A DNA stretch of 64,000 nt from a virus. Taxonomy: Duplodnaviria > Caudoviricetes. Location of the stretch: the IMG/VR virus record IMGVR_UViG_3300021387_000147, one strand, 5' to 3'. The notes beneath the pieces are model-generated. The model had not been told where the DNA came from and did not search any database. It worked only from the letters and a program-made list of their open reading frames with translations. Of this stretch, positions 1 to 64,000 are shown one piece after another (within the stretch, counting starts at the first letter, position 1; every line of letters starts with the position of its first letter). A program made the translations under genes and the position numbers.

Positions 1-79
1 TCCATGATCATTAAACCATTTCTGAGATAAACTATAAGAAATATCTTTTCCAACTAAACCAAATTTAAAAATTTTATTG

Positions 80-316
80 TTATTCTTCATCCTCATCTTG
101 ATCTTCACCACATTCTGCTTCATACTCACTTTCTAGCTCATAGTATTCATCACTCGACATTCTGTCACAAATGAATTCATACTTGCCATAATTATCTTTC
201 ATATAATTATATTCATGAAGCATATCGCAAATTTCAGACAGTTTTTCAACATCACAATCTTCTTTGTGAACTGTTTCCAATTCTTTACAGAATTTTATTG
301 CTTCTTCTACTGTCAT
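80..316 (-). CDS. hypothetical acidic protein
   Basis: ORF abuts 317..931; D/E-rich C-terminus. Confidence 0.7.
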   Translation of the reverse strand: MTVEEAIKFCKELETVHKEDCDVEKLSEICDMLHEYNYMKDNYGKYEFICDRMSSDEYYELESEYEAECGEDQDEDEE

Positions 317-931
317 TTATTCTTCATCCTCATTTTCGTCTTCTTCATCGTCATCAAGGCTTTCAAATGTTAGAATATCCTTATATGACTTTGCATCGTA
401 ATTATAATCACACTGTTCCTGCTTTGTTCCAGCTGGAATTCTCTTGATTTCATAAGAGAATGAATGATTGTTATCACAATTATCCATCCATGGAAGTTGA
501 TCACCAACTTCTTCCTCTAGTTCTTCCTTCCATTCATGGATTTTTTCCCATGCATCCTTATTTGGAGTAGAGTCAACTCCCTTAATGTGAGTTGGATCAT
601 CATCGTCATCATCTTCCATTATGTCATCTTCATCCATATCTAGAAGGTCATCGAAGTTATCTAAATCCAATAGATAATCATAGTCCTTCCATGCATCACA
701 TCTATCAGATGGCTTCAAACCAAACTTCTTTAAATCACTAACAAATGAGTCTAGATGGAAAACATGTTCACCATAGTCTTCTTCAAAATGTTCATATATA
801 AGAACTTCAATTGCTAAGGCCTTCTGATCATTTTCATCTTCATCATCGTAAATACCCATACTGACTTCTTCATTGATGTCATCACCATCATTTGTATCTA
901 CTTCAAGTCTTGCTGTATAGTCCCATTTCAT
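317..931 (-). CDS. highly acidic hypothetical protein
   Basis: 204 aa ORF with AAGGA RBS; long D/E runs. Confidence 0.75.
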   Translation of the reverse strand: MKWDYTARLEVDTNDGDDINEEVSMGIYDDEDENDQKALAIEVLIYEHFEEDYGEHVFHLDSFVSDLKKFGLKPSDRCDAWKDYDYLLDLDNFDDLLDMDEDDIMEDDDDDDPTHIKGVDSTPNKDAWEKIHEWKEELEEEVGDQLPWMDNCDNNHSFSYEIKRIPAGTKQEQCDYNYDAKSYKDILTFESLDDDEEDENEDEE

Positions 932-946
932 TTTTAGATTTCCTTT

Positions 947-1144
947 TTAGTGTAATAGTTTAGATGCGCCAAATATAGCCAATGCTCCAACAATCGCTGT
1001 AATAACTAGCTTTCTAATTGTGTGATTATCTGACTTAGGTGCTTGTTCCTTATTCTTAGATTTAAGCTCTTGAAATTCTTCCTTCGAGCCCACAAAACCG
1101 AAATTTGGAACGTCAAACATACTTTCATCACTTTCTGCTGTCAT
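947..1144 (-). CDS. small membrane-anchored protein
   Basis: C-terminal hydrophobic segment LVITAIVGALAIFGA. Confidence 0.65.
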   Translation of the reverse strand: MTAESDESMFDVPNFGFVGSKEEFQELKSKNKEQAPKSDNHTIRKLVITAIVGALAIFGASKLLH

Positions 1145-1146
1145 TT

Positions 1147-1551
1147 TTAGATTTCCTTTTCTTCAAAGTTTACTTTATAGTTAAGATTAATCATTTCTTT
1201 TTCTTTTGCCTTTGCCATTTTCCAATCAGTAAAGACAAATGGATAAATTTGTTTCTTGTCTGGAGAATAAGCTATAATTGAATATATCTTCTTTTTATTA
1301 AATTCCTTTGGAATATGAATTTTCTGCCAATACTTAATATCTTTTTGATTAAGTGCTCCAGTTTGATTATGTGGCTGACCATTTGCATCCATATATGAAT
1401 AAGTTCGCCAAATTCCTTCTCTTGCACTTCCTTCTGGAGGAACAAATGTAGCAATTTGAATATTGCCATCTGTATCACAAATTAAAACTGGTGTTCTACA
1501 TGGGAAAAATGTTTCAGGTTTAACTATTACCCAATTCTGTTCAAATTCCAT
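1147..1551 (-). CDS. DUF551-like phage protein
   Basis: W...P...PVLIC...IATF...IKYWQKI..P pattern typical of DUF551. Confidence 0.45.
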   Translation of the reverse strand: MEFEQNWVIVKPETFFPCRTPVLICDTDGNIQIATFVPPEGSAREGIWRTYSYMDANGQPHNQTGALNQKDIKYWQKIHIPKEFNKKKIYSIIAYSPDKKQIYPFVFTDWKMAKAKEKEMINLNYKVNFEEKEI

Positions 1552-1984
1552 TATTTGCCTCTATTAGTTTTTGTTTAATTTCTTCCATTCTTTCATCATT
1601 ACTTAAAAGAAAACATGATAAATTGTTTAAATTATTCATTAAAGTTTTAATGTTAAATACTATATCTTGTTTCTTTCTAAGATTAGTTTCCTTTTTCAAT
1701 TTTTTCATATAATAAAGAATTTTTTTATCATATTTCCAAATGGAGCCATCATATAATTGATGCCACCAGGTTCCTTCTTCCCAAAAATATGATTTTGTTA
1801 TATTTCCATCTTTTGTAGAAATACCAGCATGCTGCCACAAAAACGGAAACAAATCTTCCACTTTTTTTATTTCGATTTCTTTGTGATCCAAATAAATTCG
1901 ATGATCATTTGTATCATAATCATCTAATAATGTTCCAAAAGAACATTTACCTAAATCACTAAAACCATTTAAACTAATCTTCAT
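1541..1984 (-). CDS. hypothetical protein, probably leaderless
   Basis: ATG 6 nt after a -10 hexamer; no RBS. Confidence 0.7.
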   Translation of the reverse strand: MKISLNGFSDLGKCSFGTLLDDYDTNDHRIYLDHKEIEIKKVEDLFPFLWQHAGISTKDGNITKSYFWEEGTWWHQLYDGSIWKYDKKILYYMKKLKKETNLRKKQDIVFNIKTLMNNLNNLSCFLLSNDERMEEIKQKLIEANNGI

Positions 1985-2028
1985 GGTCTAAATATAATAA
2001 AAGATGGTCAAATTGTCAACCATCTTTT
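1985..2028 (-). promoter_or_regulatory. sigma70 promoter with -35 inside a terminator-like hairpin
   Basis: TTGACA(2014-2019)-17nt-TATATT(1991-1996); hairpin AAAAGATGG...CCATCTTTT. Confidence 0.8.
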
Positions 2029-2204
2029 TAAACTATCACTCTAATTATTTCCTTCTTTGTAAATAACAATGATATAATCATTCGTTAAATTTACACTTTC
2101 AAGAGCTCTTCGATAACCATAAGCTCCAATAAAATTATTGACTAACTTATCCATCGTTTCTGCATCAAAATCAAGTTTTCTTTTAATAAAATGAACTTTT
2201 CTCA

Positions 2205-2549
2205 TTAATTTTCTCCACAATAACGTTTAATACAATCAACTTTTTCACTGTATAAAGAAAATCTTATTTTACAATCATCCATGCATTGATTGATTTCATT
2301 ATTATCCATAATACTATATGGATCTGTTGGAATTGCTTTCAAAGAACGACCATTAAGATGAGTAATTTCTATTTTCTTTGGAGTTTCAACTTTCTTAGCT
2401 TGAATTTGTTGTTTTTCTAATTTTTCCATTGAATTAGCAATTCTTTCCAAAGCATTAGCAATGCGTTCTAGTCTTTGATTACATTCATAACCACAACCAG
2501 CATTACTCATGACTGCAGCAATTCCAATCATAAGAAAAATCTTTTTCAT
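2205..2549 (-). CDS. secreted protein with C-terminal four-Cys motif
   Basis: Signal peptide MKKIFLMIGIAAVMSNAGC; C-terminal CMDDC...VDCIKRYC as in 58697 and 60173. Confidence 0.7.
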   Translation of the reverse strand: MKKIFLMIGIAAVMSNAGCGYECNQRLERIANALERIANSMEKLEKQQIQAKKVETPKKIEITHLNGRSLKAIPTDPYSIMDNNEINQCMDDCKIRFSLYSEKVDCIKRYCGEN

Positions 2550-2748
2550 TAGAGCCTCTCAAATTTAGCTGTTGCAACCTTCAACTTTGCATCAGGACAC
2601 TTTGCTTGAAGTTCCTCTTGCATTGCTTCAAGAGCATCAGCCTTAGACTTCCAACGTGGAATGTTAACCACGCAATTGATTTTGCCCTTACCCTTGCTCA
2701 AACTTTCGAATTCGCAAGTCAACTTGTATTCTACTGATAAAATTCCCA

Positions 2749-3087
2749 TTATCTATAACTCCTTCCAAGAATCAACTGTTCTTGTAAAAAATTTCTGAAT
2801 GTTTCTTTTGTTACTCTTTTAATTTGAATGGATGTGTCTTTTACCTTAACAATCTTTCCAGATAGATTACGATAAAGCTGTCTATAATCAATGCATTTCT
2901 TTCGAATGACCATGTCCCAACGAAAACCATTTCCTTTCATTCGCATAGCCATTTCATCTGCATTCAATGGAATATACGCAATTGCTGTGCATGTAAAATC
3001 AGGCATTTCCTTATTATCATATTCCATAATCATTGACTTATCATCAATAAGTTCATTTACAATTTCAAGTGCTTCTTCGTATGTCAT
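2749..3087 (-). CDS. hypothetical protein
   Basis: Coupled start/stop overlaps with neighbours. Confidence 0.65.
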   Translation of the reverse strand: MTYEEALEIVNELIDDKSMIMEYDNKEMPDFTCTAIAYIPLNADEMAMRMKGNGFRWDMVIRKKCIDYRQLYRNLSGKIVKVKDTSIQIKRVTKETFRNFLQEQLILGRSYR

Positions 3088-3416
3088 ATATTATCCTTTA
3101 ATGTTGGAAGAAATGTCCAATAGTCAACATAAAACCAGCTCAAATGGTCACTGTCATTATCCCAGCATTCTTCATCGACCCAAGTGTAAATAAAGTAGCC
3201 ATATTCATTTTCTTGTACTTTGCATTCTGGACAAATCTTATAACAAAGTTCACCTTTGTTATTTTTAAATACAGCTTCTTCATATACTCTTAAACGACCA
3301 ACCCATCTGATTTCAATTTCACCATTGATTAAATGCACTAACAAAGGCTTATTCATCATATAAGGCTGAGGAAGAATATCTCTTTCAAACCAAGTTAGTG
3401 CATCTGAGTATTTCAT
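3084..3416 (-). CDS. hypothetical protein
   Basis: Coupled ORF in operon. Confidence 0.65.
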   Translation of the reverse strand: MKYSDALTWFERDILPQPYMMNKPLLVHLINGEIEIRWVGRLRVYEEAVFKNNKGELCYKICPECKVQENEYGYFIYTWVDEECWDNDSDHLSWFYVDYWTFLPTLKDNI

Positions 3417-3808
3417 TAAATTACCTTAACACCATCTGGAAAAGCCTTCATGACTTCATTGACTTCTGGCGAGACTTCCTTAACTGGATTTGTTTCTGCA
3501 CACTTATGAATTGCTTCGATAAATGCATTCATGTCATTAGAAATATAATTATCTGGACGAACAAGACAATTTTCCTTTCCCCAATTATCTGCATCCTTAT
3601 TTTCATAGATAATTGGATATTTGGATGTGTCATCTACACAGACAATGAGATATGCCATCTTAGATTTCTTTTCATAGAATACCAAAGAATAAACTTGATG
3701 GCCTTCCTTAACACTTACTTCGTATGTGCATACATACTTTTCAATGTATTTCTTAAAAGAAGCCAAAAGACGAGGCATTCTTTCAATTGTTGTATTTGTA
3801 TCAATCAT
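3416..3808 (-). CDS. hypothetical protein
   Basis: AAGGA RBS, coupled ORF. Confidence 0.65.
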   Translation of the reverse strand: MIDTNTTIERMPRLLASFKKYIEKYVCTYEVSVKEGHQVYSLVFYEKKSKMAYLIVCVDDTSKYPIIYENKDADNWGKENCLVRPDNYISNDMNAFIEAIHKCAETNPVKEVSPEVNEVMKAFPDGVKVI

Positions 3809-3925
3809 TTTATAATTCCTTTGAAAAATTGTTTAACATTAAACCAAAATCTGGACCAAAAAGTGAAATACTTACGTTTAAAATCGTATTGGATATTTCC
3901 TTGTTTATTATACTTTCTTAAAGCC

Positions 3926-4144
3926 TCAATTTCTGTCATTATTTACCTGTCTTTCAATTCCATATTTAGCGATTGCTCCTCCAAATGCACTAAAGAATAA
4001 AACACCAAATAGAACCAATGGAACAGAGTCAATCATAATTCCAATAAAAATAGGAATTCCAAGAATACATGCACATAAAATCACAACCAACATAGTTGCA
4101 AGATAAAACAAACCATCTTTAATTACTTGTTTAAGAAATTGCAT
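3926..4144 (-). CDS. small two-TM membrane protein
   Basis: Two hydrophobic stretches. Confidence 0.65.
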   Translation of the reverse strand: MQFLKQVIKDGLFYLATMLVVILCACILGIPIFIGIMIDSVPLVLFGVLFFSAFGGAIAKYGIERQVNNDRN

Positions 4145-4635
4145 TACAAATCCTTTGGGTTAAATAGTGCAATAGATACACCATCATTTAAACGTTCAAC
4201 TTGAAATGAATCTCTTTCAACTAAATCGTCAATCAAAATGCACTGAGTTCCAGAAATGAACTTTTCACACATCTTGAAAAACATCATTTGTTTAGTCAAT
4301 CCAAATTCATTCATCATTCCAGGAATAAGTGCCTCTTCCTTATCACACGAATGCAACCATCCAGCATGAATAGCATCATCAACACTGTTTTCCTTAATAA
4401 TCACATCACCACGCAAATCATCTCTTACTTCCAACTTGTCAAAAATCATCTTAACAAGTTCAGGCTCGATTTCTTCTGTTTTTGTCCAGCCCCAAGTAAA
4501 AAGACTTACACACAAAGTTTCATCTTCTAATTTCTTCAAACACTTCTTAATTCCTTCAATGTTTGAAGGCATCCAATTCCTATCAAACAAAGAGTCAATT
4601 ATAGTGTTTTCAATATCAATAAAAATCCTAATCAT
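4144..4635 (-). CDS. HAD-superfamily phosphatase-like protein
   Basis: N-terminal IFIDIENT (DxD-like motif I, second D is E) and C-terminal ILIDD; start moved to ATG 4635. Confidence 0.5.
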   Translation of the reverse strand: MIRIFIDIENTIIDSLFDRNWMPSNIEGIKKCLKKLEDETLCVSLFTWGWTKTEEIEPELVKMIFDKLEVRDDLRGDVIIKENSVDDAIHAGWLHSCDKEEALIPGMMNEFGLTKQMMFFKMCEKFISGTQCILIDDLVERDSFQVERLNDGVSIALFNPKDL

Positions 4636-4637
4636 AA

Positions 4638-5168
4638 TTAAGCCAAAATTACAAGTTCTGCCAGTTCTCGACAAGGCTGTGGAATATCCTTTCTCTTCAA
4701 AAGCATTTCACAAACATTCTGATACATACGCTTTTGAGCATTTTCCTTAGGCATATCCCAAGAATTGTAAACCATGTCGGCCAGCTTTATCAGCAGTGCT
4801 TCTTTAGAAATAGAGCACAGCTTTTCAGTCATATATTCAGTCTTTCCAAGTTCTTCAATCGTATGCTTATTATTAGTCAATTCCAATACAAGTTCTGCGA
4901 CTTCTTCACTTCCAGATACAACTGCAATTTCTTCATAACTTGTATCAGTATCTTCCAACAAGTCATGACCAAACGCTGCATTTATCTGAACAATGGAGCC
5001 GCCATATTTCTTAACCAACCATGCAACACCACGCGGATGCACAAAATATGGCATGCCACTTCCCTTACGTTCTTGATGAGCATGACGGCCTTTTGCAAAG
5101 TAATACATTGCTCTGCATTCTACTGGAAAATCCTGAGATTTTGCTTTCTTAAACATTGCTGAAAACAT
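4638..5168 (-). CDS. HD-domain hydrolase, SpoT/Mesh1 (p)ppGpp hydrolase-like
   Basis: H.HQERKGSGMPYFVHP, HDLLEDT, LIKLAD..N motifs. Confidence 0.85.
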   Translation of the reverse strand: MFSAMFKKAKSQDFPVECRAMYYFAKGRHAHQERKGSGMPYFVHPRGVAWLVKKYGGSIVQINAAFGHDLLEDTDTSYEEIAVVSGSEEVAELVLELTNNKHTIEELGKTEYMTEKLCSISKEALLIKLADMVYNSWDMPKENAQKRMYQNVCEMLLKRKDIPQPCRELAELVILA

Positions 5169-5169
5169 A

Positions 5170-5670
5170 TTACAGCTCCTTTATGTTAATCACATGAGAA
5201 GTTTTGTTATTCTTTGCCATTGCGCGTTCTTCTGCTCTTAATTTGTCTTCCTTAGCCGTCTTATAGGCCTTCAAAAATTTACGAACGCCTTCACAAGTCA
5301 AATAATAACCATTCTTTCCACGTGCCATTTCAAAATATGTATAGCGATTAAGCCAATTTTTACAATAACTATCTACATATCCATCGCGAGCATAGATATA
5401 TCCATTCTTCTGCAAATCTGCCCAGAAACGAGACCAATGACCAGAACGATAAGTCAAATTGAGAACATTTTCCATCATATAGCGACGAGTCGTCTTTTGA
5501 CTTCTGACAGAACCAAAAATCTTATTAGGCTGAATTCCAGCATCTTTAACAGCAGTGTTCATATCTGCAGCGAACGCATTGTTCATAATCATGTGTTCAA
5601 AAACCTTATACCAGCTGCGGGTATCAACCTTATATCCATTGCTCGTATTATATGCGTAGTAAGCACCCAT
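5170..5670 (-). CDS. basic hypothetical protein, possibly winged-helix
   Basis: GAGG RBS; YYLTCEG resembles a wHTH wing motif (weak). Confidence 0.5.
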   Translation of the reverse strand: MGAYYAYNTSNGYKVDTRSWYKVFEHMIMNNAFAADMNTAVKDAGIQPNKIFGSVRSQKTTRRYMMENVLNLTYRSGHWSRFWADLQKNGYIYARDGYVDSYCKNWLNRYTYFEMARGKNGYYLTCEGVRKFLKAYKTAKEDKLRAEERAMAKNNKTSHVINIKEL

Positions 5671-5681
5671 TTTCTTACCTC

Positions 5682-6185
5682 TTACTTCAAATCCTCAATA
5701 GAAATTTCATGTTCTTCCATATACTTCTTCATACGAGCGATATGGTATTCCTTTGTCTGAAATTCTTCATGTTCATCAATAAATTCAAAATAATCATCTT
5801 CATCACAGTAAAGTTCACCAACACAACGGTCCCACTGGAGGAAGTTCTGAGTGCATTGACCAATTTCTTCATCAAAAACTACAATTCCATCATTCAAATC
5901 ATAAGAATAATCCAAACTCGGGAACATTTCAGATGCAGACGAATAACTTACACTGTTGTAGTCATCGAGAAATTCTTTGTCATCATCAGACAGTTTTTCA
6001 TAGTCATCTTCAAACTGTTCACGAAGGAATTCAGCGTCAAACTCAGCATCGTCCTTATCAAAGGAAACTACTTCACCAGTCTTTTCGCCAAAACCACCAA
6101 ATCCTTTCATTTCAAGGGTAATGCCATCTTTATGCATAGCCTTAACGAGTTCAAATTCATTAGTAGTGAAATAGTGCTTTGCCAT
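5682..6185 (-). CDS. acidic early protein
   Basis: First gene after promoter cassette 1; D/E-rich. Confidence 0.75.
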   Translation of the reverse strand: MAKHYFTTNEFELVKAMHKDGITLEMKGFGGFGEKTGEVVSFDKDDAEFDAEFLREQFEDDYEKLSDDDKEFLDDYNSVSYSSASEMFPSLDYSYDLNDGIVVFDEEIGQCTQNFLQWDRCVGELYCDEDDYFEFIDEHEEFQTKEYHIARMKKYMEEHEISIEDLK

Positions 6186-6189
6186 AGTT

Positions 6190-6324
6190 TAACCTCTTTT
6201 TGATTACATAGTATAATATACAAAAAAATATGGGTCTCGGAAACCCATATTTATGTAAAATAACGTTTACAATTGTACATTACAAGGCCTTCAGGAGACC
6301 TTTTTATGTAAATTTTTGTTTACA
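6190..6324 (-). promoter_or_regulatory. boxed promoter cassette 1
   Basis: TGTAAA-N6-TTTACA at 6254 and 6307; GGG-TTTCCG-17-TATATT; AAAAAGAGG RBS. Confidence 0.85.
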
Positions 6325-6397
6325 ATTAGTCGTGGTGGCCCCAAATTAGGTACCCTATAAAAATTCCAAGTAAAAGTCCACCCATTTTTATTTCTCC

Positions 6398-7582
6398 TTA
6401 AAATGCGGCCTTAAAATTATAAACCGGTTTAATGATTTTTTCAATTGTCACAGTTGGCTCAATCAAAGAAACGATTTCTTCCATTGGCTTATATGCCATA
6501 GGACTTTCATCCACAGTAGCAGAACTAACACAAGTCGTGTAAATTCCCTTCATTGCTTCCTTATAGTCCTTCATAGAAATAGAATTCTTTGCATCTGCTC
6601 TTGTCATCAATCGACCAGCACCATGAGGAGCACTATAATTCCAATCAGGATTTCCCTTACCAACACAAATCAAAGAACCATCTCTCATATTCATTGGAAT
6701 AATGACACGTTCTCCTTCCTGTGCAGAAATGGAACCTTTTCTCAAAATCATATTCTTCAAATCAATGTAATTATGGATAGTTTCAAACTGTTCTGTCACC
6801 TTGAAACCCATTTCCTTAACAATTACATCCAACATTGCGGCTCTATTCTGTGATGCAAATCCTTGGACAATTTCCATATCATGCAAATAACCTTCCAAAT
6901 GTTCACCAGTTAAATAAGACAATTCCTTTGGAACACTGAAATGGTCATAGTCCTTTAACAATTCCTTGATTTCAGCATCAGTTTTGCCTTGATTTTTGTA
7001 TTGTGCCACAATTGCGCCACGTTCATCTGTGAGCTTAGCACAATCCTTAATCGCAATGTTCTGCCAGTATTCACAAACGGCTACTCCAAGATGACGAGAA
7101 CCGCTATGGATAACGACGTAGAACTTTCCTTCATCATCCTTGTCAACTTCGATGAAATGATTACCTCCGCCAAGCGAACCAATTGAAAGCAATTCCTCTC
7201 CACGAACATCTGCAATCAAATCATCCAAAGAAAAATCCTTTGCATAACGATGCTTATATTGTCTATGTTCCTTTCCAGATGGAATCTTTTCCTTAATTAC
7301 CTTATCAAGTTTACCAAATTCAATAAACTTGTCTTTGAGCTTTGCAACAAGCATTCCACAGCCAATATCTACACCTACAAGATTTGGAACAACTTTATTA
7401 GTAATAGTCATTGTCGTTCCAACTGTGCAACCTTTTCCAGCATGCACGTCAGGCATAATACGGACATTAGAATCCTTAGCCCAACACTGACACATCATAT
7501 TTAAAATCTGTGAATATGCTGCGTTATCAATATTATCTGTAAACACTTTTGCTGTGTTATATTTTCCTTGAATATCTAACAT
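6398..7582 (-). CDS. rtcB: RtcB-family RNA ligase
   Basis: MPDVHAGKG, VGVDIGCGM, GGGNHFIE, HSGSR, HNYID, SAPHGAGR motifs. Confidence 0.95.
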   Translation of the reverse strand: MLDIQGKYNTAKVFTDNIDNAAYSQILNMMCQCWAKDSNVRIMPDVHAGKGCTVGTTMTITNKVVPNLVGVDIGCGMLVAKLKDKFIEFGKLDKVIKEKIPSGKEHRQYKHRYAKDFSLDDLIADVRGEELLSIGSLGGGNHFIEVDKDDEGKFYVVIHSGSRHLGVAVCEYWQNIAIKDCAKLTDERGAIVAQYKNQGKTDAEIKELLKDYDHFSVPKELSYLTGEHLEGYLHDMEIVQGFASQNRAAMLDVIVKEMGFKVTEQFETIHNYIDLKNMILRKGSISAQEGERVIIPMNMRDGSLICVGKGNPDWNYSAPHGAGRLMTRADAKNSISMKDYKEAMKGIYTTCVSSATVDESPMAYKPMEEIVSLIEPTVTIEKIIKPVYNFKAAF

Positions 7583-7790
7583 AACTTACCTCAAAAGAAA
7601 ATTTCACAATTCTTTTCACGTTCTTCCATTTCTTTCATATCTTTCTTATGCTGTTCCATTTCTTTTTTATAACAGTCAAAACAAAGATACGCTTTCATTG
7701 CTGGTAGGCCACTACCATAATCTTCGATTATGAAACCTACAGCAGTCTTTTCATTGATTATGTGTTTTTTACAGTTATAACAAATCATTT

Positions 7791-8093
7791 TTACCTTATA
7801 CATTCTTTTCTTTCGATACGATAATGACCGTCATTTACGTAAGTGTATATTTCTTTATGACTCCATACGCCATAAGAATTATATGCACTTTTGACTACAA
7901 TCGTATCAGGTTCAAGTCTAATAAAGACTTCATCATCACAAACTGTTTTTGTTATTAGTTCCTTGTCATGATATATCCATGCTTGAACGCCTTTGCTTTC
8001 ACAACCGCTGAATATTCCAGCAATAAAAATCAAAAAACAAAGGAATCCAACAAAATAAATTGTAAATTTAGCTTCTTTGCTCAAGATATGCAT
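7791..8093 (-). CDS. putative lipoprotein or membrane protein
   Basis: Hydrophobic N-terminus ending FSGC. Confidence 0.55.
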   Translation of the reverse strand: MHILSKEAKFTIYFVGFLCFLIFIAGIFSGCESKGVQAWIYHDKELITKTVCDDEVFIRLEPDTIVVKSAYNSYGVWSHKEIYTYVNDGHYRIERKECIR

Positions 8094-8243
8094 CTCCTTT
8101 AGGACAACCTAACATTTTCTTTAATTTTTCATAACATTTTTTGCATCGATAAATCTTTTTCCAACCTTTATTTGGTTTATCTACCCATGCTTCTTTTGCT
8201 TCATTCTTATGAAGCTTTTGTTTGCAGTCATAACAAATAATCA

Positions 8244-8426
8244 TTAATCTTCCTTAACAAAGAAATGTTTGAAAATTCCAATTAAGATAGCAACTACGAT
8301 AAGGAAGATAACAAAGGCAACAGCAGCGTAAATAGCCGGTGCAGAAGCAACATAAATTCCTGTTGCTATATCTCCAGCATGTTGTGCCATCATAATCTGT
8401 GCCATTGTTGAAACTTCATTACCCAT
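8244..8426 (-). CDS. small membrane protein
   Basis: GAGG RBS; one TM segment. Confidence 0.65.
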   Translation of the reverse strand: MGNEVSTMAQIMMAQHAGDIATGIYVASAPAIYAAVAFVIFLIVVAILIGIFKHFFVKED

Positions 8427-8435
8427 AATTACCTC

Positions 8436-8759
8436 TTACTTAAGATAGATATTGGTATCATGACCTTTCTTTTCTACCTTAACCTTTTCATTTTCATACG
8501 TAAAATCTTCACCGCAACGCTTCTGACCATCAATTGTCCAACAATTATTACTGTCAACAATCGACTGAATTTGAGCAGGAGAATACAATCTTGCAGTTCC
8601 AGTCAGAACAAGAATGCCCATACCAATCAAGAAACCTGCAGCAGCGGAATCAAACCATCCACCAACTACACAGACCTGTTCGTTGCGAATGCAAACGCCG
8701 ATAATCTTGAGAAGAAGGCCGGTCACGCCAAGAATAAAACCAATGAGAATTACTGCCAT
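8436..8759 (-). CDS. membrane protein
   Basis: Two TM segments; AAGGA RBS. Confidence 0.65.
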   Translation of the reverse strand: MAVILIGFILGVTGLLLKIIGVCIRNEQVCVVGGWFDSAAAGFLIGMGILVLTGTARLYSPAQIQSIVDSNNCWTIDGQKRCGEDFTYENEKVKVEKKGHDTNIYLK

Positions 8760-8926
8760 ATTTATTTTTCCTTTTTATTTAGATTTCCATACGAGGTTTT
8801 TCTTTGGAAGAGCGTCCAAATCAACCTCGTAGATTTTGACGTCCTTTTTAGTATTATTATATTTTGCTACTGGATAATAAGTAAAAGGTTTACTCCATTT
8901 TCCATCTACATTTACAAACCAATAAG

Positions 8927-9621
8927 TCATGTTATTTCCTCTGCCCAAAATAGCCAATCTTCACGATACTTATTCCATCTTTCAACTAATTCTCTTGCTT
9001 TATCCAAATTAAATTTATGTGCTAAAGATTTTACATAAGTAAATGAAGTTTCAGTATCACTATATGTACATGCATAAGAAATTAAATCATATTGTTTATT
9101 CTTTTCATAATAACTTTTTAAACCAATTTCTGCACGTGCAACAGCATAATAAGTCATACATATTCCTCTACCCAATATACACAACCTTCAGAATGATCTA
9201 ATTCATTAAATCTGTCAACTATTTGTTGTGCTGTTTTTAGAGAAAACCTTTGAGCATTACGCTTAAGCGCAGTCATATCAATTTCACATGGAGAATAATC
9301 TCCAATATATGCAATTTCATTTTCATAGCATTTCTTATGAGCATTCCAAACACTAATTGATCGACAAACTCTATACAACATTCATTGTTCCTCTATCCAA
9401 AATAAAGCATCAGGTTCATTTCTTTTCCACTTATTCATTAAATCTATAGCTTCATTGAAAGAAAATCCTGGGTTATAATTTGTATTACGTGCATAATGTC
9501 TATCAAAAGTCCACATTGAAAATGAAGTATTATTAACCAACCATGAAATATCATTTACTTCACATTGTTTTCTGACACTCCATTTTGTAGCACATTTTCC
9601 AATAATATAACGCATTACCAA
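8927..9621 (-). other. three tandem paralogous small ORFs (8927, 9154, 9382)
   Basis: Shared F(N/S)...A...(V/M)..(W/F)...(F/Y)W.EE C-termini. Confidence 0.6.
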
Positions 9622-9837
9622 TCACCAACTTTCCAATCACCATTCAGATAATGCATAATATCATTCTTTACATTTCTGATAAGTGAATTCTGATATTTAA
9701 GATTTGTAATTCTACAATCTACTCGATTTTTAGAGACTTGCTTAGGCCATTCCAAAGTCATATTTGGAAATTTCTTTCTGAGCTTCCAAAACAAGTCATC
9801 CAATTCTTTAAATTCTTTTTCTGCTTGTGTCATAGTA

Positions 9838-10170
9838 TTAACCTTCGAAACAAGTCTTAATAAACTGTTCTCGCATGATTTTTAAAATACTGTTATCTTT
9901 GATATTGCACTTCCTTTCAAGCTCTTTTAAACCTTGCATAAACTGCATCTTTCTGATTTTATCATCGATAATAATTTCAGACCAAGTCGGAGGTAAGTCA
10001 AAAGAATGGCCTCCATCTTTAGATACAACATTAAAAGATTCAAAAGACAATTCCTGGCCACAATTCTTGCAGAAATTTTCACTTTGACAAACACTTTTAC
10101 CACAAGTCGGACAAATGCTACAAATCCACGGAAAACTATGCCTTACAAACGTTCTTACTTCCAATTTCAT
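9838..10170 (-). CDS. zinc-ribbon protein
   Basis: CPTCG...NFCKNCGQ. Confidence 0.7.
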   Translation of the reverse strand: MKLEVRTFVRHSFPWICSICPTCGKSVCQSENFCKNCGQELSFESFNVVSKDGGHSFDLPPTWSEIIIDDKIRKMQFMQGLKELERKCNIKDNSILKIMREQFIKTCFEG

Positions 10171-10180
10171 GATAAATTCC

Positions 10181-10435
10181 TTATTCGATATTATAGATTA
10201 TTTTGTCTAAAAAGTTAATAAATTCAAGATAATTCATGCTCATCCACACGCTTTCGTAATTGAAAGAATGAAGATCACCTTGTTTGTAAAAATACATTGC
10301 ATGGATGCAAAGTTTTCCAATTTCCTTTCCATTATAGAATACATGCGTATCACTAAATTGGAAACTCTCAGGATTGTCATACGTAAATGTGCAACCCTTA
10401 GATTTCAGATAATCGCAAACTTCGCCGTAAGTCAT
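10181..10435 (-). CDS. hypothetical protein
   Basis: ORF in operon. Confidence 0.6.
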   Translation of the reverse strand: MTYGEVCDYLKSKGCTFTYDNPESFQFSDTHVFYNGKEIGKLCIHAMYFYKQGDLHSFNYESVWMSMNYLEFINFLDKIIYNIE

Positions 10436-10966
10436 AGTTAAAAATTAGAAATTACGAATGCAGTGAGGGCAAGAAAATCTGCCGGGATGGATGCAACCAT
10501 CATAGATGCCTTAATAAACATGTTCTTCATTAGTTAGTCTCCTTTGTAAAATGTTCTTTTATCATTAAAATGAGCAAAATATGCCAGCCAAAAATCCAGG
10601 CAAGTGCACAAAGAAAATTAAAGTACCAATTGCATAGTTTTCTCATTTTGTCTGTTTCCTTATTAAAATTCTGCTTCAGTAAAAAAGATTTCAACTTTGT
10701 CAGGTACCTTTGTCATCAGATAATTGTCATACTTACGAGTAAGTGCAACCTTAAAACCCTTAGACTTCAAATACTTCTTCAATTCATGACCACTCATAAT
10801 GTCGTTTTCACAATCGACTATCACAGAAGCCTTATGATTTCTCCATGCATTGATAATTGCACGCTCAATCGTATACAAATACCTGTCCAGCTTTTCCTGT
10901 TTTTCCTGTTCAGGCTTAATCTTAGGAATTGTGCGAAGTTGAGTCAGACTAATCATTTTTGTCTCC

Positions 10967-11299
10967 TTAGTCGTTATAAGTGTAAGCACAACGATGAGCA
11001 GCGAGCTGTTCAATCAGCCAATCATGGAATTCTTCAAACGGAATTTCCTTTTCAGTGCGGTCAAAACCAGCATGCGAGCGAGAAGATACCCATTCAAATT
11101 CAACAATCTTGTCAGTAGACTTAACCTTCTGTCGCAAATCATGACCAAGATAAAGAATGACTGTGACGTTTTTCTTTTCATGCATTTCGCCAGCATATTC
11201 CACATTCTCAGTATAAACTTCTTCACTGATGCCGACAATCTTAGGAATGATTACGGTATCTTTTGAACCAGCTGGATGACGAACTTGGAACATTTGCAT
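10967..11299 (-). CDS. hypothetical early protein
   Basis: First gene after promoter cassette 2; GAGG RBS. Confidence 0.75.
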   Translation of the reverse strand: MQMFQVRHPAGSKDTVIIPKIVGISEEVYTENVEYAGEMHEKKNVTVILYLGHDLRQKVKSTDKIVEFEWVSSRSHAGFDRTEKEIPFEEFHDWLIEQLAAHRCAYTYND

Positions 11300-11304
11300 T
11301 GTTT

Positions 11305-11438
11305 TAACCTCTTTTATTTTAACAAGTAAAATATACTAAATTTGGAACTACTCGGAAACCCCTTTTTATGTAAAAAGAAGTTTACAATAGAGCCCAGAAT
11401 GGTCCCTGGAAGCCATTTTTTGTAAAATTTAGTTTACA
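11305..11438 (-). promoter_or_regulatory. boxed promoter cassette 2
   Basis: Boxes at 11369 and 11421; TTTCCG-17-TATATT; leader TTACTTGTTAAAATAAAAGAGG. Confidence 0.88.
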
Positions 11439-11472
11439 ATAGTATTCGACATAAATAATATAGGAGTGTAAA

Positions 11473-12114
11473 ATGAGTGAACCTAAATTGCCATCATGGA
11501 TGAATTATTCTGACTATGAAGATATTATGCATTATCTTCGTCTTTTTGGAGAAATAAAACCTTATTATTTGAAAGCTGAAGATGTATTTAATGCTGAACA
11601 AGAAGTCATGAAAAGAAAGATGGATGATGGTTTAAGACTTATTGACGTTGCTAAAGAAATGATTTGGAGCTATAAATATAAGGAAAGATGGCATCAATTA
11701 CCAAAGGATGAAAATATGGATTTAACAGAAGCAAAACAAGTATTAACAGACAATGGTTATCTGTTAAAAGAAAATACAAATGAATTGACTAAACAAGAAA
11801 AATATGCATTATTATACTTGTTATTAAAAGAACAAGGTGTAAAGTTAGTTGCAAATTTTAAAGATAGTGTAATTGATGACCAAGAAATTGATTTTGTTAT
11901 TGATAACAAATATCCAGCAAGTATCAAGAATGGTCAATTTGGTGGTATGAGTGATGATTTAGCTGATGATCCAGATACAATCTATTATGCAGTTTGGTTC
12001 TCTGATGATGAAGATGATTATAGAGAAGAAACCTATGATATAAACGAAATCATAGAATACGTTAAAGCTGGAAAATGGAATCAGTTCGTTAAAGAAGAAT
12101 TATTAAGTTGGTAA
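11473..12114 (+). CDS. hypothetical protein with internal MDLTEAKQVLTDNGY peptide
   Basis: AGGAG RBS; CATAAATA at 11450; peptide begins at ATG 11716. Confidence 0.75.
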   Translation: MSEPKLPSWMNYSDYEDIMHYLRLFGEIKPYYLKAEDVFNAEQEVMKRKMDDGLRLIDVAKEMIWSYKYKERWHQLPKDENMDLTEAKQVLTDNGYLLKENTNELTKQEKYALLYLLLKEQGVKLVANFKDSVIDDQEIDFVIDNKYPASIKNGQFGGMSDDLADDPDTIYYAVWFSDDEDDYREETYDINEIIEYVKAGKWNQFVKEELLSW

Positions 12115-12124
12115 GGAATAAAGT

Positions 12125-12673
12125 ATGAATTTAAATGAAGCAAAACAAATCCTAAAGAATGCTGGCTATATCATTGAAGATACTGAAACCAATGATGAAG
12201 AATATGATGCATTATATAATGAATGGGATAAAAAATGGGGTTCAGATCCAGCTATAAATACTCTTATTAAGAAAATGCATAAAGTTAGTAATAAGCGTAT
12301 GGATTTAAAAGATAAGATTGACAACGCAAAGAAGTTCAATTCTAATATTGATAGAATGAAGAAAGATGCAGTCAATATTTTCAAGCAAGCATTTCATGAA
12401 GATGAAGTGACTGACAATGGAGATGGTACGTATACAATAGTTCCTATGAGTGAATATGATATTGAAGCTATCTATAAGTGGGATGATAATGATACTTTGT
12501 CTTGTAAATTTAATTATTCAGACAATGTATTGACATTCAAGCATCTCAGCAAACACTTGAAATATGATCCTAAGGGTGGACCTTGGCAGGAAGGTCAATG
12601 GTCAGGCGATGAAGCACTTGAAAACTTCATTTCAGACTTGGCATTTGAATATCAAAATGCAATGAGTGTATAA
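12125..12673 (+). CDS. MNLNEAKQ-leader protein (putative internal head protein)
   Basis: N-terminal 18 aa shared with 12685 and nearly with 27449. Confidence 0.7.
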   Translation: MNLNEAKQILKNAGYIIEDTETNDEEYDALYNEWDKKWGSDPAINTLIKKMHKVSNKRMDLKDKIDNAKKFNSNIDRMKKDAVNIFKQAFHEDEVTDNGDGTYTIVPMSEYDIEAIYKWDDNDTLSCKFNYSDNVLTFKHLSKHLKYDPKGGPWQEGQWSGDEALENFISDLAFEYQNAMSV

Positions 12674-12684
12674 AAGGTTATAAT

Positions 12685-12969
12685 ATGAATTTAAATGAAG
12701 CAAAACAGATTTTAAAGAATGCTGGATATATCATTGAAAGATATGATCTTGACTATGATTCAGTAAATTCTTCTTTTGATGAAGAAAAACGTCTTGAAAA
12801 GTTTGGTGAATATCTATATGAAGTAAGAGAATTATTATATCGTAAAGGCTTCAGTAGAGGTAAACAAGCTGATAATTATGATGAATTACATGATATAGCA
12901 CATAGATGTTGTAGATTAGGTAAATCTATTGAAGACTGTGCTAAAGAAATAATTTTTACAATAAAATAA
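12685..12969 (+). CDS. MNLNEAKQ-leader protein (putative internal head protein)
   Basis: First 18 aa identical to 12125. Confidence 0.7.
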   Translation: MNLNEAKQILKNAGYIIERYDLDYDSVNSSFDEEKRLEKFGEYLYEVRELLYRKGFSRGKQADNYDELHDIAHRCCRLGKSIEDCAKEIIFTIK

Positions 12970-12970
12970 A

Positions 12971-12998
12971 AAGAGGACTTTTAGTCCTCTTATAAATA
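12971..12998 (+). terminator. hairpin immediately followed by TATAAATA late-type promoter
   Basis: AAGAGGACT-TTT-AGTCCTCTT then TATAAATA at 12991-12998. Confidence 0.65.
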
Positions 12999-13007
12999 TG
13001 GTTAGAT

Positions 13008-13763
13008 ATGAGTGAACGTGAAGAATATACAGCAGAAACATACCCAAGTTTTGGTAAGAAATATAACGGTGAAAAAGCTATCATTAGTTTAACATCTTGG
13101 AAAGCTCGCATAAATACAGTTTCAAAAACTCTGTATAGCCTATTAACACAGTGTCCTGGTTTTCATATAGTTCTTGTGTTATCAGAAGAAGAATTTCCAA
13201 AGAAAATGAATGCTTTACCTAAGAATTTAAAATTATTAGTTGATAATGAATTAATTGAAATTTTTTGGGTATATAAGAACTATAAAGCATTTAAAAAAGT
13301 TCTTTTTACAATGAATAAGTATAAAGACGTTCCAATTATTTCTGCAGATGATGATTTAATTTATATTAAAAATTATGCAGATTTTTTATATAATAAATGG
13401 AAAGTATTAAATACTTATTGCATAGGTTTATCATCATCATACTATAAAAAAACAAATAATTTATGGATAGCTGGATTATGGGGATATGCACAATTATTTC
13501 CACCACATTTTATAGATTATTTAGATTTTAATATAATAAAACAAATTACAAATTTAGGTTGCATTGATGATGATACATTTTATGATATTTATAGACAAAA
13601 ATTTAATATAAATGCATTTAGTTTTCAAATACAATTTAATAAAAATAATTTTATTATTAATAATAATGTTAATCAAAATAATTGTATTACAAATCAACGT
13701 ATAAATCATAAATTAAATGATAAAAAAATATATGAGGGTTTATTAAATGTTAATAATCGGTAA
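13008..13763 (+). CDS. GT-A fold glycosyltransferase
   Basis: IISLTSW..RI and IISADDDLIY (DxD) motifs. Confidence 0.75.
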   Translation: MSEREEYTAETYPSFGKKYNGEKAIISLTSWKARINTVSKTLYSLLTQCPGFHIVLVLSEEEFPKKMNALPKNLKLLVDNELIEIFWVYKNYKAFKKVLFTMNKYKDVPIISADDDLIYIKNYADFLYNKWKVLNTYCIGLSSSYYKKTNNLWIAGLWGYAQLFPPHFIDYLDFNIIKQITNLGCIDDDTFYDIYRQKFNINAFSFQIQFNKNNFIINNNVNQNNCITNQRINHKLNDKKIYEGLLNVNNR

Positions 13764-14283
13764 TAATTGTTGTGGAGCAGAAATTTATAAAAGTGTAATA
13801 AAACAGCAATATAATAATCCATTTATTTGGTGTAGAACTGATATTATATCATTAGCAAAATATTGGAATAATATAAATTTTAAAAATATTGACATTTTTA
13901 ATGAAAATAAATTATTAGGATTTTGGCATATATTAATAGATAATAAATGTGATTTACGATTTAGACATCATAAATTTGATCCTAAAGCTAAAATACCAAT
14001 AATAATTCAACCAACTGATACACAAGACGCTGAAATACGTTATTGTAAAATTTGGGAATTATTAGTAAATGACTATAACAAAAGATTAAATCGAATGGAT
14101 TTAAATGAAAAACCAATCTTCGTATTTTATGAAGATTGGCAAGATGGTCCAGAAAAATTAGAAGAGCTTAAAAAATATACAGACAGAATAATTATTATAC
14201 CAAAAATAAAAGGATGTGGTGTAGTAAAAACAGTTAGATTAAAAGCAGATTATATAAAAAAAGAATTAGAAAAATTTAAATAA
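13747..14283 (+). CDS. DUF1919-like protein
   Basis: IIGNNCCGA..Y......NNPFIW, R..RM. Confidence 0.65.
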   Translation: MLIIGNNCCGAEIYKSVIKQQYNNPFIWCRTDIISLAKYWNNINFKNIDIFNENKLLGFWHILIDNKCDLRFRHHKFDPKAKIPIIIQPTDTQDAEIRYCKIWELLVNDYNKRLNRMDLNEKPIFVFYEDWQDGPEKLEELKKYTDRIIIIPKIKGCGVVKTVRLKADYIKKELEKFK

Positions 14284-14869
14284 TCTTATTTTCTATGATA
14301 TAATCAGCAACAGTCCCAACATATTGAGATTTTGGATGTATAATTTTTAAATTTAAATTTGAAAATAATTTAGAATCAATATTATGTTTTGTTGCCCATA
14401 TAATTTCATATTTAAAATTTTTATCATTTAATTTTTGTAAAATTTCAATAGAATTATCATGTCGAACTGTATCAACTGTTGAATATGTATCATCATCTAC
14501 TATTAAAAATATAGGTTTTTCTTTTGTTTCAAACATTCTTTTGCATCGATTTTTATATTTTTCAAGCGCATATTCCCATGGTTTATAATAATAAACATCT
14601 ACAAAATTTTTAATTGGTTTAATAGCTTTTTTATCATATAAAATATGAATATATCTTATTATAATTTTTGAATCGATTATAATATCTATACCTTTTTTAG
14701 GTGTTTTATCAGGAAAATCGATTTTATCAAAATTTATATTATCCCAATTTAACATTAAACATAAAAATGAATCTGCTGGTATTAAATTCCACATAAATGG
14801 ATTATTATACATCATATTCATTTTTTTATATAAAAAACCACTAGCACAATTATTACAAATTATTTGCAT
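14276..14869 (-). CDS. DUF1919-like protein
   Basis: IICNNCASGFLY.....NNPFMW. Confidence 0.65.
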   Translation of the reverse strand: MQIICNNCASGFLYKKMNMMYNNPFMWNLIPADSFLCLMLNWDNINFDKIDFPDKTPKKGIDIIIDSKIIIRYIHILYDKKAIKPIKNFVDVYYYKPWEYALEKYKNRCKRMFETKEKPIFLIVDDDTYSTVDTVRHDNSIEILQKLNDKNFKYEIIWATKHNIDSKLFSNLNLKIIHPKSQYVGTVADYIIENKII

Positions 14870-16350
14870 ATTTTAATTTCATCTAAAATTATTTTACATA
14901 ATTTATTTTCATGTTCATAATTATTTATATGAAAATTTTGTGATACTGCATAATGTTCATAATCTGGTAAATTTATAAAATTTGTACTATGAGGTTTATC
15001 ATTAATAATTATCCATTCCATTCTTCTTTGTTTTGCTAAACAACCATAATAGAAGTCATCATGTTTTGTATCAATAATAGCTTGTGTAAGTTTATAATTT
15101 TTAAAACAGCCTGGAGGAAATAGGATTCCACTTCCGCCACCACCAAATACAATATTTTCTCTAAAGAAATTATTAAATGAGACTATATAATCTTTATCTT
15201 TTTCCCATAGTCCATACAAAATATCTGCATAATTTCTATAATAAACACATCCATCATCTGCAGTAATAATTGGCACATCAGGATATTTGTCCATAGTTGG
15301 CAACATCTTCTTAAATGAATATGTATTTTCCTTAACCCACAATAATTCAAAATATCCATTATAAAGTAATGACCTCAAATTTTCAGGTAATTCCTTTTCT
15401 TTTTGAGGAAATTCATCTTCTGATAATACCAATACAATATGATACCCAGGACACTGAGTAATTAATGAATTCAATGTATAATATACACTTCCAATACGCT
15501 TCTTCCAAGAAGTCATTGAAATAATTGCTTTTTCACCATTGTATTTCTTTATCTTGCTTGCATCTTCTGTATAATTCAAATAAAGCTTATACAAATCTTC
15601 TTGCTTACAATAAACCCAACCTTTATCTTTTATACAGAATTGATTAAATGGAATTGGTCTAACTGTATTATGCAAATTCCAAGTCATAAATTCACTTTGT
15701 AGAACTTGTTGAGACATTGGAAATACTTTAGGTTTAAATTCATTCTTAAACATATTCAATGCAAAAGAATAAACTGTCTGATCTAGACGTTCAATTTCAT
15801 TTGTTCCTAAAGTCTTTAATAAATTAAATACTGTATTATCAATATGCTTTATTTTATCAGTATTCTTTTCAATACGGATAGTTCCTTGATATAGGCCTTT
15901 ATAATCAAAGTTATATCCATTAGCTTCCATAAAGCCAATACATCTATTTGTATTAGCAGCAGGATAATTTCTAAATCTCATCCATGCAAGATATTCTACA
16001 TCTATTCTGTCTCTTTCTGGATGGATATTTAGACCAAGTTCACAATCAGACTTCATAAAGTCATCATATAATTTACGTAATGATTTATTGATTTGAACTG
16101 AACCATCTAGATAAATGCAAACAGGAGTAGTTGCATAATTGAATAGATTAAATCTTACTTTATAACATTTCTCAAATACAGAAAGACCATCCAGAGAATG
16201 GTCTACAATAACATTCCAAACATTTGATTTTAGATTTTCATCATCGGTAATATAAATGTATTCACAATTAGGATCTATTTCTTTTGGGTCTCGCATAATT
16301 TCATAATTATTGAAATTATACATCAATATACTATATAATTTTTCACTCAT
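14860..16350 (-). CDS. two-domain glycosyltransferase (DUF616-like plus GT-A paralog of 13008)
   Basis: YITDD, IYLDGS, HPERD, RLDQ then KKYNGEKAIISMTSW...ITADD. Confidence 0.75.
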   Translation of the reverse strand: MSEKLYSILMYNFNNYEIMRDPKEIDPNCEYIYITDDENLKSNVWNVIVDHSLDGLSVFEKCYKVRFNLFNYATTPVCIYLDGSVQINKSLRKLYDDFMKSDCELGLNIHPERDRIDVEYLAWMRFRNYPAANTNRCIGFMEANGYNFDYKGLYQGTIRIEKNTDKIKHIDNTVFNLLKTLGTNEIERLDQTVYSFALNMFKNEFKPKVFPMSQQVLQSEFMTWNLHNTVRPIPFNQFCIKDKGWVYCKQEDLYKLYLNYTEDASKIKKYNGEKAIISMTSWKKRIGSVYYTLNSLITQCPGYHIVLVLSEDEFPQKEKELPENLRSLLYNGYFELLWVKENTYSFKKMLPTMDKYPDVPIITADDGCVYYRNYADILYGLWEKDKDYIVSFNNFFRENIVFGGGGSGILFPPGCFKNYKLTQAIIDTKHDDFYYGCLAKQRRMEWIIINDKPHSTNFINLPDYEHYAVSQNFHINNYEHENKLCKIILDEIKICK

Positions 16351-16360
16351 ATCTTATATA

Positions 16361-16573
16361 TTACCTTGTACAATATATTTTGCATTTACAATGTGGACAC
16401 CATGTTTGAATGACTTTATACATAGTGCACCAATCTTTTTCATCTTGCATACGTCTTTCTTCAGGTTTTACATAATGCCATTCATTAGGTCCTGCCATAA
16501 AGACAGTTTTACAATGTTTACATTGAAATGCTTGTTTTTCAAATTCTTTAATATCTTTTGGAAATAAACTCAT
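16361..16573 (-). CDS. small zinc-binding protein
   Basis: CKHC...CPHC. Confidence 0.65.
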   Translation of the reverse strand: MSLFPKDIKEFEKQAFQCKHCKTVFMAGPNEWHYVKPEERRMQDEKDWCTMYKVIQTWCPHCKCKIYCTR

Positions 16574-17188
16574 ATTTTACCTTACATAAAAATCCATGTT
16601 CCAGCATCTAGACGTTCTGTTGCTTCTTCTATAGATTTGCCTTCATCATAAAACTGTTTTAAATCATCACCAAAATCAAAATCATTATAAATGCTTTCTT
16701 TTAAATCTTCAAAAGACCAATTTTTAAATTGTTCACATTCATTAAGATTTTGTAATACAGCTGTTTCATATTCTGAAAAAGTCATATTTACCCATTATCA
16801 GGTTGAATTTTTACATCAATTTTTAGACCATGTTCTCCACAAGAATGGCACCAACTAGCGATATTAGCAATATCTTGAGCTTTTAATGTTTTTGTATCAT
16901 AGATTTTAACATCTTGTGGGTCAAAATCTTCTGGAGTCATATCCTCTATTTCATCTCTATCATATTCATCTTCTGCATAACTAATTATTGCTATCTTTGC
17001 CATCTTTATCCTCTGCTATATTGAAAGGTTCTATATTACGATTATATAAGGCTCTAATTTGGTCAGAATCATCAATCAATTTAGAAGCTATTTGAAGATC
17101 AGGTAAAATCTGTATAAAATGCCACATATCAGACTTTTCTATCATTCTCTTTTGAAAATCTTTTTCTTGTTTAATTGATAATTCTAAA

Positions 17189-17548
17189 TTAGTCATGCCT
17201 ATAATCCCAAAGAAATCCTTTTGAACCTTCGTTTTCTTTTATTTGTTTAATGATATTCTTGACTAATTTTATTTCTTCTGGAGTTGCATCACAACCAGCA
17301 TCACCTATATTATCATACTCATATTTAATATCTAATGAAATACAATTATTTTTGATAATAGGCTTTATTTCAAAAGTCACTTCAATAGAATACCATTCAC
17401 AATCATCAGTTCTATTCTTTTGGATAAAGCCTAAAACTAAATCATTATCTTCTATAGAATCTTTAGTTAATTTATCTAATCTTAAAGTTGAATTTTTAAG
17501 CATTAAATTGATAGATTTTATTACTTCATTGAATTTTTCACTAGTCAT
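17189..17548 (-). CDS. hypothetical protein
   Basis: Coupled ORF. Confidence 0.6.
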   Translation of the reverse strand: MTSEKFNEVIKSINLMLKNSTLRLDKLTKDSIEDNDLVLGFIQKNRTDDCEWYSIEVTFEIKPIIKNNCISLDIKYEYDNIGDAGCDATPEEIKLVKNIIKQIKENEGSKGFLWDYRHD

Positions 17549-17825
17549 TCTTTTCCTCTATCTTACGTGTTTCTTCCATAATGACTTTGTATATACGTCT
17601 AATTGATTCTTCACTATAAGGACATTTCGTAAGCTTAGCTACTGTAACAATATCATTTAGAATAAAATTTTCTCTATCTTCATCAATAATCTTTAGTCCT
17701 TCTTTCTTTTTGAGTTTGCCAATTTCTTTAGCATAAGAACCTCTACGATTCAATCCAGATAGAATTTCACAATCTATTTGAGTCACACATGCACGTAATT
17801 CGTTAATTATATTATTACTAGTCAT
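17541..17825 (-). CDS. chorismate mutase, AroQ/type II
   Basis: ELR....ID..I...L.RR.....IG.LK......I.D.DRE pattern. Confidence 0.8.
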   Translation of the reverse strand: MTSNNIINELRACVTQIDCEILSGLNRRGSYAKEIGKLKKKEGLKIIDEDRENFILNDIVTVAKLTKCPYSEESIRRIYKVIMEETRKIEEKND

Positions 17826-18136
17826 AATCTATTATCCACTATACCTAATTCTTTAAATGCTTCTAACATATCATCAACAGAATATGTTATAAGTGTCGCA
17901 AGTTTCCAAATATGTTTGCTACCATCAGAATATATTGCATCTTCAAATAAACTCGCATAATACTTACATGCATCAGGAAAACGTTCGTGATATGGACAAT
18001 CACGACTTAAATGAAGCTTCTTTACTGAACCATCTTCATTAAACAAACGTTTCTTAATAATTTCATTCTTTTTCAAATCTTCAATGTGATTAAAATCTAC
18101 AGATGGTCCGTTTGCATATAATTCAAATGTTTTCAT
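17822..18136 (-). CDS. hypothetical protein
   Basis: Coupled ORF. Confidence 0.6.
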   Translation of the reverse strand: MKTFELYANGPSVDFNHIEDLKKNEIIKKRLFNEDGSVKKLHLSRDCPYHERFPDACKYYASLFEDAIYSDGSKHIWKLATLITYSVDDMLEAFKELGIVDNRL

Positions 18137-19004
18137 TAGACTTTACCTTATCACTAGTCATCTACATATCCTTTTAAATCAATTACAAGTTTCTTAATTT
18201 CAGCTTTAGACAATATCTCTTTTAGATAAATTTCTGATCCATATCTTGGATTAACATTTTTAAAATTTTCAATAGTAGCTGCAGCACCTTGCTTAAAAGG
18301 ATATTTTATTGCTTCTGTAACATCGTCTGTTAGATAGTCATTTGGACTATTAGCATAAGAGGTCATTTTAAAATACTTATTCATGTATTTTAAGACATAT
18401 ACACTTTGGTGTTTTTCAAATAACATTATAATACCTTTGCTTCTTTAAATTGCCATTCAACTAAATTTCTATATGAGTAATGTTCTTTTTCGACTAAAAC
18501 ATTATTGTTAACAATTTCACCTAATACACAAACATGACCATATCCTTTATATTCATGCCTTAATTTAGATGGAAATTTATGAATAGCATCTTTAGCATCT
18601 TTTGCTTCTACAATAAAAGAATCAGTCAAGCTAGGTATTCCTTCCATACCTTGATCTAAAAAATACCAACAAATTAAATACTTTTTCATTAGACTTTACC
18701 CATATCCTTTTCTAAATAGTTTACAATATTCTGAACTGATGCTGAAGTCACATTCTTATAATTTGTTGCAATACGTCTCTGATTTGGATAAAAGATTCTC
18801 CATTGTTCTTCTTGCAAAATGATTTCATAAATGTGTCTTCCATTTCTATAGACTTTTACACCAGCATAATTTTCTGTTTGTCCAACATACGTATCTGTTG
18901 AAATAAAATAAAGTGCTTTTAATTGCAATTTTTCTCTAATTTGTTTAGCCAATTCATGGACTAAATCTACTTGTTGTGTTGTTATCATGTGAGTTTCCAT
19001 ATTT

Positions 19005-19412
19005 TTACCAACTTATCCAAAAACCAAAATCTTCTTCTTCCCAAGTATTACCAAATCCATTTCTTACTGTATATTTAGTTTTATCATCTTTAATAGTAAA
19101 TCCTTCGGCTTTAAGTCTATCTTTTACACGATATGAAATTACATCATTAAATACATAAGATTCATCATAATATAATGACCTGCTTCCAGATTTTGCTTCA
19201 TTTGCAATCAATTTCTTTAACATTTTATAATGACGTTCATCTTCTTTATATTCTTTTTCTATTAATTTATCAAGTCTTTCTTTATTCTTTTTTAATGTTT
19301 TTGGTGACACCATATTAGAAGCATCTTTTGCGTTAAAAGATACATCTTGTTTATTTCTATATAAAAATAAACTAATCATACCAAAAACAAATAAAATTGC
19401 TATAAGTATCAT
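19005..19412 (-). CDS. membrane-anchored hypothetical protein
   Basis: N-terminal TM segment. Confidence 0.65.
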   Translation of the reverse strand: MILIAILFVFGMISLFLYRNKQDVSFNAKDASNMVSPKTLKKNKERLDKLIEKEYKEDERHYKMLKKLIANEAKSGSRSLYYDESYVFNDVISYRVKDRLKAEGFTIKDDKTKYTVRNGFGNTWEEEDFGFWISW

Positions 19413-21554
19413 TCTTCATTCCATTCATGAGGTTTAACAGATAATAATCTATTTTCTATATCATTAACAAGGTCAAGCAATCGTTTTTCGTCTTCGGTGT
19501 CTGTCATTTTCTTTACCCATCCTTCCATAGAGGTAGCAACCATATATGGGTCATTACCCAATACCTCAACCATATCTTGACAAAGTTTTTTCCAAAAGTT
19601 TATATCGTGTGTCATATTTACCACCCACAATCACACTCGGTTATTCCTTGCAATGCATTGATTTTAGCATTATATGCTTCTGTACTATCACGCATAACAA
19701 GAATCGCTTTTGTCACTTTATCCTTATCACCAGAATACGTAATATGATATTCATATCGTTTACTGAACCATCCAGTCTGTATAACTTCCCTATCTATCTT
19801 ACAATCTATTTGAAACCTATCAGCAAATTGATATGCTGTTCGTGATAGACCATTGACTTCATGGTCACTTGTTATTGAAAATGTACGTCTAAAATCACTC
19901 ATAGTATGCCTCTTTATGTTATATCCCAATCTTCTTCATAATCAAAGTTTTCAGGTCTATATTTCTTATCCCAATTCCAGTTAACTTCTTTAAATACTTG
20001 TTTTTCTACCATAATTGGTAAAATACTAAAAAGTGTTAATTCGCCATTCCAACTATACATTTTAAATTCGGAATCAGGTTCATCCTTTTGCATATCAGCA
20101 ACAATCTGTTCCATTTTTCGTGTGTCAATTCCAGACCAACAACATTTAATAAATTCACCATTTTTTGTCACAAAAAATTTATTCATATTTCTTTATCCTA
20201 ATCTTGATTTCTCATTTCTTCAGCAAAGTCAATACCATCAGTAAGACCTATAAGATAATTTCTAACAGATGCAAGAATAGATGCATCAGGATAACCTTCA
20301 TCCCTTAGTTCATCAATTCTGTTAACTAACTTATCTGAAATTTCACGGACTTTTTCTTCTGCTACTGTCATATTAGTCTCCTAATTAGCTGGTTTAAAAT
20401 CAATTATAATCTTCTTAATTTGATTATCATCTTGACGGTCAATTGTAATACCTTTTACTGCACACAAATTTATTCCTAATTGATTTACAATAAACTGTTC
20501 AATCAATTCTTCTGTTGTTGGTGTCACTTTATTATTCATTCTTTTACCTCATAAATTGAATCAATATTTGTATCAATTGGTAATTTAACACTTGATGGAG
20601 CTACATAAGTTTTATGCTCATTCAACAATCCAACTGGTGCATGTAATTTACCAAACATCAATCTACATAATATACCTTCACCTTGTTCATTATTGATATA
20701 CAATAATCTTGGATATAATTTTACATTTCCAAAGTCCTTATAACTTTTCAAATGAGGACATTCAGGAGTATTATATGGATATACTTTAGACAATAGATAA
20801 TCAATTGTTGAATATCCTAAACAAACTCCATCTTTATGTTGCTTTAATTCATCTAACGTCATTAGTCTGGTTCTCCTGAATAAGATTTTCCATTTACATA
20901 AAAATCACAATTATGTGTTGCATATAAACGAATTTGTTCAACAAATTCATCTAACTGGTCAGGTAAAGTAAATACCTGTTCACCTTCTTCAGAATCTGCA
21001 CCTTCAAATGTCACTTTAAATTTATTCATTATTTACTTCTCCAAACTACTTCTTTTTTAGGTTTTTTAATTGGATCCCAATTGTGCTCGATGAATTGTTT
21101 AGCTTCTTCTAAGTTGGTATAATATACCTCCATGCAATACTCTCCGCCACCGTCCCATACCGAATGCCACCAAATAAACCATACTTGAGGATAATATATT
21201 TTATTTTCAAGAAGCACTCTCTTTGGCAACTTTCTAATAAAAGCTCTCCATAGATTTTTCATATTTAAATTTCCTTAATTTGGACTTCATCATCTATTTC
21301 ACCAATGAAAATTTTATCATCTGGTGTTACACCATACCAATCACTTCTCTCATTACATATATTTTTAACAAGTGTCAATTTACTTTTTGCTGCATTAAAA
21401 GTAGCATAATGCGTTGCTTGACTAAGTTCATCAATCCAATTACCACAAAAACCCTTTGAACCCCAATATTTAATATCAGTAAATCTTTTATTATTTTCAC
21501 TAGGTTCTAAACATAAAACCCATGTTTTTATTTTTCCATTAAAGATTTTATTCA

Positions 21555-22046
21555 TTATAGTCCACCTAATTCCTTAATTCTCTTCTGAAATTCACTTACA
21601 CTTATTGTACAATCTTCATACTTCTCAGGAGGTTTTTCTCCTGTCATATCAGCAATCTTCTTATAAAAATCCAAAACATCTTGCTTTGTCTTTTCTTCTA
21701 TTGCTTTTATTTCTGCTTCTTCTGCTTCTTCATCATATTCTGAATCATCATCACAATATGGTGATTCAAACTTCTTAGCCCACTTTCCTTTCAATGCATC
21801 GCTTACATCAGTATATTTTGCTTTTACTTTACCATCATAAGGATCTTTTTCATGATAATCAAAATCTGCAGCTAAATAAATTGTATTATCATCTGGAAAT
21901 TCTACAATATGATCAACATCTGCATATTCCCATGCACCACATGCATGAGAATTATCATAGAACATTGTTACTTCTGTATCTTCTCCATTATGTTCTTTTG
22001 CAATTGCATCTAAAATTGCTCTTAATTCTTTAATCTTCATCTTCAA
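21555..22046 (-). CDS. acidic hypothetical protein
   Basis: Coupled ORF. Confidence 0.65.
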   Translation of the reverse strand: MKMKIKELRAILDAIAKEHNGEDTEVTMFYDNSHACGAWEYADVDHIVEFPDDNTIYLAADFDYHEKDPYDGKVKAKYTDVSDALKGKWAKKFESPYCDDDSEYDEEAEEAEIKAIEEKTKQDVLDFYKKIADMTGEKPPEKYEDCTISVSEFQKRIKELGGL

Positions 22047-22249
22047 TCTCCACTATTTCTTCTAAAAATGGTTTATCCTTTAAATTTAATGGAACATAAG
22101 CATCTTCAAATAATTTTCGAATTCCTTTTGACAATGGATCAGATGAAACTGCACCAGTAAATCCTGAATAATTAGCATTACTCTTCCATGGTTCCATTAG
22201 TTTATCATCATAACATCGCTTTACATAATCAGCAACAAAATCACTCATC

Positions 22250-22654
22250 TTACTCATCTTTCAAATCCCTAACGTAATCAATATCTACAAAAACTATAGC
22301 ATTACTTAAATCATATTGAATACCAATATCAAATAAACGTATTACATATTCTCTTTTTTCACTATTAACAAAATTTATAATTGCTTTTGTTGCTTCTTTA
22401 GCAATCTTCTTTCCTAACATTAATACTGGCAAATATCTATCATCCATATCCATAAGAACTGTAATATGATGTGTTGCAACATTATCAACATCTTTAATAA
22501 ATGTTACACCAGTCTCTTTACAAACAGTTGCTGCTACTGCCAAAGATAATGGATTTTGTAAACAATTAGAATTTGCAGACTTAGAAACTTCATAAATAAA
22601 TCTTTGTTTTTCTTCATCTTTCATTTGAGCAAGTGTTTCTTTTACTTCATCCAT
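22250..22654 (-). CDS. hypothetical protein
   Basis: GGAG RBS, coupled ORF. Confidence 0.65.
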   Translation of the reverse strand: MDEVKETLAQMKDEEKQRFIYEVSKSANSNCLQNPLSLAVAATVCKETGVTFIKDVDNVATHHITVLMDMDDRYLPVLMLGKKIAKEATKAIINFVNSEKREYVIRLFDIGIQYDLSNAIVFVDIDYVRDLKDE

Positions 22655-23043
22655 TCAGTGACTGCTCCTAAATAAACATCTCTCTTTTCTTCACGATAAT
22701 TATTCAACCAATCTGCAACTAAATGACGATGACAAAAATCACCAGGCTTCTCATAACACAATAAAATAATCTTATCTGAACTTACTCCAGTAAATCCTTC
22801 TAATTCTTTTATTACTTGTGCAGGGTCTAATTTATCTAAAACCATTTCATAGAAATTCTTTGTATAATAATCATTATCACCTTTATGTGAACCATTCTTC
22901 CATTCAGAGAAAAATGACCACTTTGGTGCCAACTTCTTATACTCTGCTCCATGGTACCAATCAGGACACTTTCCTGCAATTGATACTGGATATAAACCAT
23001 CTGCCAAATATTTCTTTAATTGTGAATAATAACCTGTATACAT
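22642..23043 (-). CDS. DUF488-family protein
   Basis: YT.YY, LAP.W, LLCYEKPGDFCHRHLVADWL. Confidence 0.8.
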   Translation of the reverse strand: MYTGYYSQLKKYLADGLYPVSIAGKCPDWYHGAEYKKLAPKWSFFSEWKNGSHKGDNDYYTKNFYEMVLDKLDPAQVIKELEGFTGVSSDKIILLCYEKPGDFCHRHLVADWLNNYREEKRDVYLGAVTEWMK

Positions 23044-23386
23044 TTTGTTATCCTAATAATGAAAATAGAAATGCGTATGTGCCTATCCATAAACAGGCAT
23101 AAATAAATATACCAATTCTCCTACACAATGGGCGGTTTTCCCAGTCAAATAAATCTGAAAATTTCATTATTTTTCCTCTTTTTTTGGATCTTTTGTAAAA
23201 ACTTGGGACACGTATGGACAAAAGATGACTCCACTATTTCCATTCTTTTTCTTAATTTGTTCTGCCAAAAATTCATATAATGGGTCACCAGGTTCACACC
23301 ATTTTGGAATCTCATTTGCTATCAATTCTTCATCTGGAATTTTATAACTTCCTTTAAATGGAAGTAAAATACCATCTAAATCCTGA

Positions 23387-23791
23387 CTATAAAGATCTCT
23401 GTAAATCTTCACATCTTTTTTGCCTTTCTTTGATGAACTCATCTAATGCCTCACTACTCTTATGCATTGCTTCGTCTTTCTTTATATGATAATTATCATA
23501 TTCTTCTGCTGCACCTTTTCTATCCAAATTATACCATTTTATCATAGCTTCCAATGGAACTATTTCATCTCTCCAATCATTATCATCTGATTCAAACCAA
23601 CCATGAAATAATTTTTCTTTATCATTATATGAAAAATGTTCAAAATTCCATTCATTTCCCATAATTTCACCACGATTACTATGGTCAGGTCTTAATTTAC
23701 AACACCATTCAAAGCATTGCTCAACCATATCATCTAAATCAGAAATCCATTGTTTTATTTCATTATAATTTTCAAAAAAGTTAAAACTCAT
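23387..23791 (-). CDS. hypothetical protein
   Basis: Coupled ORF. Confidence 0.65.
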   Translation of the reverse strand: MSFNFFENYNEIKQWISDLDDMVEQCFEWCCKLRPDHSNRGEIMGNEWNFEHFSYNDKEKLFHGWFESDDNDWRDEIVPLEAMIKWYNLDRKGAAEEYDNYHIKKDEAMHKSSEALDEFIKERQKRCEDLQRSL

Positions 23792-26700
23792 CTTTCATTA
23801 TTCCTTCCCAACACGATTGTCTATAATCTAAAATCTTTCTAAGTTTAGATAATTGCTCTGGACTATTTCCATAATAGATATAACCTTCATATACAATCCA
23901 AAAATTCATTGTTCCATCTGGACCACCAAATCCAAATGCTCCTTTAAAGTCAGCATATAAAGATTGCCATTTCTTATATTCATGCACAGTAATTTTATCA
24001 GGTGGTCCAAAAGGATTGAAGAAACCAACTGTCATTTCACTCATTCAATAACCTCTTTTACTGTTGGTCTTTTAGAAACAAGCTGAGTAATTTGTATTCT
24101 CTGTGCTTTATCTGGTAAGTAATAACAAAATCCTTGATATTCAACAATAGCATCTATACCAAACATCATGATACTTCTCATAGTGTCCCAAAATTCATTT
24201 TTATCATGTTTAGGGTCACCTTCATAGTAAACAACTATATTAGGATTCTTTCCTCTACCCCATGTTATTGTTCCAATATAATCACCTATCACTTTGCATT
24301 CCTTTGTAATTAAATTCACATAGAAAATCCATCCAATCTGGATTATATTTCAAATTATACAAATGACTATGATAAGAAGCAACTAAAATAGATTTTCTAT
24401 ATTGATTATTATCAAACATTTTTAAAAAATCTAAATTACTTCTATACTTACGTAATGCAGTAAAGATTTCTTCTTTATCAAAATAATCATCTTTATAAGA
24501 TGCTGCATACATATTAGAACGTGATTTGGTAATATCAGTAAATACAACTGCTATACTATCTGGGCGATGGTCTGCACCAATATCTAAAAATTCATCTAAT
24601 GAAGTTCTCATAAATCTGGACATCCTTGATAATTTAAAGCATGTATAAATTCTTGCCAATCAGAATCAAATTTTACATTATAAAGTTTATCATGATAAAG
24701 TATTAAAAATATAGAATCTTCATATAATTCAAAATTGAAAGTTTTTAAAAAACCTAAATTTCTATGATAACGCAGCGCACAATTAAAAATTGCTTCTTTA
24801 GTCTTATAATTATCTTCATAATTAGCCATACTTATATCATTTAAAGATGTTATATCAGTATACAACATAATTGCTTCATCTGGTCTTTGATCTGATATAG
24901 GATGTGAAAATACTTCCATAGTACTCATACTTTTAATTCCTTAATTAAGCGCTGTTTAACTTGTCTTAATCTATTAATGTCAGTGCAATCCCAAATATAA
25001 CCATCATATTCAACAAAGAAAATTTCATCGCCAACTGTAGGATAGTAATCAAATTCATGTTCAACATTAGAAATCTTAGTCCATAACGAATATGGGCTTA
25101 AACACTCATGAAATTTAATTTCATCATCATAATCAGGTACTTTGTAAATTACTGCGTATTTCTTCATGGTTCCATTCCATTTGCAATCATTGCTCTAATC
25201 AATTCCATTGCATTTTCACCATTAGGTTCTGTTAAATTGTAAATATATCCATCAAATTCAATTAACAAATATTGCAAATTATAGACATAAGATTGGATTT
25301 TTGTAATCATGTTTATAATTTCTTGTTCAGAAGAAACTTCAGCACACATAGGTCTTTCATTTGTTGATTTTGGAATTGGTCCTGACCAAACTAATGTTGC
25401 TTTCATTTTGTTTGCATCCTTTCTTCTTGTATTTTCTTTCTATATGAATACAATTCTTCATATAATATAGCATTATCTTTTCTTGCTTTTGTTGTTCCAA
25501 AATCTGTAGCATTATAAATTGTTCCATTAAATTCAACAATAATATAATTAGGGTTATACAACATATTTTGCAAATGAGTTAAATTATCAATTATATCATC
25601 AATATCATTATATTCTTTATAACGAGGCGGAAGATTTGAATATGTTCCCGCCTTATTATTATATGCATCCCATACAATTGTCCCTAACATATATAAAGCT
25701 CTCTTAGTTCCTTTAATAACCATTCATTTGCTGCTTCTAATTTTTCATGATTTAAGAAATCATTAAATTTATCCATATTATCTTCATCTGTCACATTAAA
25801 TACATATCCATGATATTCAACTAAAATATAATCAGGTTCAACAAATGGACGATGCTGTAATCTTTTAATTTCATTCAACATTGTTTCTAAATTTTCATAT
25901 TCTTTATACATAGCATGTGTACATTTATCTTCTTCATTACAAATTATTACACAGTTATGAAAATGCCAAGTTATAGTTCCTATCATATTTTCCTTTATCT
26001 GAGCCAATCATCAATTTTTCTTAATAATTCTTTTGATTCTTCTGAATTAAAATTTGTTGCATCATAAATCATTCCATCAAATTCAACAAGAATATAATCA
26101 GGTCTATATAAAAAATATTGTAAATCTATTATCTTATAACGTAAATTTTGAATATTATTAAATTCGCAAACATTTGGATAAGGAGACTGTATACATCTAG
26201 GTTGATCCTCATGTGCTGTATTTGTATAAATTATTGTTGCTGTCATAAAATACTTTCCTTCATGTAATGTATATCAATCCAATCATCAATAATTTGTATT
26301 ACTTTTGGATCTGTGCCATTATAAATCTTACCATCAAATTCAACCAAAAGATAATCAGGTGAATATAACAAATATTGAAAGCTTTTCAATTTATTTCGTA
26401 ATTTCTCCATATCAGTGAATTCCATAACTCGCGGTTTTTCTATTTTAAAATTTTGCAAATTACGATTATGCACAACATTAAAAACTTGTTGTATAGATTC
26501 ATTTGAAAAAACTATTGTTCCTATCATTAATAAATCCTTAATTCAAAATCATGTAAAAAATTTCTATAAGCTTTATAATCAGTCAAATTGTAAATATATC
26601 CATCTAATTCAACAAGCAAACTATTTCCATCTAAACTTCCATATAATGTTCTTAAATATTCTGCTACCTTTTGAATAATTGCATAAAATTTTAATGGATC

Positions 26701-26847
26701 ATCAAATTCAATCCAAATATAATTTTCTTTACTAACACCTGATTTTATAACACCTGAACCACCAAATGGATAATAATTCTTTGAAAGAACATCAGATCTT
26801 TGATATATTTCACAAGTATATGCTATTGTTGCATTAAAAGGTTTCAT
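23781..26847 (-). other. tandem array of 11 paralogous ~80-120 aa ORFs
   Basis: Shared N-terminal (G/A)T(I/L)(V/T/I)(W/Y/F)-like strand and hhVE(F/Y).G.IY(N/D).T-like motif; overlapping starts and stops. Confidence 0.8.
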
Positions 26848-26892
26848 ATAAACAATATACAAAAAAAGCAGGGCTTTGTCAACCCTGCTTTA
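26848..26892 (-). promoter_or_regulatory. leaderless sigma70 promoter fused to a terminator hairpin
   Basis: AGCAGGG-TTGACAAAG-CCCTGCT-T6; TTGACA(26877-82)-17-TATATT(26854-59)-6nt-ATG(26847). Confidence 0.85.
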
Positions 26893-27095
26893 AAATATAT
26901 GGAATTAAATTAGTCTATTAACTTTTTACAAACTGCATTTATAACATCTTCATCAATCCATTTAAAGTTTTTTTGAATATAAAGTTTCAAATTTTCTATA
27001 TCTTTATTATCCAAATATTCTTGTATTTCTTTAAGATAGAAAGATTGAATTCGTCCAAAAAGTGCAATTACTTGGTCATTAAAACTCATTATATA

Positions 27096-27449
27096 CTACC
27101 TGTAATTCTTCACAGATTCATTTGTTGGACAAATATTCTTAATGATGAACTGCATTGCAGGATCATAGTCAGTATGTTCATTGTAGAATGCTCTTTCATC
27201 GCCGCCTGCTTCAACATAAAGCATCGGGTCTTCGTCTTCATCAAATTGTTCTAGGGTTACCTTTGCCACATTATTCATGAACTTGACCGTGATGCTGTTT
27301 TCATAACCTTTAATTTTAAGATCATAACCAGTCTTTGGTGCCTCTACCTTTAGGTATCTGTAAAAGTCATACAGTCCAGAATACATTGATGTGTATTCAA
27401 CAAGATACCCAGCATTCTTCAAGATCTGTTTTGCTTCATTTAAATTCAT
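27096..27449 (-). CDS. MNLNEAKQ-leader protein
   Basis: Start moved to ATG 27449 (AAGG RBS): MNLNEAKQILKNAGYLVE. Confidence 0.75.
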   Translation of the reverse strand: MNLNEAKQILKNAGYLVEYTSMYSGLYDFYRYLKVEAPKTGYDLKIKGYENSITVKFMNNVAKVTLEQFDEDEDPMLYVEAGGDERAFYNEHTDYDPAMQFIIKNICPTNESVKNYR

Positions 27450-27457
27450 GTTATACC

Positions 27458-27943
27458 TTATGCTTCGTAATCTTCCATTGTTGAGTAAATCCAATTATAG
27501 ACTTCTTCAATATTTTTATCTACTCTAGTCAATTTGAATTTTTTAGCTTCAATTACTCCATTATCTTCTAAAGATACTTGAATAAAACCAGCTTCATCAA
27601 AATACTTTACAACAAACATTAAACTATTAAAGAAATACTCTACTGGCTGGCATGCTCTTTTTAAATCATAATCATAAGCATGACGTTTCCAATTCATTAA
27701 GTATTCATCAAACTTTTCTTCCAAACCAGTAAAGAAACTTTTAATGTTATAATTCTGTGCATTTAGAACTTTCTTTTCTACTGAATTGTCATAAACACGA
27801 TCGATTGTATCATACATTTTCTTTTTAGCTTTCTTAGTATTTTGTCTTGACAAATCATAAAGCTCATCATCTAATGTTTCAGTATCTTCTGCAATGATAT
27901 AACCATGTTCAATCAATTCTTGTTTAGCTTCATTTAAATCCAT
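27458..27943 (-). CDS. MDLNEAKQ-leader protein
   Basis: AGGAG RBS; MDLNEAKQELIEHGYIIAEDTET. Confidence 0.75.
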   Translation of the reverse strand: MDLNEAKQELIEHGYIIAEDTETLDDELYDLSRQNTKKAKKKMYDTIDRVYDNSVEKKVLNAQNYNIKSFFTGLEEKFDEYLMNWKRHAYDYDLKRACQPVEYFFNSLMFVVKYFDEAGFIQVSLEDNGVIEAKKFKLTRVDKNIEEVYNWIYSTMEDYEA

Positions 27944-27959
27944 ATTTTTCTCCTTTCTT

Positions 27960-27999
27960 TATTTATATAAAAGAAAAGACGCTTAAGTCTTAAGCGTCT
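27960..27999 (-). promoter_or_regulatory. terminator hairpin followed by TATAAATA late-type promoter
   Basis: AGACGCTTAA-N3-TTAAGCGTCT+TTT (27977-27999); TATAAATA at 27960-27967. Confidence 0.7.
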
Positions 28000-28655
28000 A
28001 TAATATGTGGTCTTTTAAATGAATTTGCACCTTCGTTTGCTCTTTCATATATCACTGTAAATGGCTTTGGAATATCTAAATTATTAGATAATATCAATTG
28101 ACTTAAATGTTTTGATCCTTGACTCCATAAAACTGGAAACATACATTGCATAAAATCTTCAATGTTTGCATCAGACATCATACTACAATTATCTAATATA
28201 GTCAAATTTGTAGAATATCCTCTGCATTCATTAGTATTCGATGCTGTACAAATCCTATTTCCTGATTCTAATGTTCTACCCCAAGCTACTTTTTCTTTAT
28301 AATCTTCTTTTAGATATGTTGGTAAATTATCTTTGATAGTATCAATCAGTTTTAAGAATTCTTTACCTGACTTATTTGTCTGTGTATAATATAAAGTATT
28401 AAAACCATACTTAAATATAGAATTCCATAATGCATATAATGCATAAACAGTCGTTATTCCACATTTTGGTCTAGCGCTAACTAAATGATTTCTTGTATCA
28501 CAATTTACTTTTAAATTTTTATGGAATGCTTCAAGTAGTTCTTTTTGCCAATCATATAATTCCATATTATTACACATGCAAGCAATCTCTGCAAATAAAA
28601 CAGGATCATCTTCACATGCTAATACAATTTTTGCTTCTTCTATTTTCTTAATCAT
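27990..28655 (-). CDS. degenerate terminase large subunit (gp17-like) ATPase domain
   Basis: C..DPV.F, LYDWQ, RGYS.NL.ILD; Walker A reads PKCGITT; no nuclease domain. Confidence 0.65.
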   Translation of the reverse strand: MIKKIEEAKIVLACEDDPVLFAEIACMCNNMELYDWQKELLEAFHKNLKVNCDTRNHLVSARPKCGITTVYALYALWNSIFKYGFNTLYYTQTNKSGKEFLKLIDTIKDNLPTYLKEDYKEKVAWGRTLESGNRICTASNTNECRGYSTNLTILDNCSMMSDANIEDFMQCMFPVLWSQGSKHLSQLILSNNLDIPKPFTVIYERANEGANSFKRPHIIDA

Positions 28656-28923
28656 GAATTATGCACACTCTTAATATATTCTAAACAAAGTTCTTCATTC
28701 TTCTCAGTAAAAATCGACATAACCTTACTGAACCATGGATCAAATGCGCCAGAATTAACCCTGGCATAATTATATAGTAAGTCTGATATTCTCCTACCAT
28801 AAATGTCCCAAATGACCTCAGGAGCGCTTGTGCGCGATTCTAAATTAACAATTTTAAAGTCATTCAATAGTTTAGCATCTTGAGTATTTGCAATCATTGT
28901 ATTTACTACTATATTAAAATTTC

Positions 28924-29292
28924 TCATCGCTGCATATCCTCCTCATCGTAAGCTTCATCATAAACATCCAAAATCCAATCATCTTCTGCTTTGATTTCTG
29001 CTTCTCCATTTGGGTTATCATTCATATCACTTCTATCTATATCATGATACATATCACGTAATGTTTTCTTACGTTGAATACGCTTTGTCTTTTTCAATCC
29101 ATTTTCATCAGCTGTCCATGATTTAGTCAAACGAATTGCCTTATGCCATTCTTCATCTGTGAAACCATATTTCTTATAAAGAGTTGCACTGAATTCTTGC
29201 CAATCAGACATAGAAATAGGATGTTTCTTATCCCACTCTCTAATGAAACGAATTAGCTTCTTTTCAAATCTGTCTTTTTGTGTATTTTTCAT
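28924..29292 (-). CDS. hypothetical protein
   Basis: Coupled ORF. Confidence 0.65.
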   Translation of the reverse strand: MKNTQKDRFEKKLIRFIREWDKKHPISMSDWQEFSATLYKKYGFTDEEWHKAIRLTKSWTADENGLKKTKRIQRKKTLRDMYHDIDRSDMNDNPNGEAEIKAEDDWILDVYDEAYDEEDMQR

Positions 29293-30173
29293 ACCATATT
29301 ATTCACTTTCTTAACAAATTCACCACATATCTTTTGTCTTTTTTCTTCCTCAGTAATTTCCTTATACTGTGCACTAAATAAATCTTTAGGGTATATATTT
29401 ACTTCAGGTTCCAAGGTTGTACACTTATATGGATTTGCATAAGAATTATGTCTATTCAATTCTCTAATTTTATTAGCAAACATATTTGCAATATAATCTT
29501 CATATAAGTCTAAATACTTCTTTTCATGATCCTTATATTTAATTCTAACTGCATCCAAATATTGAGCGGCCTTTACAGGATTTAATTTTAACCAAATTTC
29601 AGAACAACCAATATCAATAGTATCACTCATTCTTAAATCTTCCATTTCTTTGAAGAAGTCTAAATCTTTAGTACTATTAAATCTATTGATACATGACCTT
29701 GCAAAATAACAAATACCATCAATGAATTCATTAATTTCATTAATATCATTTGTTTCAATAGTAAGCTTAAACCATTGCTTATCTACTCCAATTCCATATT
29801 CGCCTTTATTCATGATAGTCTTAACAGCATCATAAAATGATGGCCAATGAGAAAGCTTAGGACTATATAAATTTACATTATAATTTGGATGATTTACAAC
29901 TTTCTGAAGTAATTCACCGATAACTTTAGATTCAGTTTTAATCAATGCAGTAATTTCACAAACTTGATACTTTGTATTAACATCCTTTGTTGTAAACCAA
30001 AGACCTACATTATCTTCAGTCAAATTTTTATCTTTTAATCTATTACGAAACTTTGTTAACTCTGCACTGATTTGATCTCTTGCAAGACCAAGTCTATCAT
30101 TCTTTTCTACTTGTTCTTCAGTATCTTCTTTTTTCTTAGTAAAAGGCCACATTAGTCTTCTCCTTGTTTCCAT
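29289..30173 (-). CDS. hypothetical protein
   Basis: Long ORF; likely start MWPF after AGGAG. Confidence 0.7.
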   Translation of the reverse strand: METRRRLMWPFTKKKEDTEEQVEKNDRLGLARDQISAELTKFRNRLKDKNLTEDNVGLWFTTKDVNTKYQVCEITALIKTESKVIGELLQKVVNHPNYNVNLYSPKLSHWPSFYDAVKTIMNKGEYGIGVDKQWFKLTIETNDINEINEFIDGICYFARSCINRFNSTKDLDFFKEMEDLRMSDTIDIGCSEIWLKLNPVKAAQYLDAVRIKYKDHEKKYLDLYEDYIANMFANKIRELNRHNSYANPYKCTTLEPEVNIYPKDLFSAQYKEITEEEKRQKICGEFVKKVNNMV

Positions 30174-30329
30174 TCATTTCTTATTTCAGTGAAAACATCA
30201 TCATTTTCATTCTTATGGTCATGCTCAAATGGAATTCCTGCACCAAGTTTAATCTTATCTTTGTATTTGTCTGCACAATGTTTCATAAAATCTTTATAGA
30301 ATTCTTTTTCTTCTTGAGTCATTGGACCA

Positions 30330-30980
30330 TCATCCCTTGTTTTTGCCATATCTAATCTCCTGCATTTTTCTGATAAATCCACCTGGATCCTTTAACTCAT
30401 CCAATTCATCTCTCCATTCCTGAACCTTCTTTTCTGAAGCTTTATCTAACTTCAATCCAAAGACTGCCATCAATGCATTTGCACAATCTACAGACTTTAA
30501 CTTTGTTTCTACTGCTTTTATTTTTGCCTGTTCTTCATCATATTGCTTCTGTAGCCTTTCAACCTCTTCTTCCAATTCAGGCAATCTTAATTTATAGATT
30601 TCATTGTAAAGAGCAATACTTGCAAATTCTACTTTTGGGAAGATTTCATCAAATTCCTTTTCAGACAATTTCATGAACCACATTTCAGTTCCACAACCAG
30701 TCACAATTGCAATTGAGTAATTCTTTCCACCAGCACTGATATAATAATGATGTGTATAATCATCATCGTATTCTACTGGTACAACTAACTTACTATTCTT
30801 TCCTGCACTTGAAAATGTAGAATGATTTAACCACTTAAATAATTCAGGATATTTCCATTGTTCGACAATTCCCTTTTTTTCAGTCTCAGCTAATTCACAT
30901 AACTTTTGAAATGCTGATGGAAAAGTCTTAAAATCTTCTAATTCTTTTTTTGCAGTATCTAGAAAAAACTTAATACTCAT
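30330..30980 (-). CDS. hypothetical protein with coiled-coil C-terminus
   Basis: 216 aa ORF. Confidence 0.7.
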   Translation of the reverse strand: MSIKFFLDTAKKELEDFKTFPSAFQKLCELAETEKKGIVEQWKYPELFKWLNHSTFSSAGKNSKLVVPVEYDDDYTHHYYISAGGKNYSIAIVTGCGTEMWFMKLSEKEFDEIFPKVEFASIALYNEIYKLRLPELEEEVERLQKQYDEEQAKIKAVETKLKSVDCANALMAVFGLKLDKASEKKVQEWRDELDELKDPGGFIRKMQEIRYGKNKG

Positions 30981-31042
30981 TGAAACCCCACTTCTTTATT
31001 ATCTTCATAAATGGACGTTCTAAATCTCGAGCATCACCTCTT

Positions 31043-31252
31043 TTAATGATTTCCTTCTTTAAATTCCTTGAGCTCTTTTGCATGCCAAAAAAAGAACATC
31101 AGCATTAGGATCGCTAAAAATCCAAATACAAATCCTCCTCCTGTTGCCAAACAAAGAACATCAAAGATAAAGAATAATACATCCCATACAATCCAAAATT
31201 TGCAACCAAACAATGTTCTTGATGTGACAATATCTATAAGCTTTTCCTTCAT
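31043..31252 (-). CDS. small membrane protein
   Basis: Two TM segments. Confidence 0.65.
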   Translation of the reverse strand: MKEKLIDIVTSRTLFGCKFWIVWDVLFFIFDVLCLATGGGFVFGFLAILMLMFFFWHAKELKEFKEGNH

Positions 31253-31852
31253 TATTTTACCACCTTTTTATAAAAATCATTTTCTTCAGTCATTAGCTCT
31301 ATTTCATGAGCTTTCCATTCTGTTCCATCTTGTTTCTTCTTAACTTCACAGAACTTATCAGCCAATTCCTTTGTAGAAGCATAATAAGTTTTAACTGGCA
31401 TTCCTGGAGTTCTAATTCCAGTGTATAATGTTATTTGATAAATCTTTTTCATTTCTTAGGCTTCCTTACTTTATGTGTAATACCACAACAAACTACTTCT
31501 TCCTCAACATAATCTTCTTCTGCCTGCTTTGGATGAATAGGAACTGAATGAGGGAAGATCTGTGAATTTGCAGTTGGTCCACAACTACTTACATAATCAC
31601 TCAAACGAGTTGGCTTATAAACATAAGGTTTATTCCAAGGATATTCATCTGGAGGTGTTCCTGTTCCATACATCATAATTGTGTGGTCTTTCAATTGAGG
31701 CCATGTTTTATCATTGTCTGTTTGAATTGTTAAGTCAGGATATTCTTCTTCAAAGGCCTCTTTTAGAGACTTTAAACCAAACCAACCACGAGCAACCATA
31801 TCTTCAAATTCATCTATGGTGCATTCAATTTCTACTTGTTTCCATTTAATTT

Positions 31853-32783
31853 TCATATATTACCACTATATTTCTTTTTTAATTCATTATAAGTATAACC
31901 ATAATAGCACAATTTATCAAGATACTTTTCACAACGTGTTAAATTTTGATGGAATTCATCTTTTAAAACATCATCTTTTGCTTGACAATACCAATTTAAC
32001 CATCGGCTTCTATTCTGACAAGCTCTTTTAAATTTCTTTGACTTAATCATGTTCTCATCTAAGAATCTATCCATGAATGTTTTATCTGCATTAAGCTGAG
32101 CTTCTAGATAGACCATCATCTTTACAAACTCCATAATTTCTTAACTCCGTATTGAACCATTAAATCTTTTAAATGATGACCATTAAATTGAATTCCATCC
32201 ATAGCACGATTAATACGTCTTAGCTCAGCACTTTCTATATCAGTCAATTTAGTTATATCTCCTGGAACATATCCAATTTTTATATCTTCAACTTTATATC
32301 CATGATTCTTTAATAAATAATTACGTTTTGCTTTTAATGAACGCCATTCTTTTAATTTATCATAATTTGGAACCATAAAACGAATATAAAATGGACGCTT
32401 ATGACCTATCTGATTTTCAAATGTATCAAACATCTCTTGAATATCCATAACTAACTCCAAAAACCATTTTGACTATCATAAGACTCATATAAAATTCTTG
32501 CTACATGTGCGGATATGTTATGATATTGAACTCCTTCAATTTTAGCTTCAACAGATTTCTTTGTTATAATTAGTTTATCAATTTCATCTGTATACAAATG
32601 TGGAGCTTTCTTCAATCTATCAATTTTCTTATTTAAATATCTTAAAAAGTCAAATAGCAATCTAACTTTATGATGCAATTTGTATTCCCAAGCCTCATAG
32701 AAAAAACGAGACATAAGACCATTCTTTGTCCTTAGACATTCAAATTCAAAATCATATATCATATCATCAATACTTCTATCCAT
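31853..32783 (-). other. three coupled hypothetical ORFs (32451, 32122, 31853)
   Basis: Overlapping starts and stops downstream of the promoter at 32790. Confidence 0.6.
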
Positions 32784-32824
32784 ATCGATAATATAATAAA
32801 AATAAAAGGTCCTGTCAACCTTTT
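32784..32824 (-). promoter_or_regulatory. leaderless sigma70 promoter with hairpin over the -35
   Basis: AAAAGGT-TGACAGG-ACCTTTT; TTGACA(32813-18)-17-TATATT(32790-95)-6nt-ATG. Confidence 0.8.
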
Positions 32825-33416
32825 ATTTCTTATTTTTAAACATAGAGTCTAATTTTTCTCTTAATTGTTCTTCAGTTCCAGAATTATCAATTATTTTGTG
32901 TTCCCATTGAATTTTTTCGGATTGTAATCGCAATCTTGCATTTACTTGTTCCAAATTAAATCCTTTGGCTTCCAATCTTTTTAGTCTAGACGTGTCATCT
33001 GTTTTAACCAAATAAATGTCGAATGAGAAACTTGCATGTCGACCTCGTAAATCATTTTCAAATATCTTTATTAAGAATTTACTAAATCGTCTATCCTCAA
33101 AAGCAGGCATCTCAATAAAAAATGCATCTTTCCGCTGTTTCATTAGATAACTTATTCGTAATGCCAAATAGTCATCCAACTTCGCTTCAAATTCTTTTCT
33201 TACTGCATCATACTTTGGATCAAAATATGCTTTTCTCAATTCATCAAAATCATTTATACCATATAACTTCGTCAATGTTCCCCACAATTCATTACAAATT
33301 GCATTCTTGGATATTTTATCCAAGTTCCATACTTCATATCCTTTTTCTCTAAGGATTTTTGAAACAGTAGACTTTCCTGAGCCCATCAATCCAGTTATAA
33401 CATTTAATCTTTTCAT
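32823..33416 (-). CDS. dephospho-CoA kinase-like P-loop kinase
   Basis: ITGLMGSGKSTVS, R..RL..K, RL..Q, IIDNSGT. Confidence 0.75.
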   Translation of the reverse strand: MKRLNVITGLMGSGKSTVSKILREKGYEVWNLDKISKNAICNELWGTLTKLYGINDFDELRKAYFDPKYDAVRKEFEAKLDDYLALRISYLMKQRKDAFFIEMPAFEDRRFSKFLIKIFENDLRGRHASFSFDIYLVKTDDTSRLKRLEAKGFNLEQVNARLRLQSEKIQWEHKIIDNSGTEEQLREKLDSMFKNKK

Positions 33417-33560
33417 TTCAATTTTATTTTGTCACAGTCATGTGCTGTCTTTTTAATTAAAACTTTTTCACGTGCAACTAAATAGCATATAGCCGAAATT
33501 CCAAATACTGTTGTTATTATCTTTATTATCTTTTTCATAGTTGCATTATTTATTAACCAC

Positions 33561-33590
33561 AAAAACCCAGACTTTTACATCTGGGCTTTT
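33561..33590 (-). terminator. intrinsic terminator after pncB
   Basis: CCCAGA/TCTGGG hairpin plus T-run. Confidence 0.7.
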
Positions 33591-33608
33591 ATTCAATTTT
33601 ATTTTATA

Positions 33609-34865
33609 TTACATGCGGAATGCAAAGTCAGTTTCATTCTTGACACGCCAATCAATAGCGCGCTGCAAGAACTCACGATAAACTTCACTCTTACCCATGA
33701 ACTTACCTGCACTGTCACTAATCTTGCAGACAGGAATTCCATTCACTTCGGTGAGCTTAATCACCTGATTCATTGCCTTAAAATGACCAGTATCATTCAG
33801 CAACCAAGTTCCAATTCCAAATGCAATATTGCAACGACCCTTAAAGTGTGCAGTAATCTTTGCGGCACGTTCAAAATCCAAACTATCACTGAAGAGCAAA
33901 GTCTTTGTCTTCGGATCAATGCCCAGCTTCTGATAGTGAGCAATCATCTTTTCACCCCATTCAATAGGGTCACCACTGTCATGGCGAAGACCACCGAACA
34001 ACGTTGCAAACTTGTCAGTAAAGTCCTTCAAGAAGCAATCAGTCGTAATGCAGTCAGTCAAATAAATACCGTTCTTAACACCGTATTCCTTTGTCCATGC
34101 CTTCATCATATAGTAGTTCGACCAAGCAGGGTTGTGGAAAGGATAACCCTGACCAACAACTTCAACAGCTTCGTGAGCCATCGTTCCCTTAGGACTCCAA
34201 CCAAAGAGGAAGGAGAAATAAACATTCGAAGTACCAACAAACAGACGGCGAAGGATTTCATACTTCTGCATCCATTCATACATAGTGCGGAGCATCCATT
34301 CCTGGAATTCCTTACAGAAGCGACGACGAGTACCAAATTCAGAGAATGCGGCCATATCAATCTTACCATCGACAAGGTCCTGCAACTTCTGAAGGAAAAT
34401 CTTCTTAGCGTCTTCAATAATTGCATTCTGTTCAGCCTTAGTGTAATGTAGACGGAACCAAACTTCCGATACAATTGCCATTACAGGAACTTCGTGGTAA
34501 GAAACGTCAATATTATATCCACGGAAGTGAATTTCAGGCTGTTTGATGGCTTCATCCATCTTACAAGTAATTTCATTACGGTCGACTGTATAACGCTTGA
34601 GGAAACCAACGTAGTCATGGACCATAAAGTTAATCATAGCGAAATGATCCAACTCCCACTGAGTATAACGGAGCCTTGCATACAAATCAATCTGATAATT
34701 GATTTCGTCAATCATTTCCTGAGTAAAAATACGCTGGGGATCACGATTCTTATACGTCCATTCGACCTTAGCATCGTGGAACTGATGCACAAACATCTGT
34801 CCCATCGTATACTTATAAAAATCGTTATCACTCAAATGTGTAATAATTTGCGGTAAATGTGCCAT
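33609..34865 (-). CDS. pncB: nicotinate phosphoribosyltransferase
   Basis: D.DFYKYTM, EFGTRRR, GTSNV, GTMAHE, RHDSGDP, FSDSLD, FGIGT, KISDS.GK. Confidence 0.95.
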   Translation of the reverse strand: MAHLPQIITHLSDNDFYKYTMGQMFVHQFHDAKVEWTYKNRDPQRIFTQEMIDEINYQIDLYARLRYTQWELDHFAMINFMVHDYVGFLKRYTVDRNEITCKMDEAIKQPEIHFRGYNIDVSYHEVPVMAIVSEVWFRLHYTKAEQNAIIEDAKKIFLQKLQDLVDGKIDMAAFSEFGTRRRFCKEFQEWMLRTMYEWMQKYEILRRLFVGTSNVYFSFLFGWSPKGTMAHEAVEVVGQGYPFHNPAWSNYYMMKAWTKEYGVKNGIYLTDCITTDCFLKDFTDKFATLFGGLRHDSGDPIEWGEKMIAHYQKLGIDPKTKTLLFSDSLDFERAAKITAHFKGRCNIAFGIGTWLLNDTGHFKAMNQVIKLTEVNGIPVCKISDSAGKFMGKSEVYREFLQRAIDWRVKNETDFAFRM

Positions 34866-34895
34866 TTTTATTGTCCTTTTGTTTAGTTTTCCTTT

Positions 34896-35153
34896 TTAAA
34901 TAAATGAAATCTTAAGTTTTTCATTTTTTGTCAATTCAAGAATGGACTTAACCTTAGCCGTGTTAACAGCAACTATCGGAAAAATTCTAGGCTTATATTC
35001 CTTATATTCCATTGGTGTTTCAATGATAAGCATCTTGGTCGACATATCAATTCCATACTTTTTGAAGTTTTCAATCATCTTCTTAACCCATTCAAGGCAG
35101 TCGCCAGAGTCATGCCTAAAAAAATCATTCTGAGTAAGGATTTCTTTTTCCAT
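34896..35153 (-). CDS. small protein containing a PncB-like segment
   Basis: RHDSGDCLEWVKKMIENFKKYGID..TK aligns to PncB RHDSGDPIEWGEKMIAHYQKLGID..TK; GAGG RBS. Confidence 0.7.
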   Translation of the reverse strand: MEKEILTQNDFFRHDSGDCLEWVKKMIENFKKYGIDMSTKMLIIETPMEYKEYKPRIFPIVAVNTAKVKSILELTKNEKLKISFI

Positions 35154-35170
35154 TCTAAACCTCTTTTTGT

Positions 35171-35428
35171 TTATGCTTTTGTAATACCCATTTTCTTATA
35201 CAGGTAAGAGTAAATGGAATCTTCTATTGCACCATAGTCATCGTAAATTCGAGTAGCAATGCAGACTTTTCCATTAGTCACATCATAGAGCGACAAGTGC
35301 CCAGATTTCGTGCGTTTAGTAGTGAATGAATAACCACCAACAGTATAGTTAAAGATACCCTGAACTGGATCATTTTCACCAGCAACCTTATTTTCACTAA
35401 ACCATTTGATATATTCAGCAGTTTTCAT
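35171..35428 (-). CDS. hypothetical early protein
   Basis: Start moved to ATG 35428, after GAGG and promoter cassette 3. Confidence 0.75.
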   Translation of the reverse strand: MKTAEYIKWFSENKVAGENDPVQGIFNYTVGGYSFTTKRTKSGHLSLYDVTNGKVCIATRIYDDYGAIEDSIYSYLYKKMGITKA

Positions 35429-35431
35429 TCT

Positions 35432-35513
35432 ATAACCTCTTTTTGAATACAAGTATAATATAGTAAATTTTATGGCCCTTGGTAACCCCTTTTTATGTAA
35501 AATTTTATTTACA
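35432..35513 (-). promoter_or_regulatory. boxed promoter cassette 3
   Basis: Box 35496-35513; GGG-TTACCA-17-TATATT; AAAAAGAGG. Confidence 0.85.
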
Positions 35514-35605
35514 TTTAGCCCTTCCAGGATGAATTCTGGGCTCTTTTTTGTCCCGGGCATGTAATTATACGGCAAATATAAAAAGAGAGCCCTGGAAGCG
35601 CTCTC
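35514..35605. repeat. ~90 bp GC-rich double-hairpin element, copy A
   Basis: Aligns by eye with 53112-53202; includes a terminator-like hairpin. Confidence 0.7.
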
Positions 35606-35628
35606 TTGAGTCAAATTTTATGTTCTTT

Positions 35629-36246
35629 TTAGTCCATAAAGGCCCATTTTTCTGGCTTTTCATCACCATTTATCCATGTAATCAAAGGTTTACAATTGGC
35701 ACCCTTTTCCCATTCAAACCAAGCGTATGCCACTGCTCCAGCCCCAAATAATTCCTCATCGCCATTTTTAGCACAATTGGAACGTTGAGTCAATACATAG
35801 ACATTTTTCAATTGATTTGTATCAAATAACTTTCTTCTCTTTTTACCTTCTAAGAAAGTCAATTTCAAATACATTACAACTTTCCTTCCTTTTGGTATCA
35901 TTTCAAGTGCTTTTTCTACACATTCTTGAGCCAATTCATAAGGAGGATTTGTGACTATATCACCATCAAAAGTTTCTTGTTGTTCTAAGAAGTTCCATGT
36001 TTTATCTAATGGATATTCTCTTTGTATTAAATCAGCACATGTAACATTATAGCCTCTATCCTTAAAGACTTTAGCTATATGACCATTTCCAGCACAAGGC
36101 TCTAAGATATTTTTTGAAAAATCAATTTTACATTCAGTAAATAACTTTTCAACTATCTTAGGATTTGTTGCATAAAAGTCATTTTGTTCTCTTTCATCTT
36201 TACAATGATTAGAACATCCATTTGTCACATAAATCTTATCTGCCAT
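35629..36246 (-). CDS. amino-DNA methyltransferase (m6A/m4C)
   Basis: DFYAT, LEPCAGNG, IVTNPPY, YAWFEW. Confidence 0.88.
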   Translation of the reverse strand: MADKIYVTNGCSNHCKDEREQNDFYATNPKIVEKLFTECKIDFSKNILEPCAGNGHIAKVFKDRGYNVTCADLIQREYPLDKTWNFLEQQETFDGDIVTNPPYELAQECVEKALEMIPKGRKVVMYLKLTFLEGKKRRKLFDTNQLKNVYVLTQRSNCAKNGDEELFGAGAVAYAWFEWEKGANCKPLITWINGDEKPEKWAFMD

Positions 36247-36602
36247 TATCTAATACTTTCTTTAGAGCATCAATATCTGCTTCTGGATTGATACATGTTG
36301 AATTTGGCTTATTTTTAATTTCATTATACAAGTCATAATCATAATACTTACTATCTTCATTAAAGATAACCTTGTATAAATCACACTTGTAAGCATAACT
36401 ATCAGTCTTATTTCTCTTTGACTTTTTAATCATGTAATTCAAAGCGTCTTTAAGAGTTTTCTTATTTAATGCTTTGATATACATTGCACAATGTTCATAT
36501 TGACCACATGCAAGTAATTTACCAATATCATGTAATACTTTCATATCAGGCTTCATGAAAAATTCAACGATAGCCTCAATTGATTCTTTAATTGTCATTT
36601 TA

Positions 36603-37076
36603 TCACCTCTTGTTATAAACTTCTAGAACTTTTGTTTTATATTTATTAAGCAACATTGCTAATACAATTTCATACATTGCTTCACTAAACGAATATTCAT
36701 GTTTATTAGCATCATAATCTCCAGAATAATCTAGAAAATCATCAGAATACGAATAGTGTCCTTTAAAGTCAATTTCACCTTCATATCCAAGCTTAGGAAT
36801 TTTCACATCATTTTCCCATAAATCATTACACAAGAAAATGTATTCATCATCTGCAAAATCAATATCCCATTCATGCACATCATACAATTTAAAGATCGCA
36901 TCAAATAATTCTCTATCAGACATTAAAGTTCCGAAGATTTTGACTGAATAACTAATCAACGTATCAATATCTTCTTTAAGATTTGCATATTCATTATTAG
37001 ATGCTTCATCTAAAATTTCTTGTGCATATTCTGGATCAAAACATAGATCTTTTTCATCAAAACCATTGTTATACAT
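36603..37076 (-). CDS. acidic hypothetical protein
   Basis: Coupled ORF. Confidence 0.65.
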   Translation of the reverse strand: MYNNGFDEKDLCFDPEYAQEILDEASNNEYANLKEDIDTLISYSVKIFGTLMSDRELFDAIFKLYDVHEWDIDFADDEYIFLCNDLWENDVKIPKLGYEGEIDFKGHYSYSDDFLDYSGDYDANKHEYSFSEAMYEIVLAMLLNKYKTKVLEVYNKR

Positions 37077-38068
37077 TATGCTACCTTTAATTCATTAGAA
37101 ACTTTTTTATAGCGAAGAACATACTTCATTTTAACAGGAGTATTACGATAATTAAATGTTTTACTTGTTTTTTCTACTTTATCTAAAACATACTGACCAG
37201 CAAATTTGATTTTATTACCCTTTCCAACGAAGAAATTGTAAATATCATCTTTAGCTGTCTTATAACGCCAATTTTCAGAGTACTCTTCATTCGTATACAT
37301 ATCCATTGTCGACAAATCATTAGCATATTCATTATACCAATATCTACCTTGACCCTTAGCATTCCAATTGTTCATATCACGAGTCAAGAAAATCTGGCCA
37401 GGATATTTCTTTGTCAATTCCTTATCTGGATTTGTATTTTGAATAGAACCCTTTGTTAAATCATGACCATATTTCTTATAAAGAACTTCTACAATAGATT
37501 CTTTTCCTTTAGATGCCTTTCCCCAAGTTGGTGTCTGCAACAAAGTATTAAACAAATCAGACTTTGTAATGAATTCAAAATTATCTTTAATTCTAATCTT
37601 ATCACCTGAATTATATCTAATAAATCCAGGACGGTCATCCCAATTAAACTTCTTATGTTTAGCTACATGTTTACGAACGCATTGCAAGAATTTTTCAATA
37701 TCTTCCATTTTCTTTTCTATACCATGCGTCACATCTACACGGCAAATCTCAAAGTCATCGCGACCAATCATTGCCATCTTTTCAAAAATATCCAATTCAC
37801 GTTGCTTATCTGCTTCTTTCTGACGAGCATGGTGACCTTCATCAACTTCCAATCCAACATTGATTGCATCAAAAGTCAAATCAATTAGAGCCTTTCCATT
37901 ATCTCTCTTTACATAAGCCTGGAATGTTGGCTTCAAATCCCAAAATTTAAACCCCATTCTATCCATTAGACGGAGTTTAACCGTATTGATAACTTCTACT
38001 TCAAACTTCTTGTGGTCATGCTTATTTAGTTCTTCAGACCAATATAAATCTTTTTCATCAATTGTCAT
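37076..38068 (-). CDS. AbaSI/PvuRts1I-like endonuclease
   Basis: FQAYV.R......IDL.F..INVGLEVDEGHH....DKQRE.DI. Confidence 0.65.
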   Translation of the reverse strand: MTIDEKDLYWSEELNKHDHKKFEVEVINTVKLRLMDRMGFKFWDLKPTFQAYVKRDNGKALIDLTFDAINVGLEVDEGHHARQKEADKQRELDIFEKMAMIGRDDFEICRVDVTHGIEKKMEDIEKFLQCVRKHVAKHKKFNWDDRPGFIRYNSGDKIRIKDNFEFITKSDLFNTLLQTPTWGKASKGKESIVEVLYKKYGHDLTKGSIQNTNPDKELTKKYPGQIFLTRDMNNWNAKGQGRYWYNEYANDLSTMDMYTNEEYSENWRYKTAKDDIYNFFVGKGNKIKFAGQYVLDKVEKTSKTFNYRNTPVKMKYVLRYKKVSNELKVA

Positions 38069-38394
38069 TTCTTTAATTCCTTTGATATAGAGTCATCGTC
38101 AATGTAAATATATTCATCTAAATCTTCTTCAAACTTTCGCTTTCTAACTTCATACTTTTCAAGTGCTTCTATTAAACGCTTAGCATCCTCTATATTAGCG
38201 AATGCCACATAGTCAACCAATCCAGGAACTTCAATTTTATTACTTGACGAAAAATAATAACTAGATTCTTCGTAATATACTTTACGATATTCATCCCATG
38301 TAGCGCTATTCCAAAATATCCATCCCTTACGCTGAGGCATGTAATAAATTTGACCTTTATAGTCATATTTCTTTAATCGCCATTTAAATAACAT
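38065..38394 (-). CDS. hypothetical phage protein
   Basis: YYMPQRKGWIFW...IEDAKRLIE, similar to 21029. Confidence 0.65.
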   Translation of the reverse strand: MLFKWRLKKYDYKGQIYYMPQRKGWIFWNSATWDEYRKVYYEESSYYFSSSNKIEVPGLVDYVAFANIEDAKRLIEALEKYEVRKRKFEEDLDEYIYIDDDSISKELKK

Positions 38395-38726
38395 TTTAAA
38401 TTCCTCTAGTTATGAGGCTGATGCTCATCCCAGCAAGCCCATTTATTTGGACTATTTTTGTGTCCTTCATAGCGATGCTTACGTTCAACCTCAATCGCAT
38501 TTCTAATTTTGTCTGTGTTAATTAAACCCCATGCATAATGGTGCGCCAACATCTTTCTTAAAACTGCAATAGTTTTGTCTAAATCCAACTGTTCTTTGTC
38601 ATCATTCGTTCTTCGTTTCAACTTATACATGTGAGCAATTTCTTCTCGAATCTGCCAATAATCTTTAGCAAACTTAACAAGAGAAGCCGGATCTTTAAAA
38701 TCTGAATTTAACAAAACTGTACTCAT

Positions 38727-39080
38727 TTAATTTTTAGGTCCTTCAACTACTTCAACAACTTTATCCTTATTTTCCCATTCGTATGCTTTTTTTTCAAATT
38801 CCTTCATGGCCTTATACGCTTCATCCAAAGTCTTATAATCAGACTTTCCATTAAAACCAAAATCATCAATCGGGTACCAATTCAAAGGACATATACCTTC
38901 CCAATCAACACTATCATATTGCCAACACTGAACCTGAAAAATTCCAAGATTTGTCTTAACAATTCTTGTCGTCCACAGTTTATACTTATGATTATGTCGA
39001 TAAGTTAAAACAGGAATAGTAATAAACAATCCAATTGCTATAACAAGAATAATAGTAGCAAGAGCATGACAAGTAATCAT
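38727..39080 (-). CDS. membrane-anchored hypothetical protein
   Basis: AGGAG RBS; N-terminal TM. Confidence 0.65.
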   Translation of the reverse strand: MITCHALATIILVIAIGLFITIPVLTYRHNHKYKLWTTRIVKTNLGIFQVQCWQYDSVDWEGICPLNWYPIDDFGFNGKSDYKTLDEAYKAMKEFEKKAYEWENKDKVVEVVEGPKN

Positions 39081-39249
39081 TTTAAAATCTCCTTTTATTA
39101 AAGCCAGTAAAAAAGTACAAACAAATGTTGTTTTGTTTCATATACAATACTCTGTATATCAGCCCTGTTTATGCGACGTTGTTTTACATAATCACAAAGA
39201 TCATCATGACTTAAAAAACTGGCACTAACTAATTTCATAAAATCTCCTT

Positions 39250-39555
39250 TTACTTGACCTTCTTAAAAAAGTCTTCACGTTCTTCTTTAGTCATGTATTT
39301 AAGCGGAATAAGAGGATTTGGACCATATTTTCCATTATAACGCTTTTGACGAATTTCCATATCAATTTCTGTTCCACGAACAAACTTTGCAAAATTAACT
39401 CGCCAAGCAACATAAAGAGGAATATACGTATTCAACAACTGAACTCGCGTTTCCATATCAAGTGTCCTACGAATTGCCTTAGAAAGAGCTTCCAAAAATT
39501 CAGCGGCCCTATAATAAGCCAAATAATATTGATATTCAAAGTTGTTCTTTCGCAT
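39250..39555 (-). CDS. hypothetical protein
   Basis: AAAATAAAAGAGG leader. Confidence 0.7.
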   Translation of the reverse strand: MRKNNFEYQYYLAYYRAAEFLEALSKAIRRTLDMETRVQLLNTYIPLYVAWRVNFAKFVRGTEIDMEIRQKRYNGKYGPNPLIPLKYMTKEEREDFFKKVK

Positions 39556-39577
39556 TGTATTTACCTCTTTTATTTTA

Positions 39578-39817
39578 TTAGTAACAAAGTTCCCAGTTGA
39601 GCCACTTTGCTAGGTGAGTATAAAGACGTTCCCAAGCTCGGTCATAACCATCGTTGCTATCATAATCGCTCAAATAGTCACGGCTAACCAATTTACCATT
39701 TTTGTAAAGGTTAATCTGGTCGGGGAATCGTTCAATTTCAAACGTTCCGCGGATTGTTTCAATCGTTTCGCCGTCTTTCAAATTTTTAAGATTTTCTGCC
39801 GTGATTTTTCTGTTCAT
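39578..39817 (-). CDS. hypothetical early protein
   Basis: First gene after promoter cassette 4. Confidence 0.75.
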   Translation of the reverse strand: MNRKITAENLKNLKDGETIETIRGTFEIERFPDQINLYKNGKLVSRDYLSDYDSNDGYDRAWERLYTHLAKWLNWELCY

Positions 39818-39821
39818 TGGT

Positions 39822-39955
39822 TACCTCTTTTATTTTAACAAGTAAAATATACTAATTTTGGATTCGTTTGTTAACCCTGTTTTTTGTAAAAAGAAGTTTA
39901 CATTGCATAAAAATAGGTGCTCTTTTAAGCACCCTTTTGTAAATTTAAATTTACT
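39822..39955 (-). promoter_or_regulatory. boxed promoter cassette 4
   Basis: Boxes 39885 and 39938 (1 mismatch); TTAACA-17-TATATT; conserved leader. Confidence 0.88.
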
Positions 39956-40505
39956 CAGCTTTTACATGTTTAAATCCAAGCGCTTTCGCTTCTTTTACTG
40001 TAATTGTATCGCCATCTTTATACAATTTCTTTTGTCCTTCTTCGTTAACTTCTCCACTTTTAAATGTAGATGCAGGAAGAGGATCTCCAGGATGGAATGT
40101 ATACATACAATCTCCAATTCCATCTTCTGGTCCAACAATCAAAATCGTATAATCAACTCTTTCACGCTGATCAGTCTTCATACAAAGCGATAAGAAACCA
40201 GTATTCTTAAAATCTCTGAAATGACAAACTGTATCATCAGTAAATCGATTAATATCCAACATACCATGATAACCAGGAATATCTTTTGTCTTAAATGCTT
40301 TACATCCAGGAGACAATACATTTTCAACATCAATCCATGGAGTCCAATTTGCAGTCATCAATCGATTTTCCATTTCATCAACAGTTTCACATTCTGTTGT
40401 AGAACCAATACCATTCTTCAATCTCTGTTGGAGACATTTCTTAAAGTAATCTGGCATGTTCTTCTTTGTATTCTGAATACAACTTCTTACATACTTGTTA
40501 ATCAT
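39951..40505 (-). CDS. hypothetical protein
   Basis: 184 aa ORF; stop codon lies inside a box. Confidence 0.75.
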   Translation of the reverse strand: MINKYVRSCIQNTKKNMPDYFKKCLQQRLKNGIGSTTECETVDEMENRLMTANWTPWIDVENVLSPGCKAFKTKDIPGYHGMLDINRFTDDTVCHFRDFKNTGFLSLCMKTDQRERVDYTILIVGPEDGIGDCMYTFHPGDPLPASTFKSGEVNEEGQKKLYKDGDTITVKEAKALGFKHVKAE

Positions 40506-43500
40506 GCTTTAGCCAACCTTTCAAAAAAGTCTTCATCTTCATTGATTTCTGTAATTTCTTTATTTTCAATCATCTTACAGACTTTCTTATAATTCTCATC
40601 AAACTTCTGTAGAGTTGGCAATTCACCAAAACCATCTCTCAATGAAGCATTCTTAAATGGAATCATCTTAATCTGCACATTCTTCTTATATTCATTGAAT
40701 GTAGATAATGCAGTCTGTAAAAATTCCATTGACTTATCAATTACTTCACTTGCCATTTCTACATAACAATCTGTAGATAATAACTTAATTCCAGCCTTAG
40801 ATTCCAACTTATCACTTTCACTTTCAAATTTAAATGTAATCTTTGTAAAGTCTATTTGAAGTGGATCACACGTGTTATAATAACGCTGTTGCTTATTAGG
40901 CTGAATTCCATAGACTTCTAATTCCTTAGTTGTCAAATTAGCATGAATGAAATAATTTGCTCGACAACCATATCTATCCTTATTGACTTCTCTCAAGATA
41001 ACTTCATAAGGAGATGCTTCAAATTGAATTGTAATTGCATCATTAGTCAAAAATTCAGCTTTATTCTTATCTAAGCCTGATGCATATTTCTTACTTAGAC
41101 GTTCAACAACGTCAATCATCTTTAACTTTAATTCAGTTTCTTTCTTAAGGTCCGCAAATTTAATTTTATCTACGTCCTTTATTTTATCAGCGATTTTTGA
41201 AAAATCAACCATCATTTTTTGTTTCCTTAAAAGAAATAGTTTTTATCTTCATATCTTTATAATACTTCTTAAATGACTTTACTGCAGTATCAATCAAATT
41301 ATGCATTTGGTCAAAGTGCATACACAAGAAAGTAAAACATTTATCTAACTGTTCAGGAGTACAATCACTTCCCATATATTGAACTTCACCAGTAGAAAAT
41401 TGAATATTGGCTAAATCAAAATTATATTTATCTCTCCATTCTGCAAAATCAGAATCAGAAATGAATTTATACTTTATACAAGATACTTCTGTATCTACTT
41501 CATCATGTAAATTAGAAGTAATTGCCTTAAACTCAAACAAGTAAGATGGTAAATATATTTTAACTTTATCGTAGTCAAATAGACTGCACATTGAAGTTTT
41601 CAATCTAAATTCATATTCTTGTCCATCATCAACAGCAACAGCAAGACCATCTTTCTTATCAAAATACTTCTTGATAAGCATATCACACAAATCAAGAGCA
41701 AACTTTTCTCTTTTATTGCGTTCTTTTAAAACGTCATAATTATAACTCATCCTATTGTTTCCTTACCAATAATCATTTCAATTTCTTTGCGCTTTATTCC
41801 ATTCCTTACTTTCTTACAATAATCAGCAAGAAATTCTGGAGTCAATAAAGTCACATTGATTTTCATATATTCACTTACTCCAATTCTATCTAATGGATCT
41901 TCCTCATCTGGATCAATGTAAAACTTAGTTCCAAGATCTGCATATACAGTTCTTAATTCAATAAGATATGATTCATTATATTTTTCCAAACAAGGTAATG
42001 TGAAATATGTTCCATAACCATCACTACAATCAATAAAACCTGCTTCCAAAATCATTTTTTTGATTTCTTTCTTAGGCGGTTTCTTAATCAAAGTAAATTC
42101 TTCCATATTAACCCCAATTTGGAACGCTCAAACCAACGGTCTTGATTTGTGCAAGTTTAAAAAGACGAATAATTCTCTGTGCATATCTTGTAAAGAATGT
42201 TTCATCAATACAATTATATTTAACCAAGAACATATCAGAGACAATGCTTTCATCTATAGACAAATTACATTGATCTGACTTTGGAACTCTACGCACAGCA
42301 AAAATCACTTTCTTATTAGCTAATACTTCTCCATTCTGACCAATTCTCAAAATTGGAAGTGTATGACTAATTTGTGGAAGCATGTAATAACATTCTTGAC
42401 TATTAAATTCAAAGCCAGCATCTTCTGCCATCTTTACAACATCTTCACGCTTCCTTTCTTCAATAAAATCCAAGTCAGGCTCTTTTCCACGAAAATCAAG
42501 AATATCTACTTGAGTAAATCCAAGCTCAAGTTCAAAATCTTTATCTACGTCTTTAAATAAATTATCCATTTTCATTTTCTACTTCCGCGTTGAGGCTTAA
42601 AAGTGTTAAATCAAGTTCTTTCTTAAATCTATTCAATCTCTTTGCATAACCACAAAGAAAATCTTCGTCAACTACCTTAAATTCTCTCTTTTCATTTGTA
42701 TTCCAAGATATATCCCATTGATTACGCTTCCAATTATTTCTTGCATGTGAAATTGTCACTTGTCCATAATTAGGATTGTTTTTATCATAAATCTTGTTTG
42801 GATATATCTCAAAAACATGCGCAATATAAATATACTTTGTTCCAATCTCAATTGGAGCATTATAATCTAATAATGCTGGAACAGTCCATTGGTCATCTTT
42901 TCTACCATAAGATGGATATAATGCTCTAACAAAACCACAATCTTCTAATAGTTTTATCATTTCTTTCTTTGTTTTCCTTTGTATCTTATCAAACAAAGGA
43001 ATTTTACACCATTCACCTACCTTTAAATCTAACATTGCTTCTTATACTCCGATTTAAACGTTCCACTGACGATTGCCTTAATTCTTGCTTGTCGCTGCAT
43101 TTCTTCCAATGCTTGCTCATCTTCCAAATCACCATTCAACGAAACAATCGCCAAATCCTTTTCTTTCATTTTTCGAGTAAACCAATCTTTATAATCAACG
43201 AAAAATTCTTCTTTAAAATCAAGATTGTTTATATACGACATTGCTTTCACATTCCAACCATCAAAAACAGCACGTTTAACATTCGAATATGGGTCTTTAA
43301 CAACTTGGAAATTAAACTTTGTCGCATAACAACAATGATCATCATAAACTTCAATCAATACTTGATTTCCAACAGGTCCACAAAATGGCGCAATAGTGCA
43401 TTGATAATGATTTGACGCTCCACTATATTCCCAACATACAAAACCAATCGCTTCTAACTTCTTAGCGATTTCCTTTGCCTCTGGCCCTTTACGTCTAGGA

Positions 43501-43547
43501 TATTCTTTCAAAAATTCTATTTCGTTTTTTCCAATTTTTAATTGCAT
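40502..43547 (-). other. six tandem distantly related ORFs (43029, 42562, 42108, 41747, 41205, 40502)
   Basis: Four share a K..h.K.hE.xGF-like N-terminal motif; all end in K/R-rich helices. Confidence 0.55.
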
Positions 43548-43555
43548 ACAAATTT

Positions 43556-43580
43556 AAGCAGAGATTTCTCTCTGCTTTTG
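43556..43580. terminator. hairpin terminator
   Basis: AAGCAGAGA-TTTC-TCTCTGCTT. Confidence 0.6.
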
Positions 43581-43588
43581 TTTAAGTT

Positions 43589-43852
43589 TTACGAAACTGC
43601 TGGCTGATTGTTAATGTTCATGAACATACATGCCAAATCTTCTGTGTTAGAAATATCCCGACAAACGATGCGCTTGTGGTCATCAAAAACGTAGAATGCC
43701 GCATCATCCATGGAAGCCATCAAAGTGTCATAATGCTTTACGGTGTACTTTCGACCATTGTCGATAGTAATCTTGAAAGACAGCTTTCCTTCTTTTTGTG
43801 CTTTATTCCATTCATCGTTGATATAAGCCAATGCTTCTTGCATGTTTTTCAT
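43589..43852 (-). CDS. hypothetical early protein
   Basis: First gene after promoter cassette 5. Confidence 0.75.
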   Translation of the reverse strand: MKNMQEALAYINDEWNKAQKEGKLSFKITIDNGRKYTVKHYDTLMASMDDAAFYVFDDHKRIVCRDISNTEDLACMFMNINNQPAVS

Positions 43853-43855
43853 AGT

Positions 43856-44012
43856 GAACCTTCCTTTTAATTTTACTAATACAATATACCTATTTTATTT
43901 TCATCTGTCAACCCTTATTTTTGTAAAAAATTATTTACAATACCATTAAAAAAGCGCCCCGATTTCTTCGGAAGCGCTTTGAATTCAAATGTTATGTAAA
44001 TTTTATTTTACA
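43856..44012 (-). promoter_or_regulatory. boxed promoter cassette 5
   Basis: Boxes 43922 and 43995 flanking an AAAGCGC/GCGCTTT hairpin; TTGACA-17-TATATT. Confidence 0.88.
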
Positions 44013-44320
44013 ATATATCCATTTTTCTCTAGAACTTTCTTCGCTTCCTTTATCAAGTGTCTGTGTGTCTGACGGAATCCTTCATTAAAGTATTCTGATA
44101 GACCATCAGAAATTGTACCATTAGCATTTTCCAATTCCCATAGCGCATCAACATCCATATCTAGGACGTCAGCACAGAAATCAATGCAGTCATCTATTGA
44201 GACTGGAGCATCAAACTTCTTTACGTGCATAATATATTCTTGAATTGCATTATCAATTTCTGAAAATGTTCCTTCGTTAATCATGGTACTTTCCTTTATA
44301 TCTGTTTGTGTGAAACTCAT
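44003..44320 (-). CDS. late-type protein with C-terminal EAKKVLEKNGY peptide
   Basis: TATAAATA at 44337-44344; AGGAG RBS. Confidence 0.7.
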   Translation of the reverse strand: MSFTQTDIKESTMINEGTFSEIDNAIQEYIMHVKKFDAPVSIDDCIDFCADVLDMDVDALWELENANGTISDGLSEYFNEGFRQTHRHLIKEAKKVLEKNGYIVK

Positions 44321-44339
44321 AATATCTCCTATACTTTAT

Positions 44340-44702
44340 TTATATAAATTCATCCAATTCCTTCTGTGCAATCTCATGATTTATTTCATTTGTATAACTT
44401 CCTTCATAAAATTCAAAGAAAGTCATACCTTTCATATTCTGATATTCTACTGCATATCCTCCTGGAGCTGCAGGATAAATACCTTTTATAATCAATTTTG
44501 CATCAGTTTTAATTGAATGATGTCCTTTAGTACTTTCAGGATGATATATCATTCTATGATGTGTAGGACAATAACTCAATGTCACATGCTTATTTAATCT
44601 TGGCCATAACTCTCTTGGTACTATATGATGAAATTCAATCAAACTCCTTTCATCTGTATGATACTGACAATTAGGCCAATGACACTTATACTCTATATGC
44701 AT
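44340..44702 (-). CDS. HNH-like nuclease
   Basis: C..PNC, EFHHIVP, CPTHHRMIYH. Confidence 0.65.
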   Translation of the reverse strand: MHIEYKCHWPNCQYHTDERSLIEFHHIVPRELWPRLNKHVTLSYCPTHHRMIYHPESTKGHHSIKTDAKLIIKGIYPAAPGGYAVEYQNMKGMTFFEFYEGSYTNEINHEIAQKELDEFI

Positions 44703-45885
44703 CTTTATACTTCTTCAACATTCTATCATGTAATTCCTTACCAAACTTAGGTCCAGTAATTCCTTCTTTCTGAATTTCCTGGCTTACTTGTTTTTGTAAT
44801 GGCATTACATTATCAATCAACTCTTCAATCTTTTCTAACTTATTATCTGGAACTTCTACACCATATAAATTTGCAATCTCTAATAATCTTATAAAGTTTT
44901 TATCATTACAAACTTTAACTGTAGTGACCAAATCTTCTTCAAAATTACGCAATACATCTATACCTTGTTCTACATACTTTGCACATTTCAATGTATCAAC
45001 ATCTAATTTCATTTTATACATTGTCTTTTCTATATCATCTGAATTCAATAAAATCAAGACCATACTTGTCATTGGATCTTTAGCTAATTCAGGATGAATA
45101 GAATGAGTGACTCTATATGTAGCAACTCTATTTAATGCATCCCAATTGATATATTGATTATCAATATTATCACATGCACCAGTTTCTACTAAAATCTTTA
45201 TTACATAAGCAAATTGTTTAATACCATATTCTGCTGTCTTCTTCAATTCAGCACTAATACGTTCCATTGCCAATCCAGTAATTTTAGATTTCAAATCACA
45301 AATAGACTTATATGTAGCATCATCAATCTTCATATCAAATCTTGCTGCAAATCGAATAGCTCTAATTATTCTCAATGCATCTTCATTAAATCTTGCATTA
45401 GAATCACCTACTGTTCTTAAAATCTTATTGTCTAAATCTTGTTCACCACCATAATAGTCAATCAAATTACCTTCAGCATCAATTCCCATTGCATTAATAG
45501 TAAAATCTCTTCTTGCTGTATCATCCTTAAATGACTTTGTAAATTTGACACTATCTGGATGCCTTCCATCAGAATAATCTCCATCTACTCTAAACTGAGT
45601 GACTTCAAATGCTATTCCTTTATGAATTACCAATATAGTTCCATGTGCTTCACCATTATTTGATGTGCATTTGAAATTATCATATAACTCATCTATAGGC
45701 ATATTTGTAGCTATATCAACATCATGGATATTAGGTTCTCCTTTCTGACCATTCTTATACCATAAGACAATATCTCTTACACATCCACCTACTATATAAG
45801 CTTCATATCCAAAATTATTGATCTGTTTACACAAATCAACACCTTTTAAGACTTCATCATCAAATTTAGACCATTCTATTTTCAT
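44686..45885 (-). CDS. cca: CCA tRNA nucleotidyltransferase (class II NTase)
   Basis: YIVGGCVRD, DVDIAT, EVTQFR.DG.Y.DGRHP, RRDFTINA, RFNEDALRIIRA.RF. Confidence 0.9.
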   Translation of the reverse strand: MKIEWSKFDDEVLKGVDLCKQINNFGYEAYIVGGCVRDIVLWYKNGQKGEPNIHDVDIATNMPIDELYDNFKCTSNNGEAHGTILVIHKGIAFEVTQFRVDGDYSDGRHPDSVKFTKSFKDDTARRDFTINAMGIDAEGNLIDYYGGEQDLDNKILRTVGDSNARFNEDALRIIRAIRFAARFDMKIDDATYKSICDLKSKITGLAMERISAELKKTAEYGIKQFAYVIKILVETGACDNIDNQYINWDALNRVATYRVTHSIHPELAKDPMTSMVLILLNSDDIEKTMYKMKLDVDTLKCAKYVEQGIDVLRNFEEDLVTTVKVCNDKNFIRLLEIANLYGVEVPDNKLEKIEELIDNVMPLQKQVSQEIQKEGITGPKFGKELHDRMLKKYKDAYRV

Positions 45886-45920
45886 TTTAATTAAAATCCT
45901 TTATTTTTATCTAATAGATT

Positions 45921-46306
45921 GATGTTTCTAAGAAACATCCAATTGTCTTTTAGACAATTGATTTATTTTATTTATTTAATTATTATAAGATTCTAATATA
46001 TTACATTTTTCATGATATGGTAGCAGGACATAATAAGCCTATCCAGACTTACTATGATATTACTATTTCATTGACTGGAATTGCAGTATCATTAACAAGG
46101 TGATTTACACTTATGCTTAACGGGATGGTCATCCTGTACTCCGACTATATCATAAGAAACACATGACGGCATATTGAAGAGTCGTTAATTCTTCATCATT
46201 GGAAACATTCTTATTTCAGCTTTACCTTCACTGGAATGGCCTAAACTTATCCGACAACTCATTGGGTTGAGCTCCGAGCCAGAACTAGGGCTTTAATGTC
46301 GAATAA
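45921..46306. other. non-coding locus with many inverted repeats (structured RNA or origin candidate)
   Basis: No ORF >=60 aa; at least eight stems visible. Confidence 0.5.
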
Positions 46307-46349
46307 AATATAAAAAAGATAAACCATTTGGTTCATCTTCTATAGGTCT

Positions 46350-46517
46350 TTATTCCATATTTCCTTGCCAATCAAAATTATAGACTCTTTTTTGACCATC
46401 CATATCATAAATTTCTACTTTATATGGTGAATGGTCTTCAATTGGCTCTTTAGGTTTCTTTTCTTTTTTAACTTTTGGTTCTTTTTTAGAATCTTTCTTA
46501 GTCACAGTCTTCTTCAT
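46350..46517 (-). CDS. small Lys-rich protein (not in ORF track)
   Basis: 55 aa ORF MKKTVTKKDSKKEPK..., followed by hairpin plus T6 at 46312-46337. Confidence 0.55.
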   Translation of the reverse strand: MKKTVTKKDSKKEPKVKKEKKPKEPIEDHSPYKVEIYDMDGQKRVYNFDWQGNME

Positions 46518-46890
46518 GACAAATCCTTTCTATCTTTTCTTTTTTGGAACGCATTTTGGCTTGTTTGAAATTATATGTATAATTATCAACAACAGAAATA
46601 CAATCCTGTTCTACTACTTTTCCATAAGGAATCTTGACCGCATTTGCTTTATTTTTCTCAGTAAGCCAATAACATCCTTTATCATCGAAACGTTTAACTT
46701 CTCTAATAAGCTTATAAAGCTTACCATTTTCAAGATTAGCAATTTCATACAAGTGAATAGCACCGGTATAATCAGTAATTGGATAGCCAATCATATCTAG
46801 ATACCATCCTTTGAATTCAGTAGATCTGATTTCCATTCCAAGTTCTTTGAAATAGTCAAGTATTCCTTGTCTGTCATGCGTCTTAATCAT
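46498..46890 (-). CDS. hypothetical protein
   Basis: C-terminal K-rich helix like the 40502-43547 group. Confidence 0.65.
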   Translation of the reverse strand: MIKTHDRQGILDYFKELGMEIRSTEFKGWYLDMIGYPITDYTGAIHLYEIANLENGKLYKLIREVKRFDDKGCYWLTEKNKANAVKIPYGKVVEQDCISVVDNYTYNFKQAKMRSKKEKIERICHEEDCD

Positions 46891-46895
46891 CTAAA

Positions 46896-47330
46896 CTATC
46901 CTAGGTTAATGTTCATCTTTTCAAGCGCTTTCTTAATAATTGGTCTCATCTTTGGATAGAAATATGTAATATCATCAACCAATTCAAAACCATTTATTTC
47001 AGGCACTTGTCTTCCATTTATATTAAAGTAAGAAGTGCACTTCATCTTGGACTTGTCGATCTTTCCAATCCAAGCATATACATACAAATCCTTATTTTCA
47101 AGATACTTATTCAAACCAATATCTACGATTGCACTTCCATTTGGAATCTTAAATCCAGTTTCTTCAAACAATTCTCTTTTAGCGCAATCAATATAAGTTT
47201 CACCTTTTTCAATGTGACCCTTTGGAATATCCCAAAATCCACGAACGTATTTCTTTCTAGTAGGGTGACAAGCTAAAATTTTATGACTTTCTTCGTCAAT
47301 TAAAATAAATCCACAACTTAATTCTTTCAT
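46896..47330 (-). CDS. Nudix hydrolase
   Basis: Nudix box KGHIEKGETYIDCAKRELFEETG. Confidence 0.92.
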   Translation of the reverse strand: MKELSCGFILIDEESHKILACHPTRKKYVRGFWDIPKGHIEKGETYIDCAKRELFEETGFKIPNGSAIVDIGLNKYLENKDLYVYAWIGKIDKSKMKCTSYFNINGRQVPEINGFELVDDITYFYPKMRPIIKKALEKMNINLG

Positions 47331-47337
47331 AACTTAT

Positions 47338-47748
47338 TTATAGCCTCTCATCTACCCATTCACCATTTTCTTGCGTATAGTGAATTCGTTTAATTCCAAA
47401 TGATTTAATAATCTTTTGACACATTGGACACGGTTTACTTGTCTTTGAATTCTCATTATTACGACATACCCAAAGGTCACACTTATGAATAATACGAGAA
47501 TGATGCTTCATCGCACGCATAATTGCAACAGGCTCTGCATGCAACGCTTTCAAATCATTATAGCACTTCGTAAAATCATTCTTTAAATTGATATTTGTTC
47601 CGCTTGAAATGATAACGTTATTATACGTCAGAACACATGCATGCTTGCATCGAGAATATTGGTGAGGATTGTCTTTAATTGCCAAATCCTCAACAAATTC
47701 CTTTACATATTTTTCAAAAGTGTTCTTATTCATACCATTTTCCACCAT
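47338..47748 (-). CDS. zinc-dependent cytidine/deoxycytidylate deaminase family protein
   Basis: HAE and SKPCPMC motifs. Confidence 0.85.
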   Translation of the reverse strand: MVENGMNKNTFEKYVKEFVEDLAIKDNPHQYSRCKHACVLTYNNVIISSGTNINLKNDFTKCYNDLKALHAEPVAIMRAMKHHSRIIHKCDLWVCRNNENSKTSKPCPMCQKIIKSFGIKRIHYTQENGEWVDERL

Positions 47749-47995
47749 TTATCCGACCAAACATAACCATTACCAGAGCACCAGCCATGTTGTTTGAAAT
47801 TCTTTGTTTTACAAGCCAGTACACATTTCTTTTCAATCTTTATAATTGGGTCATTAAATGTTTTAGTTATAAATTTCAATCTTTTTTCTAAATTTGTAAT
47901 TACTGAATTTCCTTCTAAAATAAGCTGACTATCACAATCAATTAAATCATGTGAAATGTGACCGTCTTTATAATAGATTTTTAATTCAAATAACA

Positions 47996-48664
47996 TTACT
48001 TACACACTCTTTCTTTACAAAGTGAATGAATTTCAAAATACTTTTTCAGCTTATTCTGCATAGAACATGCAGACAAATAAATTGGATAGCGTTCCTTATC
48101 ATCCTCTGGAGGAATTCGATAATCACGAGAATAATCTTCAAACAACATATTCCAATGCTGTCCATCAGGATAAATATCATCATACTTTCTAACTACTTGG
48201 CCAATAAACTTAAGAGCATCAACAAAATAATCATACTTGTCACCCTTAAGATCGATATAGACCTTAGGAAATTTTACTGGAGTTCGTATCCATCTAATTG
48301 TAGAAGCAGTCACACCAGACAAATAAAAACCCTTATTTCCATCAAGTCCAAACGGAACCTTAACAGTGACAGAAGGCTTCCAACCATATTGGCCTGGATC
48401 ACGTGAAGTTAAATTGCATTGAAGTGAACCAGCAAAATTTCCACGTTGATCATCATTTATCATAGTAATGCTATGATATGCATTTGATGCCTTCAAATCT
48501 TCAACAAATTCATTGAAATTTTTTAAATGGTCACTAGCAATAATTTTGTCCATGCTCTTGAGCTGGGACTTATAACTTTCCACAGCGCGCTGATACTCTC
48601 CATCAATTTGATCATGCGCAATATTAAAAAACTGTATAGGAGTACAATCCTGACAAATATACAT
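47996..48664 (-). CDS. hypothetical early protein
   Basis: First gene after promoter cassette 6. Confidence 0.75.
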   Translation of the reverse strand: MYICQDCTPIQFFNIAHDQIDGEYQRAVESYKSQLKSMDKIIASDHLKNFNEFVEDLKASNAYHSITMINDDQRGNFAGSLQCNLTSRDPGQYGWKPSVTVKVPFGLDGNKGFYLSGVTASTIRWIRTPVKFPKVYIDLKGDKYDYFVDALKFIGQVVRKYDDIYPDGQHWNMLFEDYSRDYRIPPEDDKERYPIYLSACSMQNKLKKYFEIHSLCKERVCK

Positions 48665-48669
48665 ATAAA

Positions 48670-48749
48670 TTTTCCTTTTCTTTAATAAGTAAAATATAAC
48701 AAAAAACGAGGGTCTTGTAAACCCTCTTTATTGTAAAATTATGTTTACA
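48670..48749 (-). promoter_or_regulatory. boxed promoter cassette 6
   Basis: Box 48732; TTTACA-17-TATATT; GAGGGT/ACCCTC hairpin over the -35. Confidence 0.85.
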
Positions 48750-49596
48750 AAGTTATACAATTGAGCTTTCCGGAGCATGGCGTAAAAGTCATTTCTCCAA
48801 AATAGAATTCCTTTAAATGCGTATATAAATCGACTCGAACAAAATCAAATCCATTCGATAATGTTTTAGCGATTTCTTTCAAACCTTCTAACTGATAATT
48901 CCAAGATGGTGGAAGGTCTCTCATTTGAGGCTCTGCGCCAATATACCAAGAATTGTATTTTCCATTTTCATCGACAAATCCAATATATTCTTCTAAGTTC
49001 TTTCCAAGTTTCTTAGTCAATGATATACCTTGGATTTCTCCATTGATGCACCAAAATCCCCAATCAAGTGGATGCGATATGAATTCTCGTTGTGCAATGA
49101 GCGTGGGCGTTATATTTTCGTATTGTGCTTCATAACCAGTCATATAGGCGTAATTCAGAGTAAGCCATTCATTCAACTTTTTCTCTGATTCACCATAGGG
49201 CTGATGAAGATTTATGAGCCTATTCCAACCACTTCCATGATTACATTTTACAATTATATTGTCTTTAGTTCCTAAGAATGTTCCAGCTTCTGCAATGTTT
49301 TCAATTTCATAAGTTGGAAGAACATATCGATTTCCTAAGATTTTTTGTGCTTTATAATAAGCAGTTAATTTATCTGCCCAATCTTGACATTTCTTTTGAT
49401 ATGCTTTATTGGAAGCAATCTTTAATTTTTGAGCACAAACGTTTTTGACAATATCAGTTCTTGTATTCCAATCAGGAACGTTCTTTGATAACCAATCAAA
49501 ACAATATTGTATTTTATTATTAGAAAAACGGCATGCATTATATTCTGTTTGATGCATACCATTCAACCATTCTTGTTTATATTCTTCTTCTGTCAT
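48745..49596 (-). CDS. TupA-like ATP-grasp protein
   Basis: ADK, IVKCNHGSGWN, FDFVRVDLY, FGEMTFTPCSG. Confidence 0.88.
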   Translation of the reverse strand: MTEEEYKQEWLNGMHQTEYNACRFSNNKIQYCFDWLSKNVPDWNTRTDIVKNVCAQKLKIASNKAYQKKCQDWADKLTAYYKAQKILGNRYVLPTYEIENIAEAGTFLGTKDNIIVKCNHGSGWNRLINLHQPYGESEKKLNEWLTLNYAYMTGYEAQYENITPTLIAQREFISHPLDWGFWCINGEIQGISLTKKLGKNLEEYIGFVDENGKYNSWYIGAEPQMRDLPPSWNYQLEGLKEIAKTLSNGFDFVRVDLYTHLKEFYFGEMTFTPCSGKLNCITL

Positions 49597-49949
49597 TACT
49601 TTTTCTTTTTAGCTTTCGAATAGAAAATTGGGAAACCAAAAATAAAGACAATTATTGCAATTGGAAGATAAAATACCCATGCGAAACTTAATAATGATGC
49701 AGCGAAGAAATATCCTGCAGCAAGATTATCTTTAATATCTGCACTCATCCAAAAGATAGCAAGGATAATTGTTGCAATAACAGTTCCAATAGCATACAAT
49801 CCAAGTGGAGTTAACACTGCAACAATAACTGTACAAATTAAACCAGCAATTCCATGCAGTGCCATCATAGCACAATCAAAATCGTCTTGTTCTTTTGATT
49901 TAGAAAAATTACGTGTAATACCAGTCCAAATATCTTCTAAAAATTCCAT
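49596..49949 (-). CDS. multi-pass membrane protein
   Basis: Three to four hydrophobic segments. Confidence 0.7.
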   Translation of the reverse strand: MEFLEDIWTGITRNFSKSKEQDDFDCAMMALHGIAGLICTVIVAVLTPLGLYAIGTVIATIILAIFWMSADIKDNLAAGYFFAASLLSFAWVFYLPIAIIVFIFGFPIFYSKAKKKK

Positions 49950-50368
49950 TACTTTTTAGTCCTTTTAATTCGTTTGCCATCACCAGTTTTAGTCACAGGA
50001 ATTGCGTCGATATTCATAGATTGAATAGCATTACATAAAAGCATTATCTTTTCAATTGTTTCTTTCTTTTTCTTAGTTGCTTCTAAACACTGGCCTAAAT
50101 CATGAATACGCATCATATATCGATAACAATCATAATTCTTTAAATCAGCTACATTAAATCCAGAATTCAATTTTTCATTTTCTGGATAAGCACGAGCAAG
50201 ACAATGATGAGCAACCACATGTTCACGTGGAGTTAAGTAAATCCAGTTCGTTTCAATATCTGGTCCACCCATACTCTGTGGAATAATATGATGCTTATCA
50301 TAAAGGATGGACGGAGTTCGTCCAGCCGCTTTAGCAATGATTTGATAATATACTTTTAAATAATTCAT
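49949..50368 (-). CDS. HNH endonuclease-like protein
   Basis: MNY...Y..II, HHIIPQSMGG.D, LTPREH..AH..L. Confidence 0.8.
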   Translation of the reverse strand: MNYLKVYYQIIAKAAGRTPSILYDKHHIIPQSMGGPDIETNWIYLTPREHVVAHHCLARAYPENEKLNSGFNVADLKNYDCYRYMMRIHDLGQCLEATKKKKETIEKIMLLCNAIQSMNIDAIPVTKTGDGKRIKRTKK

Positions 50369-50371
50369 AGA

Positions 50372-50800
50372 CTATTTATCTGTATTGACAACAGTCTCAC
50401 CAGGAAAATCAGCCATCTTTGCTCGCATCTTTTCCAGAGTTTCCTCAGGAACATTGTGAACATTCTGGTGATTTCCATGGATAGCGACTACTTCAAAATC
50501 AGCAAGCGCATCATTTGCAATCTTAATATAGTTGTTAACATCAGCCAATCCAAGATTAGTATTAGCAACAACAACTACGTCATACATATCAAGCGCTTTA
50601 CGAACAGATTCCTGACACCACTTATGTGCCATTCCAATTAACTTAGGATTCCAATTATACTTTCCATCTTTCATGAAAAAGTCATCAGCTTCAAATTTAA
50701 TTGCGGAAAGACCTGCGTCAATAGCACTATCAATAATTTTCTTTCCATAAGTGGACTTGCCAGAACCAGGCACTCCACGCAAAATATAAAGTTTAGACAT
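50372..50800 (-). CDS. P-loop kinase (AAA_33, polynucleotide kinase-like)
   Basis: RGVPGSGKST, ADDFF, AH.WC, NVHNVP. Confidence 0.85.
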   Translation of the reverse strand: MSKLYILRGVPGSGKSTYGKKIIDSAIDAGLSAIKFEADDFFMKDGKYNWNPKLIGMAHKWCQESVRKALDMYDVVVVANTNLGLADVNNYIKIANDALADFEVVAIHGNHQNVHNVPEETLEKMRAKMADFPGETVVNTDK

Positions 50801-50826
50801 ATAAATTAAAATCCTTTTGTTAATTA

Positions 50827-51471
50827 TTAGAACCCACGAATTCCACGAAGAAGATCTTCGAGTTCATCACGAGAAGAACGAGGACGGATTGGCTGGTCGA
50901 ATGCCTGAATGAGATTCAAAAGATTCAAAAGACCAAGAGCAGCGCGTTCGACATCCTTGTCAGAAGGTTTCTGTTCAATCTTAGGTTCATTTGTCTGAGT
51001 CTTAGTTGCAGTCTTTTCAGTATACTGCTTCTGTTCTGCAGCCTTCTTAGCCTTAATTTCCGCAGCCTTACGACGAAGGAAAGTCTGCCATTCTTCACGA
51101 GAATGAGTTGGAATTTCCTTACGAACTTCAGTCTGATTAGAGCGAGACTTACGCTTTTCAAGCTGTTCCTTTGCATTGAGGAAGATAGTCTTACATACAA
51201 GTTCACTTCTGCGAATCTTGTTCTTCAATTCAACCAACTTTTCACGAGCAGACTGAATAGTGCGAATATCTTCATTGATTTCGCGGACTTCCTTCTTACC
51301 AATGTGATTTGGAAGCTTTGCTTCAATTGACTCACGAGCAACGTCAAGAACTTCCTTAATCTGTGAAATTTCAAGTCGATGCTGTTTCATTGCACGCTGG
51401 TGTGCCTTAACAGTCATTACATTATCTGCACCAATTACAGATGCAATATCCTTAAGAGTAAGATTTGCCAT
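50827..51471 (-). CDS. basic coiled-coil protein
   Basis: First gene after promoter cassette 7; AAGGA RBS. Confidence 0.75.
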   Translation of the reverse strand: MANLTLKDIASVIGADNVMTVKAHQRAMKQHRLEISQIKEVLDVARESIEAKLPNHIGKKEVREINEDIRTIQSAREKLVELKNKIRRSELVCKTIFLNAKEQLEKRKSRSNQTEVRKEIPTHSREEWQTFLRRKAAEIKAKKAAEQKQYTEKTATKTQTNEPKIEQKPSDKDVERAALGLLNLLNLIQAFDQPIRPRSSRDELEDLLRGIRGF

Positions 51472-51499
51472 ATTTATTTTTCCTTTTATTTAAAGTTTC

Positions 51500-51562
51500 T
51501 ATCTTAATTATACCTTTTTATTTTACTTTTGTCAACCCTATTTTTGTAAAATTTTATTTACG
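51500..51562 (-). promoter_or_regulatory. boxed promoter cassette 7
   Basis: Box 51545 (1 mismatch, 9-nt gap); TTGACA-17-TATAAT. Confidence 0.85.
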
Positions 51563-51893
51563 CAAGAGCAAGTCCAACAATCAACAAAACCATCAAAGCC
51601 AAGTCATACAAACCACGGAACGGATGGCCTGTGAAAATATTGAGAATTCCAATTCCACGAAAAACAGCCAAAATTATTCCCATTACGAATGCCAAACCTC
51701 CAAGAGGATTTGTGGCGGAAATGATGGTCAAAACAAGTAGCGCTATAATTCCAAGCAATACTATGATGGCTGAAAGAACTTTGATTCCATCACCCTGGTC
51801 TGCGGCCGTAGCCATTTCGCCGAAACACTTGATGATTCCTACCACATGCTGAATTGCACAGAGAATGAAGAGAATTGTGAGCATAATTGCCAT
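51558..51893 (-). CDS. four-TM membrane protein
   Basis: Hydrophobic throughout. Confidence 0.75.
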   Translation of the reverse strand: MAIMLTILFILCAIQHVVGIIKCFGEMATAADQGDGIKVLSAIIVLLGIIALLVLTIISATNPLGGLAFVMGIILAVFRGIGILNIFTGHPFRGLYDLALMVLLIVGLALA

Positions 51894-51895
51894 AG

Positions 51896-52486
51896 TTATT
51901 TTTCCTTTTTGCTAATGTTTTTAATGAGTTTTTTCTTTGTATTAATTCTAGAACATCTTTCAAGATAGTCAAATAAACTTTCTCTACATTCTAGAAATTT
52001 ATTATATTCTTTTTGATGGTCTTTGAAATACTGTTCGAATGTGCCCTTAAATGGCTTATAGTCAGTTGCAAATCCCATATTATTGTGATTAGGGATATTA
52101 TAAAAATAATATAAAGACTCTCGATCACGAATACTAAACTTATCTTTAAAAAAGTTTACAAAATCAATAAGATTTTTTCTACTTATATTAAAGTATGATT
52201 CTCTTTTAATTTGATCACCTGCTCGAGATTCAACAAAGCCCGTTGGCATAGTCATCCAAAAACTAACAACATTTGTAAGTTTACCATTGATTTCACGAAC
52301 TTCTAGATTAATGCCGGCTATATTTGTAGTTTCGTAATGTTTATCAACATAATTATATTGCTGAGTGTAAGCAAGTTCAATAGATGCCAAATGTGCATCA
52401 CTTTTATAGATATGCATAAAATTAAATGACTTATGGACAATAAGTGTTTTCAGCCAATCATTCATTGCAGACACAGCAGGTTTCAT
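51896..52486 (-). CDS. hypothetical protein
   Basis: AAGGA RBS. Confidence 0.7.
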   Translation of the reverse strand: MKPAVSAMNDWLKTLIVHKSFNFMHIYKSDAHLASIELAYTQQYNYVDKHYETTNIAGINLEVREINGKLTNVVSFWMTMPTGFVESRAGDQIKRESYFNISRKNLIDFVNFFKDKFSIRDRESLYYFYNIPNHNNMGFATDYKPFKGTFEQYFKDHQKEYNKFLECRESLFDYLERCSRINTKKKLIKNISKKEK

Positions 52487-52630
52487 TTCTATTCCTTAAT
52501 TTGTTTTAAATGAGCGTAATTCCCAGAATGCAGAAAATCACGAGTAAAAATACCAAGAATAATAAACCGACAAGTTCACAAACAATAAAGCAAAGAATGA
52601 ACTTGCCAATTATGATTAAAAATTCTTTCA

Positions 52631-52978
52631 TTACTTAGTAGCCTTTTCAATAAACTTTTCAGCAATCTTATCGATAGCGCCTTTAGTCTTAAGGCCATTG
52701 CAATCGACAGTGAGTCCACCCATGTGATCAGACCAAGGATAGCCTTCGCTATCGTAGCCAATCCAAATTTCTTCAATCATCATTTCATGCTTATCGCACG
52801 GCCAGAAGATGAAGCGGTGAGAATTGATGCAATGACAAGTGCCATTGTCAGTGCGAATGTTGAGGGTAAGTTGGTCGTTATCGACAGAAGTACCATCAAC
52901 GTTGAGGTTGTTTTTAACTGCCACAGTTCCAACAGCAGTGCGAAGTTCTTCCAAAAACATTTCCATAGTCATATTCAT
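52631..52978 (-). CDS. hypothetical early protein
   Basis: First gene after promoter cassette 8. Confidence 0.75.
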   Translation of the reverse strand: MNMTMEMFLEELRTAVGTVAVKNNLNVDGTSVDNDQLTLNIRTDNGTCHCINSHRFIFWPCDKHEMMIEEIWIGYDSEGYPWSDHMGGLTVDCNGLKTKGAIDKIAEKFIEKATK

Positions 52979-52979
52979 T

Positions 52980-53092
52980 AACCTCTTTTATTTTAACAAG
53001 TAAAATATAAGTATTTTGGAATGTTTTGGTAACCCCTTTTATTGTAAAAAGAAGTTTACAATATAGTCCAGTTATGTAAAATAATGTTTACA
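52980..53092 (-). promoter_or_regulatory. boxed promoter cassette 8
   Basis: Boxes 53043 and 53075; TTACCA-17-TATATT; conserved leader. Confidence 0.88.
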
Positions 53093-53111
53093 TTCCTTCC
53101 CCCGAGGAAAA

Positions 53112-53202
53112 TTTAGCGCATCAGAAGCGCTTTCTGGGGCATTTTTGGCCTGGGGGATATAGTTACATGGCTAAATAAAAAAGAGCGCTCCAGAAGCGCT
53201 CT
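53112..53202. repeat. ~90 bp GC-rich double-hairpin element, copy B
   Basis: Aligns with 35514-35605; AGAGCGCT/AGCGCTCT hairpin plus T-run on the minus strand. Confidence 0.7.
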
Positions 53203-53205
53203 ATT

Positions 53206-53409
53206 TTAATTGTATTTCATATCGGTATGTTTTTCTTCCTCAATCCATTCTTTTCTGAATTTGGCGGCTCTTTCACGTATCCATTTTTTTACATATTCAT
53301 CGCCAGGGTCCCTACCAATACGCTCACCTTCTAACCATTTATCTACTTCTATCTTTTTAATTTGAGCATCCATAAATTCTTTATGCTCTTCATCAGTCAT
53401 TTCTGGCAT
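53206..53409 (-). CDS. DUF4032-like small protein
   Basis: IE.DKWLEGERIGRDPG.E....WI...A..FR..W. Confidence 0.55.
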   Translation of the reverse strand: MPEMTDEEHKEFMDAQIKKIEVDKWLEGERIGRDPGDEYVKKWIRERAAKFRKEWIEEEKHTDMKYN

Positions 53410-53652
53410 AACAATCTTCCCTCCTTAAAAAGAATAAAAGTTATAAAGCAGAATTACTTTATATCATTTATTGTTATGATTTGTTCTGATAACTTTTTAT
53501 CGTCATCATATACCATTTCATAAGAATGACATTTCAAATTATATTCTTCCAAAATCTGCTGAACTTCAGACAATGGCTTAAACATCATTTCTTCTGTCAA
53601 TTCTTGTGGAATTTCACGACTTGAATTATTGATTATTTTCACTTTCACCATA

Positions 53653-53865
53653 TCACTCTCCTTCTTTATTTATTATTTCATAATTGTCACATGGCAAAAT
53701 ACCAATTCCACCCCATGTTCCCCATATTGTTCCAGCATCATCAATATAATTGATTATACCAGTTTTTCCAATATATTCTTTTTCAGCTGGATCTGGAATT
53801 CCTTTAAGATTTGGTGAAAGAGAAATGATTTTAATTTTTTGACCTATTTTGGGTTGCGCATCCAT
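53653..53865 (-). CDS. DUF4314-like protein
   Basis: G..I.I..L...P....G.I..IDDAGTI...WG. Confidence 0.65.
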   Translation of the reverse strand: MDAQPKIGQKIKIISLSPNLKGIPDPAEKEYIGKTGIINYIDDAGTIWGTWGGIGILPCDNYEIINKEGE

Positions 53866-54215
53866 ACGTAATATCCTCCTCCAATTTGTAATTCATTAAA
53901 ACCATAACGTTTGTAATAAAAATCCAATTCTGGCACAGCATTCAAATAGATCATATCATATTGTTCTTTTAAATCATTTATAATCATTCCTGCCAAACCA
54001 CAACGTCTTTTTTCAGGGATTGTTTCAATAGCATGAAGATAACATGCTTTATTTGACAAAGGTTCAATTAATGCAATAGTAGCAATCTTATCTGGTCCAA
54101 ATATATTATCTTGACCTACATGCACCTCAAACGCAGAATACCCTTTCATATACTGATCTATGAAAGGGAATTTTGTCATATCGAACGCCTGTCTTATTTC
54201 ATCAGGAGTCATCAT
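53844..54215 (-). CDS. GNAT acetyltransferase
   Basis: PEKRRCGLA and FYYKRYGF motifs. Confidence 0.75.
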   Translation of the reverse strand: MMTPDEIRQAFDMTKFPFIDQYMKGYSAFEVHVGQDNIFGPDKIATIALIEPLSNKACYLHAIETIPEKRRCGLAGMIINDLKEQYDMIYLNAVPELDFYYKRYGFNELQIGGGYYVWMRNPK

Positions 54216-54997
54216 ATTTTACCACTTAAAAGTTAAAGTCCCATTCAAGTGAGTCTTATCATAAGTCCAGTCCATATCTATACCTTCTTTCTTGAAGATT
54301 TTTTCAACAGCGGATAGGTCTTCAATGTAACATGTAGGTTCATGGTATAGAGGATTTTTACATGAAATTTTCCCGCATGCAATAGGAAATGTCATTTTAT
54401 TGTCTTTACAGAAACCATCCTTCACGCAATTTCTAATCGTCTCCTTAAACTCCGCAACTATATGTTGCAAGTTATTGTTACGAGGATTGACTTTCTCTTG
54501 TAATGCGATCAGTTCATCTTTAAACATTTTTAGTTCTCCTTTAATAATTATCTTGTTTTAGAAAATAAGTATACTTGTAATCTAGATCTTTCTTCGCTAT
54601 TTCCAAAAGTTCTTTAACTTCATCAAAAGTCTCAACTTCGTAAGCAAAGTCTATATCGTCTGTCCAATATAGTTCAAATCCAATTCCAGTATATGCAGGA
54701 CGAACGTCATACAAGAATTCTACTGGATTATCACCTTTGATACCCTTTTTCTTTCTAAGTTCTTTAGTCGGATGTCTGTCAATATGATACATAATTATCC
54801 TCTAGTTAAACTTCTGTTAACACATTGCAATTCGACATTCATATACTTTTGATTATCAAGCTCCGCCTTTAAAGCGGCATTCTTATCTAACAATTCCTTA
54901 GCGAATTCCATTAAGGAATTCACCATAGAATTATCAGTATTAGGTTCTCTTGAATTTACAAAGTTTTTCATTTGTTCGAATTTCTTTGGATCCATTA

Positions 54998-56107
54998 TTA
55001 TACCACCTTAAATTCGTCTTTGACTTTACGCCAAATTATACCGTATACTTTAGACAAGTTATTAGACTTAATTAATTCCATAGCCGGAGCAACTATGTAA
55101 TTCTTATGATTTTTACACAAGTATTCATAGCGGAAACGAGATTCAGTAGATACCAAAGTCGCTTCAGCCGAAGCCGCAACAACTTCACGGTATACTTCTG
55201 CAACACGTTCATTGATAGACAAAGCGAATTTACGCAAGTCCACCAATTCTTCCGGAATTTCAGCAAAGTAATCAGGGTCGATGACACCTTTTTCTTCGTT
55301 GAAATGATCACGTATTTCTTTGTAGGTTATACAAGACATACGATGGAACAATTCCAAGTATTCAGCCGATTTAGCTTTTACTTTAAAACCATTCTGGAAA
55401 GTAATCACAAATCCTTCGTTATTGCCGTCCATTTTGGAAGCGAATTCAATACATTCGTTTATGTTATTGAATTCATATATTTTCACAAAACGCACGCCAA
55501 TAGATTTAGCAACTGCTTCCAATTCAGAAACAGAGTATTCACGGTGATTTTTGTCGAATACAGACAAAAGCACTAAGCCTTCATAAACGTATTTCACAAC
55601 ATGTAAGTCACCTTTATACACGATTTCAAAACAGTAGGTACAAGACTTATCCAATTTAGACAAGTCAACATTGTCTTTCAACCACTGATTTGCCCAGAAG
55701 GACTGATCTGCGATAAAAGAACCTTGAGTTTTGATTATCCATTGACCTTCAAAGTTAAACAATATCCCTAAGGACCCGTCAACTTTTTCCATTGCGGTGA
55801 AGGAAGGAGTCATGCGAGGTTCAAAATGCGGAATACAAGACAAAGTCTTTCCAATCTGAGCTAAACCATCTTGACAATAAATTTCTTGATAGTTGAAGAA
55901 TTTATCGAAAGGATGAGCAACAATTTCACCAGTAGTAGAATTGAATACAATTCCACGACATTGCAAAGTCACTTCATCCCAATGACCTTCATAGACAGTA
56001 GAAAGCGAATACTTGAAACCGCACAAGACGCCATTCGGATGGCGATGCATAGTTAACCAACCTTCTTTTACGTATTCACAACAAGTTCTAAAGTCTAACA
56101 TAATCAT
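54998..56107 (-). CDS. RNA ligase, T4 Rnl1-type
   Basis: CRG.VF, PFDKFFN, EKVDGSL, FEIV, EGFVI, KVK.KS..Y. Confidence 0.92.
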   Translation of the reverse strand: MIMLDFRTCCEYVKEGWLTMHRHPNGVLCGFKYSLSTVYEGHWDEVTLQCRGIVFNSTTGEIVAHPFDKFFNYQEIYCQDGLAQIGKTLSCIPHFEPRMTPSFTAMEKVDGSLGILFNFEGQWIIKTQGSFIADQSFWANQWLKDNVDLSKLDKSCTYCFEIVYKGDLHVVKYVYEGLVLLSVFDKNHREYSVSELEAVAKSIGVRFVKIYEFNNINECIEFASKMDGNNEGFVITFQNGFKVKAKSAEYLELFHRMSCITYKEIRDHFNEEKGVIDPDYFAEIPEELVDLRKFALSINERVAEVYREVVAASAEATLVSTESRFRYEYLCKNHKNYIVAPAMELIKSNNLSKVYGIIWRKVKDEFKVV

Positions 56108-56700
56108 TCCTTTTATAAATTTTCTTCAATAATTTTTTCAGATATTTTGTCTAGTTTTTCTTCTACTTCAACCGCTTTTTCCTTTTCAGGCGTAATGCCA
56201 TCAATATCAAAACGGTCAAAATTTGTAATCATTCTTTTCAATTCTTCAACCGGGAATTTCGAAATCATTTCTCCAATTACCGGCTTTTTATTTTCTTCAG
56301 CCATAATTAACCATCAACTTCATATTCGTCCATCTGAACGTCGATATAAGTATCACCATTTCGTTCATCCTCATATCGCTGTTCTGCCTTTTCCTTATTA
56401 AGGTAAGTAGCAATGACAGACCTATCTCCACCAGAATATGGAATTATTCCAGTGATTTGATAAACTATATCATTCATTTTTTACCATCCAAAGTAATCTT
56501 TACAGAGCTTTTGTGCATAGCTCTTGGAATTCCAAGAAGCTGCGATTGAGCCGGGTCTCGGCATCATAATCGGCATGATGCTGTCAAAGTACTCAGCCAT
56601 CTTACGACCTTTCATATCATACTTTGTCTTCAGAACAGACTTAATTTCTTTTTCAAGGGATTTTGCAGTCATCATAGCCATATTTATATCTCCTTATAAA

Positions 56701-57105
56701 TTACTTAATTTCAGCTTCAAAGTGGATGAATTCACGAGCATAAGACCAATTCTTACCAGTCTTCACATCGACACACTGCCAAGGATAGCGCTTATTCCAA
56801 TCGAAGCCAACAATACGCATGTGCTTCGGACGACGATCGTCTGTCGGGAAAACCTTACCAAACGGATCCAAACCAGGAACACCGCACTTTGTCATTTCTT
56901 CATCAATCATCTGCTTTTCGAAGGGAGTCAACTTGCGAGAACCATCAGCGGCAAGTTCATGAAGGTCAATCTTGTAAGTCAGTCCTTTGTCATTAAAGGA
57001 ACAGGTTGCAGGAGTGACACACATATTGTGAGACTTAGCCCATTCAGCGATGAGAGTGTCGAGTTCATTGTGGAGGCGGACGCAAGTTTCTTTATTCATA
57101 TTCAA
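56701..57105 (-). CDS. hypothetical early protein
   Basis: First gene after promoter cassette 9. Confidence 0.75.
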   Translation of the reverse strand: MNMNKETCVRLHNELDTLIAEWAKSHNMCVTPATCSFNDKGLTYKIDLHELAADGSRKLTPFEKQMIDEEMTKCGVPGLDPFGKVFPTDDRRPKHMRIVGFDWNKRYPWQCVDVKTGKNWSYAREFIHFEAEIK

Positions 57106-57117
57106 TATCCTTTAGTA

Positions 57118-57229
57118 ATCTCTTTTATTTTAACAAGTAAAATATAAGTATATTTGGCTCATTTGGAAACCCTGTTTTATGTAAAAAAACGTTTACATTA
57201 ACCTCCAGATATGTAAAAAGGTGTTTACA
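57118..57229 (-). promoter_or_regulatory. boxed promoter cassette 9
   Basis: Boxes 57180 and 57212; TTTCCA-17-TATATT; conserved leader. Confidence 0.88.
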
Positions 57230-57433
57230 AAACACCTTCTATTTGACATTTTTTGACAGATTTTACATTAAAATCAATAAAACCATTTTGCGATATTAAG
57301 CACCCATACGAAAACGCTTCCGGCTCAGAGTCCCAATATTCTATATTTTCATCATCCGGATTTTCTGTAAATCTGCCATCTTTTAATGGATATGCAGTTC
57401 CATGAGGAAAATCAAATTCAACAGTAAATCGTT

Positions 57434-57952
57434 CTAACATAATACTCCTATTTTATCAATGAATTTATATTTTTTAGCTTCAGTAGCACTCATATAATAA
57501 TCTTTTGACATAAACTTATTAATATCTGACTTCTTTACTTTTCCATATTTGTTTAAAATATCAATCAATTTATCAGTCGCTATATTTATTTCTGCTCTTT
57601 CAATCGATTTATCCAAACCAGTTGGGTCATCATAATAAGGTTTATGTATCATAATTCTAACAGATGGATATGCATATCGATGGCCAGGTGAACCAGAGAA
57701 TAAAATAAAACTTGCCATAGAACTTGTAGAAATTCCTACAGTTGTGACATCAATTCCTTTTGATTTAGCATGTTCAATTAAATCTACAATAGCCAATCCT
57801 TCGTCAACATCTCCACCTACTGAATTCAAATATATTATAATTGGCTTACCTTCATTAATAAATTCACAAAGTTGTTTAACATATTTGGCTCCCGATTTCT
57901 GAGTAATTTCCTCATTGATCCAAAGTCTATTTACGTCAATTTCTTTCTTCAT
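57434..57952 (-). CDS. clpP: ClpP-family protease
   Basis: YLNSVGGDV, SSMAS, MIHKP, D.YMSATEA..Y..IDKI. Confidence 0.88.
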   Translation of the reverse strand: MKKEIDVNRLWINEEITQKSGAKYVKQLCEFINEGKPIIIYLNSVGGDVDEGLAIVDLIEHAKSKGIDVTTVGISTSSMASFILFSGSPGHRYAYPSVRIMIHKPYYDDPTGLDKSIERAEINIATDKLIDILNKYGKVKKSDINKFMSKDYYMSATEAKKYKFIDKIGVLC

Positions 57953-57955
57953 CTT

Positions 57956-58001
57956 TACCTCTAAAGGTAAATGTAATAAAAATTTTTACAATTGTCAACC
58001 C
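57956..58001 (-). promoter_or_regulatory. sigma70 promoter of clpP
   Basis: GGG-TTGACA(57993-98)-17-TACATT(57970-75); GAGG RBS. Confidence 0.75.
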
Positions 58002-58063
58002 AGACCACACGATAAAAGTCTCAACTTCTGTTGAGACACTATCTTTATTTGGATGAATTCCAA

Positions 58064-58324
58064 TTATTGTTTTGTAATAATGAAAGCCCAGCCTTCAGTA
58101 TTAAACATATAACGGTGGCCATCCAAGGTTTCCATTACAATCGTATGAGAACCAATTGTATAAGTTTTAGCCTGATATTCTACACAAGAAGATGCTTCAG
58201 GACATCCAATTGGACATACTTTAATTGGCGTATATGATCCATTACGTGTTTGAACTTGTTTGTCACCACATTCATCACATCCAAATAAACAGAATGCAAT
58301 CAATAATAAAAGTATCTTTTTCAT
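58064..58324 (-). CDS. putative lipoprotein
   Basis: MKKILLLLIAFCLFGC lipobox; start moved to 58324. Confidence 0.7.
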   Translation of the reverse strand: MKKILLLLIAFCLFGCDECGDKQVQTRNGSYTPIKVCPIGCPEASSCVEYQAKTYTIGSHTIVMETLDGHRYMFNTEGWAFIITKQ

Positions 58325-58328
58325 GTTT

Positions 58329-58697
58329 TTATTCCTTCCAATAGCCATAAAATCTGGCAAAATCATTTATATGATCTGATATGTTTCCTTTATAGTCGTA
58401 TTTTCCTTGACAACCATCTTCTAATTCTCTTATCCAGTTCATTTCACAATGCATGTTGTAAATCATTTTATCATACTTTTCCAACTGGTCATTGTAATAT
58501 TGCAATTCAGCTGGTAAACGACCTAATTTATTCAATGATACAGACAACATTGCAGGGTTAATTTGATTCTTCTCAAAATAGAGCTTTTTACGGATAATAA
58601 ACTCACAACGCTCTTTTTCTAGAGTAGAAATCTGAGCCATTGTCAGCATTTTCCATTTTTCTATTAGAATTCTATTATAGTCTGGATAATTCAACAT
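58329..58697 (-). CDS. hypothetical protein
   Basis: Coupled ORF. Confidence 0.65.
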   Translation of the reverse strand: MLNYPDYNRILIEKWKMLTMAQISTLEKERCEFIIRKKLYFEKNQINPAMLSVSLNKLGRLPAELQYYNDQLEKYDKMIYNMHCEMNWIRELEDGCQGKYDYKGNISDHINDFARFYGYWKE

Positions 58698-59257
58698 TAC
58701 TTACATTTATCCTTAATACAGAAATCAACTAAACTTTCTGCAGTATTTTCTCTTGTGCATTTCTTAATGCATTTAATAAATTCTTCTTTACTACCTTGAA
58801 TTTGAACTTCTTCTACAGGTTTTGTTGGCACAATCTTTGTAATAGAATCCAACTTCTTTTCATATTCAGCAAGTAATTCTTGTTTTAACTTTTCTGTATC
58901 AACATTTGAAACTGTCTGCTGAACAACAGGCTTTGGCTGTTCAATAGGCTTTGGTTGTTCTGCGGCTTTCTTTGCTCTCTTTTCTACTCTATATTCTGTG
59001 ACAAGTTTCCATGCCCTTTCATGATTGTTTAAACACCTTTCCATGTTTACTGTGCAAAGACTATCAAGAACATTTATCTTGCATTTGCCAGGATGTGCAT
59101 AACACATATCTTTATAAATTTCAGGTGTTTCAACATAACAACGGTCACCTTTTGATTCACAAATCATATTAAAAAGCTTAGGTACTGCAACAGCGGCAAG
59201 AATGCCCATGATTACAATTACGACCATCAATTCAATTAAAGTAAATCCTTTTTTCAT
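58697..59257 (-). CDS. type IV pilin-like protein (prepilin N-methylation motif)
   Basis: MKKG-FTLIELMVVIVIMGILAAVAVP, then a Cys-rich body. Confidence 0.9.
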   Translation of the reverse strand: MKKGFTLIELMVVIVIMGILAAVAVPKLFNMICESKGDRCYVETPEIYKDMCYAHPGKCKINVLDSLCTVNMERCLNNHERAWKLVTEYRVEKRAKKAAEQPKPIEQPKPVVQQTVSNVDTEKLKQELLAEYEKKLDSITKIVPTKPVEEVQIQGSKEEFIKCIKKCTRENTAESLVDFCIKDKCK

Positions 59258-59730
59258 TCGTCACCTTCCTTAATTAAAACTACCCATTCTCCAGAACAAG
59301 TTATATGACCTTCCTTTTTAGTAGATGGAGTTATCTTTCCATGACATCCAACAGAATACCAGAGAGGATTGTCAAATGTAGTTCCCCATGTAGCCATTCC
59401 AATTTCAAGTCCTGAACTAATTTGTCTCTTCAAATAAATTGGATAACCTACGCCAAATAATTCCAATGCAGGTCTTCCATGTTCAGGAACTCCATCTGTT
59501 GTAATTTTTCTCTTATCAATGACAAGTGAATCAATTAAAGCACCTTCACACTTTGGAAGATTATACGTTTCAAATGAGTTGCTAACGTATACCGTGTCAT
59601 GAACTACAACCTTCTTGACTTTCTGCCTTGTCTGTGTTGAGTCTTTTTCTGTTCCACTTCCAATGAACATGCCACCCAATCCAGCGAGCATAAACAAGAT
59701 AGTCAGAATAAGTACCTTTTTAAAATCCAT
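59254..59730 (-). CDS. membrane-anchored protein, paralog of 59730
   Basis: N-terminal TM; VHDTVY; CSGEWVVLIK. Confidence 0.7.
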   Translation of the reverse strand: MDFKKVLILTILFMLAGLGGMFIGSGTEKDSTQTRQKVKKVVVHDTVYVSNSFETYNLPKCEGALIDSLVIDKRKITTDGVPEHGRPALELFGVGYPIYLKRQISSGLEIGMATWGTTFDNPLWYSVGCHGKITPSTKKEGHITCSGEWVVLIKEGDE

Positions 59731-60173
59731 TATCTTTTTCCTTTGATTTTAATTATCCATTCACCTGCACATTCAGAATAAGTATCACTATCAGGGTCAT
59801 CTTCATCGTATGGAATGTCATACATTTTTCCATTACAAAGAATTGCATATTCTTCGACACTATCTACATCGAATGTTCCATCAGCAAATTGAACTGAAAT
59901 GGCAGTAGTACCCTTATGTGTCTCCAGCGTATCCAGACGCGCTCCAAATGCGTTAGAATAAGAGACAGCGTTTATATACTGGATTCGCTTAACTTCTTTA
60001 TAAAGCGTATCATGGACGAATGTGGTATCTCTTACAACAGTCACAAGAGTGTCCATTTTCTTCATTGAAGTTTCATAACATTCATCAATCTTCTTAAGAA
60101 TTGTATTTGAAAAGACAATGATAGCAACAAAGATCGCTGCGAATAAAATTATATGTTGATATTTAACGTCCAT
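59730..60173 (-). CDS. membrane-anchored protein, paralog of 59254
   Basis: N-terminal TM; VHDTLY; CAGEWIIKIK. Confidence 0.7.
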   Translation of the reverse strand: MDVKYQHIILFAAIFVAIIVFSNTILKKIDECYETSMKKMDTLVTVVRDTTFVHDTLYKEVKRIQYINAVSYSNAFGARLDTLETHKGTTAISVQFADGTFDVDSVEEYAILCNGKMYDIPYDEDDPDSDTYSECAGEWIIKIKGKR

Positions 60174-60514
60174 TATTTAAGCCTTCTACAGTTTTCTCTG
60201 ATACAAAAATCAATTACAGATGAAGAAACATTATTTGCCTTGCATTCAGCTACACATTCATCAAATTCATTATCTTCTTTTACAGGTTCCTCAATAGGTT
60301 CTTCAACATGTGTATTGACTGGCTGAGGTGCAACTACCGGCTTATCTCTAAAAACAAGTGGTTCATCTCTAAATACCATTGGTTCACTTGGAACAGATGG
60401 AGCTGGTTTTACTGGAGTAGTTTCTTGTTTCTTTTTGCACGTACCACAAAAACAACATGGACCAGCGAAAACAAATGATGCAGTAAGAGTTAAGATTAAA
60501 AATAGTTTCTTCAT
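60173..60514 (-). CDS. secreted Cys-rich protein
   Basis: Signal peptide, Pro-rich linker, CVAEC...IDFCIRENC. Confidence 0.75.
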   Translation of the reverse strand: MKKLFLILTLTASFVFAGPCCFCGTCKKKQETTPVKPAPSVPSEPMVFRDEPLVFRDKPVVAPQPVNTHVEEPIEEPVKEDNEFDECVAECKANNVSSSVIDFCIRENCRRLK

Positions 60515-60587
60515 TTGTAATTCCTTTGTTAAAAAGAAAAAGCCCTATCAAAGTTTTTCAACAATGTAGGGCTTTCAAAGATTTTAA

Positions 60588-61862
60588 TTACTTATTGGAC
60601 AACTTAGAAGTCAAATCCATAAGCATGTTCAGACCAACAGCGTCCATAGCATTGCTTGCGCCATTCTTACCATCACCACCAGTCATCATGATTTCTGGTA
60701 CAAGTGGGTGAGAGGACTTAGCAAGAGCTTCTGCAACACCAACCTTAGTCTTATATTCCCATTCAGCACGTTCCTGAGGAGTCAAACCTGCAGCGACCAA
60801 TGCTCTATTAGCCTGAGCTTCTGCTTCCTTTTCAGCCTTAATCTTCTTAGCAACTTCAATTGCCTTTAGAGCTTCAAGACGAGCAACTTCCTTTTCACGT
60901 TCAGCATTCAAAATAGCAACTGCCTTTTCCTTTTCAGCCATAGTCACTTCAGTCATCTTCTGAACTTCCTGAGTAGCCTTAGCTTCTGCAATCTTTGCAT
61001 CACCTTCAGCCTTTGCAGTAATAGCCTTCTGCTTAGCAGTTTCTGCTGCGGTTGCATTTGCTACACGCTGCATTTCACGTTCCTTAACAATATCCAACTG
61101 TTGCTGAGCCTTAGGATCCAACTTTACGTTCTGAATTTCCAACTGCTTTACAACAATACCATACTGAGTAATTGGAGACTTCTTAGTGATAATTCGATGA
61201 CCATCCTTATCTAGCTTCAGCTTAGTAACACGGTATTCCTGAACTTCAGCCTTCTTAACGACCTTACCAGTGGAATCAACTTCATCTTCGCCAGCCTTTT
61301 CCTTAAGTACTTCAATTGTGGTCAAGTATTCACCTTCAACGAGCTGGTCTTCAGCAAGACGACGGAATTCTGCAATCTTTGTAACCTTTGCTTCTTCAGC
61401 GGTAAACAATGGAGCGGTCTTACGAACTGCAGAGAGAACAGCATTTCGAACTAGATTATGCTTTACACCCTTATCACTACGCTGGTTCTTATGAAGTTCA
61501 ATCAACTTATCACAGTCGGTTGGAAGCTCATACATAAGATAACCAGAAATATCTGCGTTTGCATTTCGAGATAGCGTTACAGAAATGTCATCTTCATCAT
61601 CTTCATCGCCTTCCCAACCTTCACCGTTCACCTTTTCATTAGAACTATTGAAATAGAAGGACTTTGCGAGGTCATACTTATAGATGGATGCGAAGCCCTT
61701 GAAATAAAGACCCTGACCCTCTACGCATGACAGCGTTCCGAATGGAGACTGCTTAATGAGCAATTCAGTTGACTGCTTATAGCCCACCATCTTTCCAGCG
61801 AAAATGCCAAGAAGAATGAGCACGATTACGGCAAGAATGCCGAGAACTTGTGTCTTTGTCAT
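60588..61862 (-). CDS. SPFH/Band 7 family membrane protein
   Basis: N-terminal TM, SPFH-like region, AEA-rich coiled coil, LTPQERAEW...VA..LA...VP. Confidence 0.8.
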   Translation of the reverse strand: MTKTQVLGILAVIVLILLGIFAGKMVGYKQSTELLIKQSPFGTLSCVEGQGLYFKGFASIYKYDLAKSFYFNSSNEKVNGEGWEGDEDDEDDISVTLSRNANADISGYLMYELPTDCDKLIELHKNQRSDKGVKHNLVRNAVLSAVRKTAPLFTAEEAKVTKIAEFRRLAEDQLVEGEYLTTIEVLKEKAGEDEVDSTGKVVKKAEVQEYRVTKLKLDKDGHRIITKKSPITQYGIVVKQLEIQNVKLDPKAQQQLDIVKEREMQRVANATAAETAKQKAITAKAEGDAKIAEAKATQEVQKMTEVTMAEKEKAVAILNAEREKEVARLEALKAIEVAKKIKAEKEAEAQANRALVAAGLTPQERAEWEYKTKVGVAEALAKSSHPLVPEIMMTGGDGKNGASNAMDAVGLNMLMDLTSKLSNK

Positions 61863-61897
61863 ATTATGTTTTTCCTTTTTTGTTTATTGTTTGATTT

Positions 61898-62245
61898 TTA
61901 GTTTAAGTTTGTTGTTTCGTTAACTTCTGTTACCTTATATGCAGGTTCACCCCACATTTCCCAATTACGTCTCCACTTTTCACATTCAAGTTCAGATTGC
62001 TTGAAAATTTTAGTATCGACGAAATTACATACTGAATGCGCTACTGCATTTACTGCCTTTTCAGTTACTCTAGGATTAGGATCAGCCTTTACCTCAGGGA
62101 GAATCTTTGAGAACTGTTTAAGCATCCAAAGAACTGGAATTCCGATTACTTTGTAGACAAAGCGACCTACATAAAGTGCAATGCCGTACAGAGTAAGAAA
62201 TAAACCAAATCCACCTACGTTAATTCTTGTTACAATCTTATTCAT
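61898..62245 (-). CDS. membrane-associated hypothetical protein
   Basis: Hydrophobic N-terminal half; GAGG RBS. Confidence 0.65.
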   Translation of the reverse strand: MNKIVTRINVGGFGLFLTLYGIALYVGRFVYKVIGIPVLWMLKQFSKILPEVKADPNPRVTEKAVNAVAHSVCNFVDTKIFKQSELECEKWRRNWEMWGEPAYKVTEVNETTNLN

Positions 62246-62720
62246 TTGTCTTTACCTCTGAATATTCAATCCATTTACATGTATATCCATATATCATATC
62301 AGCTTTTGGCCAAACGTCAGTAAGTGTAAATGTTCCAAGCGTATCTGGAAGTTTAGCCTTTGCATTCCTTGGACAAACAATCCACATGATAGATACTTTG
62401 TTTTCAACTACTCCATCATAAGAGAAACTGTCATACCAACAATTTGCGAATTCCTTCTTGTCCTTAATTGAAGACCATGCCTTAAATGCAGACTTTGAAT
62501 CGCATTCATCTGGACGAGTGATTTCTCGAATTACTGGCGGAACATTTGTTGAATCATCGTATACAATATCATTCAATGCCTTTTTAGAATTCGTTTCCTT
62601 TTCCATATTGCATACATAAACAGCAGAAGCGAGAACTAAAATTCCAAAAATAACAATAAAAGCCTTAAGAAAGAATGACTTGATTTCAGCTTTTGTTTTT
62701 TCATACTGCATCATAGTCAC
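62238..62720 (-). CDS. membrane-anchored hypothetical protein
   Basis: N-terminal TM; AGGAG RBS. Confidence 0.7.
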   Translation of the reverse strand: MTMMQYEKTKAEIKSFFLKAFIVIFGILVLASAVYVCNMEKETNSKKALNDIVYDDSTNVPPVIREITRPDECDSKSAFKAWSSIKDKKEFANCWYDSFSYDGVVENKVSIMWIVCPRNAKAKLPDTLGTFTLTDVWPKADMIYGYTCKWIEYSEVKTNE

Positions 62721-62723
62721 TCC

Positions 62724-63449
62724 TTACTTCATATCCGGCACATAAAGGATAGTCGGGTTGTCCTTATGCACATCAAGCATTTTCATGTTCTTAAGAGTTG
62801 CAGACTTTTCCCAGAGTTGCTGGAAAGTCAGCTTATTGAACGGCTTGCACACGATATGCTTACCACTCTTAGTCGGCACAACGAAAAATTCAGACTTGAC
62901 AGCATTGCGTGCTTCTTCCGCACTGAGTCCAAGGTCACGATATGCCTGAATTCGCTTATCATACGGCTGACAATCCAAAATCATTTCCTTGATTTCTTCT
63001 TCGTAAGGCAGATATTCCTTATCGAGGTCGACAATCCAAGTCTTGTCCTTTCCTGCCTGGCAACACTCGCCACATGCAGAAGCAACAAGATGGAATGGAG
63101 AAGAATAAGTTTCGCCAGATGCACACTGTTCAGCAATGTGCTTCATCATTTCAAGTGCAATGTTCTTGTAATTACGCTTATTGAGGCGGATATATGCTCG
63201 CACATTGAACATATTGCAAAGCGCAATAATATCTTCCTTCACATCTTCAAGGTGCTCAGGGGACTTAATCAGATAGTCCTTAATAGAGCGAGAGTGCATA
63301 TTGCCATGATACTTCGGATCCTTAACACCATTCTTCAGAGGATCATCAGCCTGACGGCGAAGAAGCTGAACGTAGTAGCAATCGCCATGGTCACGGTCAA
63401 TCATCTGCTTTTCAATGTAGTTCTTGATGAGTTCGAAGTTATCAACCAT
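62724..63449 (-). CDS. phage protein with AEP (primase-like) motifs
   Basis: WIVDLD (DxD) and TKSGKH motifs. Confidence 0.55.
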   Translation of the reverse strand: MVDNFELIKNYIEKQMIDRDHGDCYYVQLLRRQADDPLKNGVKDPKYHGNMHSRSIKDYLIKSPEHLEDVKEDIIALCNMFNVRAYIRLNKRNYKNIALEMMKHIAEQCASGETYSSPFHLVASACGECCQAGKDKTWIVDLDKEYLPYEEEIKEMILDCQPYDKRIQAYRDLGLSAEEARNAVKSEFFVVPTKSGKHIVCKPFNKLTFQQLWEKSATLKNMKMLDVHKDNPTILYVPDMK

Positions 63450-63456
63450 TCTTAAA

Positions 63457-63541
63457 TTCCTCTTTAATTTCTTTTAACAAGTAAAATGTAGTTAATTTTT
63501 GCTGTTTTGTCAACCCTTAGTTTTGTAAAACTTTTTTTACA
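63457..63541 (-). promoter_or_regulatory. boxed promoter cassette 10
   Basis: Box 63524; TTGACA-17-TACATT; TTACTTGTTAAAA leader. Confidence 0.85.
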
Positions 63542-63728
63542 GTTTCTTATGGGTATTTCCGGCGATAATCAAATCGGCAAGCGGAGAAATAACAGCAATC
63601 TGATAGAGCATATTAGGCCAACGCTTTTTCATATTGTCAATAAAATGGACGGCAGTGAAAATATCGTCAGCAGTATTGAACTGAGTTATGGCTCCGTCCA
63701 GAATTTGGTATTTGATTTGAAAGTGCAT
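63537..63728 (-). CDS. single small gene between two promoter cassettes
   Basis: GAGG RBS; stop codon inside box 63524. Confidence 0.7.
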   Translation of the reverse strand: MHFQIKYQILDGAITQFNTADDIFTAVHFIDNMKKRWPNMLYQIAVISPLADLIIAGNTHKKL

Positions 63729-63734
63729 TGTTTG

Positions 63735-63856
63735 ACCTCTTTTATTTTAACAAGTAAAATATACCAAAAAAGAAGGGTCTTGGAAACCCTTCTTTTTGTA
63801 AAATTATGTTTACAATAGCCAATTTTTTGGCTTTTTTATGTAAATTTTTGTTTACT
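63735..63856 (-). promoter_or_regulatory. boxed promoter cassette 11
   Basis: Boxes 63797 and 63839 (1 mismatch); TTTCCA-17-TATATT; AGAAGGGT/ACCCTTCT hairpin over the -35. Confidence 0.88.
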
Positions 63857-64000
63857 TTTCTTCTTTCCAGCGTCCACAAGATTTGAATTCTGGGCATGAA
63901 TGTAAATATTGACAATTTGGAACTAGAACATCCTCAAATTCTGGATTTGTTTTTAGGACTTCATCTCTAATCATGCGCATAATTTTCTGTGCATTTTTTG

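Follow-up and report, generated by a model that had tools for sequence, protein, structure and literature searches.

Phased palindromes, putative operators, at the promoter cassettes of a T4-like megaphage from the ruminant gut

The window analyzed here, a 64,000-nt stretch of DNA, derives from a T4-like megaphage from the ruminant gut. The lineage is deep-branching, with a size of ~400 kb and a polymerase only ~32% identical to known T4-like phages. On the minus strand, 11 promoter cassettes carry an 18-bp palindrome, TGTAAA-N6-TTTACA (core GTAAA-N6-TTTACA), here called the box. In 10 of the 11, the box is followed by 10 nt, a sigma70-type -35, 17 nt, and a -10; at 51545, the gap is 9 nt. Our re-measurement thus reproduced the layout given by an earlier sequence-only reading of this DNA. 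The cassettes, with the first gene of each, are as follows.

Cassette 1, 6186-6324, minus strand: proximal box 6254-6271, distal box 6307-6324 (53 bp apart); -35 TTTCCG 6238-6243; -10 TATATT 6215-6220; leader 29 nt; first gene 5682-6185 (minus, 167 aa, ORFan)
Cassette 2, 11300-11438, minus strand: proximal box 11369-11386, distal box 11421-11438 (52 bp apart); -35 TTTCCG 11353-11358; -10 11330-11335; first gene 10967-11299 (minus, 110 aa)
Cassette 3, 35429-35513, minus strand: one box 35496-35513; -35 TTACCA 35480-35485; -10 35457-35462; first gene 35171-35428 (minus, 85 aa)
Cassette 4, 39818-39955, minus strand: proximal box 39885-39902, distal box 39938-39955 (AGTAAA..., one mismatch); -35 TTAACA 39869-39874; -10 39846-39851; first gene 39578-39817 (minus, 79 aa)
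Cassette 5, 43853-44012, minus strand: proximal box 43922-43939, distal box 43995-44012 (73 bp apart); -35 TTGACA 43906-43911; -10 43883-43888; first gene 43589-43852 (minus, 87 aa)
Cassette 6, 48665-48749, minus strand: one box 48732-48749; -35 TTTACA 48716-48721; -10 48693-48698; first gene 47996-48664 (minus, 222 aa)
Cassette 7, 51472-51562, minus strand: one box 51545-51562 (CGTAAA..., one mismatch), gap 9 nt; -35 TTGACA 51530-51535; -10 TATAAT 51507-51512; first gene 50827-51471 (minus, 214 aa)
Cassette 8, 52979-53092, minus strand: proximal box 53043-53060, distal box 53075-53092 (32 bp apart); -35 TTACCA 53027-53032; -10 53004-53009; first gene 52631-52978 (minus, 115 aa)
Cassette 9, 57100-57229, minus strand: proximal box 57180-57197, distal box 57212-57229 (32 bp apart); -35 TTTCCA 57164-57169; -10 57141-57146; leader 41 nt; first gene 56701-57099 (minus, 132 aa)
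Cassette 10, 63450-63541, minus strand: one box 63524-63541; -35 TTGACA 63508-63513; -10 TACATT 63485-63490; first gene 62724-63449 (minus, 241 aa, phrog_14949, function unknown)
Cassette 11, 63729-63856, minus strand: proximal box 63797-63814, distal box 63839-63856 (AGTAAA..., one mismatch; 42 bp apart); -35 TTTCCA 63781-63786; -10 63758-63763; first gene 63537-63728 (minus, 63 aa)

The promoters serve ORFans rather than genes for aromatic amino acids, and a 27-nt string comprising the -10 and leader is identical in five cassettes. Several boxes also provide the TAA stop of the upstream gene: the distal box of cassette 4 for 39951-40505, the box of cassette 6 for a TupA-like ATP-grasp gene (48745-49596), the distal box of cassette 9 for 57225-57440, and the box of cassette 10 for 63537-63728. 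Cassette 2 stands back to back with a plus-strand island beginning at 11473.

A motif scan of the whole window, which the sequence-only reading had suggested as a check, recovered its 15 perfect copies at the same coordinates, compared to 0.01 expected from shuffles. With up to one mismatch allowed, there were 20 matches (0.78 expected), comprising the 18 sites listed earlier, three one-mismatch copies among them, plus 35677 and 36115. These last two both lie within ORF 35629-36246 and look like chance. All 18 sites mark gene boundaries upstream of minus-strand genes, and are intergenic or reach no further than the final codons of the gene upstream; ORFs cover ~96% of the window. The promoter-side arm TTTACA is invariant in 18/18 boxes, and the sole change in the one-mismatch copies is the outermost upstream base.

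Many cassettes also contain terminator hairpins. The 10 nt ending in GGG and the weak -35 are present as previously described, but in the cassettes at 6254, 48732, and 63797 they form the stem and loop of a hairpin (A-run, stem, loop, stem, T-run) of -11.5 to -17.1 kcal/mol. The -35 of cassettes 1, 6, and 11 sits in the hairpin loop (-12.2, -11.5, and -17.1 kcal/mol, respectively), followed by a T-run. Further hairpins lie between the boxes of cassettes 1 and 2, with a small one in cassette 11, and terminators occupy this position in cassettes 4 (-11.9 kcal/mol) and 5 (-18.2 kcal/mol). As the box is transcribed only from upstream promoters, and lies just 5' of a terminator hairpin in many cassettes, it might instead work at the RNA level, forming a small 3'-terminal hairpin on read-through transcripts of the upstream block as a signal for processing, stability, or termination. 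We think this very improbable: the box hairpin is very weak (-2.5 to -3.7 kcal/mol), the stem never covaries, the arms are invariant while the N6 varies, spacing to the -35 is fixed even in the eight cassettes without a hairpin there, and bacterial copies (see below) lie ahead of where tRNA-Glu and RNase P RNA begin.

The sequence-only reading had tied the box to a weak -35. Within the window, this association is visible: 8 of the 11 boxed promoters depart from the consensus -35, compared to none of the four box-less promoters, where the -35 is TTGACA (starting at 57998, 32818, 26882, and 2019; hand-computed one-sided Fisher p ~0.03). In relatives, however, boxed promoters have the consensus TTGACA, so the link does not generalize, and the argument for activation that it offered fails there.

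Over 100 related viral contigs carry the conserved palindrome, some of them complete genomes of ~420 kb; in two complete relatives of ~420 kb and in three large fragments, 5-25 boxes were counted per sequence, compared to 0 for controls. In the relative G001, 20 perfect boxes were found, as opposed to 0 with the reversed control, and 19 of its 24 consensus promoters are boxed, with a gap of exactly 19 nt in 14, where the gap sequences are unrelated, and of 9-10 nt in 4. Among 127 unique IMG/VR cassettes, found by a search that allowed 8-22 nt and not fully independent observations as the cassettes are related, the gap is 9-10 nt in 33, 18-21 nt in 88, and 11-17 nt in 3. Matches in species-representative genomes again gave this bimodality. 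The box centre is thus placed 22 or 31 bp upstream of the -35 centre, two or three helical turns (about -54.5 and -63.5 relative to the start), with a 9-bp step between the two positions that is somewhat below one turn. Spacings between boxes peak at 32, 42/43, and 52/53 bp and are phased (Rayleigh p ~0.003, 10.5-bp period, phase 0). A bimodal gap despite unrelated gap sequences is the signature of a protein on one helix face, and these patterns support the box as a candidate site for a dimeric DNA-binding factor in a fixed promoter register. Hence, of the earlier proposal of a dimeric factor centred near -54, the fixed register, now joined by clade-wide conservation and the bimodal gap, holds up, but the -35 argument is confined to the window phage.

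Comparison with strain variants showed gene blocks lost or swapped exactly at the cassettes. A deletion in one variant ends at 11309, inside cassette 2. Variant L344 has gene 38727-39080 fused to the leader of cassette 4 and lacks the two genes in 39250-39817; in variant L348, the cassette 7 promoter is joined straight to the box array of cassette 8, with the three intervening genes missing. At cassette 8, contigs from four RNA runs diverge from 52975 downwards, directly at the start codon, and at cassette 9 variant sequence or indels start at 57063 and 57111. Being repeated, the cassettes also serve as the joints where strains lose or trade gene blocks. The palindrome might therefore need no transcription factor, and persist as part of a mobile or recombinogenic module, where it would offer a patch of homology or be targeted by a phage nuclease or recombinase, with its spacing inherited. 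Variant end points that fall in cassettes, one of them within a box array, would fit this, as would the homing-endonuclease family present in the window and the record of the early promoter/stem-loop (PeSL) cassettes of T4-like phages as recombination joints (PMC2839356, PMC4122927). We nevertheless consider this unlikely. The 19-nt gaps of G001 are equal in length but unrelated in sequence, and the 127 cassettes use only two gap classes one helical turn apart, which argues for selection on geometry, not descent. Furthermore, distal boxes retain perfect arms although all surrounding sequence differs, and the box is also found at non-mobile bacterial promoters.

We searched for a phage gene that could encode the factor. 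No regulator family appeared among the best 25 Pfam/PHROGs families listed for the 150 window ORFs and 263 G001 ORFs. Across five relatives (two complete genomes and three large fragments), Ogr_Delta, HTH_8, and Sigma70_r4 had no match, and HTH_3 matched in only one. A phage-encoded factor, of novel fold or packaged in the virion, could nonetheless use the box to time the cassettes, for instance as an early product that shuts the promoters off, or by looping the upstream box to a TGTAAA-like half-site at the start site. Most phage ORFs lack a family, so that a new DNA-binding protein could hide there, and box density (15 in 64 kb of the window, 20 in 133 kb of G001) is far above that of any bacterium searched. 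Looping repression would also suit the TGT(A/T)AA half-site that 65 of 215 cassettes have 5-6 nt downstream of the -10, a place where the opposite arm never occurs. We judge a phage origin possible but rather doubtful: HTH_3, HTH_8, Ogr_Delta, and sigma region 4 are not conserved across the complete relatives, a centre at -54 or -63 would be unusual for a simple repressor, and a phage factor alone leaves unexplained the conserved boxes on bacterial chromosomes.

Those boxes emerged from a host-side motif scan, also suggested by the sequence-only reading. The box-plus-promoter pattern was found in 108 of 401 Gastranaerophilales genomes, compared to 16 control matches. Three other gut groups showed no enrichment of this kind: Lachnospirales (6/121), a small-genome Bacilli order (4/100), and Succinivibrionaceae (4/80). 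In three Gastranaerophilales MAGs, the chromosomal tRNA-Glu gene is preceded by the box, 19 or 20 nt, TTGACA, 17 nt, and TATATT, and orthologous box families also precede RNase P RNA, a pilin-like gene, and a small, probably non-coding transcript. Distances to the putative -35 are many in bacteria (6, 9, 12, 16-17, 19-20, 22, and 27 nt); at one orthologous promoter, two genomes have a 9-nt gap and a third has 20 nt. The regulon is small, and in one complete genome the 10-base core was not enriched genome-wide (9 compared to 10 in the control). The shared motif is what makes Gastranaerophilales a candidate host, GroEL identity being uninformative and a search for CRISPR-like matches having found none. 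Phage contigs were binned into MAGs of many labels (Rickettsiales, Clostridia, Bacilli, Bacteroidaceae, and Succinivibrionaceae). These bacterial boxes, the terminator hairpins, and the recombination role are three features absent from the earlier reading.

That reading had equated the palindrome with the TyrR box, and the sequence is indeed identical to the consensus, G-N14-C pair included. A gammaproteobacterial host such as a rumen Succinivibrionaceae member could thus supply TyrR to activate the phage promoters, as TyrR does from boxes integral helical turns upstream of the -35 via the alpha C-terminal domain (PMC4374768), and some phage contigs were binned in a MAG labelled Succinivibrionaceae. 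We give this little credence. The binning labels are inconsistent, the 80 Succinivibrionaceae genomes showed no box-plus-promoter excess, and no TyrR-type or Fis-type HTH was found in the complete phage relatives or the candidate host group. The targets are ORFans, and no box accompanies the phage gene for chorismate mutase (17541-17825). Moreover, natural TyrR regulons combine strong and weak boxes (PMC4374768), whereas 15 of the 18 boxes here match the consensus perfectly.

Taken together, we somewhat favor PeSL-type cassettes in which the palindrome is a putative operator for a dimeric, probably host-encoded, class-I-like factor. Each cassette comprises a terminator for the upstream block, a sigma70-type promoter, presumably early, a conserved leader that is A-rich and has a strong Shine-Dalgarno, and the gene that opens the next ORFan block. 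A sequence-specific dimeric protein would bind the palindrome. With centres two or three turns from the -35, it would share a helix face with RNA polymerase, in the position from which class I activators contact the alpha C-terminal domain, and may activate rather than repress. Extra upstream boxes, which tend to lie whole helical turns away, could let the protein bind cooperatively over the terminator in between. The host would most likely supply the factor, since the searches of the phage genomes yielded no regulator family and Gastranaerophilales promoters conserve the identical palindrome.

Parts of this arrangement recur in known systems. The TyrR boxes of Enterobacteria share their consensus and G-N14-C pair with ours; a TyrR dimer binds each box, neighbouring boxes are used cooperatively, and activation proceeds from boxes three or four helical turns upstream of the -35 centre via the RNA polymerase alpha C-terminal domain (PMC4374768). 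The present boxes differ in lying at two and three turns, in being nearly all perfect, and in serving ORFans.

The dyad of P2 late promoters is positioned near -55, and our box, which contains TGT-N12-ACA centred near -54.5, matches it. In the P2 Ogr and P4 Delta late promoters, the TGT-N12-ACA dyad lies upstream of a poor -35 and is read by a small activator via RNA polymerase alpha (PMC3931495). Unlike these, the present cassettes have 6-bp invariant arms and resemble early, PeSL-type promoters, not those of late structural operons. CRP activates as a class I factor at -61.5 and further whole turns, and Fis with the UP element stimulates stable-RNA promoters. As at such promoters, only positions on one helix face are tolerated, the site can move by one turn, an A-tract adjoins the -35, and bacterial boxes precede tRNA-Glu and RNase P RNA. 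However, the half-site sequence and 18-bp span differ from CRP (16 bp) and the Fis consensus, and -54.5 and -63.5 are not canonical CRP positions. The HLR1 element of cyanobacteria, bound by RpaB, has the half-site (G/T)TTACA(T/A)(T/A), spans 18 bp like our box, and activates when centred at ~-51 (range -66 to -45) (PMC6525291); the candidate host Gastranaerophilales belongs to the same, cyanobacterial, phylum. HLR1 consists of direct repeats 2 nt apart (PMC6525291), whereas the present element is an inverted repeat.

The closest likeness, already drawn by the sequence-only reading and borne out by the shared layout, hairpins, and strain rearrangements ending in cassettes, is to the PeSL cassettes of T4-like phages. 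As described by Arbiol et al. 2010 (PMC2839356) and Comeau et al. 2014 (PMC4122927), these are, like ours, intergenic composite units between ORFans. In both, an upstream stop codon in an AT-rich stretch precedes a sigma70-like -35/-10 with a 17-nt spacer, a stem-loop or terminator may overlap the -35, and a Shine-Dalgarno and start codon follow; both occur in many copies, at which the insertions, deletions, and replacements that distinguish close strains begin or end. For the upstream region, the passages of those papers compared here mention AT-richness only and no fixed palindromic operator, whereas the cassettes described here have an invariant 18-bp palindrome that takes either of two positions equivalent on the helix, and another copy in phase with it is often present. 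This palindrome, on top of a PeSL-like architecture, is the new part.

Perfect copies of the 18-bp palindrome TGTAAA-N6-TTTACA, hereafter the box, occur 15 times in the 64-kb window, against 0.01 in dinucleotide-preserving shuffles. When one mismatch was allowed, 20 sites were found where 0.78 were expected; 18 of these are the sites listed in the sequence-only reading, and the two extra one-mismatch sites (35677 and 36115) lie inside ORF 35629-36246 and fit chance expectation. The counts, sites, and layout of that reading (15 perfect and three one-mismatch boxes in 11 cassettes) proved accurate, as did its placement of boxes at gene boundaries: all 18 are intergenic or reach no further than the end of the gene upstream, and ORFs cover ~96% of the window. 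The cassettes, numbered 1 to 11 or named by the start of the proximal box (6254, 11369, 35496, 39885, 43922, 48732, 51545, 53043, 57180, 63524, and 63797), are composite units read on the minus strand in the order optional distal box, proximal box, 10 nt, -35-like hexamer, 17-nt spacer, -10, leader, Shine-Dalgarno sequence, and ATG. The gap between box and -35 is A-rich, ends in GGG, and measures 10 nt, but 9 nt at 51545. All 11 cassettes conform to TTnnC(A/G), N17, TA(T/C)A(T/A)T, a leader of 25-41 nt, a GAGG-type Shine-Dalgarno sequence, and ATG, with TATATT as the -10 apart from one TATAAT and one TACATT, and five carry identical copies of a 27-nt string comprising the -10 and leader. The first gene after every cassette is an ORFan.

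Within the box, a G-N14-C pair is kept in 18 of 18 copies, and the change in the three imperfect copies is confined to the outermost upstream base, leaving the promoter-side arm TTTACA invariant. A consistent asymmetry, TGTAAAC ... TTTTACA, means that the box is oriented one way relative to the promoter. In five cassettes (boxes 39938, 48732, 51545, 57212, and 63524), the upstream gene takes its stop codon from the TAA of the outer arm (xGTAAA), and at box 43995, the stop codon falls within the N6 spacer, so that the cassettes abut the upstream ORF without any spacer. Distances between boxes in the window are 32, 32, 42, 52, 53, 53, and 73 bp. Our recount agreed with the earlier description of the -35 elements: TTGACA is absent from eight of the 11 boxed promoters and present in all four box-less promoters of the same strand (-35 at 57998, 32818, 26882, and 2019; one-sided Fisher p ~0.03, by hand calculation). 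The dyad centre, placed earlier near -54, lies at about -54.5 if transcription starts 7 nt after the -10. For the plus-strand gene block that begins at 11473, a promoter with the TTTACA arm of box 11421 in the role of -35 (TTTACA-N17-TAATAT) was considered and found unconvincing, as its start would fall inside the Shine-Dalgarno sequence.

The palindrome is conserved across a clade of related phages. G001, a 132.6-kb IMG/VR contig that has one cassette-driven gene in common with the window at 78% protein identity, holds 20 perfect boxes versus none for a reversed control, and 19 of its 24 consensus promoters are boxed. This contig encodes a T4-type replisome (gp43-like polymerase, gp32, UvsX, and UvsW) and GroEL, and its polymerase is ~32% identical to those of T4-like cyanophages. 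Motif searching also retrieved two relatives whose genomes are complete, 419 and 422 kb long, and carry terminal repeats. In the 419-kb genome (G004), 10 of 14 perfect boxes lie in 385-419 kb and 0-3 kb, adjoining the terminal repeat, a distribution suggesting a terminal region for early or host-takeover functions, marked by the boxed cassettes, by analogy with T5- or SPO1-like phages.

Across these relatives, the palindrome stands in two helically equivalent registers. In G001, 14 cassettes have exactly 19 nt between box and -35, with unrelated gap sequences, four have 9-10 nt, and one has 21 nt; the -35 is consensus TTGACA, and the majority of these elements sit inside a stem-loop followed by a T-run. 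An IMG/VR search for the composite pattern with any gap of 8-22 nt retrieved more than 114 stretches. Of 127 unique cassettes, 33 have a gap of 9-10 nt and 88 one of 18-21 nt, and just three fall at 11-17 nt; 121 of 127 thus occupy the helically equivalent positions that characterize class I activator sites. A stricter pattern in species-representative genomes gave 19-20 nt in 45 cases, 9-10 nt in 11, and other values in five (56 of 61 in the two classes). The box centre is accordingly 22 or 31 bp from the -35 centre, two or three helical turns, or at about -54.5 or -63.5 with a start 7 nt after the -10. A protein that has to face RNA polymerase would be expected to keep the length but not the sequence and to allow a jump of one turn; simple descent of a repeat predicts neither. 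Second boxes tend to lie at whole helical turns: in 33 unique pairs, spacings peak at 32, 42/43, and 52/53 bp (Rayleigh p ~0.003 for a 10.5-bp period, phase 0), although exceptions make this a tendency and not a rule. Several cassettes of the form box, 19/20 nt, TTGACA, N17, TATATT are also present on contigs of 44-49% G+C labelled Bacteroidaceae and Prevotella (L266, L283, L306 [JAFXNA010000009.1, 101 kb], and L272). These contigs do not resemble the window at the nucleotide level, so the design of cassette plus operator reaches relatives of higher G+C. A scan of viral contigs with a 14-base extended box gave scattered single matches only, which we took as noise.

This arrangement suggests a mechanism. 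A dimeric protein, probably of helix-turn-helix type, would bind the box with half-site centres 12 bp apart and, from -54.5 or -63.5, would touch RNA polymerase in a class I or TyrR-like manner via the alpha C-terminal domain, through which TyrR itself activates (PMC4374768). Extra phased boxes could give cooperative occupancy across the terminator of the cassette. The factor may already be in the uninfected cell, in which case the cassettes would fire immediately. The interpretation in the sequence-only reading, a dimeric factor that activates or times a set of early genes, is partly supported. If one factor reads all cassettes, it would be a master switch for host-takeover genes in a widespread family of ~400-kb gut megaphages that has no cultured member.

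The box might instead be read by a phage-encoded factor, and repression or timed shut-off by a phage product is possible. In 65 of 215 cassettes, the -10 is followed at 5-6 nt by a TGT(A/T)AA half-site (47 of them TGTAAA; for example, in the leader at window 11316-11329), which is always oriented like the upstream arm and never takes the form of the opposite one. It could be initial transcribed sequence or start-site context, or an auxiliary half-operator, and a half-site at the start site would fit a repression loop with the upstream box. Our searches for a phage-encoded reader gave little. Among the matches listed (the best 25 families per set) for 413 ORFs, 150 from the window and 263 from G001, Pfam and PHROGs showed no regulator family. 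Ogr_Delta (PF04606), HTH_8 (the Fis/TyrR type), and Sigma70_r4 had no match in five relatives (G001 and G003-G006), two of them complete genomes, and HTH_3 matched in only one of the five, G003. The small zinc-ribbon ORFs of the window (7591-7803, 8068-8244, and 16361-16573) did not match PF04606. Matches of the cassettes' first genes all stayed below threshold (for instance, 17.8 bits for MerR-DNA-bind and 17.5 bits for H-NS_N) and were not trusted.

The window itself is ~31% G+C, with nearly all genes on one strand, and encodes RtcB, a CCA-adding enzyme, an Rnl1-type RNA ligase, NAPRTase-family proteins, a Clp protease, chorismate mutase, and a pilin-like protein. Genes for RNA repair or tRNA maintenance (RtcB ligase, CCA-adding enzyme, Rnl1-type RNA ligase, and a polynucleotide kinase family match) and for NAD salvage (two NAPRTase-family proteins and NUDIX) are interspersed with ORFan blocks (6398-7582, 33609-34865, 44686-45885, and 54998-56107). 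Megablast of 10 kb of the window against cultured phage records found no match and no close cultured relative; near-identical DNA was found in sheep-gut metagenomes and metatranscriptomes. Three further features are listed here.

Individual features of the window

11473-14283, plus strand: five-ORF block, the sole plus-strand block; ~25% G+C, reversed GC skew; bounded by cassette 2

17541-17825, minus strand: chorismate mutase type II, 94 aa (Pfam CM_2, E 2.6e-18); early region; no box ahead

58697-59257, minus strand: type IV pilin-like protein with an N_methyl motif (MKKGFTLIELMVV...)

The plus-strand block looks like an inserted module. A chorismate mutase gene (86 aa) is also present in the relative G005; we see no link between this enzyme and the TyrR-like palindrome and regard the pair as a curious coincidence. 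Around the pilin-like gene (58675-59341), summed contig depth reached 340-845 in three of four RNA-library runs versus ~5-30 in neighbouring bins, which may reflect very high expression or cross-mapping of pilin genes from other organisms.

We then turn to boxes in bacteria. Matches to the strict composite pattern in bacterial genomes were mostly phage contigs binned into metagenome-assembled genomes (MAGs), whose labels are contradictory (Rickettsiales, Clostridia, Bacilli, Coprovivens, Succinivibrionaceae, and Bacteroidaceae) and therefore uninformative on the host. Several species-representative "bacterial" MAGs (loci L259-L315) consist largely of contigs of the window phage's clade, examples being "uncultured Rickettsiales bacterium SRR8387716_bin.52," "Clostridia bacterium T1900044540...," "Bacillota bacterium Tb.RUG.116," and "Ca. 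Coprovivens sp. PUUB64_bin.034"; the taxonomic labels of such phage-rich MAGs are probably artefacts of megaphage binning. Chromosomal copies were found in three MAGs of the Gastranaerophilales (Melainabacteria), where a box, 19-20 nt, and TTGACA-N17-TATATT precede a tRNA-Glu gene divergent from mutS, and the box is conserved more than its flanks. The same three genomes have three to six boxes each at orthologous intergenic sites, and two of them have a 9-nt gap at an orthologous promoter where the third has 20 nt. A search for the box plus a generic promoter, alongside a control, gave the following counts.

Genomes with a box plus generic promoter, by bacterial group

Gastranaerophilales: 108 of 401 genomes; 16 control hits

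Lachnospirales: 6 of 121 genomes; 3 control hits

Small-genome Bacilli order: 4 of 100 genomes; 5 control hits (in 4 genomes)

Succinivibrionaceae: 4 of 80 genomes; 1 control hit

Plain boxes numbered 76 in 41 Gastranaerophilales genomes versus 31 control hits. The 108 genomes yield several orthologous families of boxed promoters, among which one precedes RNase P RNA (Rfam, 229 bits) and another a type IV pilin-like gene. The commonest family (~25 genomes; loci L318, L322, L326, and L336) has the form box, 9 nt, TTGnnn, N17, TATGAT and precedes a short conserved transcript, probably non-coding, with neither a conserved ORF nor an Rfam match, which may be an undescribed small RNA. Boxes in this order stand at several distances from the putative -35, and the regulon is small; the 10-base core GTAAA-N6-TTTAC showed no genome-wide enrichment in one complete Gastranaerophilales genome. 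Copies of the box are thus found at conserved bacterial promoters, and by sequence, a bacterial regulon with the box as its predicted operator exists in Gastranaerophilales. Because of these conserved promoters, a host-encoded factor together with a Gastranaerophilales host is the most economical reading.

Host evidence independent of the box was sought and not found. BLAST of 20 kb against the 401 Gastranaerophilales genomes found no spacer-like match, its hits being weak similarities at gene level and short stretches of low complexity; the GroEL of G001 is 53-58% identical to Gastranaerophilales and Lachnospirales proteins alike; and the N-terminus of the pilin-like protein was set aside as generic sequence. 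To our knowledge, no phage has been isolated for Gastranaerophilales. A fuller scenario, which we offer tentatively and consider rather doubtful, is that the ~400-kb T4-like clade infects Gastranaerophilales, its early promoters copying the operator of host tRNA-Glu and RNase P RNA genes, so that an undescribed host factor is recruited at once to dozens of cassettes. If this were true, the operator would serve to assign hosts across an entire clade of uncultured megaphages, and it would offer a way to find a new global regulator in a bacterial class about which little is known. The box at Gastranaerophilales promoters gives a testable host prediction, and its 18 bp offer a route to the candidate bacterial regulator via DNA-affinity capture.

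Folding revealed a further layer in the cassettes. At 6254, 48732, and 63797, the GGG and weak -35 form the 5' stem and loop of a hairpin with the order A-run, stem, loop, stem, T-run, which has the shape of an intrinsic terminator and whose T-run is the promoter spacer; these -35-enclosing hairpins have predicted energies of -12.2, -11.5, and -17.1 kcal/mol, respectively. Cassette 11369 has no -35 hairpin (-3.8 kcal/mol). Between paired boxes, a hairpin of -7 to -18 kcal/mol was found in five cassettes, and the box alone as an RNA hairpin reaches only -2.5 kcal/mol. The tally leaves aside cassettes 35496, 51545, 53043, and 57180, which were not folded or for which none is shown.

Recombination occurs at the cassettes. 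The window was compared with ~90%-identical contigs of other samples. On one of these (L348), the distal-box flank of cassette 8 is joined via a three-box array to the promoter of cassette 7, and the three intervening genes (51558-52978) are missing; on another (L344), gene 38727-39080, two ORFs on, has become joined to the leader of cassette 4, and two genes are missing. Other breaks lie at 11309, 57063, and 57111. Assembled contigs of four metatranscriptome runs were compared with window 44001-64000: in all four, contigs depart from the window precisely where the first gene of cassette 8 has its start codon (break at 52975), and in two, at the corresponding codon behind cassette 9. Where contigs end at cassettes, the simplest explanation is that assembly broke at a repeat, and "joints" between cassettes with short sides (20-24 nt) were left out as unusable. 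Away from any cassette, at 54225-54551, contigs of all four RNA-library runs lack 325 bp and have 2 nt instead, which removes ORF 54219-54527 (102 aa), a whole-gene indel polymorphism.

Finally, we compared the cassettes with known systems. The sites of cre, GlnR/TnrA (17 bp), Rex, CRP/NtcA (span 16 bp), WalR, and the LacI family differ from the box in span or repeat orientation. The HLR1 element of RpaB has a half-site, an 18-bp length, and an activating position in common with the phage box but, unlike it, is a direct repeat. Promoters dependent on P2 Ogr have a dyad near -55; the TGT-N12-ACA dyad ~55 bp upstream and the poor -35 of the Ogr/P4 Delta type recur here (-35 weak in eight of 11), and no zinc-finger activator of that family (PF04606) was matched in five relatives. 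The TyrR box is TGTAAA-N6-TTTACA with an essential G-N14-C pair (PMC4374768). The phage box is identical to it in sequence, with a TyrR- and class I-like geometry. The TyrR regulon, however, comprises aromatic amino acid genes with mixed strong and weak boxes, whereas the phage boxes are almost all perfect and serve ORFans, the sole aromatic-pathway gene (17541-17825) being box-less. The TyrR-type HTH (TIGR04381) had no match in five Gastranaerophilales genomes, with a positive Escherichia coli control. The likeness to TyrR drawn earlier stands as sequence only, and membership in the TyrR regulon is not supported. The other likeness drawn there, to the promoter-early stem-loop cassettes (PeSLs) of T4-like phages, holds at the sequence level. 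In two papers (PMC2839356, PMC4122927), PeSLs are repeated intergenic units that combine a strong sigma70-like early promoter in AT-rich context with a stem-loop terminator lying between the -35 and -10 or overlapping them, and they flank the ORFans of hyperplastic regions and mediate modular shuffling. Working promoters and terminators and the formation of mini-circles also belong to the PeSL type. Our cassettes have a sigma70-like promoter in AT-rich intergenic context with a Shine-Dalgarno sequence and start codon, and a stem-loop in or near the promoter at variable position that may overlap the -35; they lie between ORFans of a T4-like genome, as judged from the G001 replisome genes and the ORFan first genes, and they are end points of indels and replacements among close phages. 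By every sequence-level feature, the window cassettes are PeSLs. Cassettes of this type are already known as promoters, terminators, and recombination joints of T4-like plastic regions; an invariant built-in operator with a helical-phase rule is not known to have been part of that picture. What is new here is PeSL cassettes with a dedicated, phase-locked candidate operator, and the computed evidence gives leads on both a host factor and a host group.

Follow-up and report, generated by a model that had tools for sequence, protein, structure and literature searches.

Early promoters of T4-type phages are thought to run on host RNA polymerase alone, aided by AT-rich UP elements. Among the closest described systems are the promoter-early stem-loop (PeSL) cassettes that T4-type phages carry (Arbiol et al. 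2010, PMC2839356; Comeau et al. 2014, PMC4122927). Our study revealed 11 cassettes of this kind in a 64 kb stretch of DNA (64 000 nt, hereafter the window) from an uncultured giant T4-like rumen phage. As in the described PeSLs, a repeated intergenic sigma70-consensus promoter of high strength is preceded by a stem-loop terminator, and the copies lie dispersed among early genes that are small and variable; the described PeSLs are also prone to inter-copy exchange. However, the described PeSLs are only AT-rich upstream of the −35, whereas the source phage has a strict 18 bp palindrome there (the box) and often a second box past the stem-loop; phage T4 (169 kb) contains no perfect box, and the paper that first described PeSLs (PMC2839356) never uses the word 'palindrome'.

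The palindrome, TGTAAA-N6-TTTACA, is identical to the TyrR box consensus of Enterobacteria, down to the invariant G and C separated by 14 bp. The strong TyrR box is 33 bp upstream of the −35 centre at ipdC and 42 bp upstream of it at mtr, and works via the alpha C-terminal domain of RNA polymerase (PMC4374768). Paired boxes occur in both systems, and the phage boxes, like those of TyrR-activated promoters, lie upstream of the −35 by whole turns. However, the phage distances from box to −35 centre are 22 and 31–32 bp rather than 33 and 42 bp, the phage second boxes are strong and 3–5 turns off, whereas those of TyrR are weak, adjacent and dependent on the strong box, and the phage targets are early genes rather than aromatic amino-acid genes.

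Tandem class I CRP sites offer a second comparison. According to Lee and Busby (2012, PMC3445967), who summarise Tebbutt et al. 2002, tandem sites at −61.5 and at −93.5, −103.5 or −113.5 (32, 42 or 52 bp apart) enhance transcription, enhancement by CRP at −93.5 and −117.5 was shown to act via alpha C-terminal domain contact, and each CRP dimer can make that contact with a position-dependent effect. The phage arrangement likewise combines a proximal putative dimer site near −60 with a distal one that lies 32, 42 or 52 bp beyond it, but the CRP motif is TGTGA-N6-TCACA, the CRP promoters were engineered Escherichia coli constructs, and their proximal site is at −61.5 rather than −54.5 or −64.5. 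In the ComK K-boxes of Bacillus subtilis, as outlined in PMC3536758 citing Hamoen et al., two AT-boxes lie 8, 18 or 31 bp apart, in whole turns. Both systems thereby place two palindromic AT-rich boxes at variable whole-turn separations, upstream of sigma-A promoters in the case of ComK; however, the ComK motif is AAAA-N5-TTTT with both boxes needed, whereas most related phage promoters have one box. The clostridial CcpA site cre-var, TGTAAA-Yx-TTTACA, shares the 6 bp half-sites (PMC5263246) and belongs to Firmicutes with CcpA, but its spacer ranges from 0 to 40 nt, whereas that of the phage box is fixed at 6.

Boxes and cassettes in the window

Twelve positions of the box are strictly kept and the N6 is free. 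At ≤1 mismatch the window holds 20 matches (15 perfect, five with one mismatch), against a mean of 0.78 and a maximum of 3 in dinucleotide-preserving shuffles, a 25-fold excess over chance. These matches comprise seven pairs, four partnerless promoter boxes (starting at 35496, 48732, 51545 and 63524) and two boxes away from any promoter cassette (35677 and 36115), which look like chance occurrences.

All 11 box cassettes belong to the T4-type PeSL kind of terminator/promoter unit; they lie on the minus strand, measure about 76 nt each and have a common layout of box, 10 bp gap (9 bp in one cassette), TTNNCA −35 (TTGACA-like), 17 bp spacer, TATATT, Shine–Dalgarno sequence and ATG, and their promoters take the top ranks in a sigma70 scan of the window. 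The proximal box is centred at about −54.5, spans −63 to −46 and never overlaps the −35 or −10; the genes downstream form operons of small phage early genes.

The largest spacing between box starts, 73 bp, is found in cassette 5 (43883–44012; −10 at 43883–43888, −35 TTGACA at 43906–43911, box 1 at 43922–43939, box 2 at 43995–44012). A spacing of 53 bp occurs in cassette 1 (6215–6324; −10 TATATT at 6215–6220, −35 TTTCCG at 6238–6243, box 1 at 6254–6271, a 35 nt hairpin spacer, box 2 at 6307–6324) and in cassette 4 (39846–39955; −10 at 39846–39851, −35 TTAACA at 39869–39874, box 1 at 39885–39902, box 2 with one mismatch at 39938–39955). Terminator scoring placed minus-strand intrinsic terminators between the boxes of cassettes 4 (39915–39934) and 5 (43957–43973). 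Cassette 2 (11330–11438; −10 at 11330–11335, −35 at 11353–11358, box 1 at 11369–11386, box 2 at 11421–11438) has a spacing of 52 bp, and the right half of its box 2 could double as a −35 element on the plus strand, in a divergent promoter that serves the gene from 11473. The boxes are 42 bp apart in cassette 11 (63758–63856; −10 at 63758–63763, −35 at 63781–63786, box 1 at 63797–63814, a 24 nt hairpin spacer, box 2 with one mismatch at 63839–63856) and 32 bp apart in cassettes 8 (53004–53092; −10 at 53004–53009, −35 at 53027–53032, boxes at 53043–53060 and 53075–53092, 14 nt spacer with no hairpin) and 9 (57141–57229; −10 at 57141–57146, −35 at 57164–57169, boxes at 57180–57197 and 57212–57229).

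Single boxes are found in cassette 3 (35457–35513; box at 35496–35513, −35 TTACCA at 35480–35485, −10 at 35457–35462), cassette 6 (48693–48749; box at 48732–48749, with a hairpin at 48708–48726 overlapping the −35 TTTACA), cassette 7 (51507–51562; box with one mismatch at 51545–51562, gap of 9 bp and the consensus promoter TTGACA-17-TATAAT) and cassette 10 (63485–63541; box at 63524–63541, −35 TTGACA at 63508–63513). In relatives, cassette 6 has an additional box 19 or 30 bp upstream.

The seven spacings given in the initial annotation (53, 52, 53, 73, 32, 32 and 42 bp) were reproduced exactly on re-counting, and every one lies ≤0.5 bp from a multiple of 10.5 bp (P<5×10−5 against a uniform distribution over 19–80 bp). 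Taken as four distinct classes, the spacings gave P=3.5×10−4 at a fixed period of 10.5 bp and P=0.022 when any period of 8–13 bp was allowed. Its descriptions of the intervening sequence as unconserved and often holding a small hairpin also held, as the three spacers of 34–35 nt share no sequence relationship and a hairpin can form in five of the seven spacers, the exceptions being the two of 14 nt, which cannot fold. It had overlooked that these hairpins are the terminators of the known T4-type terminator/promoter cassettes.

No close relative of the source phage was found among cultured phages, and all matches to its RNA ligase were below 35 % identity. The stretch at 16–27 kb appeared poor in ORFs; under the standard code it holds tightly packed small genes, and the alternative codes considered for it (TAG=Q, TGA=W) were dropped.

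Helical phase in related rumen phages

The same box occurs in hundreds of related rumen-phage promoters, 9–10 or 19–20 bp from the −35 and rarely between. In a set of 125 unique related promoters, for which gaps of 8–21 bp were permitted at retrieval, 17 had a gap of 9–10 bp, 93 had 19–20 bp and seven had 11–17 bp. In most relatives the proximal box is centred near −64.5 rather than near −54.5 as in the source phage. Upstream of the −35, box centres are therefore confined to positions that differ by one helical turn, which is the geometry of class I activator sites.

A second box was present in 42 of 172 related promoter clusters, which supplied 46 dereplicated spacings; a pair-targeted scan of viral contigs returned mostly unrelated phages and was excluded from the spacing statistics. 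In the related phages, 28 of the 46 spacings were ≤1 bp from a multiple of 10.5 bp against 13 expected (cosine mean 0.53, P<5×10−5), and the best-fit period was 10.0–10.3 bp. When each distinct spacing value was counted once, ignoring cassette sharing, the periodicity was not significant (P=0.10), and the periodicity statistics therefore depend on cassette clusters being taken as independent.

The claim that paired boxes are always a whole number of turns apart holds for all seven pairs in the window and for most spacings up to 55 bp in the relatives (27 of 40 ≤1 bp from a multiple of 10.5 bp). It fails beyond 55 bp, where phasing is absent (one of six), and at conserved out-of-phase pairs of 26, 46, 49, 59/69 and 78/79 bp, with 40 bp as a further exception. 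The proposal that selection acts on helical phase was supported by the clustering at three, four and five turns over many non-homologous spacers, by the lack of any spacing of 34–39 bp in the 42 clusters with a second box, and by two orthologous cassette pairs that differ by exact indels of 11 and 10 bp confined to the spacer. In one of these, the ortholog of cassette 1 in a relative (L003), an 11 bp spacer indel gives a spacing of 42 rather than 53 bp.

Readings of the phased boxes

Judged by its placement, the box is most likely the docking site of a gene regulator. We favour, with a probability of roughly 0.55, the reading that the boxes are operators of one dimeric regulator in early-promoter cassettes, arranged in class I activator geometry and phased to the promoter. 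A putative regulator dimer would occupy the proximal box, two or three helical turns upstream of the −35 hexamer centre, and would act as an upstream (class I) activator touching the alpha C-terminal domain of host RNA polymerase. The second box, 3, 4 or 5 turns further upstream and often past the terminator hairpin of the preceding operon, would hold a second dimer on the same DNA face, which may contact a second alpha C-terminal domain, the first dimer or both. Phasing would be primarily to the promoter and the box-to-box spacing would follow, as two boxes that both lie on the RNA-polymerase face are automatically separated by whole turns. Protein binding, activation rather than repression, and polymerase contact are what we infer here; the sequence suits an activator or a repressor, and an UP element could just as well be blocked by a protein that occupies −63 to −46.

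Two activator dimers in tandem, both directed towards RNA polymerase, explain the data as well as the bridging protein proposed in the initial annotation, which had named a tetramer, looping, DNA organisation or a synaptic complex. Its case for selection on helical phase stands, but a single bridging protein is unneeded, since even a lone box keeps its phase with the promoter, and DNA organisation or synapsis is unlikely as the main role, as every proximal box lies at a fixed distance from a sigma70-type promoter. A specific version, in which one oligomer (a dimer of dimers or a TyrR-like hexamer) bridges both boxes and cooperativity or a small loop over the terminator hairpin is selected independently of RNA polymerase, we consider possible but rather doubtful. 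The dominance of spacings of 32, 42–43 and 52–53 bp suits it, as does the first pair staying in phase through indels of 10–11 bp, and precedents exist in the whole-turn AT-boxes of ComK (PMC3536758) and in TyrR dimers and hexamers that act cooperatively on strong and weak boxes (PMC4374768). However, 130 of the 172 related promoter clusters have a single box already phased to the −35, and bridging therefore cannot be the primary constraint. Furthermore, the second boxes are strong sites (0–1 mismatch) rather than weak, neighbour-dependent ones, no enrichment of weak boxes (2–3 mismatches) was seen upstream of single-box promoters, and third boxes show no conserved phase (19 vs 37 bp in orthologs). 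Bridging is nevertheless compatible with promoter-phased activators, and the two are not exclusive.

A shut-off operator, at which a phage early or middle protein bound at −63 to −46 or across two boxes would silence the early promoters by UP-element occlusion, RNA polymerase trapping or looping, appears improbable. The box does sit where PeSL/T4 early promoters normally have an AT-rich stretch (PMC2839356), and upstream-bound CRP represses from a distance at some positions (PMC3445967); AsiA and MotA were absent from the related phages searched, so some other means of switching off early transcription would be needed. The box never intrudes on the core promoter hexamers, however, the strict alternation of gap classes by one turn is typical of activators facing RNA polymerase, and no candidate phage DNA-binding protein was found. 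We regard as very improbable that mobile PeSL cassettes use the boxes for recombination or synapsis, or that the boxes are no more than curved AT-rich DNA, with spacings that reflect cassette copying rather than regulation. PeSL cassettes do recombine mutually and form mini-circles, for which their discoverers speculated on a specific binding protein (PMC2839356); here the N6 core of box 2 has been exchanged as a block between otherwise identical orthologs, and the recurring 40 bp spacing class in relatives resembles hairpin-mediated duplication. Set against this are the strict conservation of the 12 palindrome positions around a free N6, the constant phase to the −35 across hundreds of divergent promoters in phages of 31–46 % GC, and spacers of equal length that are unrelated in sequence.

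A whole clade of giant gut phages swaps the AT-rich stretch for a precise putative operator, placed as an activator site would be, and this hints at an additional, so far undescribed layer of control when infection begins. Should the binder come from the host, the motif would be a handle for finding the hosts of these uncultured phages, and the system would exemplify how a lytic phage can sense the physiology of its host; a binder of phage origin would represent a new regulator family. The spacings of 2, 3, 4, 5 and 7 turns that occur naturally are a ready construct set for testing face-of-helix rules.

Candidate binders and hosts

A host protein is somewhat more likely than a phage protein as the binder, because the promoters are of the host sigma70 type and no matching DNA-binding domain was found in the complete related phage genome. 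Tentatively, these uncultured giant T4-like phages of the rumen, which form a large clade, may have most early promoters wired to one host global regulator, neither TyrR nor from an enterobacterial host, that reads the TyrR-type palindrome; in that case the onset of infection would depend on the metabolic state of the host, and one or two phased sites would set promoter gain.

When 147 ORFs of the window were scanned against Pfam, none of the 25 families listed was clearly a DNA-binding one; in the same scan one ORF matched chorismate mutase, with no shown link to any box. In five related phage records (a complete 419 kb genome and four partial records) there was no match to the TyrR-type HTH (PF18024) or the XRE-type HTH_3 (PF01381), and the Fis-type HTH_8 (PF02954) gave weak sub-threshold matches only (E 0.02–0.04). 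A 114-residue ORF with an HTH and zinc ribbon (weak HTH_8 match) was rejected as the binder, having no homolog in the window or in the 210 kb relative G002.

Fibrobacteraceae is a candidate host family only. A further difference from the TyrR system is that no TyrR protein was found in the related phages searched or, above the cut-off of NF008085, in 41 Fibrobacteraceae genomes, the E. coli control being positive; a Fibrobacter ORF with a TyrR-HTH-like tail proved to be an ordinary NtrC-type response regulator. No CRISPR-like match to a 20 kb stretch of the window was found in 151 Fibrobacteraceae genomes, and the best match of a pilin mimic was a weak one to a Fibrobacter MAG. The combined pattern of box and TTGACA had one match in 61 Elusimicrobiaceae genomes. 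Perfect boxes numbered 69 in Fibrobacteraceae against 16 for the reversed control (about four-fold enriched), compared with 37 in Vibrionaceae (reversed control 21) and 8 in one family of Spirochaetales (reversed control 12). None of 20 chromosomal Fibrobacter boxes had a phage-type −35/−10 beside it, and the genes near Fibrobacter boxes were mixed, including pgk, Trp/Tyr-tRNA synthetase, cellulases and an outer-membrane protein.

Palindromic boxes in terminator-promoter cassettes

A repeat search of the window recovered a 76-nt intergenic cassette in ten to twelve copies, the common core of which is an 18-bp palindrome, TGTAAA-N6-TTTACA (the box). Across the window, this motif had 20 matches at ≤1 mismatch, 15 of which were perfect, compared to 0.78 expected from shuffles. 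The window has a GC content of ~31 % and a layout of small, tightly packed minus-strand genes using the standard genetic code; auxiliary genes include RtcB, RNA ligase, CCA-adding enzyme, NAPRTase and a ClpP-like protease, among others. No close relative of the window was found among cultured phages.

The order of elements was identical in every window cassette, reading on the minus strand an optional upstream box (box 2), a spacer, the promoter-proximal box (box 1), 7 nt, GGG, a −35 hexamer (TTNNCA), 17 bp, a −10 hexamer (TATATT) and a conserved leader with a Shine-Dalgarno sequence and ATG. The gap between box 1 and the −35 was 10 bp in all 11 cassettes, except for one with 9 bp, and the centre of box 1 lies at −54.5, assuming a transcription start 7 nt downstream of the −10. 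The cassette is a terminator plus early promoter unit, because its promoters were the strongest matches of the region in a sigma70 scan, intrinsic terminators lie between boxes on the minus strand (39915–39934 and 43957–43973), and spacers contain hairpins. These hairpins, described as frequent in the initial annotation, fold in five of the seven spacers between paired boxes; two spacers of 14 nt cannot fold.

This arrangement is that of PeSL, the terminator plus early promoter cassette of T4-type phages (PMC2839356, PMC4122927). What is new relative to the described PeSL is a precise palindrome, which takes the place of the AT-rich sequence preceding the −35. The word palindrome is absent from the founding PeSL paper (PMC2839356), T4 contains zero perfect boxes in 169 kb, and we found no description of TGTAAA-N6-TTTACA at phage promoters in the literature searched.

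Several cassettes contain a GC hairpin, GGGTCT..GGAAACCC, overlapping the −35 hexamer (6224–6250, 48708–48726 and 63767–63793), with its T-run adjoining the −10, so that terminator and promoter have bases in common. A twelfth promoter cassette at 26854–26892, in which a hairpin overlapping a TTGACA −35 is followed by a T-run and TATATT, has no upstream box and represents a natural box-free control. At 53055–53082 on the plus strand, a 32-bp box spacing creates a sigma70-like promoter from TTTACA (right half of box 1) and TAAAAT (left half of box 2), with a 16-bp spacer between the hexamers.

Helical phasing of box pairs

A motif search confirmed the seven box pairs of the window, with start-to-start spacings of 53, 52, 53, 73, 32, 32 and 42 bp. 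Spacing modulo 10.5 bp was then examined in relatives, using all promoter-proximal boxes together with the 150 nt preceding each of them and leaving out loci found by pair search. Clustering at 80 % identity gave 172 promoter clusters, 42 of which had a second box, yielding 46 cluster-distinct spacings. Of these, 28 deviated by no more than 1 bp from a multiple of 10.5, against 13 expected; at a tolerance of 2 bp, 35 did so, against 22 expected. The cosine mean was 0.53 (p < 5e-5) and the best-fit period 10.0–10.3 bp. The signal was carried by spacings up to 55 bp (27/40 within 1 bp), and no spacing of 34–39 bp occurred among the 42 clusters with a second box. The original claim that pairs are always whole turns apart is too strong: no phasing was seen beyond 55 bp (6 values, p = 0.5) and relatives contain conserved exceptions (78/79, 59/69, 49, 46 and 26 bp, and a 40/41-bp class). 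Third boxes were poorly phased.

When each distinct spacing was counted once, periodicity was not significant (p = 0.10), and the result thus hinges on many cassettes having independently arrived at 32, 42–43 and 52–53 bp. This independence is supported by the spacers themselves, as those of cassettes with like spacing are unrelated, in agreement with the lack of spacer conservation first reported. Spacer indels between orthologous cassettes offer the cleanest evidence of phase preservation. Between the window cassette at 6254 and the orthologous one of the relative L003, the sole differences are an 11-bp spacer indel (53 vs 42 bp) and a block change in the N6 of box 2, and a 10-bp indel separates the first spacers of L026 and L282 (32 vs 42 bp), the second spacers of which differ by 18 bp. 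Taken together, the periodic spacings up to 55 bp and the phase-preserving indels indicate genuine selection on helical phase.

The N6 of box 2 (6307–6324) reads TTTTTG in the window and AAGAAG in L003, differing at 5/6 positions amid ~130 identical flanking bases, a pattern resembling patch conversion from a different cassette. In a 40/41-bp pair type that recurs among relatives (L317, L020, L269, L291, L316 and L338), box 1 is followed by a copy of its core in inverted orientation, CTTTT and a direct copy beginning AGTAAA; across cassettes, the inverted segment covaries with the box N6, suggesting alternative hairpins or a template-switch duplication. Runs of TTGACA/TTTACA-like or TGTCAT/ATGACA hexamers, spaced at 9–11 bp, occur upstream of box 2 (57235–57270) or fill the out-of-phase 78/79-bp spacers (L004, 1683–1743), and may be sites for another factor. 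Perfect box pairs or triplets, with spacings of 25, 42 or 22–23 bp, also occur in unrelated viral contigs from other habitats (L143, L146, L148, L152, L155, L164, L180, L181; L161; L174), and the palindrome is therefore in use by other phages too.

Box-to-promoter distance and the role of the boxes

Pattern scans found the box-plus-promoter layout in at least 119 IMG/VR viral contig stretches and at least 116 metagenome stretches among the matches listed, the majority of which we take, by their sample identifiers, to be from rumen. Among these relatives are one complete phage of 419 kb and a contig of 210 kb, and the GC content of related phages ranges from 31 to 46 %. In a set of 125 unique related promoters, retrieved with any gap of 8 to 21 permitted, the distance between box and −35 was 9–10 in 17, 19–20 in 93 and 11–17 in only 7; the two main classes have centre-to-centre distances of 22 or 31–32 bp. 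Given this concentration of gaps, even a single box is fixed in position relative to the promoter, in one of two classes that differ by one helical turn.

The phasing of pairs is best interpreted as one aspect of a more general rule that every box must face the promoter, from which it follows that two boxes lie whole turns apart with or without one bridging protein. The protein originally proposed to bridge two boxes on one DNA face is possible, but whole-turn spacing would arise without bridging too, and single boxes are already promoter-locked. The boxes are most likely sites of a putative dimeric regulator bound upstream, which is probably an activator, and a second dimer at box 2 would add synergy or cooperativity. 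Shut-off repression through the boxes and a role in recombination are also possible.

Known systems provide parallels. The phage box is identical to the published TyrR-box consensus, down to the G and C separated by 14 bp. At TyrR-activated promoters the strong box precedes the −35 centre by 33 bp in ipdC and by 42 bp in mtr, with activation via the alpha C-terminal domain (PMC4374768). Its half-sites are also those of the clostridial CcpA 'cre-var', the spacer of which is variable (PMC5263246). At tandem CRP sites, a second dimer 32, 42 or 52 bp upstream of CRP at −61.5 raises transcription, spacings shared with the phage pairs, and the effect of upstream CRP at −93.5 and −117.5 was shown to depend on alpha C-terminal domain contact (PMC3445967). 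ComK K-boxes are the textbook example of two boxes at a variable whole number of turns (PMC3536758).

Candidate binders and host

Searches of five related phage records, one of them the complete genome, gave no match to a TyrR-type or XRE-type HTH, and for the Fis-type HTH_8 model nothing beyond a weak match below threshold. The 147 window ORFs had no clear DNA-binding family among the 25 families listed, and AsiA and MotA were not found in relatives. In some relatives a small, divergently transcribed zinc-finger/zinc-ribbon gene begins ~15–23 nt past box 2 (L005 at about 9640; also L153 and L156). One window ORF matched type II chorismate mutase (PF01817, E 2.6e-18), an aromatic amino-acid enzyme, here in a phage with the TyrR-box consensus at its promoters; this co-occurrence may be a coincidence.

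Clues to Fibrobacter as host are weak, comprising a pilin mimic with its best match in a Fibrobacter MAG and an enrichment of boxes. Fibrobacteraceae genomes (G006–G048) contained 69 perfect boxes vs 16 for the reversed control (~four-fold), compared to 37 vs 21 in TyrR-bearing Vibrionaceae and 8 vs 12 in a spirochaete family. No TyrR ortholog was present in 41 Fibrobacteraceae genomes, and no CRISPR-like matches to a 20-kb stretch of the window were found in 151. The 20 chromosomal Fibrobacteraceae boxes inspected were all intergenic, and none had a phage-type promoter beside it. In two Fibrobacteraceae genomes, CCCCCCCCG directly precedes the box.

Follow-up and report, generated by a model that had tools for sequence, protein, structure and literature searches.

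Tagged Genes in the Window

The window considered here, the whole 64,000-nucleotide stretch of DNA from a giant, T4-like gut phage that was analysed, contains six copies of a short peptide, termed the tag below, with the consensus M-N/D-L-N-E-A-K-Q-x-L-x-x-x-G-Y-(x)-h-x-E over 18–20 residues. The tag consists of a short, amphipathic, helix-forming EAKQ-L-L segment, followed by Gly-Tyr and then by a hydrophobic stretch. The bodies behind the six copies are small proteins that are otherwise unrelated. The tagged genes and tag copies, with their scores against a tag profile, are the following:

11473..12114, plus strand: open reading frame of 213 aa, read from the sequence, with the tag at residues 82–100
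11716..11772, plus strand: internal tag copy MDLTEAKQVLTDNGYLLKE, from ATG 11716 (39.3 bits)
12125..12178, plus strand: tag copy MNLNEAKQILKNAGYIIE at the start of gene 12125–12673 (182 aa; body pI 4.7; 47.1 bits)
12685..12738, plus strand: tag copy MNLNEAKQILKNAGYIIE at the start of gene 12685–12969 (94 aa; 45.9 bits)
12972..12998, plus strand: hairpin AGAGGACT-TTT-AGTCCTCT, read from the sequence, which closes the tagged-gene array and has the TATAAATA of the next gene (13008) after it
27396..27449, minus strand: tag copy MNLNEAKQILKNAGYLVE at the start of gene 27096–27449 (117 aa; 44.7 bits)
27887..27943, minus strand: tag copy MDLNEAKQELIEHGYIIAE at the start of gene 27458–27943 (161 aa; 41.0 bits)
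44003..44320, minus strand: gene of 105 aa with a C-terminal tag copy LIKEAKKVLEKNGYIVK (about 44006–44059) that lacks the closing Glu (21.6 bits)

When 20 shuffled windows were scored with the same profile, the top score was 11.3 bits and none reached at least 20 bits. A first-pass annotation of the window had placed four copies at N-termini, one internally and one at a C-terminus; reading of the sequence confirmed all six placements, and the endings it had named (IIE, LVE, IAE and LKE) are those of the window copies, which close with IIE, IIE, LVE, IAE and LKE.

The open reading frame at 11473–12114 (plus strand) is either a fusion of an upstream body with a tagged one or a gene with two starts. 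The internal ATG at 11716 has AAGGA upstream, and L007 relatives of the downstream body begin at the Met of the tag. In P0025, an ortholog of the 12685–12969 body sits after a second, internal tag. In gene 44003–44320 (minus strand), the tag makes up the final 17–18 residues, and C-terminal copies are found elsewhere in P0047 and in a gene of the relative G001 described below. No family could be assigned to the six window proteins with Pfam (E ≤ 1) or PHROGs, the sole notable result being a tail match in 27943 to phrog_11046, "transcriptional regulator" (E 2.6e-5). An anti-defence role, which had been suggested for the bodies as possible cargo, finds no support in the sequences, as all six bodies are without a family match.

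Late Promoters

Late-promoter boxes, read from the sequence, accompany the tagged genes at four places:

11450..11457, plus strand: CATAAATA, a near-consensus late-promoter box, 15 nt before ATG 11473
11671..11678, plus strand: TATAAATA, 37 nt before the internal ATG 11716
27960..27999, minus strand: TATAAATA (27960–27967), 16 nt, with AGGAG, before ATG 27943; an 11-bp perfect hairpin and T-run at 27977–27999
44337..44344, minus strand: TATAAATA, 16 nt before ATG 44320, spaced as at 27943

The element at 27960..27999 lies within a long array on the minus strand and constitutes a late-promoter cassette. Boxes had been reported at 11450, 27960 and 44337, and all three are present as (C/T)ATAAATA, 15, 16 and 16 nt before the respective ATGs. 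Across the whole window, TATAAATA is not enriched (10 found compared to 11.7 expected), so that only its placement upstream of genes is informative.

Two complete relatives of 415–424 kb, G001 and G002, stand in for the lineage of the window, and the presence of protease and capsid genes rests on them. The scaffold, capsid and protease genes of G001 have TATAAATA ahead of them. The box lies directly upstream of 11 of the 21 tagged genes compared to 85 of 640 other genes (p = 3.6e-5), and at the level of operons, 19 of the 21 tagged genes belong to TATAAATA (late) transcription units compared to 165 of the 640 others (p = 1.7e-9).

Selection on the Peptide

It had been claimed that three of the copies differ only synonymously, and this holds: the three MNLNEAKQILKNAGY copies vary at CAA/CAG, ATC/ATT, CTA/TTA/TTG and GGC/GGA/GGG. 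Over 37 tags, identity at codon positions 1, 2 and 3 is 0.67, 0.82 and 0.52 inside the tag and falls to a background of 0.28, 0.28 and 0.34 at a distance of ten codons beyond. Different codons are used in 37% of the codon pairs that encode the same amino acid, and the sequences upstream of the tag copies differ from one another. Selection targets the tag peptide, not the DNA. That the conserved element is instead a nucleic acid (a shared 5′ RNA that serves translation initiation or regulation, or a cassette through which genes are swapped by recombination) and the peptide incidental is extremely improbable. Shared 5′ ends could favour cassette exchange and the tagged genes do occur in tandem arrays, but the third codon positions are the least conserved, and both the codon differences and the dissimilar upstream sequences argue against such an element. 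Tags are not homogenised within genomes (identity 0.55 within compared to 0.61 between genomes, permutation p = 0.99). Concerted evolution, which would have suggested that the tags co-evolve with a receptor specific to each genome, was rejected because identity within genomes is the lower of the two.

Spread and Portability of the Tag

The profile HMM search suggested in the first-pass annotation was made with a 30-column tag profile against 1.84 billion representatives (E ≤ 1e-3, clusters at 50% identity), and it yielded 409 protein clusters; the tag is not confined to the window. Among the 150 best-ranked representatives, 136 carry the tag at residue 1, and [LI]-x-E closes it at residue 18–20 in 118 of 134 N-terminal representatives. 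In alignment, [LI]-x-E follows Gly-Tyr in 31 of 37 tags and is absent from six. The tag is thus portable over hundreds of protein clusters, and is nearly always N-terminal.

The tagged proteins span 90 to 585 aa without mutual similarity, and their bodies include ORFans, an SLT enzyme, a mimic of the capsid protein N-terminus and Cys-Gly repeat proteins. The cargo is acidic (pI 4.1–5.4). The SLT cargo is a lytic transglycosylase (Pfam 6.5e-20) whose SLT domain lies about 100 residues past the tag, and it has a further match to phrog_342, "internal virion protein with endolysin domain". The tagged 585-aa protein has a sub-threshold tail-completion match. Copies away from the N-terminus also exist and may be internal, arranged as tandem 33-residue repeats, or C-terminal without the Glu; P0011 has three tandem repeats, whilst four dispersed copies occur in P0013 and P0107. 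A tag-like repeat, EAKxFLxxNGY, was also observed in an unrelated 2559-aa protein.

Structure prediction with AlphaFold2 for gene 12125 (6 sequences) gave a mean pLDDT of 50.6, with only helix 3–12 notable. For a G001 protein with two tags, the tags were modelled as low-confidence helices that do not pack together, and only a C-terminal helical bundle was confident; a structure search with this model returned generic helical matches (Z ≤ 6.3). Nothing usable was found in the ESM Atlas for the 12125 body.

Some bodies share sequence past the tag, namely EDTET-D-E in 12125, 27943 and P0003, and YLYL-LK-G in the 11716 body and three L007 proteins. Both stretches speak for an origin of the six proteins as fast-diverging paralogues of one family, with the N-terminus as the last conserved part of a common fold and no portable tag. 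Such an origin is improbable, since one and the same tag precedes an SLT domain, a copy of the capsid protein N-terminus, Cys-Gly repeats and dissimilar proteins of 90–585 aa, and since identity is at background immediately past the tag. In addition, the tag is packed against the body in neither AlphaFold model, one being of low confidence throughout and the other over the tags.

Head Genes in Complete Relatives

Both complete relatives encode a Peptidase_S77 (E 7e-29 in G001 and 8e-30 in G002) and a Gp23-family capsid protein. In G001, the protease, scaffold and capsid genes are flanked by tagged genes. One two-tag protein is encoded divergently from the protease, a second two-tag protein is encoded 1.2 kb beyond, and a 90-aa protein with a C-terminal tag-like end is encoded just upstream of the scaffold gene. 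The protease itself (G001 89806–90471; the scaffold, capsid, protease and two-tag genes together lie at 84658–90471) begins with MEAKKLLNE, which contains the EAKKLL helix of the tag, or half the tag. Among the 661 G001 proteins, only 13 tagged proteins and the protease show EA[KR]x[LIVF]L in their first 14 residues, and elsewhere in the proteome the motif occurs 3 times.

A tagged G001 gene at 66419–67006 encodes the capsid mimic. Beginning where the tag ends, its sequence can be aligned to that of the capsid protein (BLASTP E 4e-13). The tag end ...VLDE lies over ...LLTE of the capsid protein, and strong identity begins directly after it (DF..GVGAPLG). The Glu of this tag coincides with the predicted L-T-E cut of the capsid protein, a site that is motif-based, with HMMER placing the T4 cut about 8 residues further on. 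The tag is associated with late promoters and with the head gene module, and its end matches both the protease motif and the predicted capsid cut.

When a phage collection was searched by megablast and tblastn with the tagged locus, a tagged protein, a 496-aa neighbour and the G001 two-tag protein, no match was obtained. The closest capsid protein in that collection is 33% identical, and the lineage has no cultured member.

A Probable Capsid-Targeting Role

A capsid-targeting sequence (CTS) of T4 internal proteins was reportedly described by Mullaney and Black in 1996. The CTS is carried by the internal proteins IPI/IPII/IPIII and Alt (PMC3012670, PMC9026906), and the internal proteins of T-even phages are diverse, with the CTS alone in common (PMC3012670). 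The head protease gp21 of T4 cuts after L/I-x-E, and T4 propeptides are 10–20 residues long (PMC9026906, PMC5694885). The tag resembles the CTS in being a short N-terminal peptide common to otherwise unrelated proteins of a T4-type phage, in ending with the L/I-x-E motif of the S77 head protease, and in having a length within the range of T4 propeptides. An aromatic residue precedes the closing motif in both (Y4...I8-A-E10 in T4; Y15...[LI]-x-E18–20 in the tag).

Several differences also separate the two. The tag has 18–20 residues compared to 10 in the CTS, and no alignable similarity to the CTS sequence MKTYQEFIAE was found, the only common feature being an aromatic followed by h-I-x-E; the tag is therefore an analogue of the CTS and not a homologue. 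A 415-kb genome carries about 20 tagged genes compared to 4 in T4, and unlike the CTS, the tag is also tandem, internal and C-terminal. T4 internal proteins are basic, unlike the acidic cargo of the tag. Tagged genes come with TATAAATA boxes of their own; for T4 ipII and ipIII, taken from NC_000866, no such box lies within 60 nt.

The tag is probably a capsid-targeting propeptide that acts like the CTS, with a longer and different sequence. Portability, the [LI]-x-E end, the late transcription units and the head-module evidence in relatives make it most likely that the tag is a novel and longer form of the T4 CTS. The first-pass annotation had also read the peptide as a capsid-targeting tag, and portability, [LI]-x-E, late promoters, the S77 protease, head-module position, the half-tag on the protease and the alignment of the Glu with the predicted capsid cut all favour this; a simple N-terminal leader does not account for the internal, tandem and C-terminal copies. 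According to this mechanism, TATAAATA promoters would drive the tagged proteins late in infection, and the tag would dock them on the scaffold core of the forming prohead. The T4-type, gp21-like S77 head protease would then cleave after the Glu of [LI]-x-E at residue 18–20, freeing interchangeable, mostly acidic cargo within the head, which may exit together with the DNA. The six of 37 aligned tags without [LI]-x-E, the acidic cargo and the low-confidence AlphaFold helices for the tag count against capsid targeting.

The copies away from the N-terminus are fitted equally by a general docking or oligomerisation module (helix-Gly-Tyr-strand). In that case late proteins would be linked to one another or attached to something other than the capsid, such as a chaperone, a host protein or a component of the tail or baseplate, and the head protease would leave the module in place. 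It could operate N-terminally, internally and C-terminally, and it agrees with the tandem repeats of P0011, the dispersed copies of P0013 and P0107, the repeat of the 2559-aa protein and the sub-threshold tail-completion match, as well as with SLT domains being often tail-borne. This explanation is nevertheless unlikely, as it leaves unexplained the near-universal [LI]-x-E at residue 18–20, the alignment of the Glu with the predicted capsid cut, and the half-tag on the head protease together with the clustering by protease and scaffold genes.

It is also conceivable, if doubtful, that the tag is a self-recognising docking unit of modular cargo loading. Two-to-four-tag "hub" proteins of the head core, encoded beside the protease, and the half-tag protease would then form a lattice, which one-tag cargo (tagged at either end) would join by tag-tag or tag-hub pairing, to be freed by cuts after each [LI]-x-E. 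If so, tag-body-tag-body fusions could behave as polyproteins, and the payload of about 20 proteins would be encapsulin-like and freely reprogrammable, and would include substrates of a radical-SAM/Cys-Gly system.

Should the tag indeed address proteins to the capsid, searching with a simple profile would be enough to list the payload that an uncultured clade of 0.4-Mb gut phages likely injects. Each genome would contribute about 20 such proteins, and public data would contain more than 400 clusters of them, nearly all functionally uncharacterised. Payload proteins would act first in the newly infected cell, and would thus be good candidates for host takeover and counter-defence. The tag would also be a ready handle for loading foreign proteins. 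Moreover, the T4 principle of diverse cargo, one leader and one protease motif would persist with a longer and quite different leader, linked to the N-terminus of the head protease itself.

Other Systems with Similar Peptides

N-terminal propeptides are also known from phiKZ-like giant phages, on SPN3US gp53/gp54 and the phiKZ inner-body proteins (PMC5694885, PMC9026906). As is proposed for the tag, many head-internal proteins of giant phages are involved, with conserved N-termini on diverged paralogues that are removed by a gp21-related protease after Glu. These propeptides mostly exceed 100 residues, have the motif S/A-x-E and belong to phages that are not T4-like, whereas the tag is short and has the [LI]-x-E of T4. 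Encapsulin cargo-loading peptides bind the shell protein directly and are uncleaved. They resemble the tag by analogy only, with no homology claimed, in being short, in sitting at either terminus and in bringing diverse cargo, as the tag would, into an HK97-fold shell.

The helix-strand at the N-terminus of HicA toxins and PASTA-type "EAkklLeeaG" motifs are sequence look-alikes that share E-h-x-K-x-L-x-x-x-G-aromatic-x-h-h with the tag. Unlike in these, nothing is conserved past the strand of the tag, and HicA toxin (PF07927) was rejected because the six proteins have no Pfam match at E ≤ 1 and no catalytic GSH motif after the tag. Finally, comparison of the G001 two-tag family with T4 gp67 by hhalign gave a non-significant probability of 4.5%, over the acidic run only. 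In layout only, T4 gp67 and the G001 two-tag protein are alike, each with an M-x-x-L-x-E-A start, then h-L-I-x-E and then an acidic run.

Tag copies in the window

The window has a G+C content of 32%, small minus-strand genes predominate in it, and no near match was found among 50,697 phage records. Large-phage accessory genes include those for RtcB ligase (6398-7582), a T4 Rnl1-type RNA ligase (54998-56107) and nicotinate phosphoribosyltransferase (33609-34865), all on the minus strand. The same strand encodes a protein with a PvuRts1I-like N-terminal domain (37076-38068) and a 399-aa ORF (44686-45885) that, by reading of the sequence, looks like a CCA-adding enzyme (tRNA nucleotidyltransferase). 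A six-frame scan located exactly six copies of the 18-20-residue tag, the same six that the first-pass annotation had listed:

Gene 12125, plus strand: N-terminal copy
Gene 12685, plus strand: N-terminal copy
Gene 27449, minus strand: N-terminal copy
Gene 27943, minus strand: N-terminal copy
ORF 11473-12114, plus strand: copy at internal ATG 11716
Gene 44003-44320, minus strand: C-terminal copy

These copies score from 47.1 down to 21.6 bits against the tag profile, compared with a top score of 11.3 in 20 shuffled windows.

Selection on the peptide

The target of selection is the peptide. It had been noted that MNLNEAKQILKNAGY copies differ only synonymously; the three identical copies indeed differ at four codons, every change being synonymous, and codon-position identity agrees. 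Across 37 tags from the window and its relatives, identity at codon positions 1, 2 and 3 is 0.67, 0.82 and 0.52, dropping to about 0.3 ten codons past the tag, and 37% of codon pairs for the same residue use different codons. That a nucleic acid is the conserved element is unlikely, since third positions are kept least (0.52 versus 0.82 at second positions) and synonymous codons differ this often; a DNA or RNA element was rejected on these grounds, as was recent duplication as the source of the copies, given the synonymous divergence among same-residue codons.

Breadth and portability

The 30-column tag profile (A4), searched against 1.84 billion representatives, matched 409 clusters at E<=1e-3, and the tag starts at residue 1 in 136 of the 150 best representatives. 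When the N-terminal 40 residues of 12125 served as the query of a word-based search, metagenomic proteins with the tag on different bodies (the remainder of a tagged protein) were recovered (P0004-P0009). An exact-pattern scan of IMG/VR returned seven contigs, including two complete genomes with terminal repeats, G001 (415,750 bp) and G002 (424,163 bp). At least 21 genes of G001 are N-terminally tagged. In this clade of uncultured gut phages with 0.4-Mb genomes, each genome uses the tag on some 20 genes.

Tagged bodies match no Pfam or PHROGs family, with the single exception of an SLT lytic transglycosylase (Pfam, 6.5e-20), which has a second match, to phrog_342, annotated "internal virion protein with endolysin domain". 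It is unlikely that the tagged proteins are diverged paralogues. Tag-like ends may exist in sequenced phages too, because the tags in multi-tag proteins align with the C-terminal end of phrog_10481 and the N-terminal ends of phrog_2053 and phrog_15170, small PHROG families without an assigned function.

Resemblance to head-protease sites

After its Gly-Tyr, the tag continues with a short hydrophobic stretch and then Glu. This end has the form [LI]-x-E in 31 of 37 aligned tags, and falls at residue 18, 19 or 20 in 118 of 134 N-terminal representatives. It resembles a head-protease site: T4 gp21 cleaves after L/I-x-E, removing propeptides of 10-20 residues (PMC9026906, PMC5694885). The T4 leaders in NC_000866 are MKTYQEFIAE (IPII/IPIII), MAKINELLRE (gp24), MLKEQLIAE (gp22) and MNEPQLLIE (gp21). 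Peptidase_S77 proteases (E 7e-29 and 8e-30) are encoded in both G001 and G002, as are capsid proteins of the Gp23 family.

The tag is probably a new version of the T4 capsid-targeting sequence (CTS) that a T4-type head protease reads. It shares with the CTS a length within the 10-20-residue range and the gp21-type ending, but it is longer and not homologous. This kind of tag is already known, because T-even internal proteins are diverse and have the CTS as their only common part (PMC3012670). What is new is this particular tag, for which no paper was found in the literature, together with how widely it occurs, the presence of a multi-tag hub next to the protease, and the half-tag that the protease itself carries.

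Head-module links in G001

In G001, a gene whose product has two tags in tandem is divergent from the protease gene, another two-tag protein is encoded 1.2 kb farther along, and a 90-aa protein with the tag-like end EAMRIMREHGYRVKP is encoded just upstream of the scaffold gene. The protease itself starts MEAKKLLNE, with IAE and LNE after it. Of the 661 proteins predicted in G001, only the protease and 13 tagged proteins have EA[KR]x[LIVF]L in their first 14 residues; elsewhere in the proteome the motif turns up three times.

In the product of gene 66419-67006, the tag leads into a capsid-protein copy (BLASTP E 4e-13). The alignment places ...NGYKVLDE over the capsid's ...LGSELLTE, and strong identity starts right past the Glu (DF..GVGAPLG.DQGIPHGGD). 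That part of the capsid protein contains no [LI]-x-E other than L-T-E, which is like T4's F-L-T-E|A. We can only infer a cut after L-T-E, because HMMER puts T4's cut about 8 residues further along.

At G001 149833-151611 (L021:9833-11611), a radical-SAM gene (CNNHCKFC) lies between Cys-Gly-repeat proteins that start with the tag, and a two-tag protein of the head module (89048-89701; L018:9048-9701) carries CCGCGG and a Lys run. These flanking proteins and the CCGCGG suggest that the radical-SAM/Cys-Gly system has tagged, putatively head-loaded proteins as its substrates.

Late promoters

TATAAATA is the late promoter of the lineage, because it precedes the scaffold-like, capsid and protease genes of G001, all three. 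It lies directly upstream of 11/21 tagged versus 85/640 other G001 genes (p=3.6e-5), and at the operon level of 19/21 versus 165/640 (p=1.7e-9). The window has these promoter elements; the boxes in the first three lines had been proposed earlier and were recovered:

Before ATG 27943, minus strand: perfect 11-bp hairpin and T-run, TATAAATA, then 16 nt with AGGAG
Before ATG 44320, minus strand: TATAAATA, also at 16 nt
15 nt before 11473, plus strand: CATAAATA
37 nt before internal ATG 11716, plus strand: TATAAATA
43853-43920, minus strand: sigma-70-like early-type promoter (TTGACA-17-TATATT), upstream of untagged 43589-43852

Untagged gene 43589-43852 (minus strand) lies directly downstream of late-promoted tagged gene 44003-44320; on a single strand, early units here alternate with late ones. 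At 12972-13763 (plus strand), a hairpin is followed by TATAAATA just 9 nt before ATG 13008, the start of a 251-aa late gene without a Pfam family. Genome-wide in G001, TATAAATA stands exactly 4 nt before the ATG in 26 genes, which suggests leaderless late mRNAs; in a second class, the spacing is 14-36 nt with a Shine-Dalgarno sequence.

Features beyond a simple leader

More than one tag copy is present in 37 of the 150 best representatives, including tandem 33-residue repeats (three in P0011) and four dispersed copies each in P0013 and P0107. P0015, P0019 and P0025 have a tag-body-tag-body layout with an inner tag lacking Met, and the second body of P0025 is an ortholog of window gene 12685. 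Multiple cuts, if made, would turn such fusions into polyproteins. C-terminal copies occur in P0047 and window 44003; C-terminal propeptides are known in T4 on Alt and gp21 (PMC9026906). In several "internal" matches the tag begins with Met, as it does at 11716; these may be over-extended ORFs.

The capsid-targeting part of the first-pass reading gains from the [LI]-x-E end, the late promoters and the head-module neighbours; under that reading the loaded, interchangeable proteins would be injected and might act against host defences. However, multi-copy, inner and C-terminal tags fit a hub- or self-recognising docking module just as well. The main rival, a general docking module without a tie to the capsid, would accommodate the tandem, dispersed, internal and C-terminal copies, and is considered improbable overall. 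In AlphaFold models the tags are low-confidence helices, with no packing of two tags together or of tag onto body.

Acidity of the cargo

The tagged cargo stands out by its acidity. The pI is 4.1-5.4 in all six bodies of the window, where 33% of genes have a value below 5.5, and tagged proteins of G001 have a median pI of 4.8, versus 5.8 for the rest (p=0.017). The internal proteins of T4 are basic.
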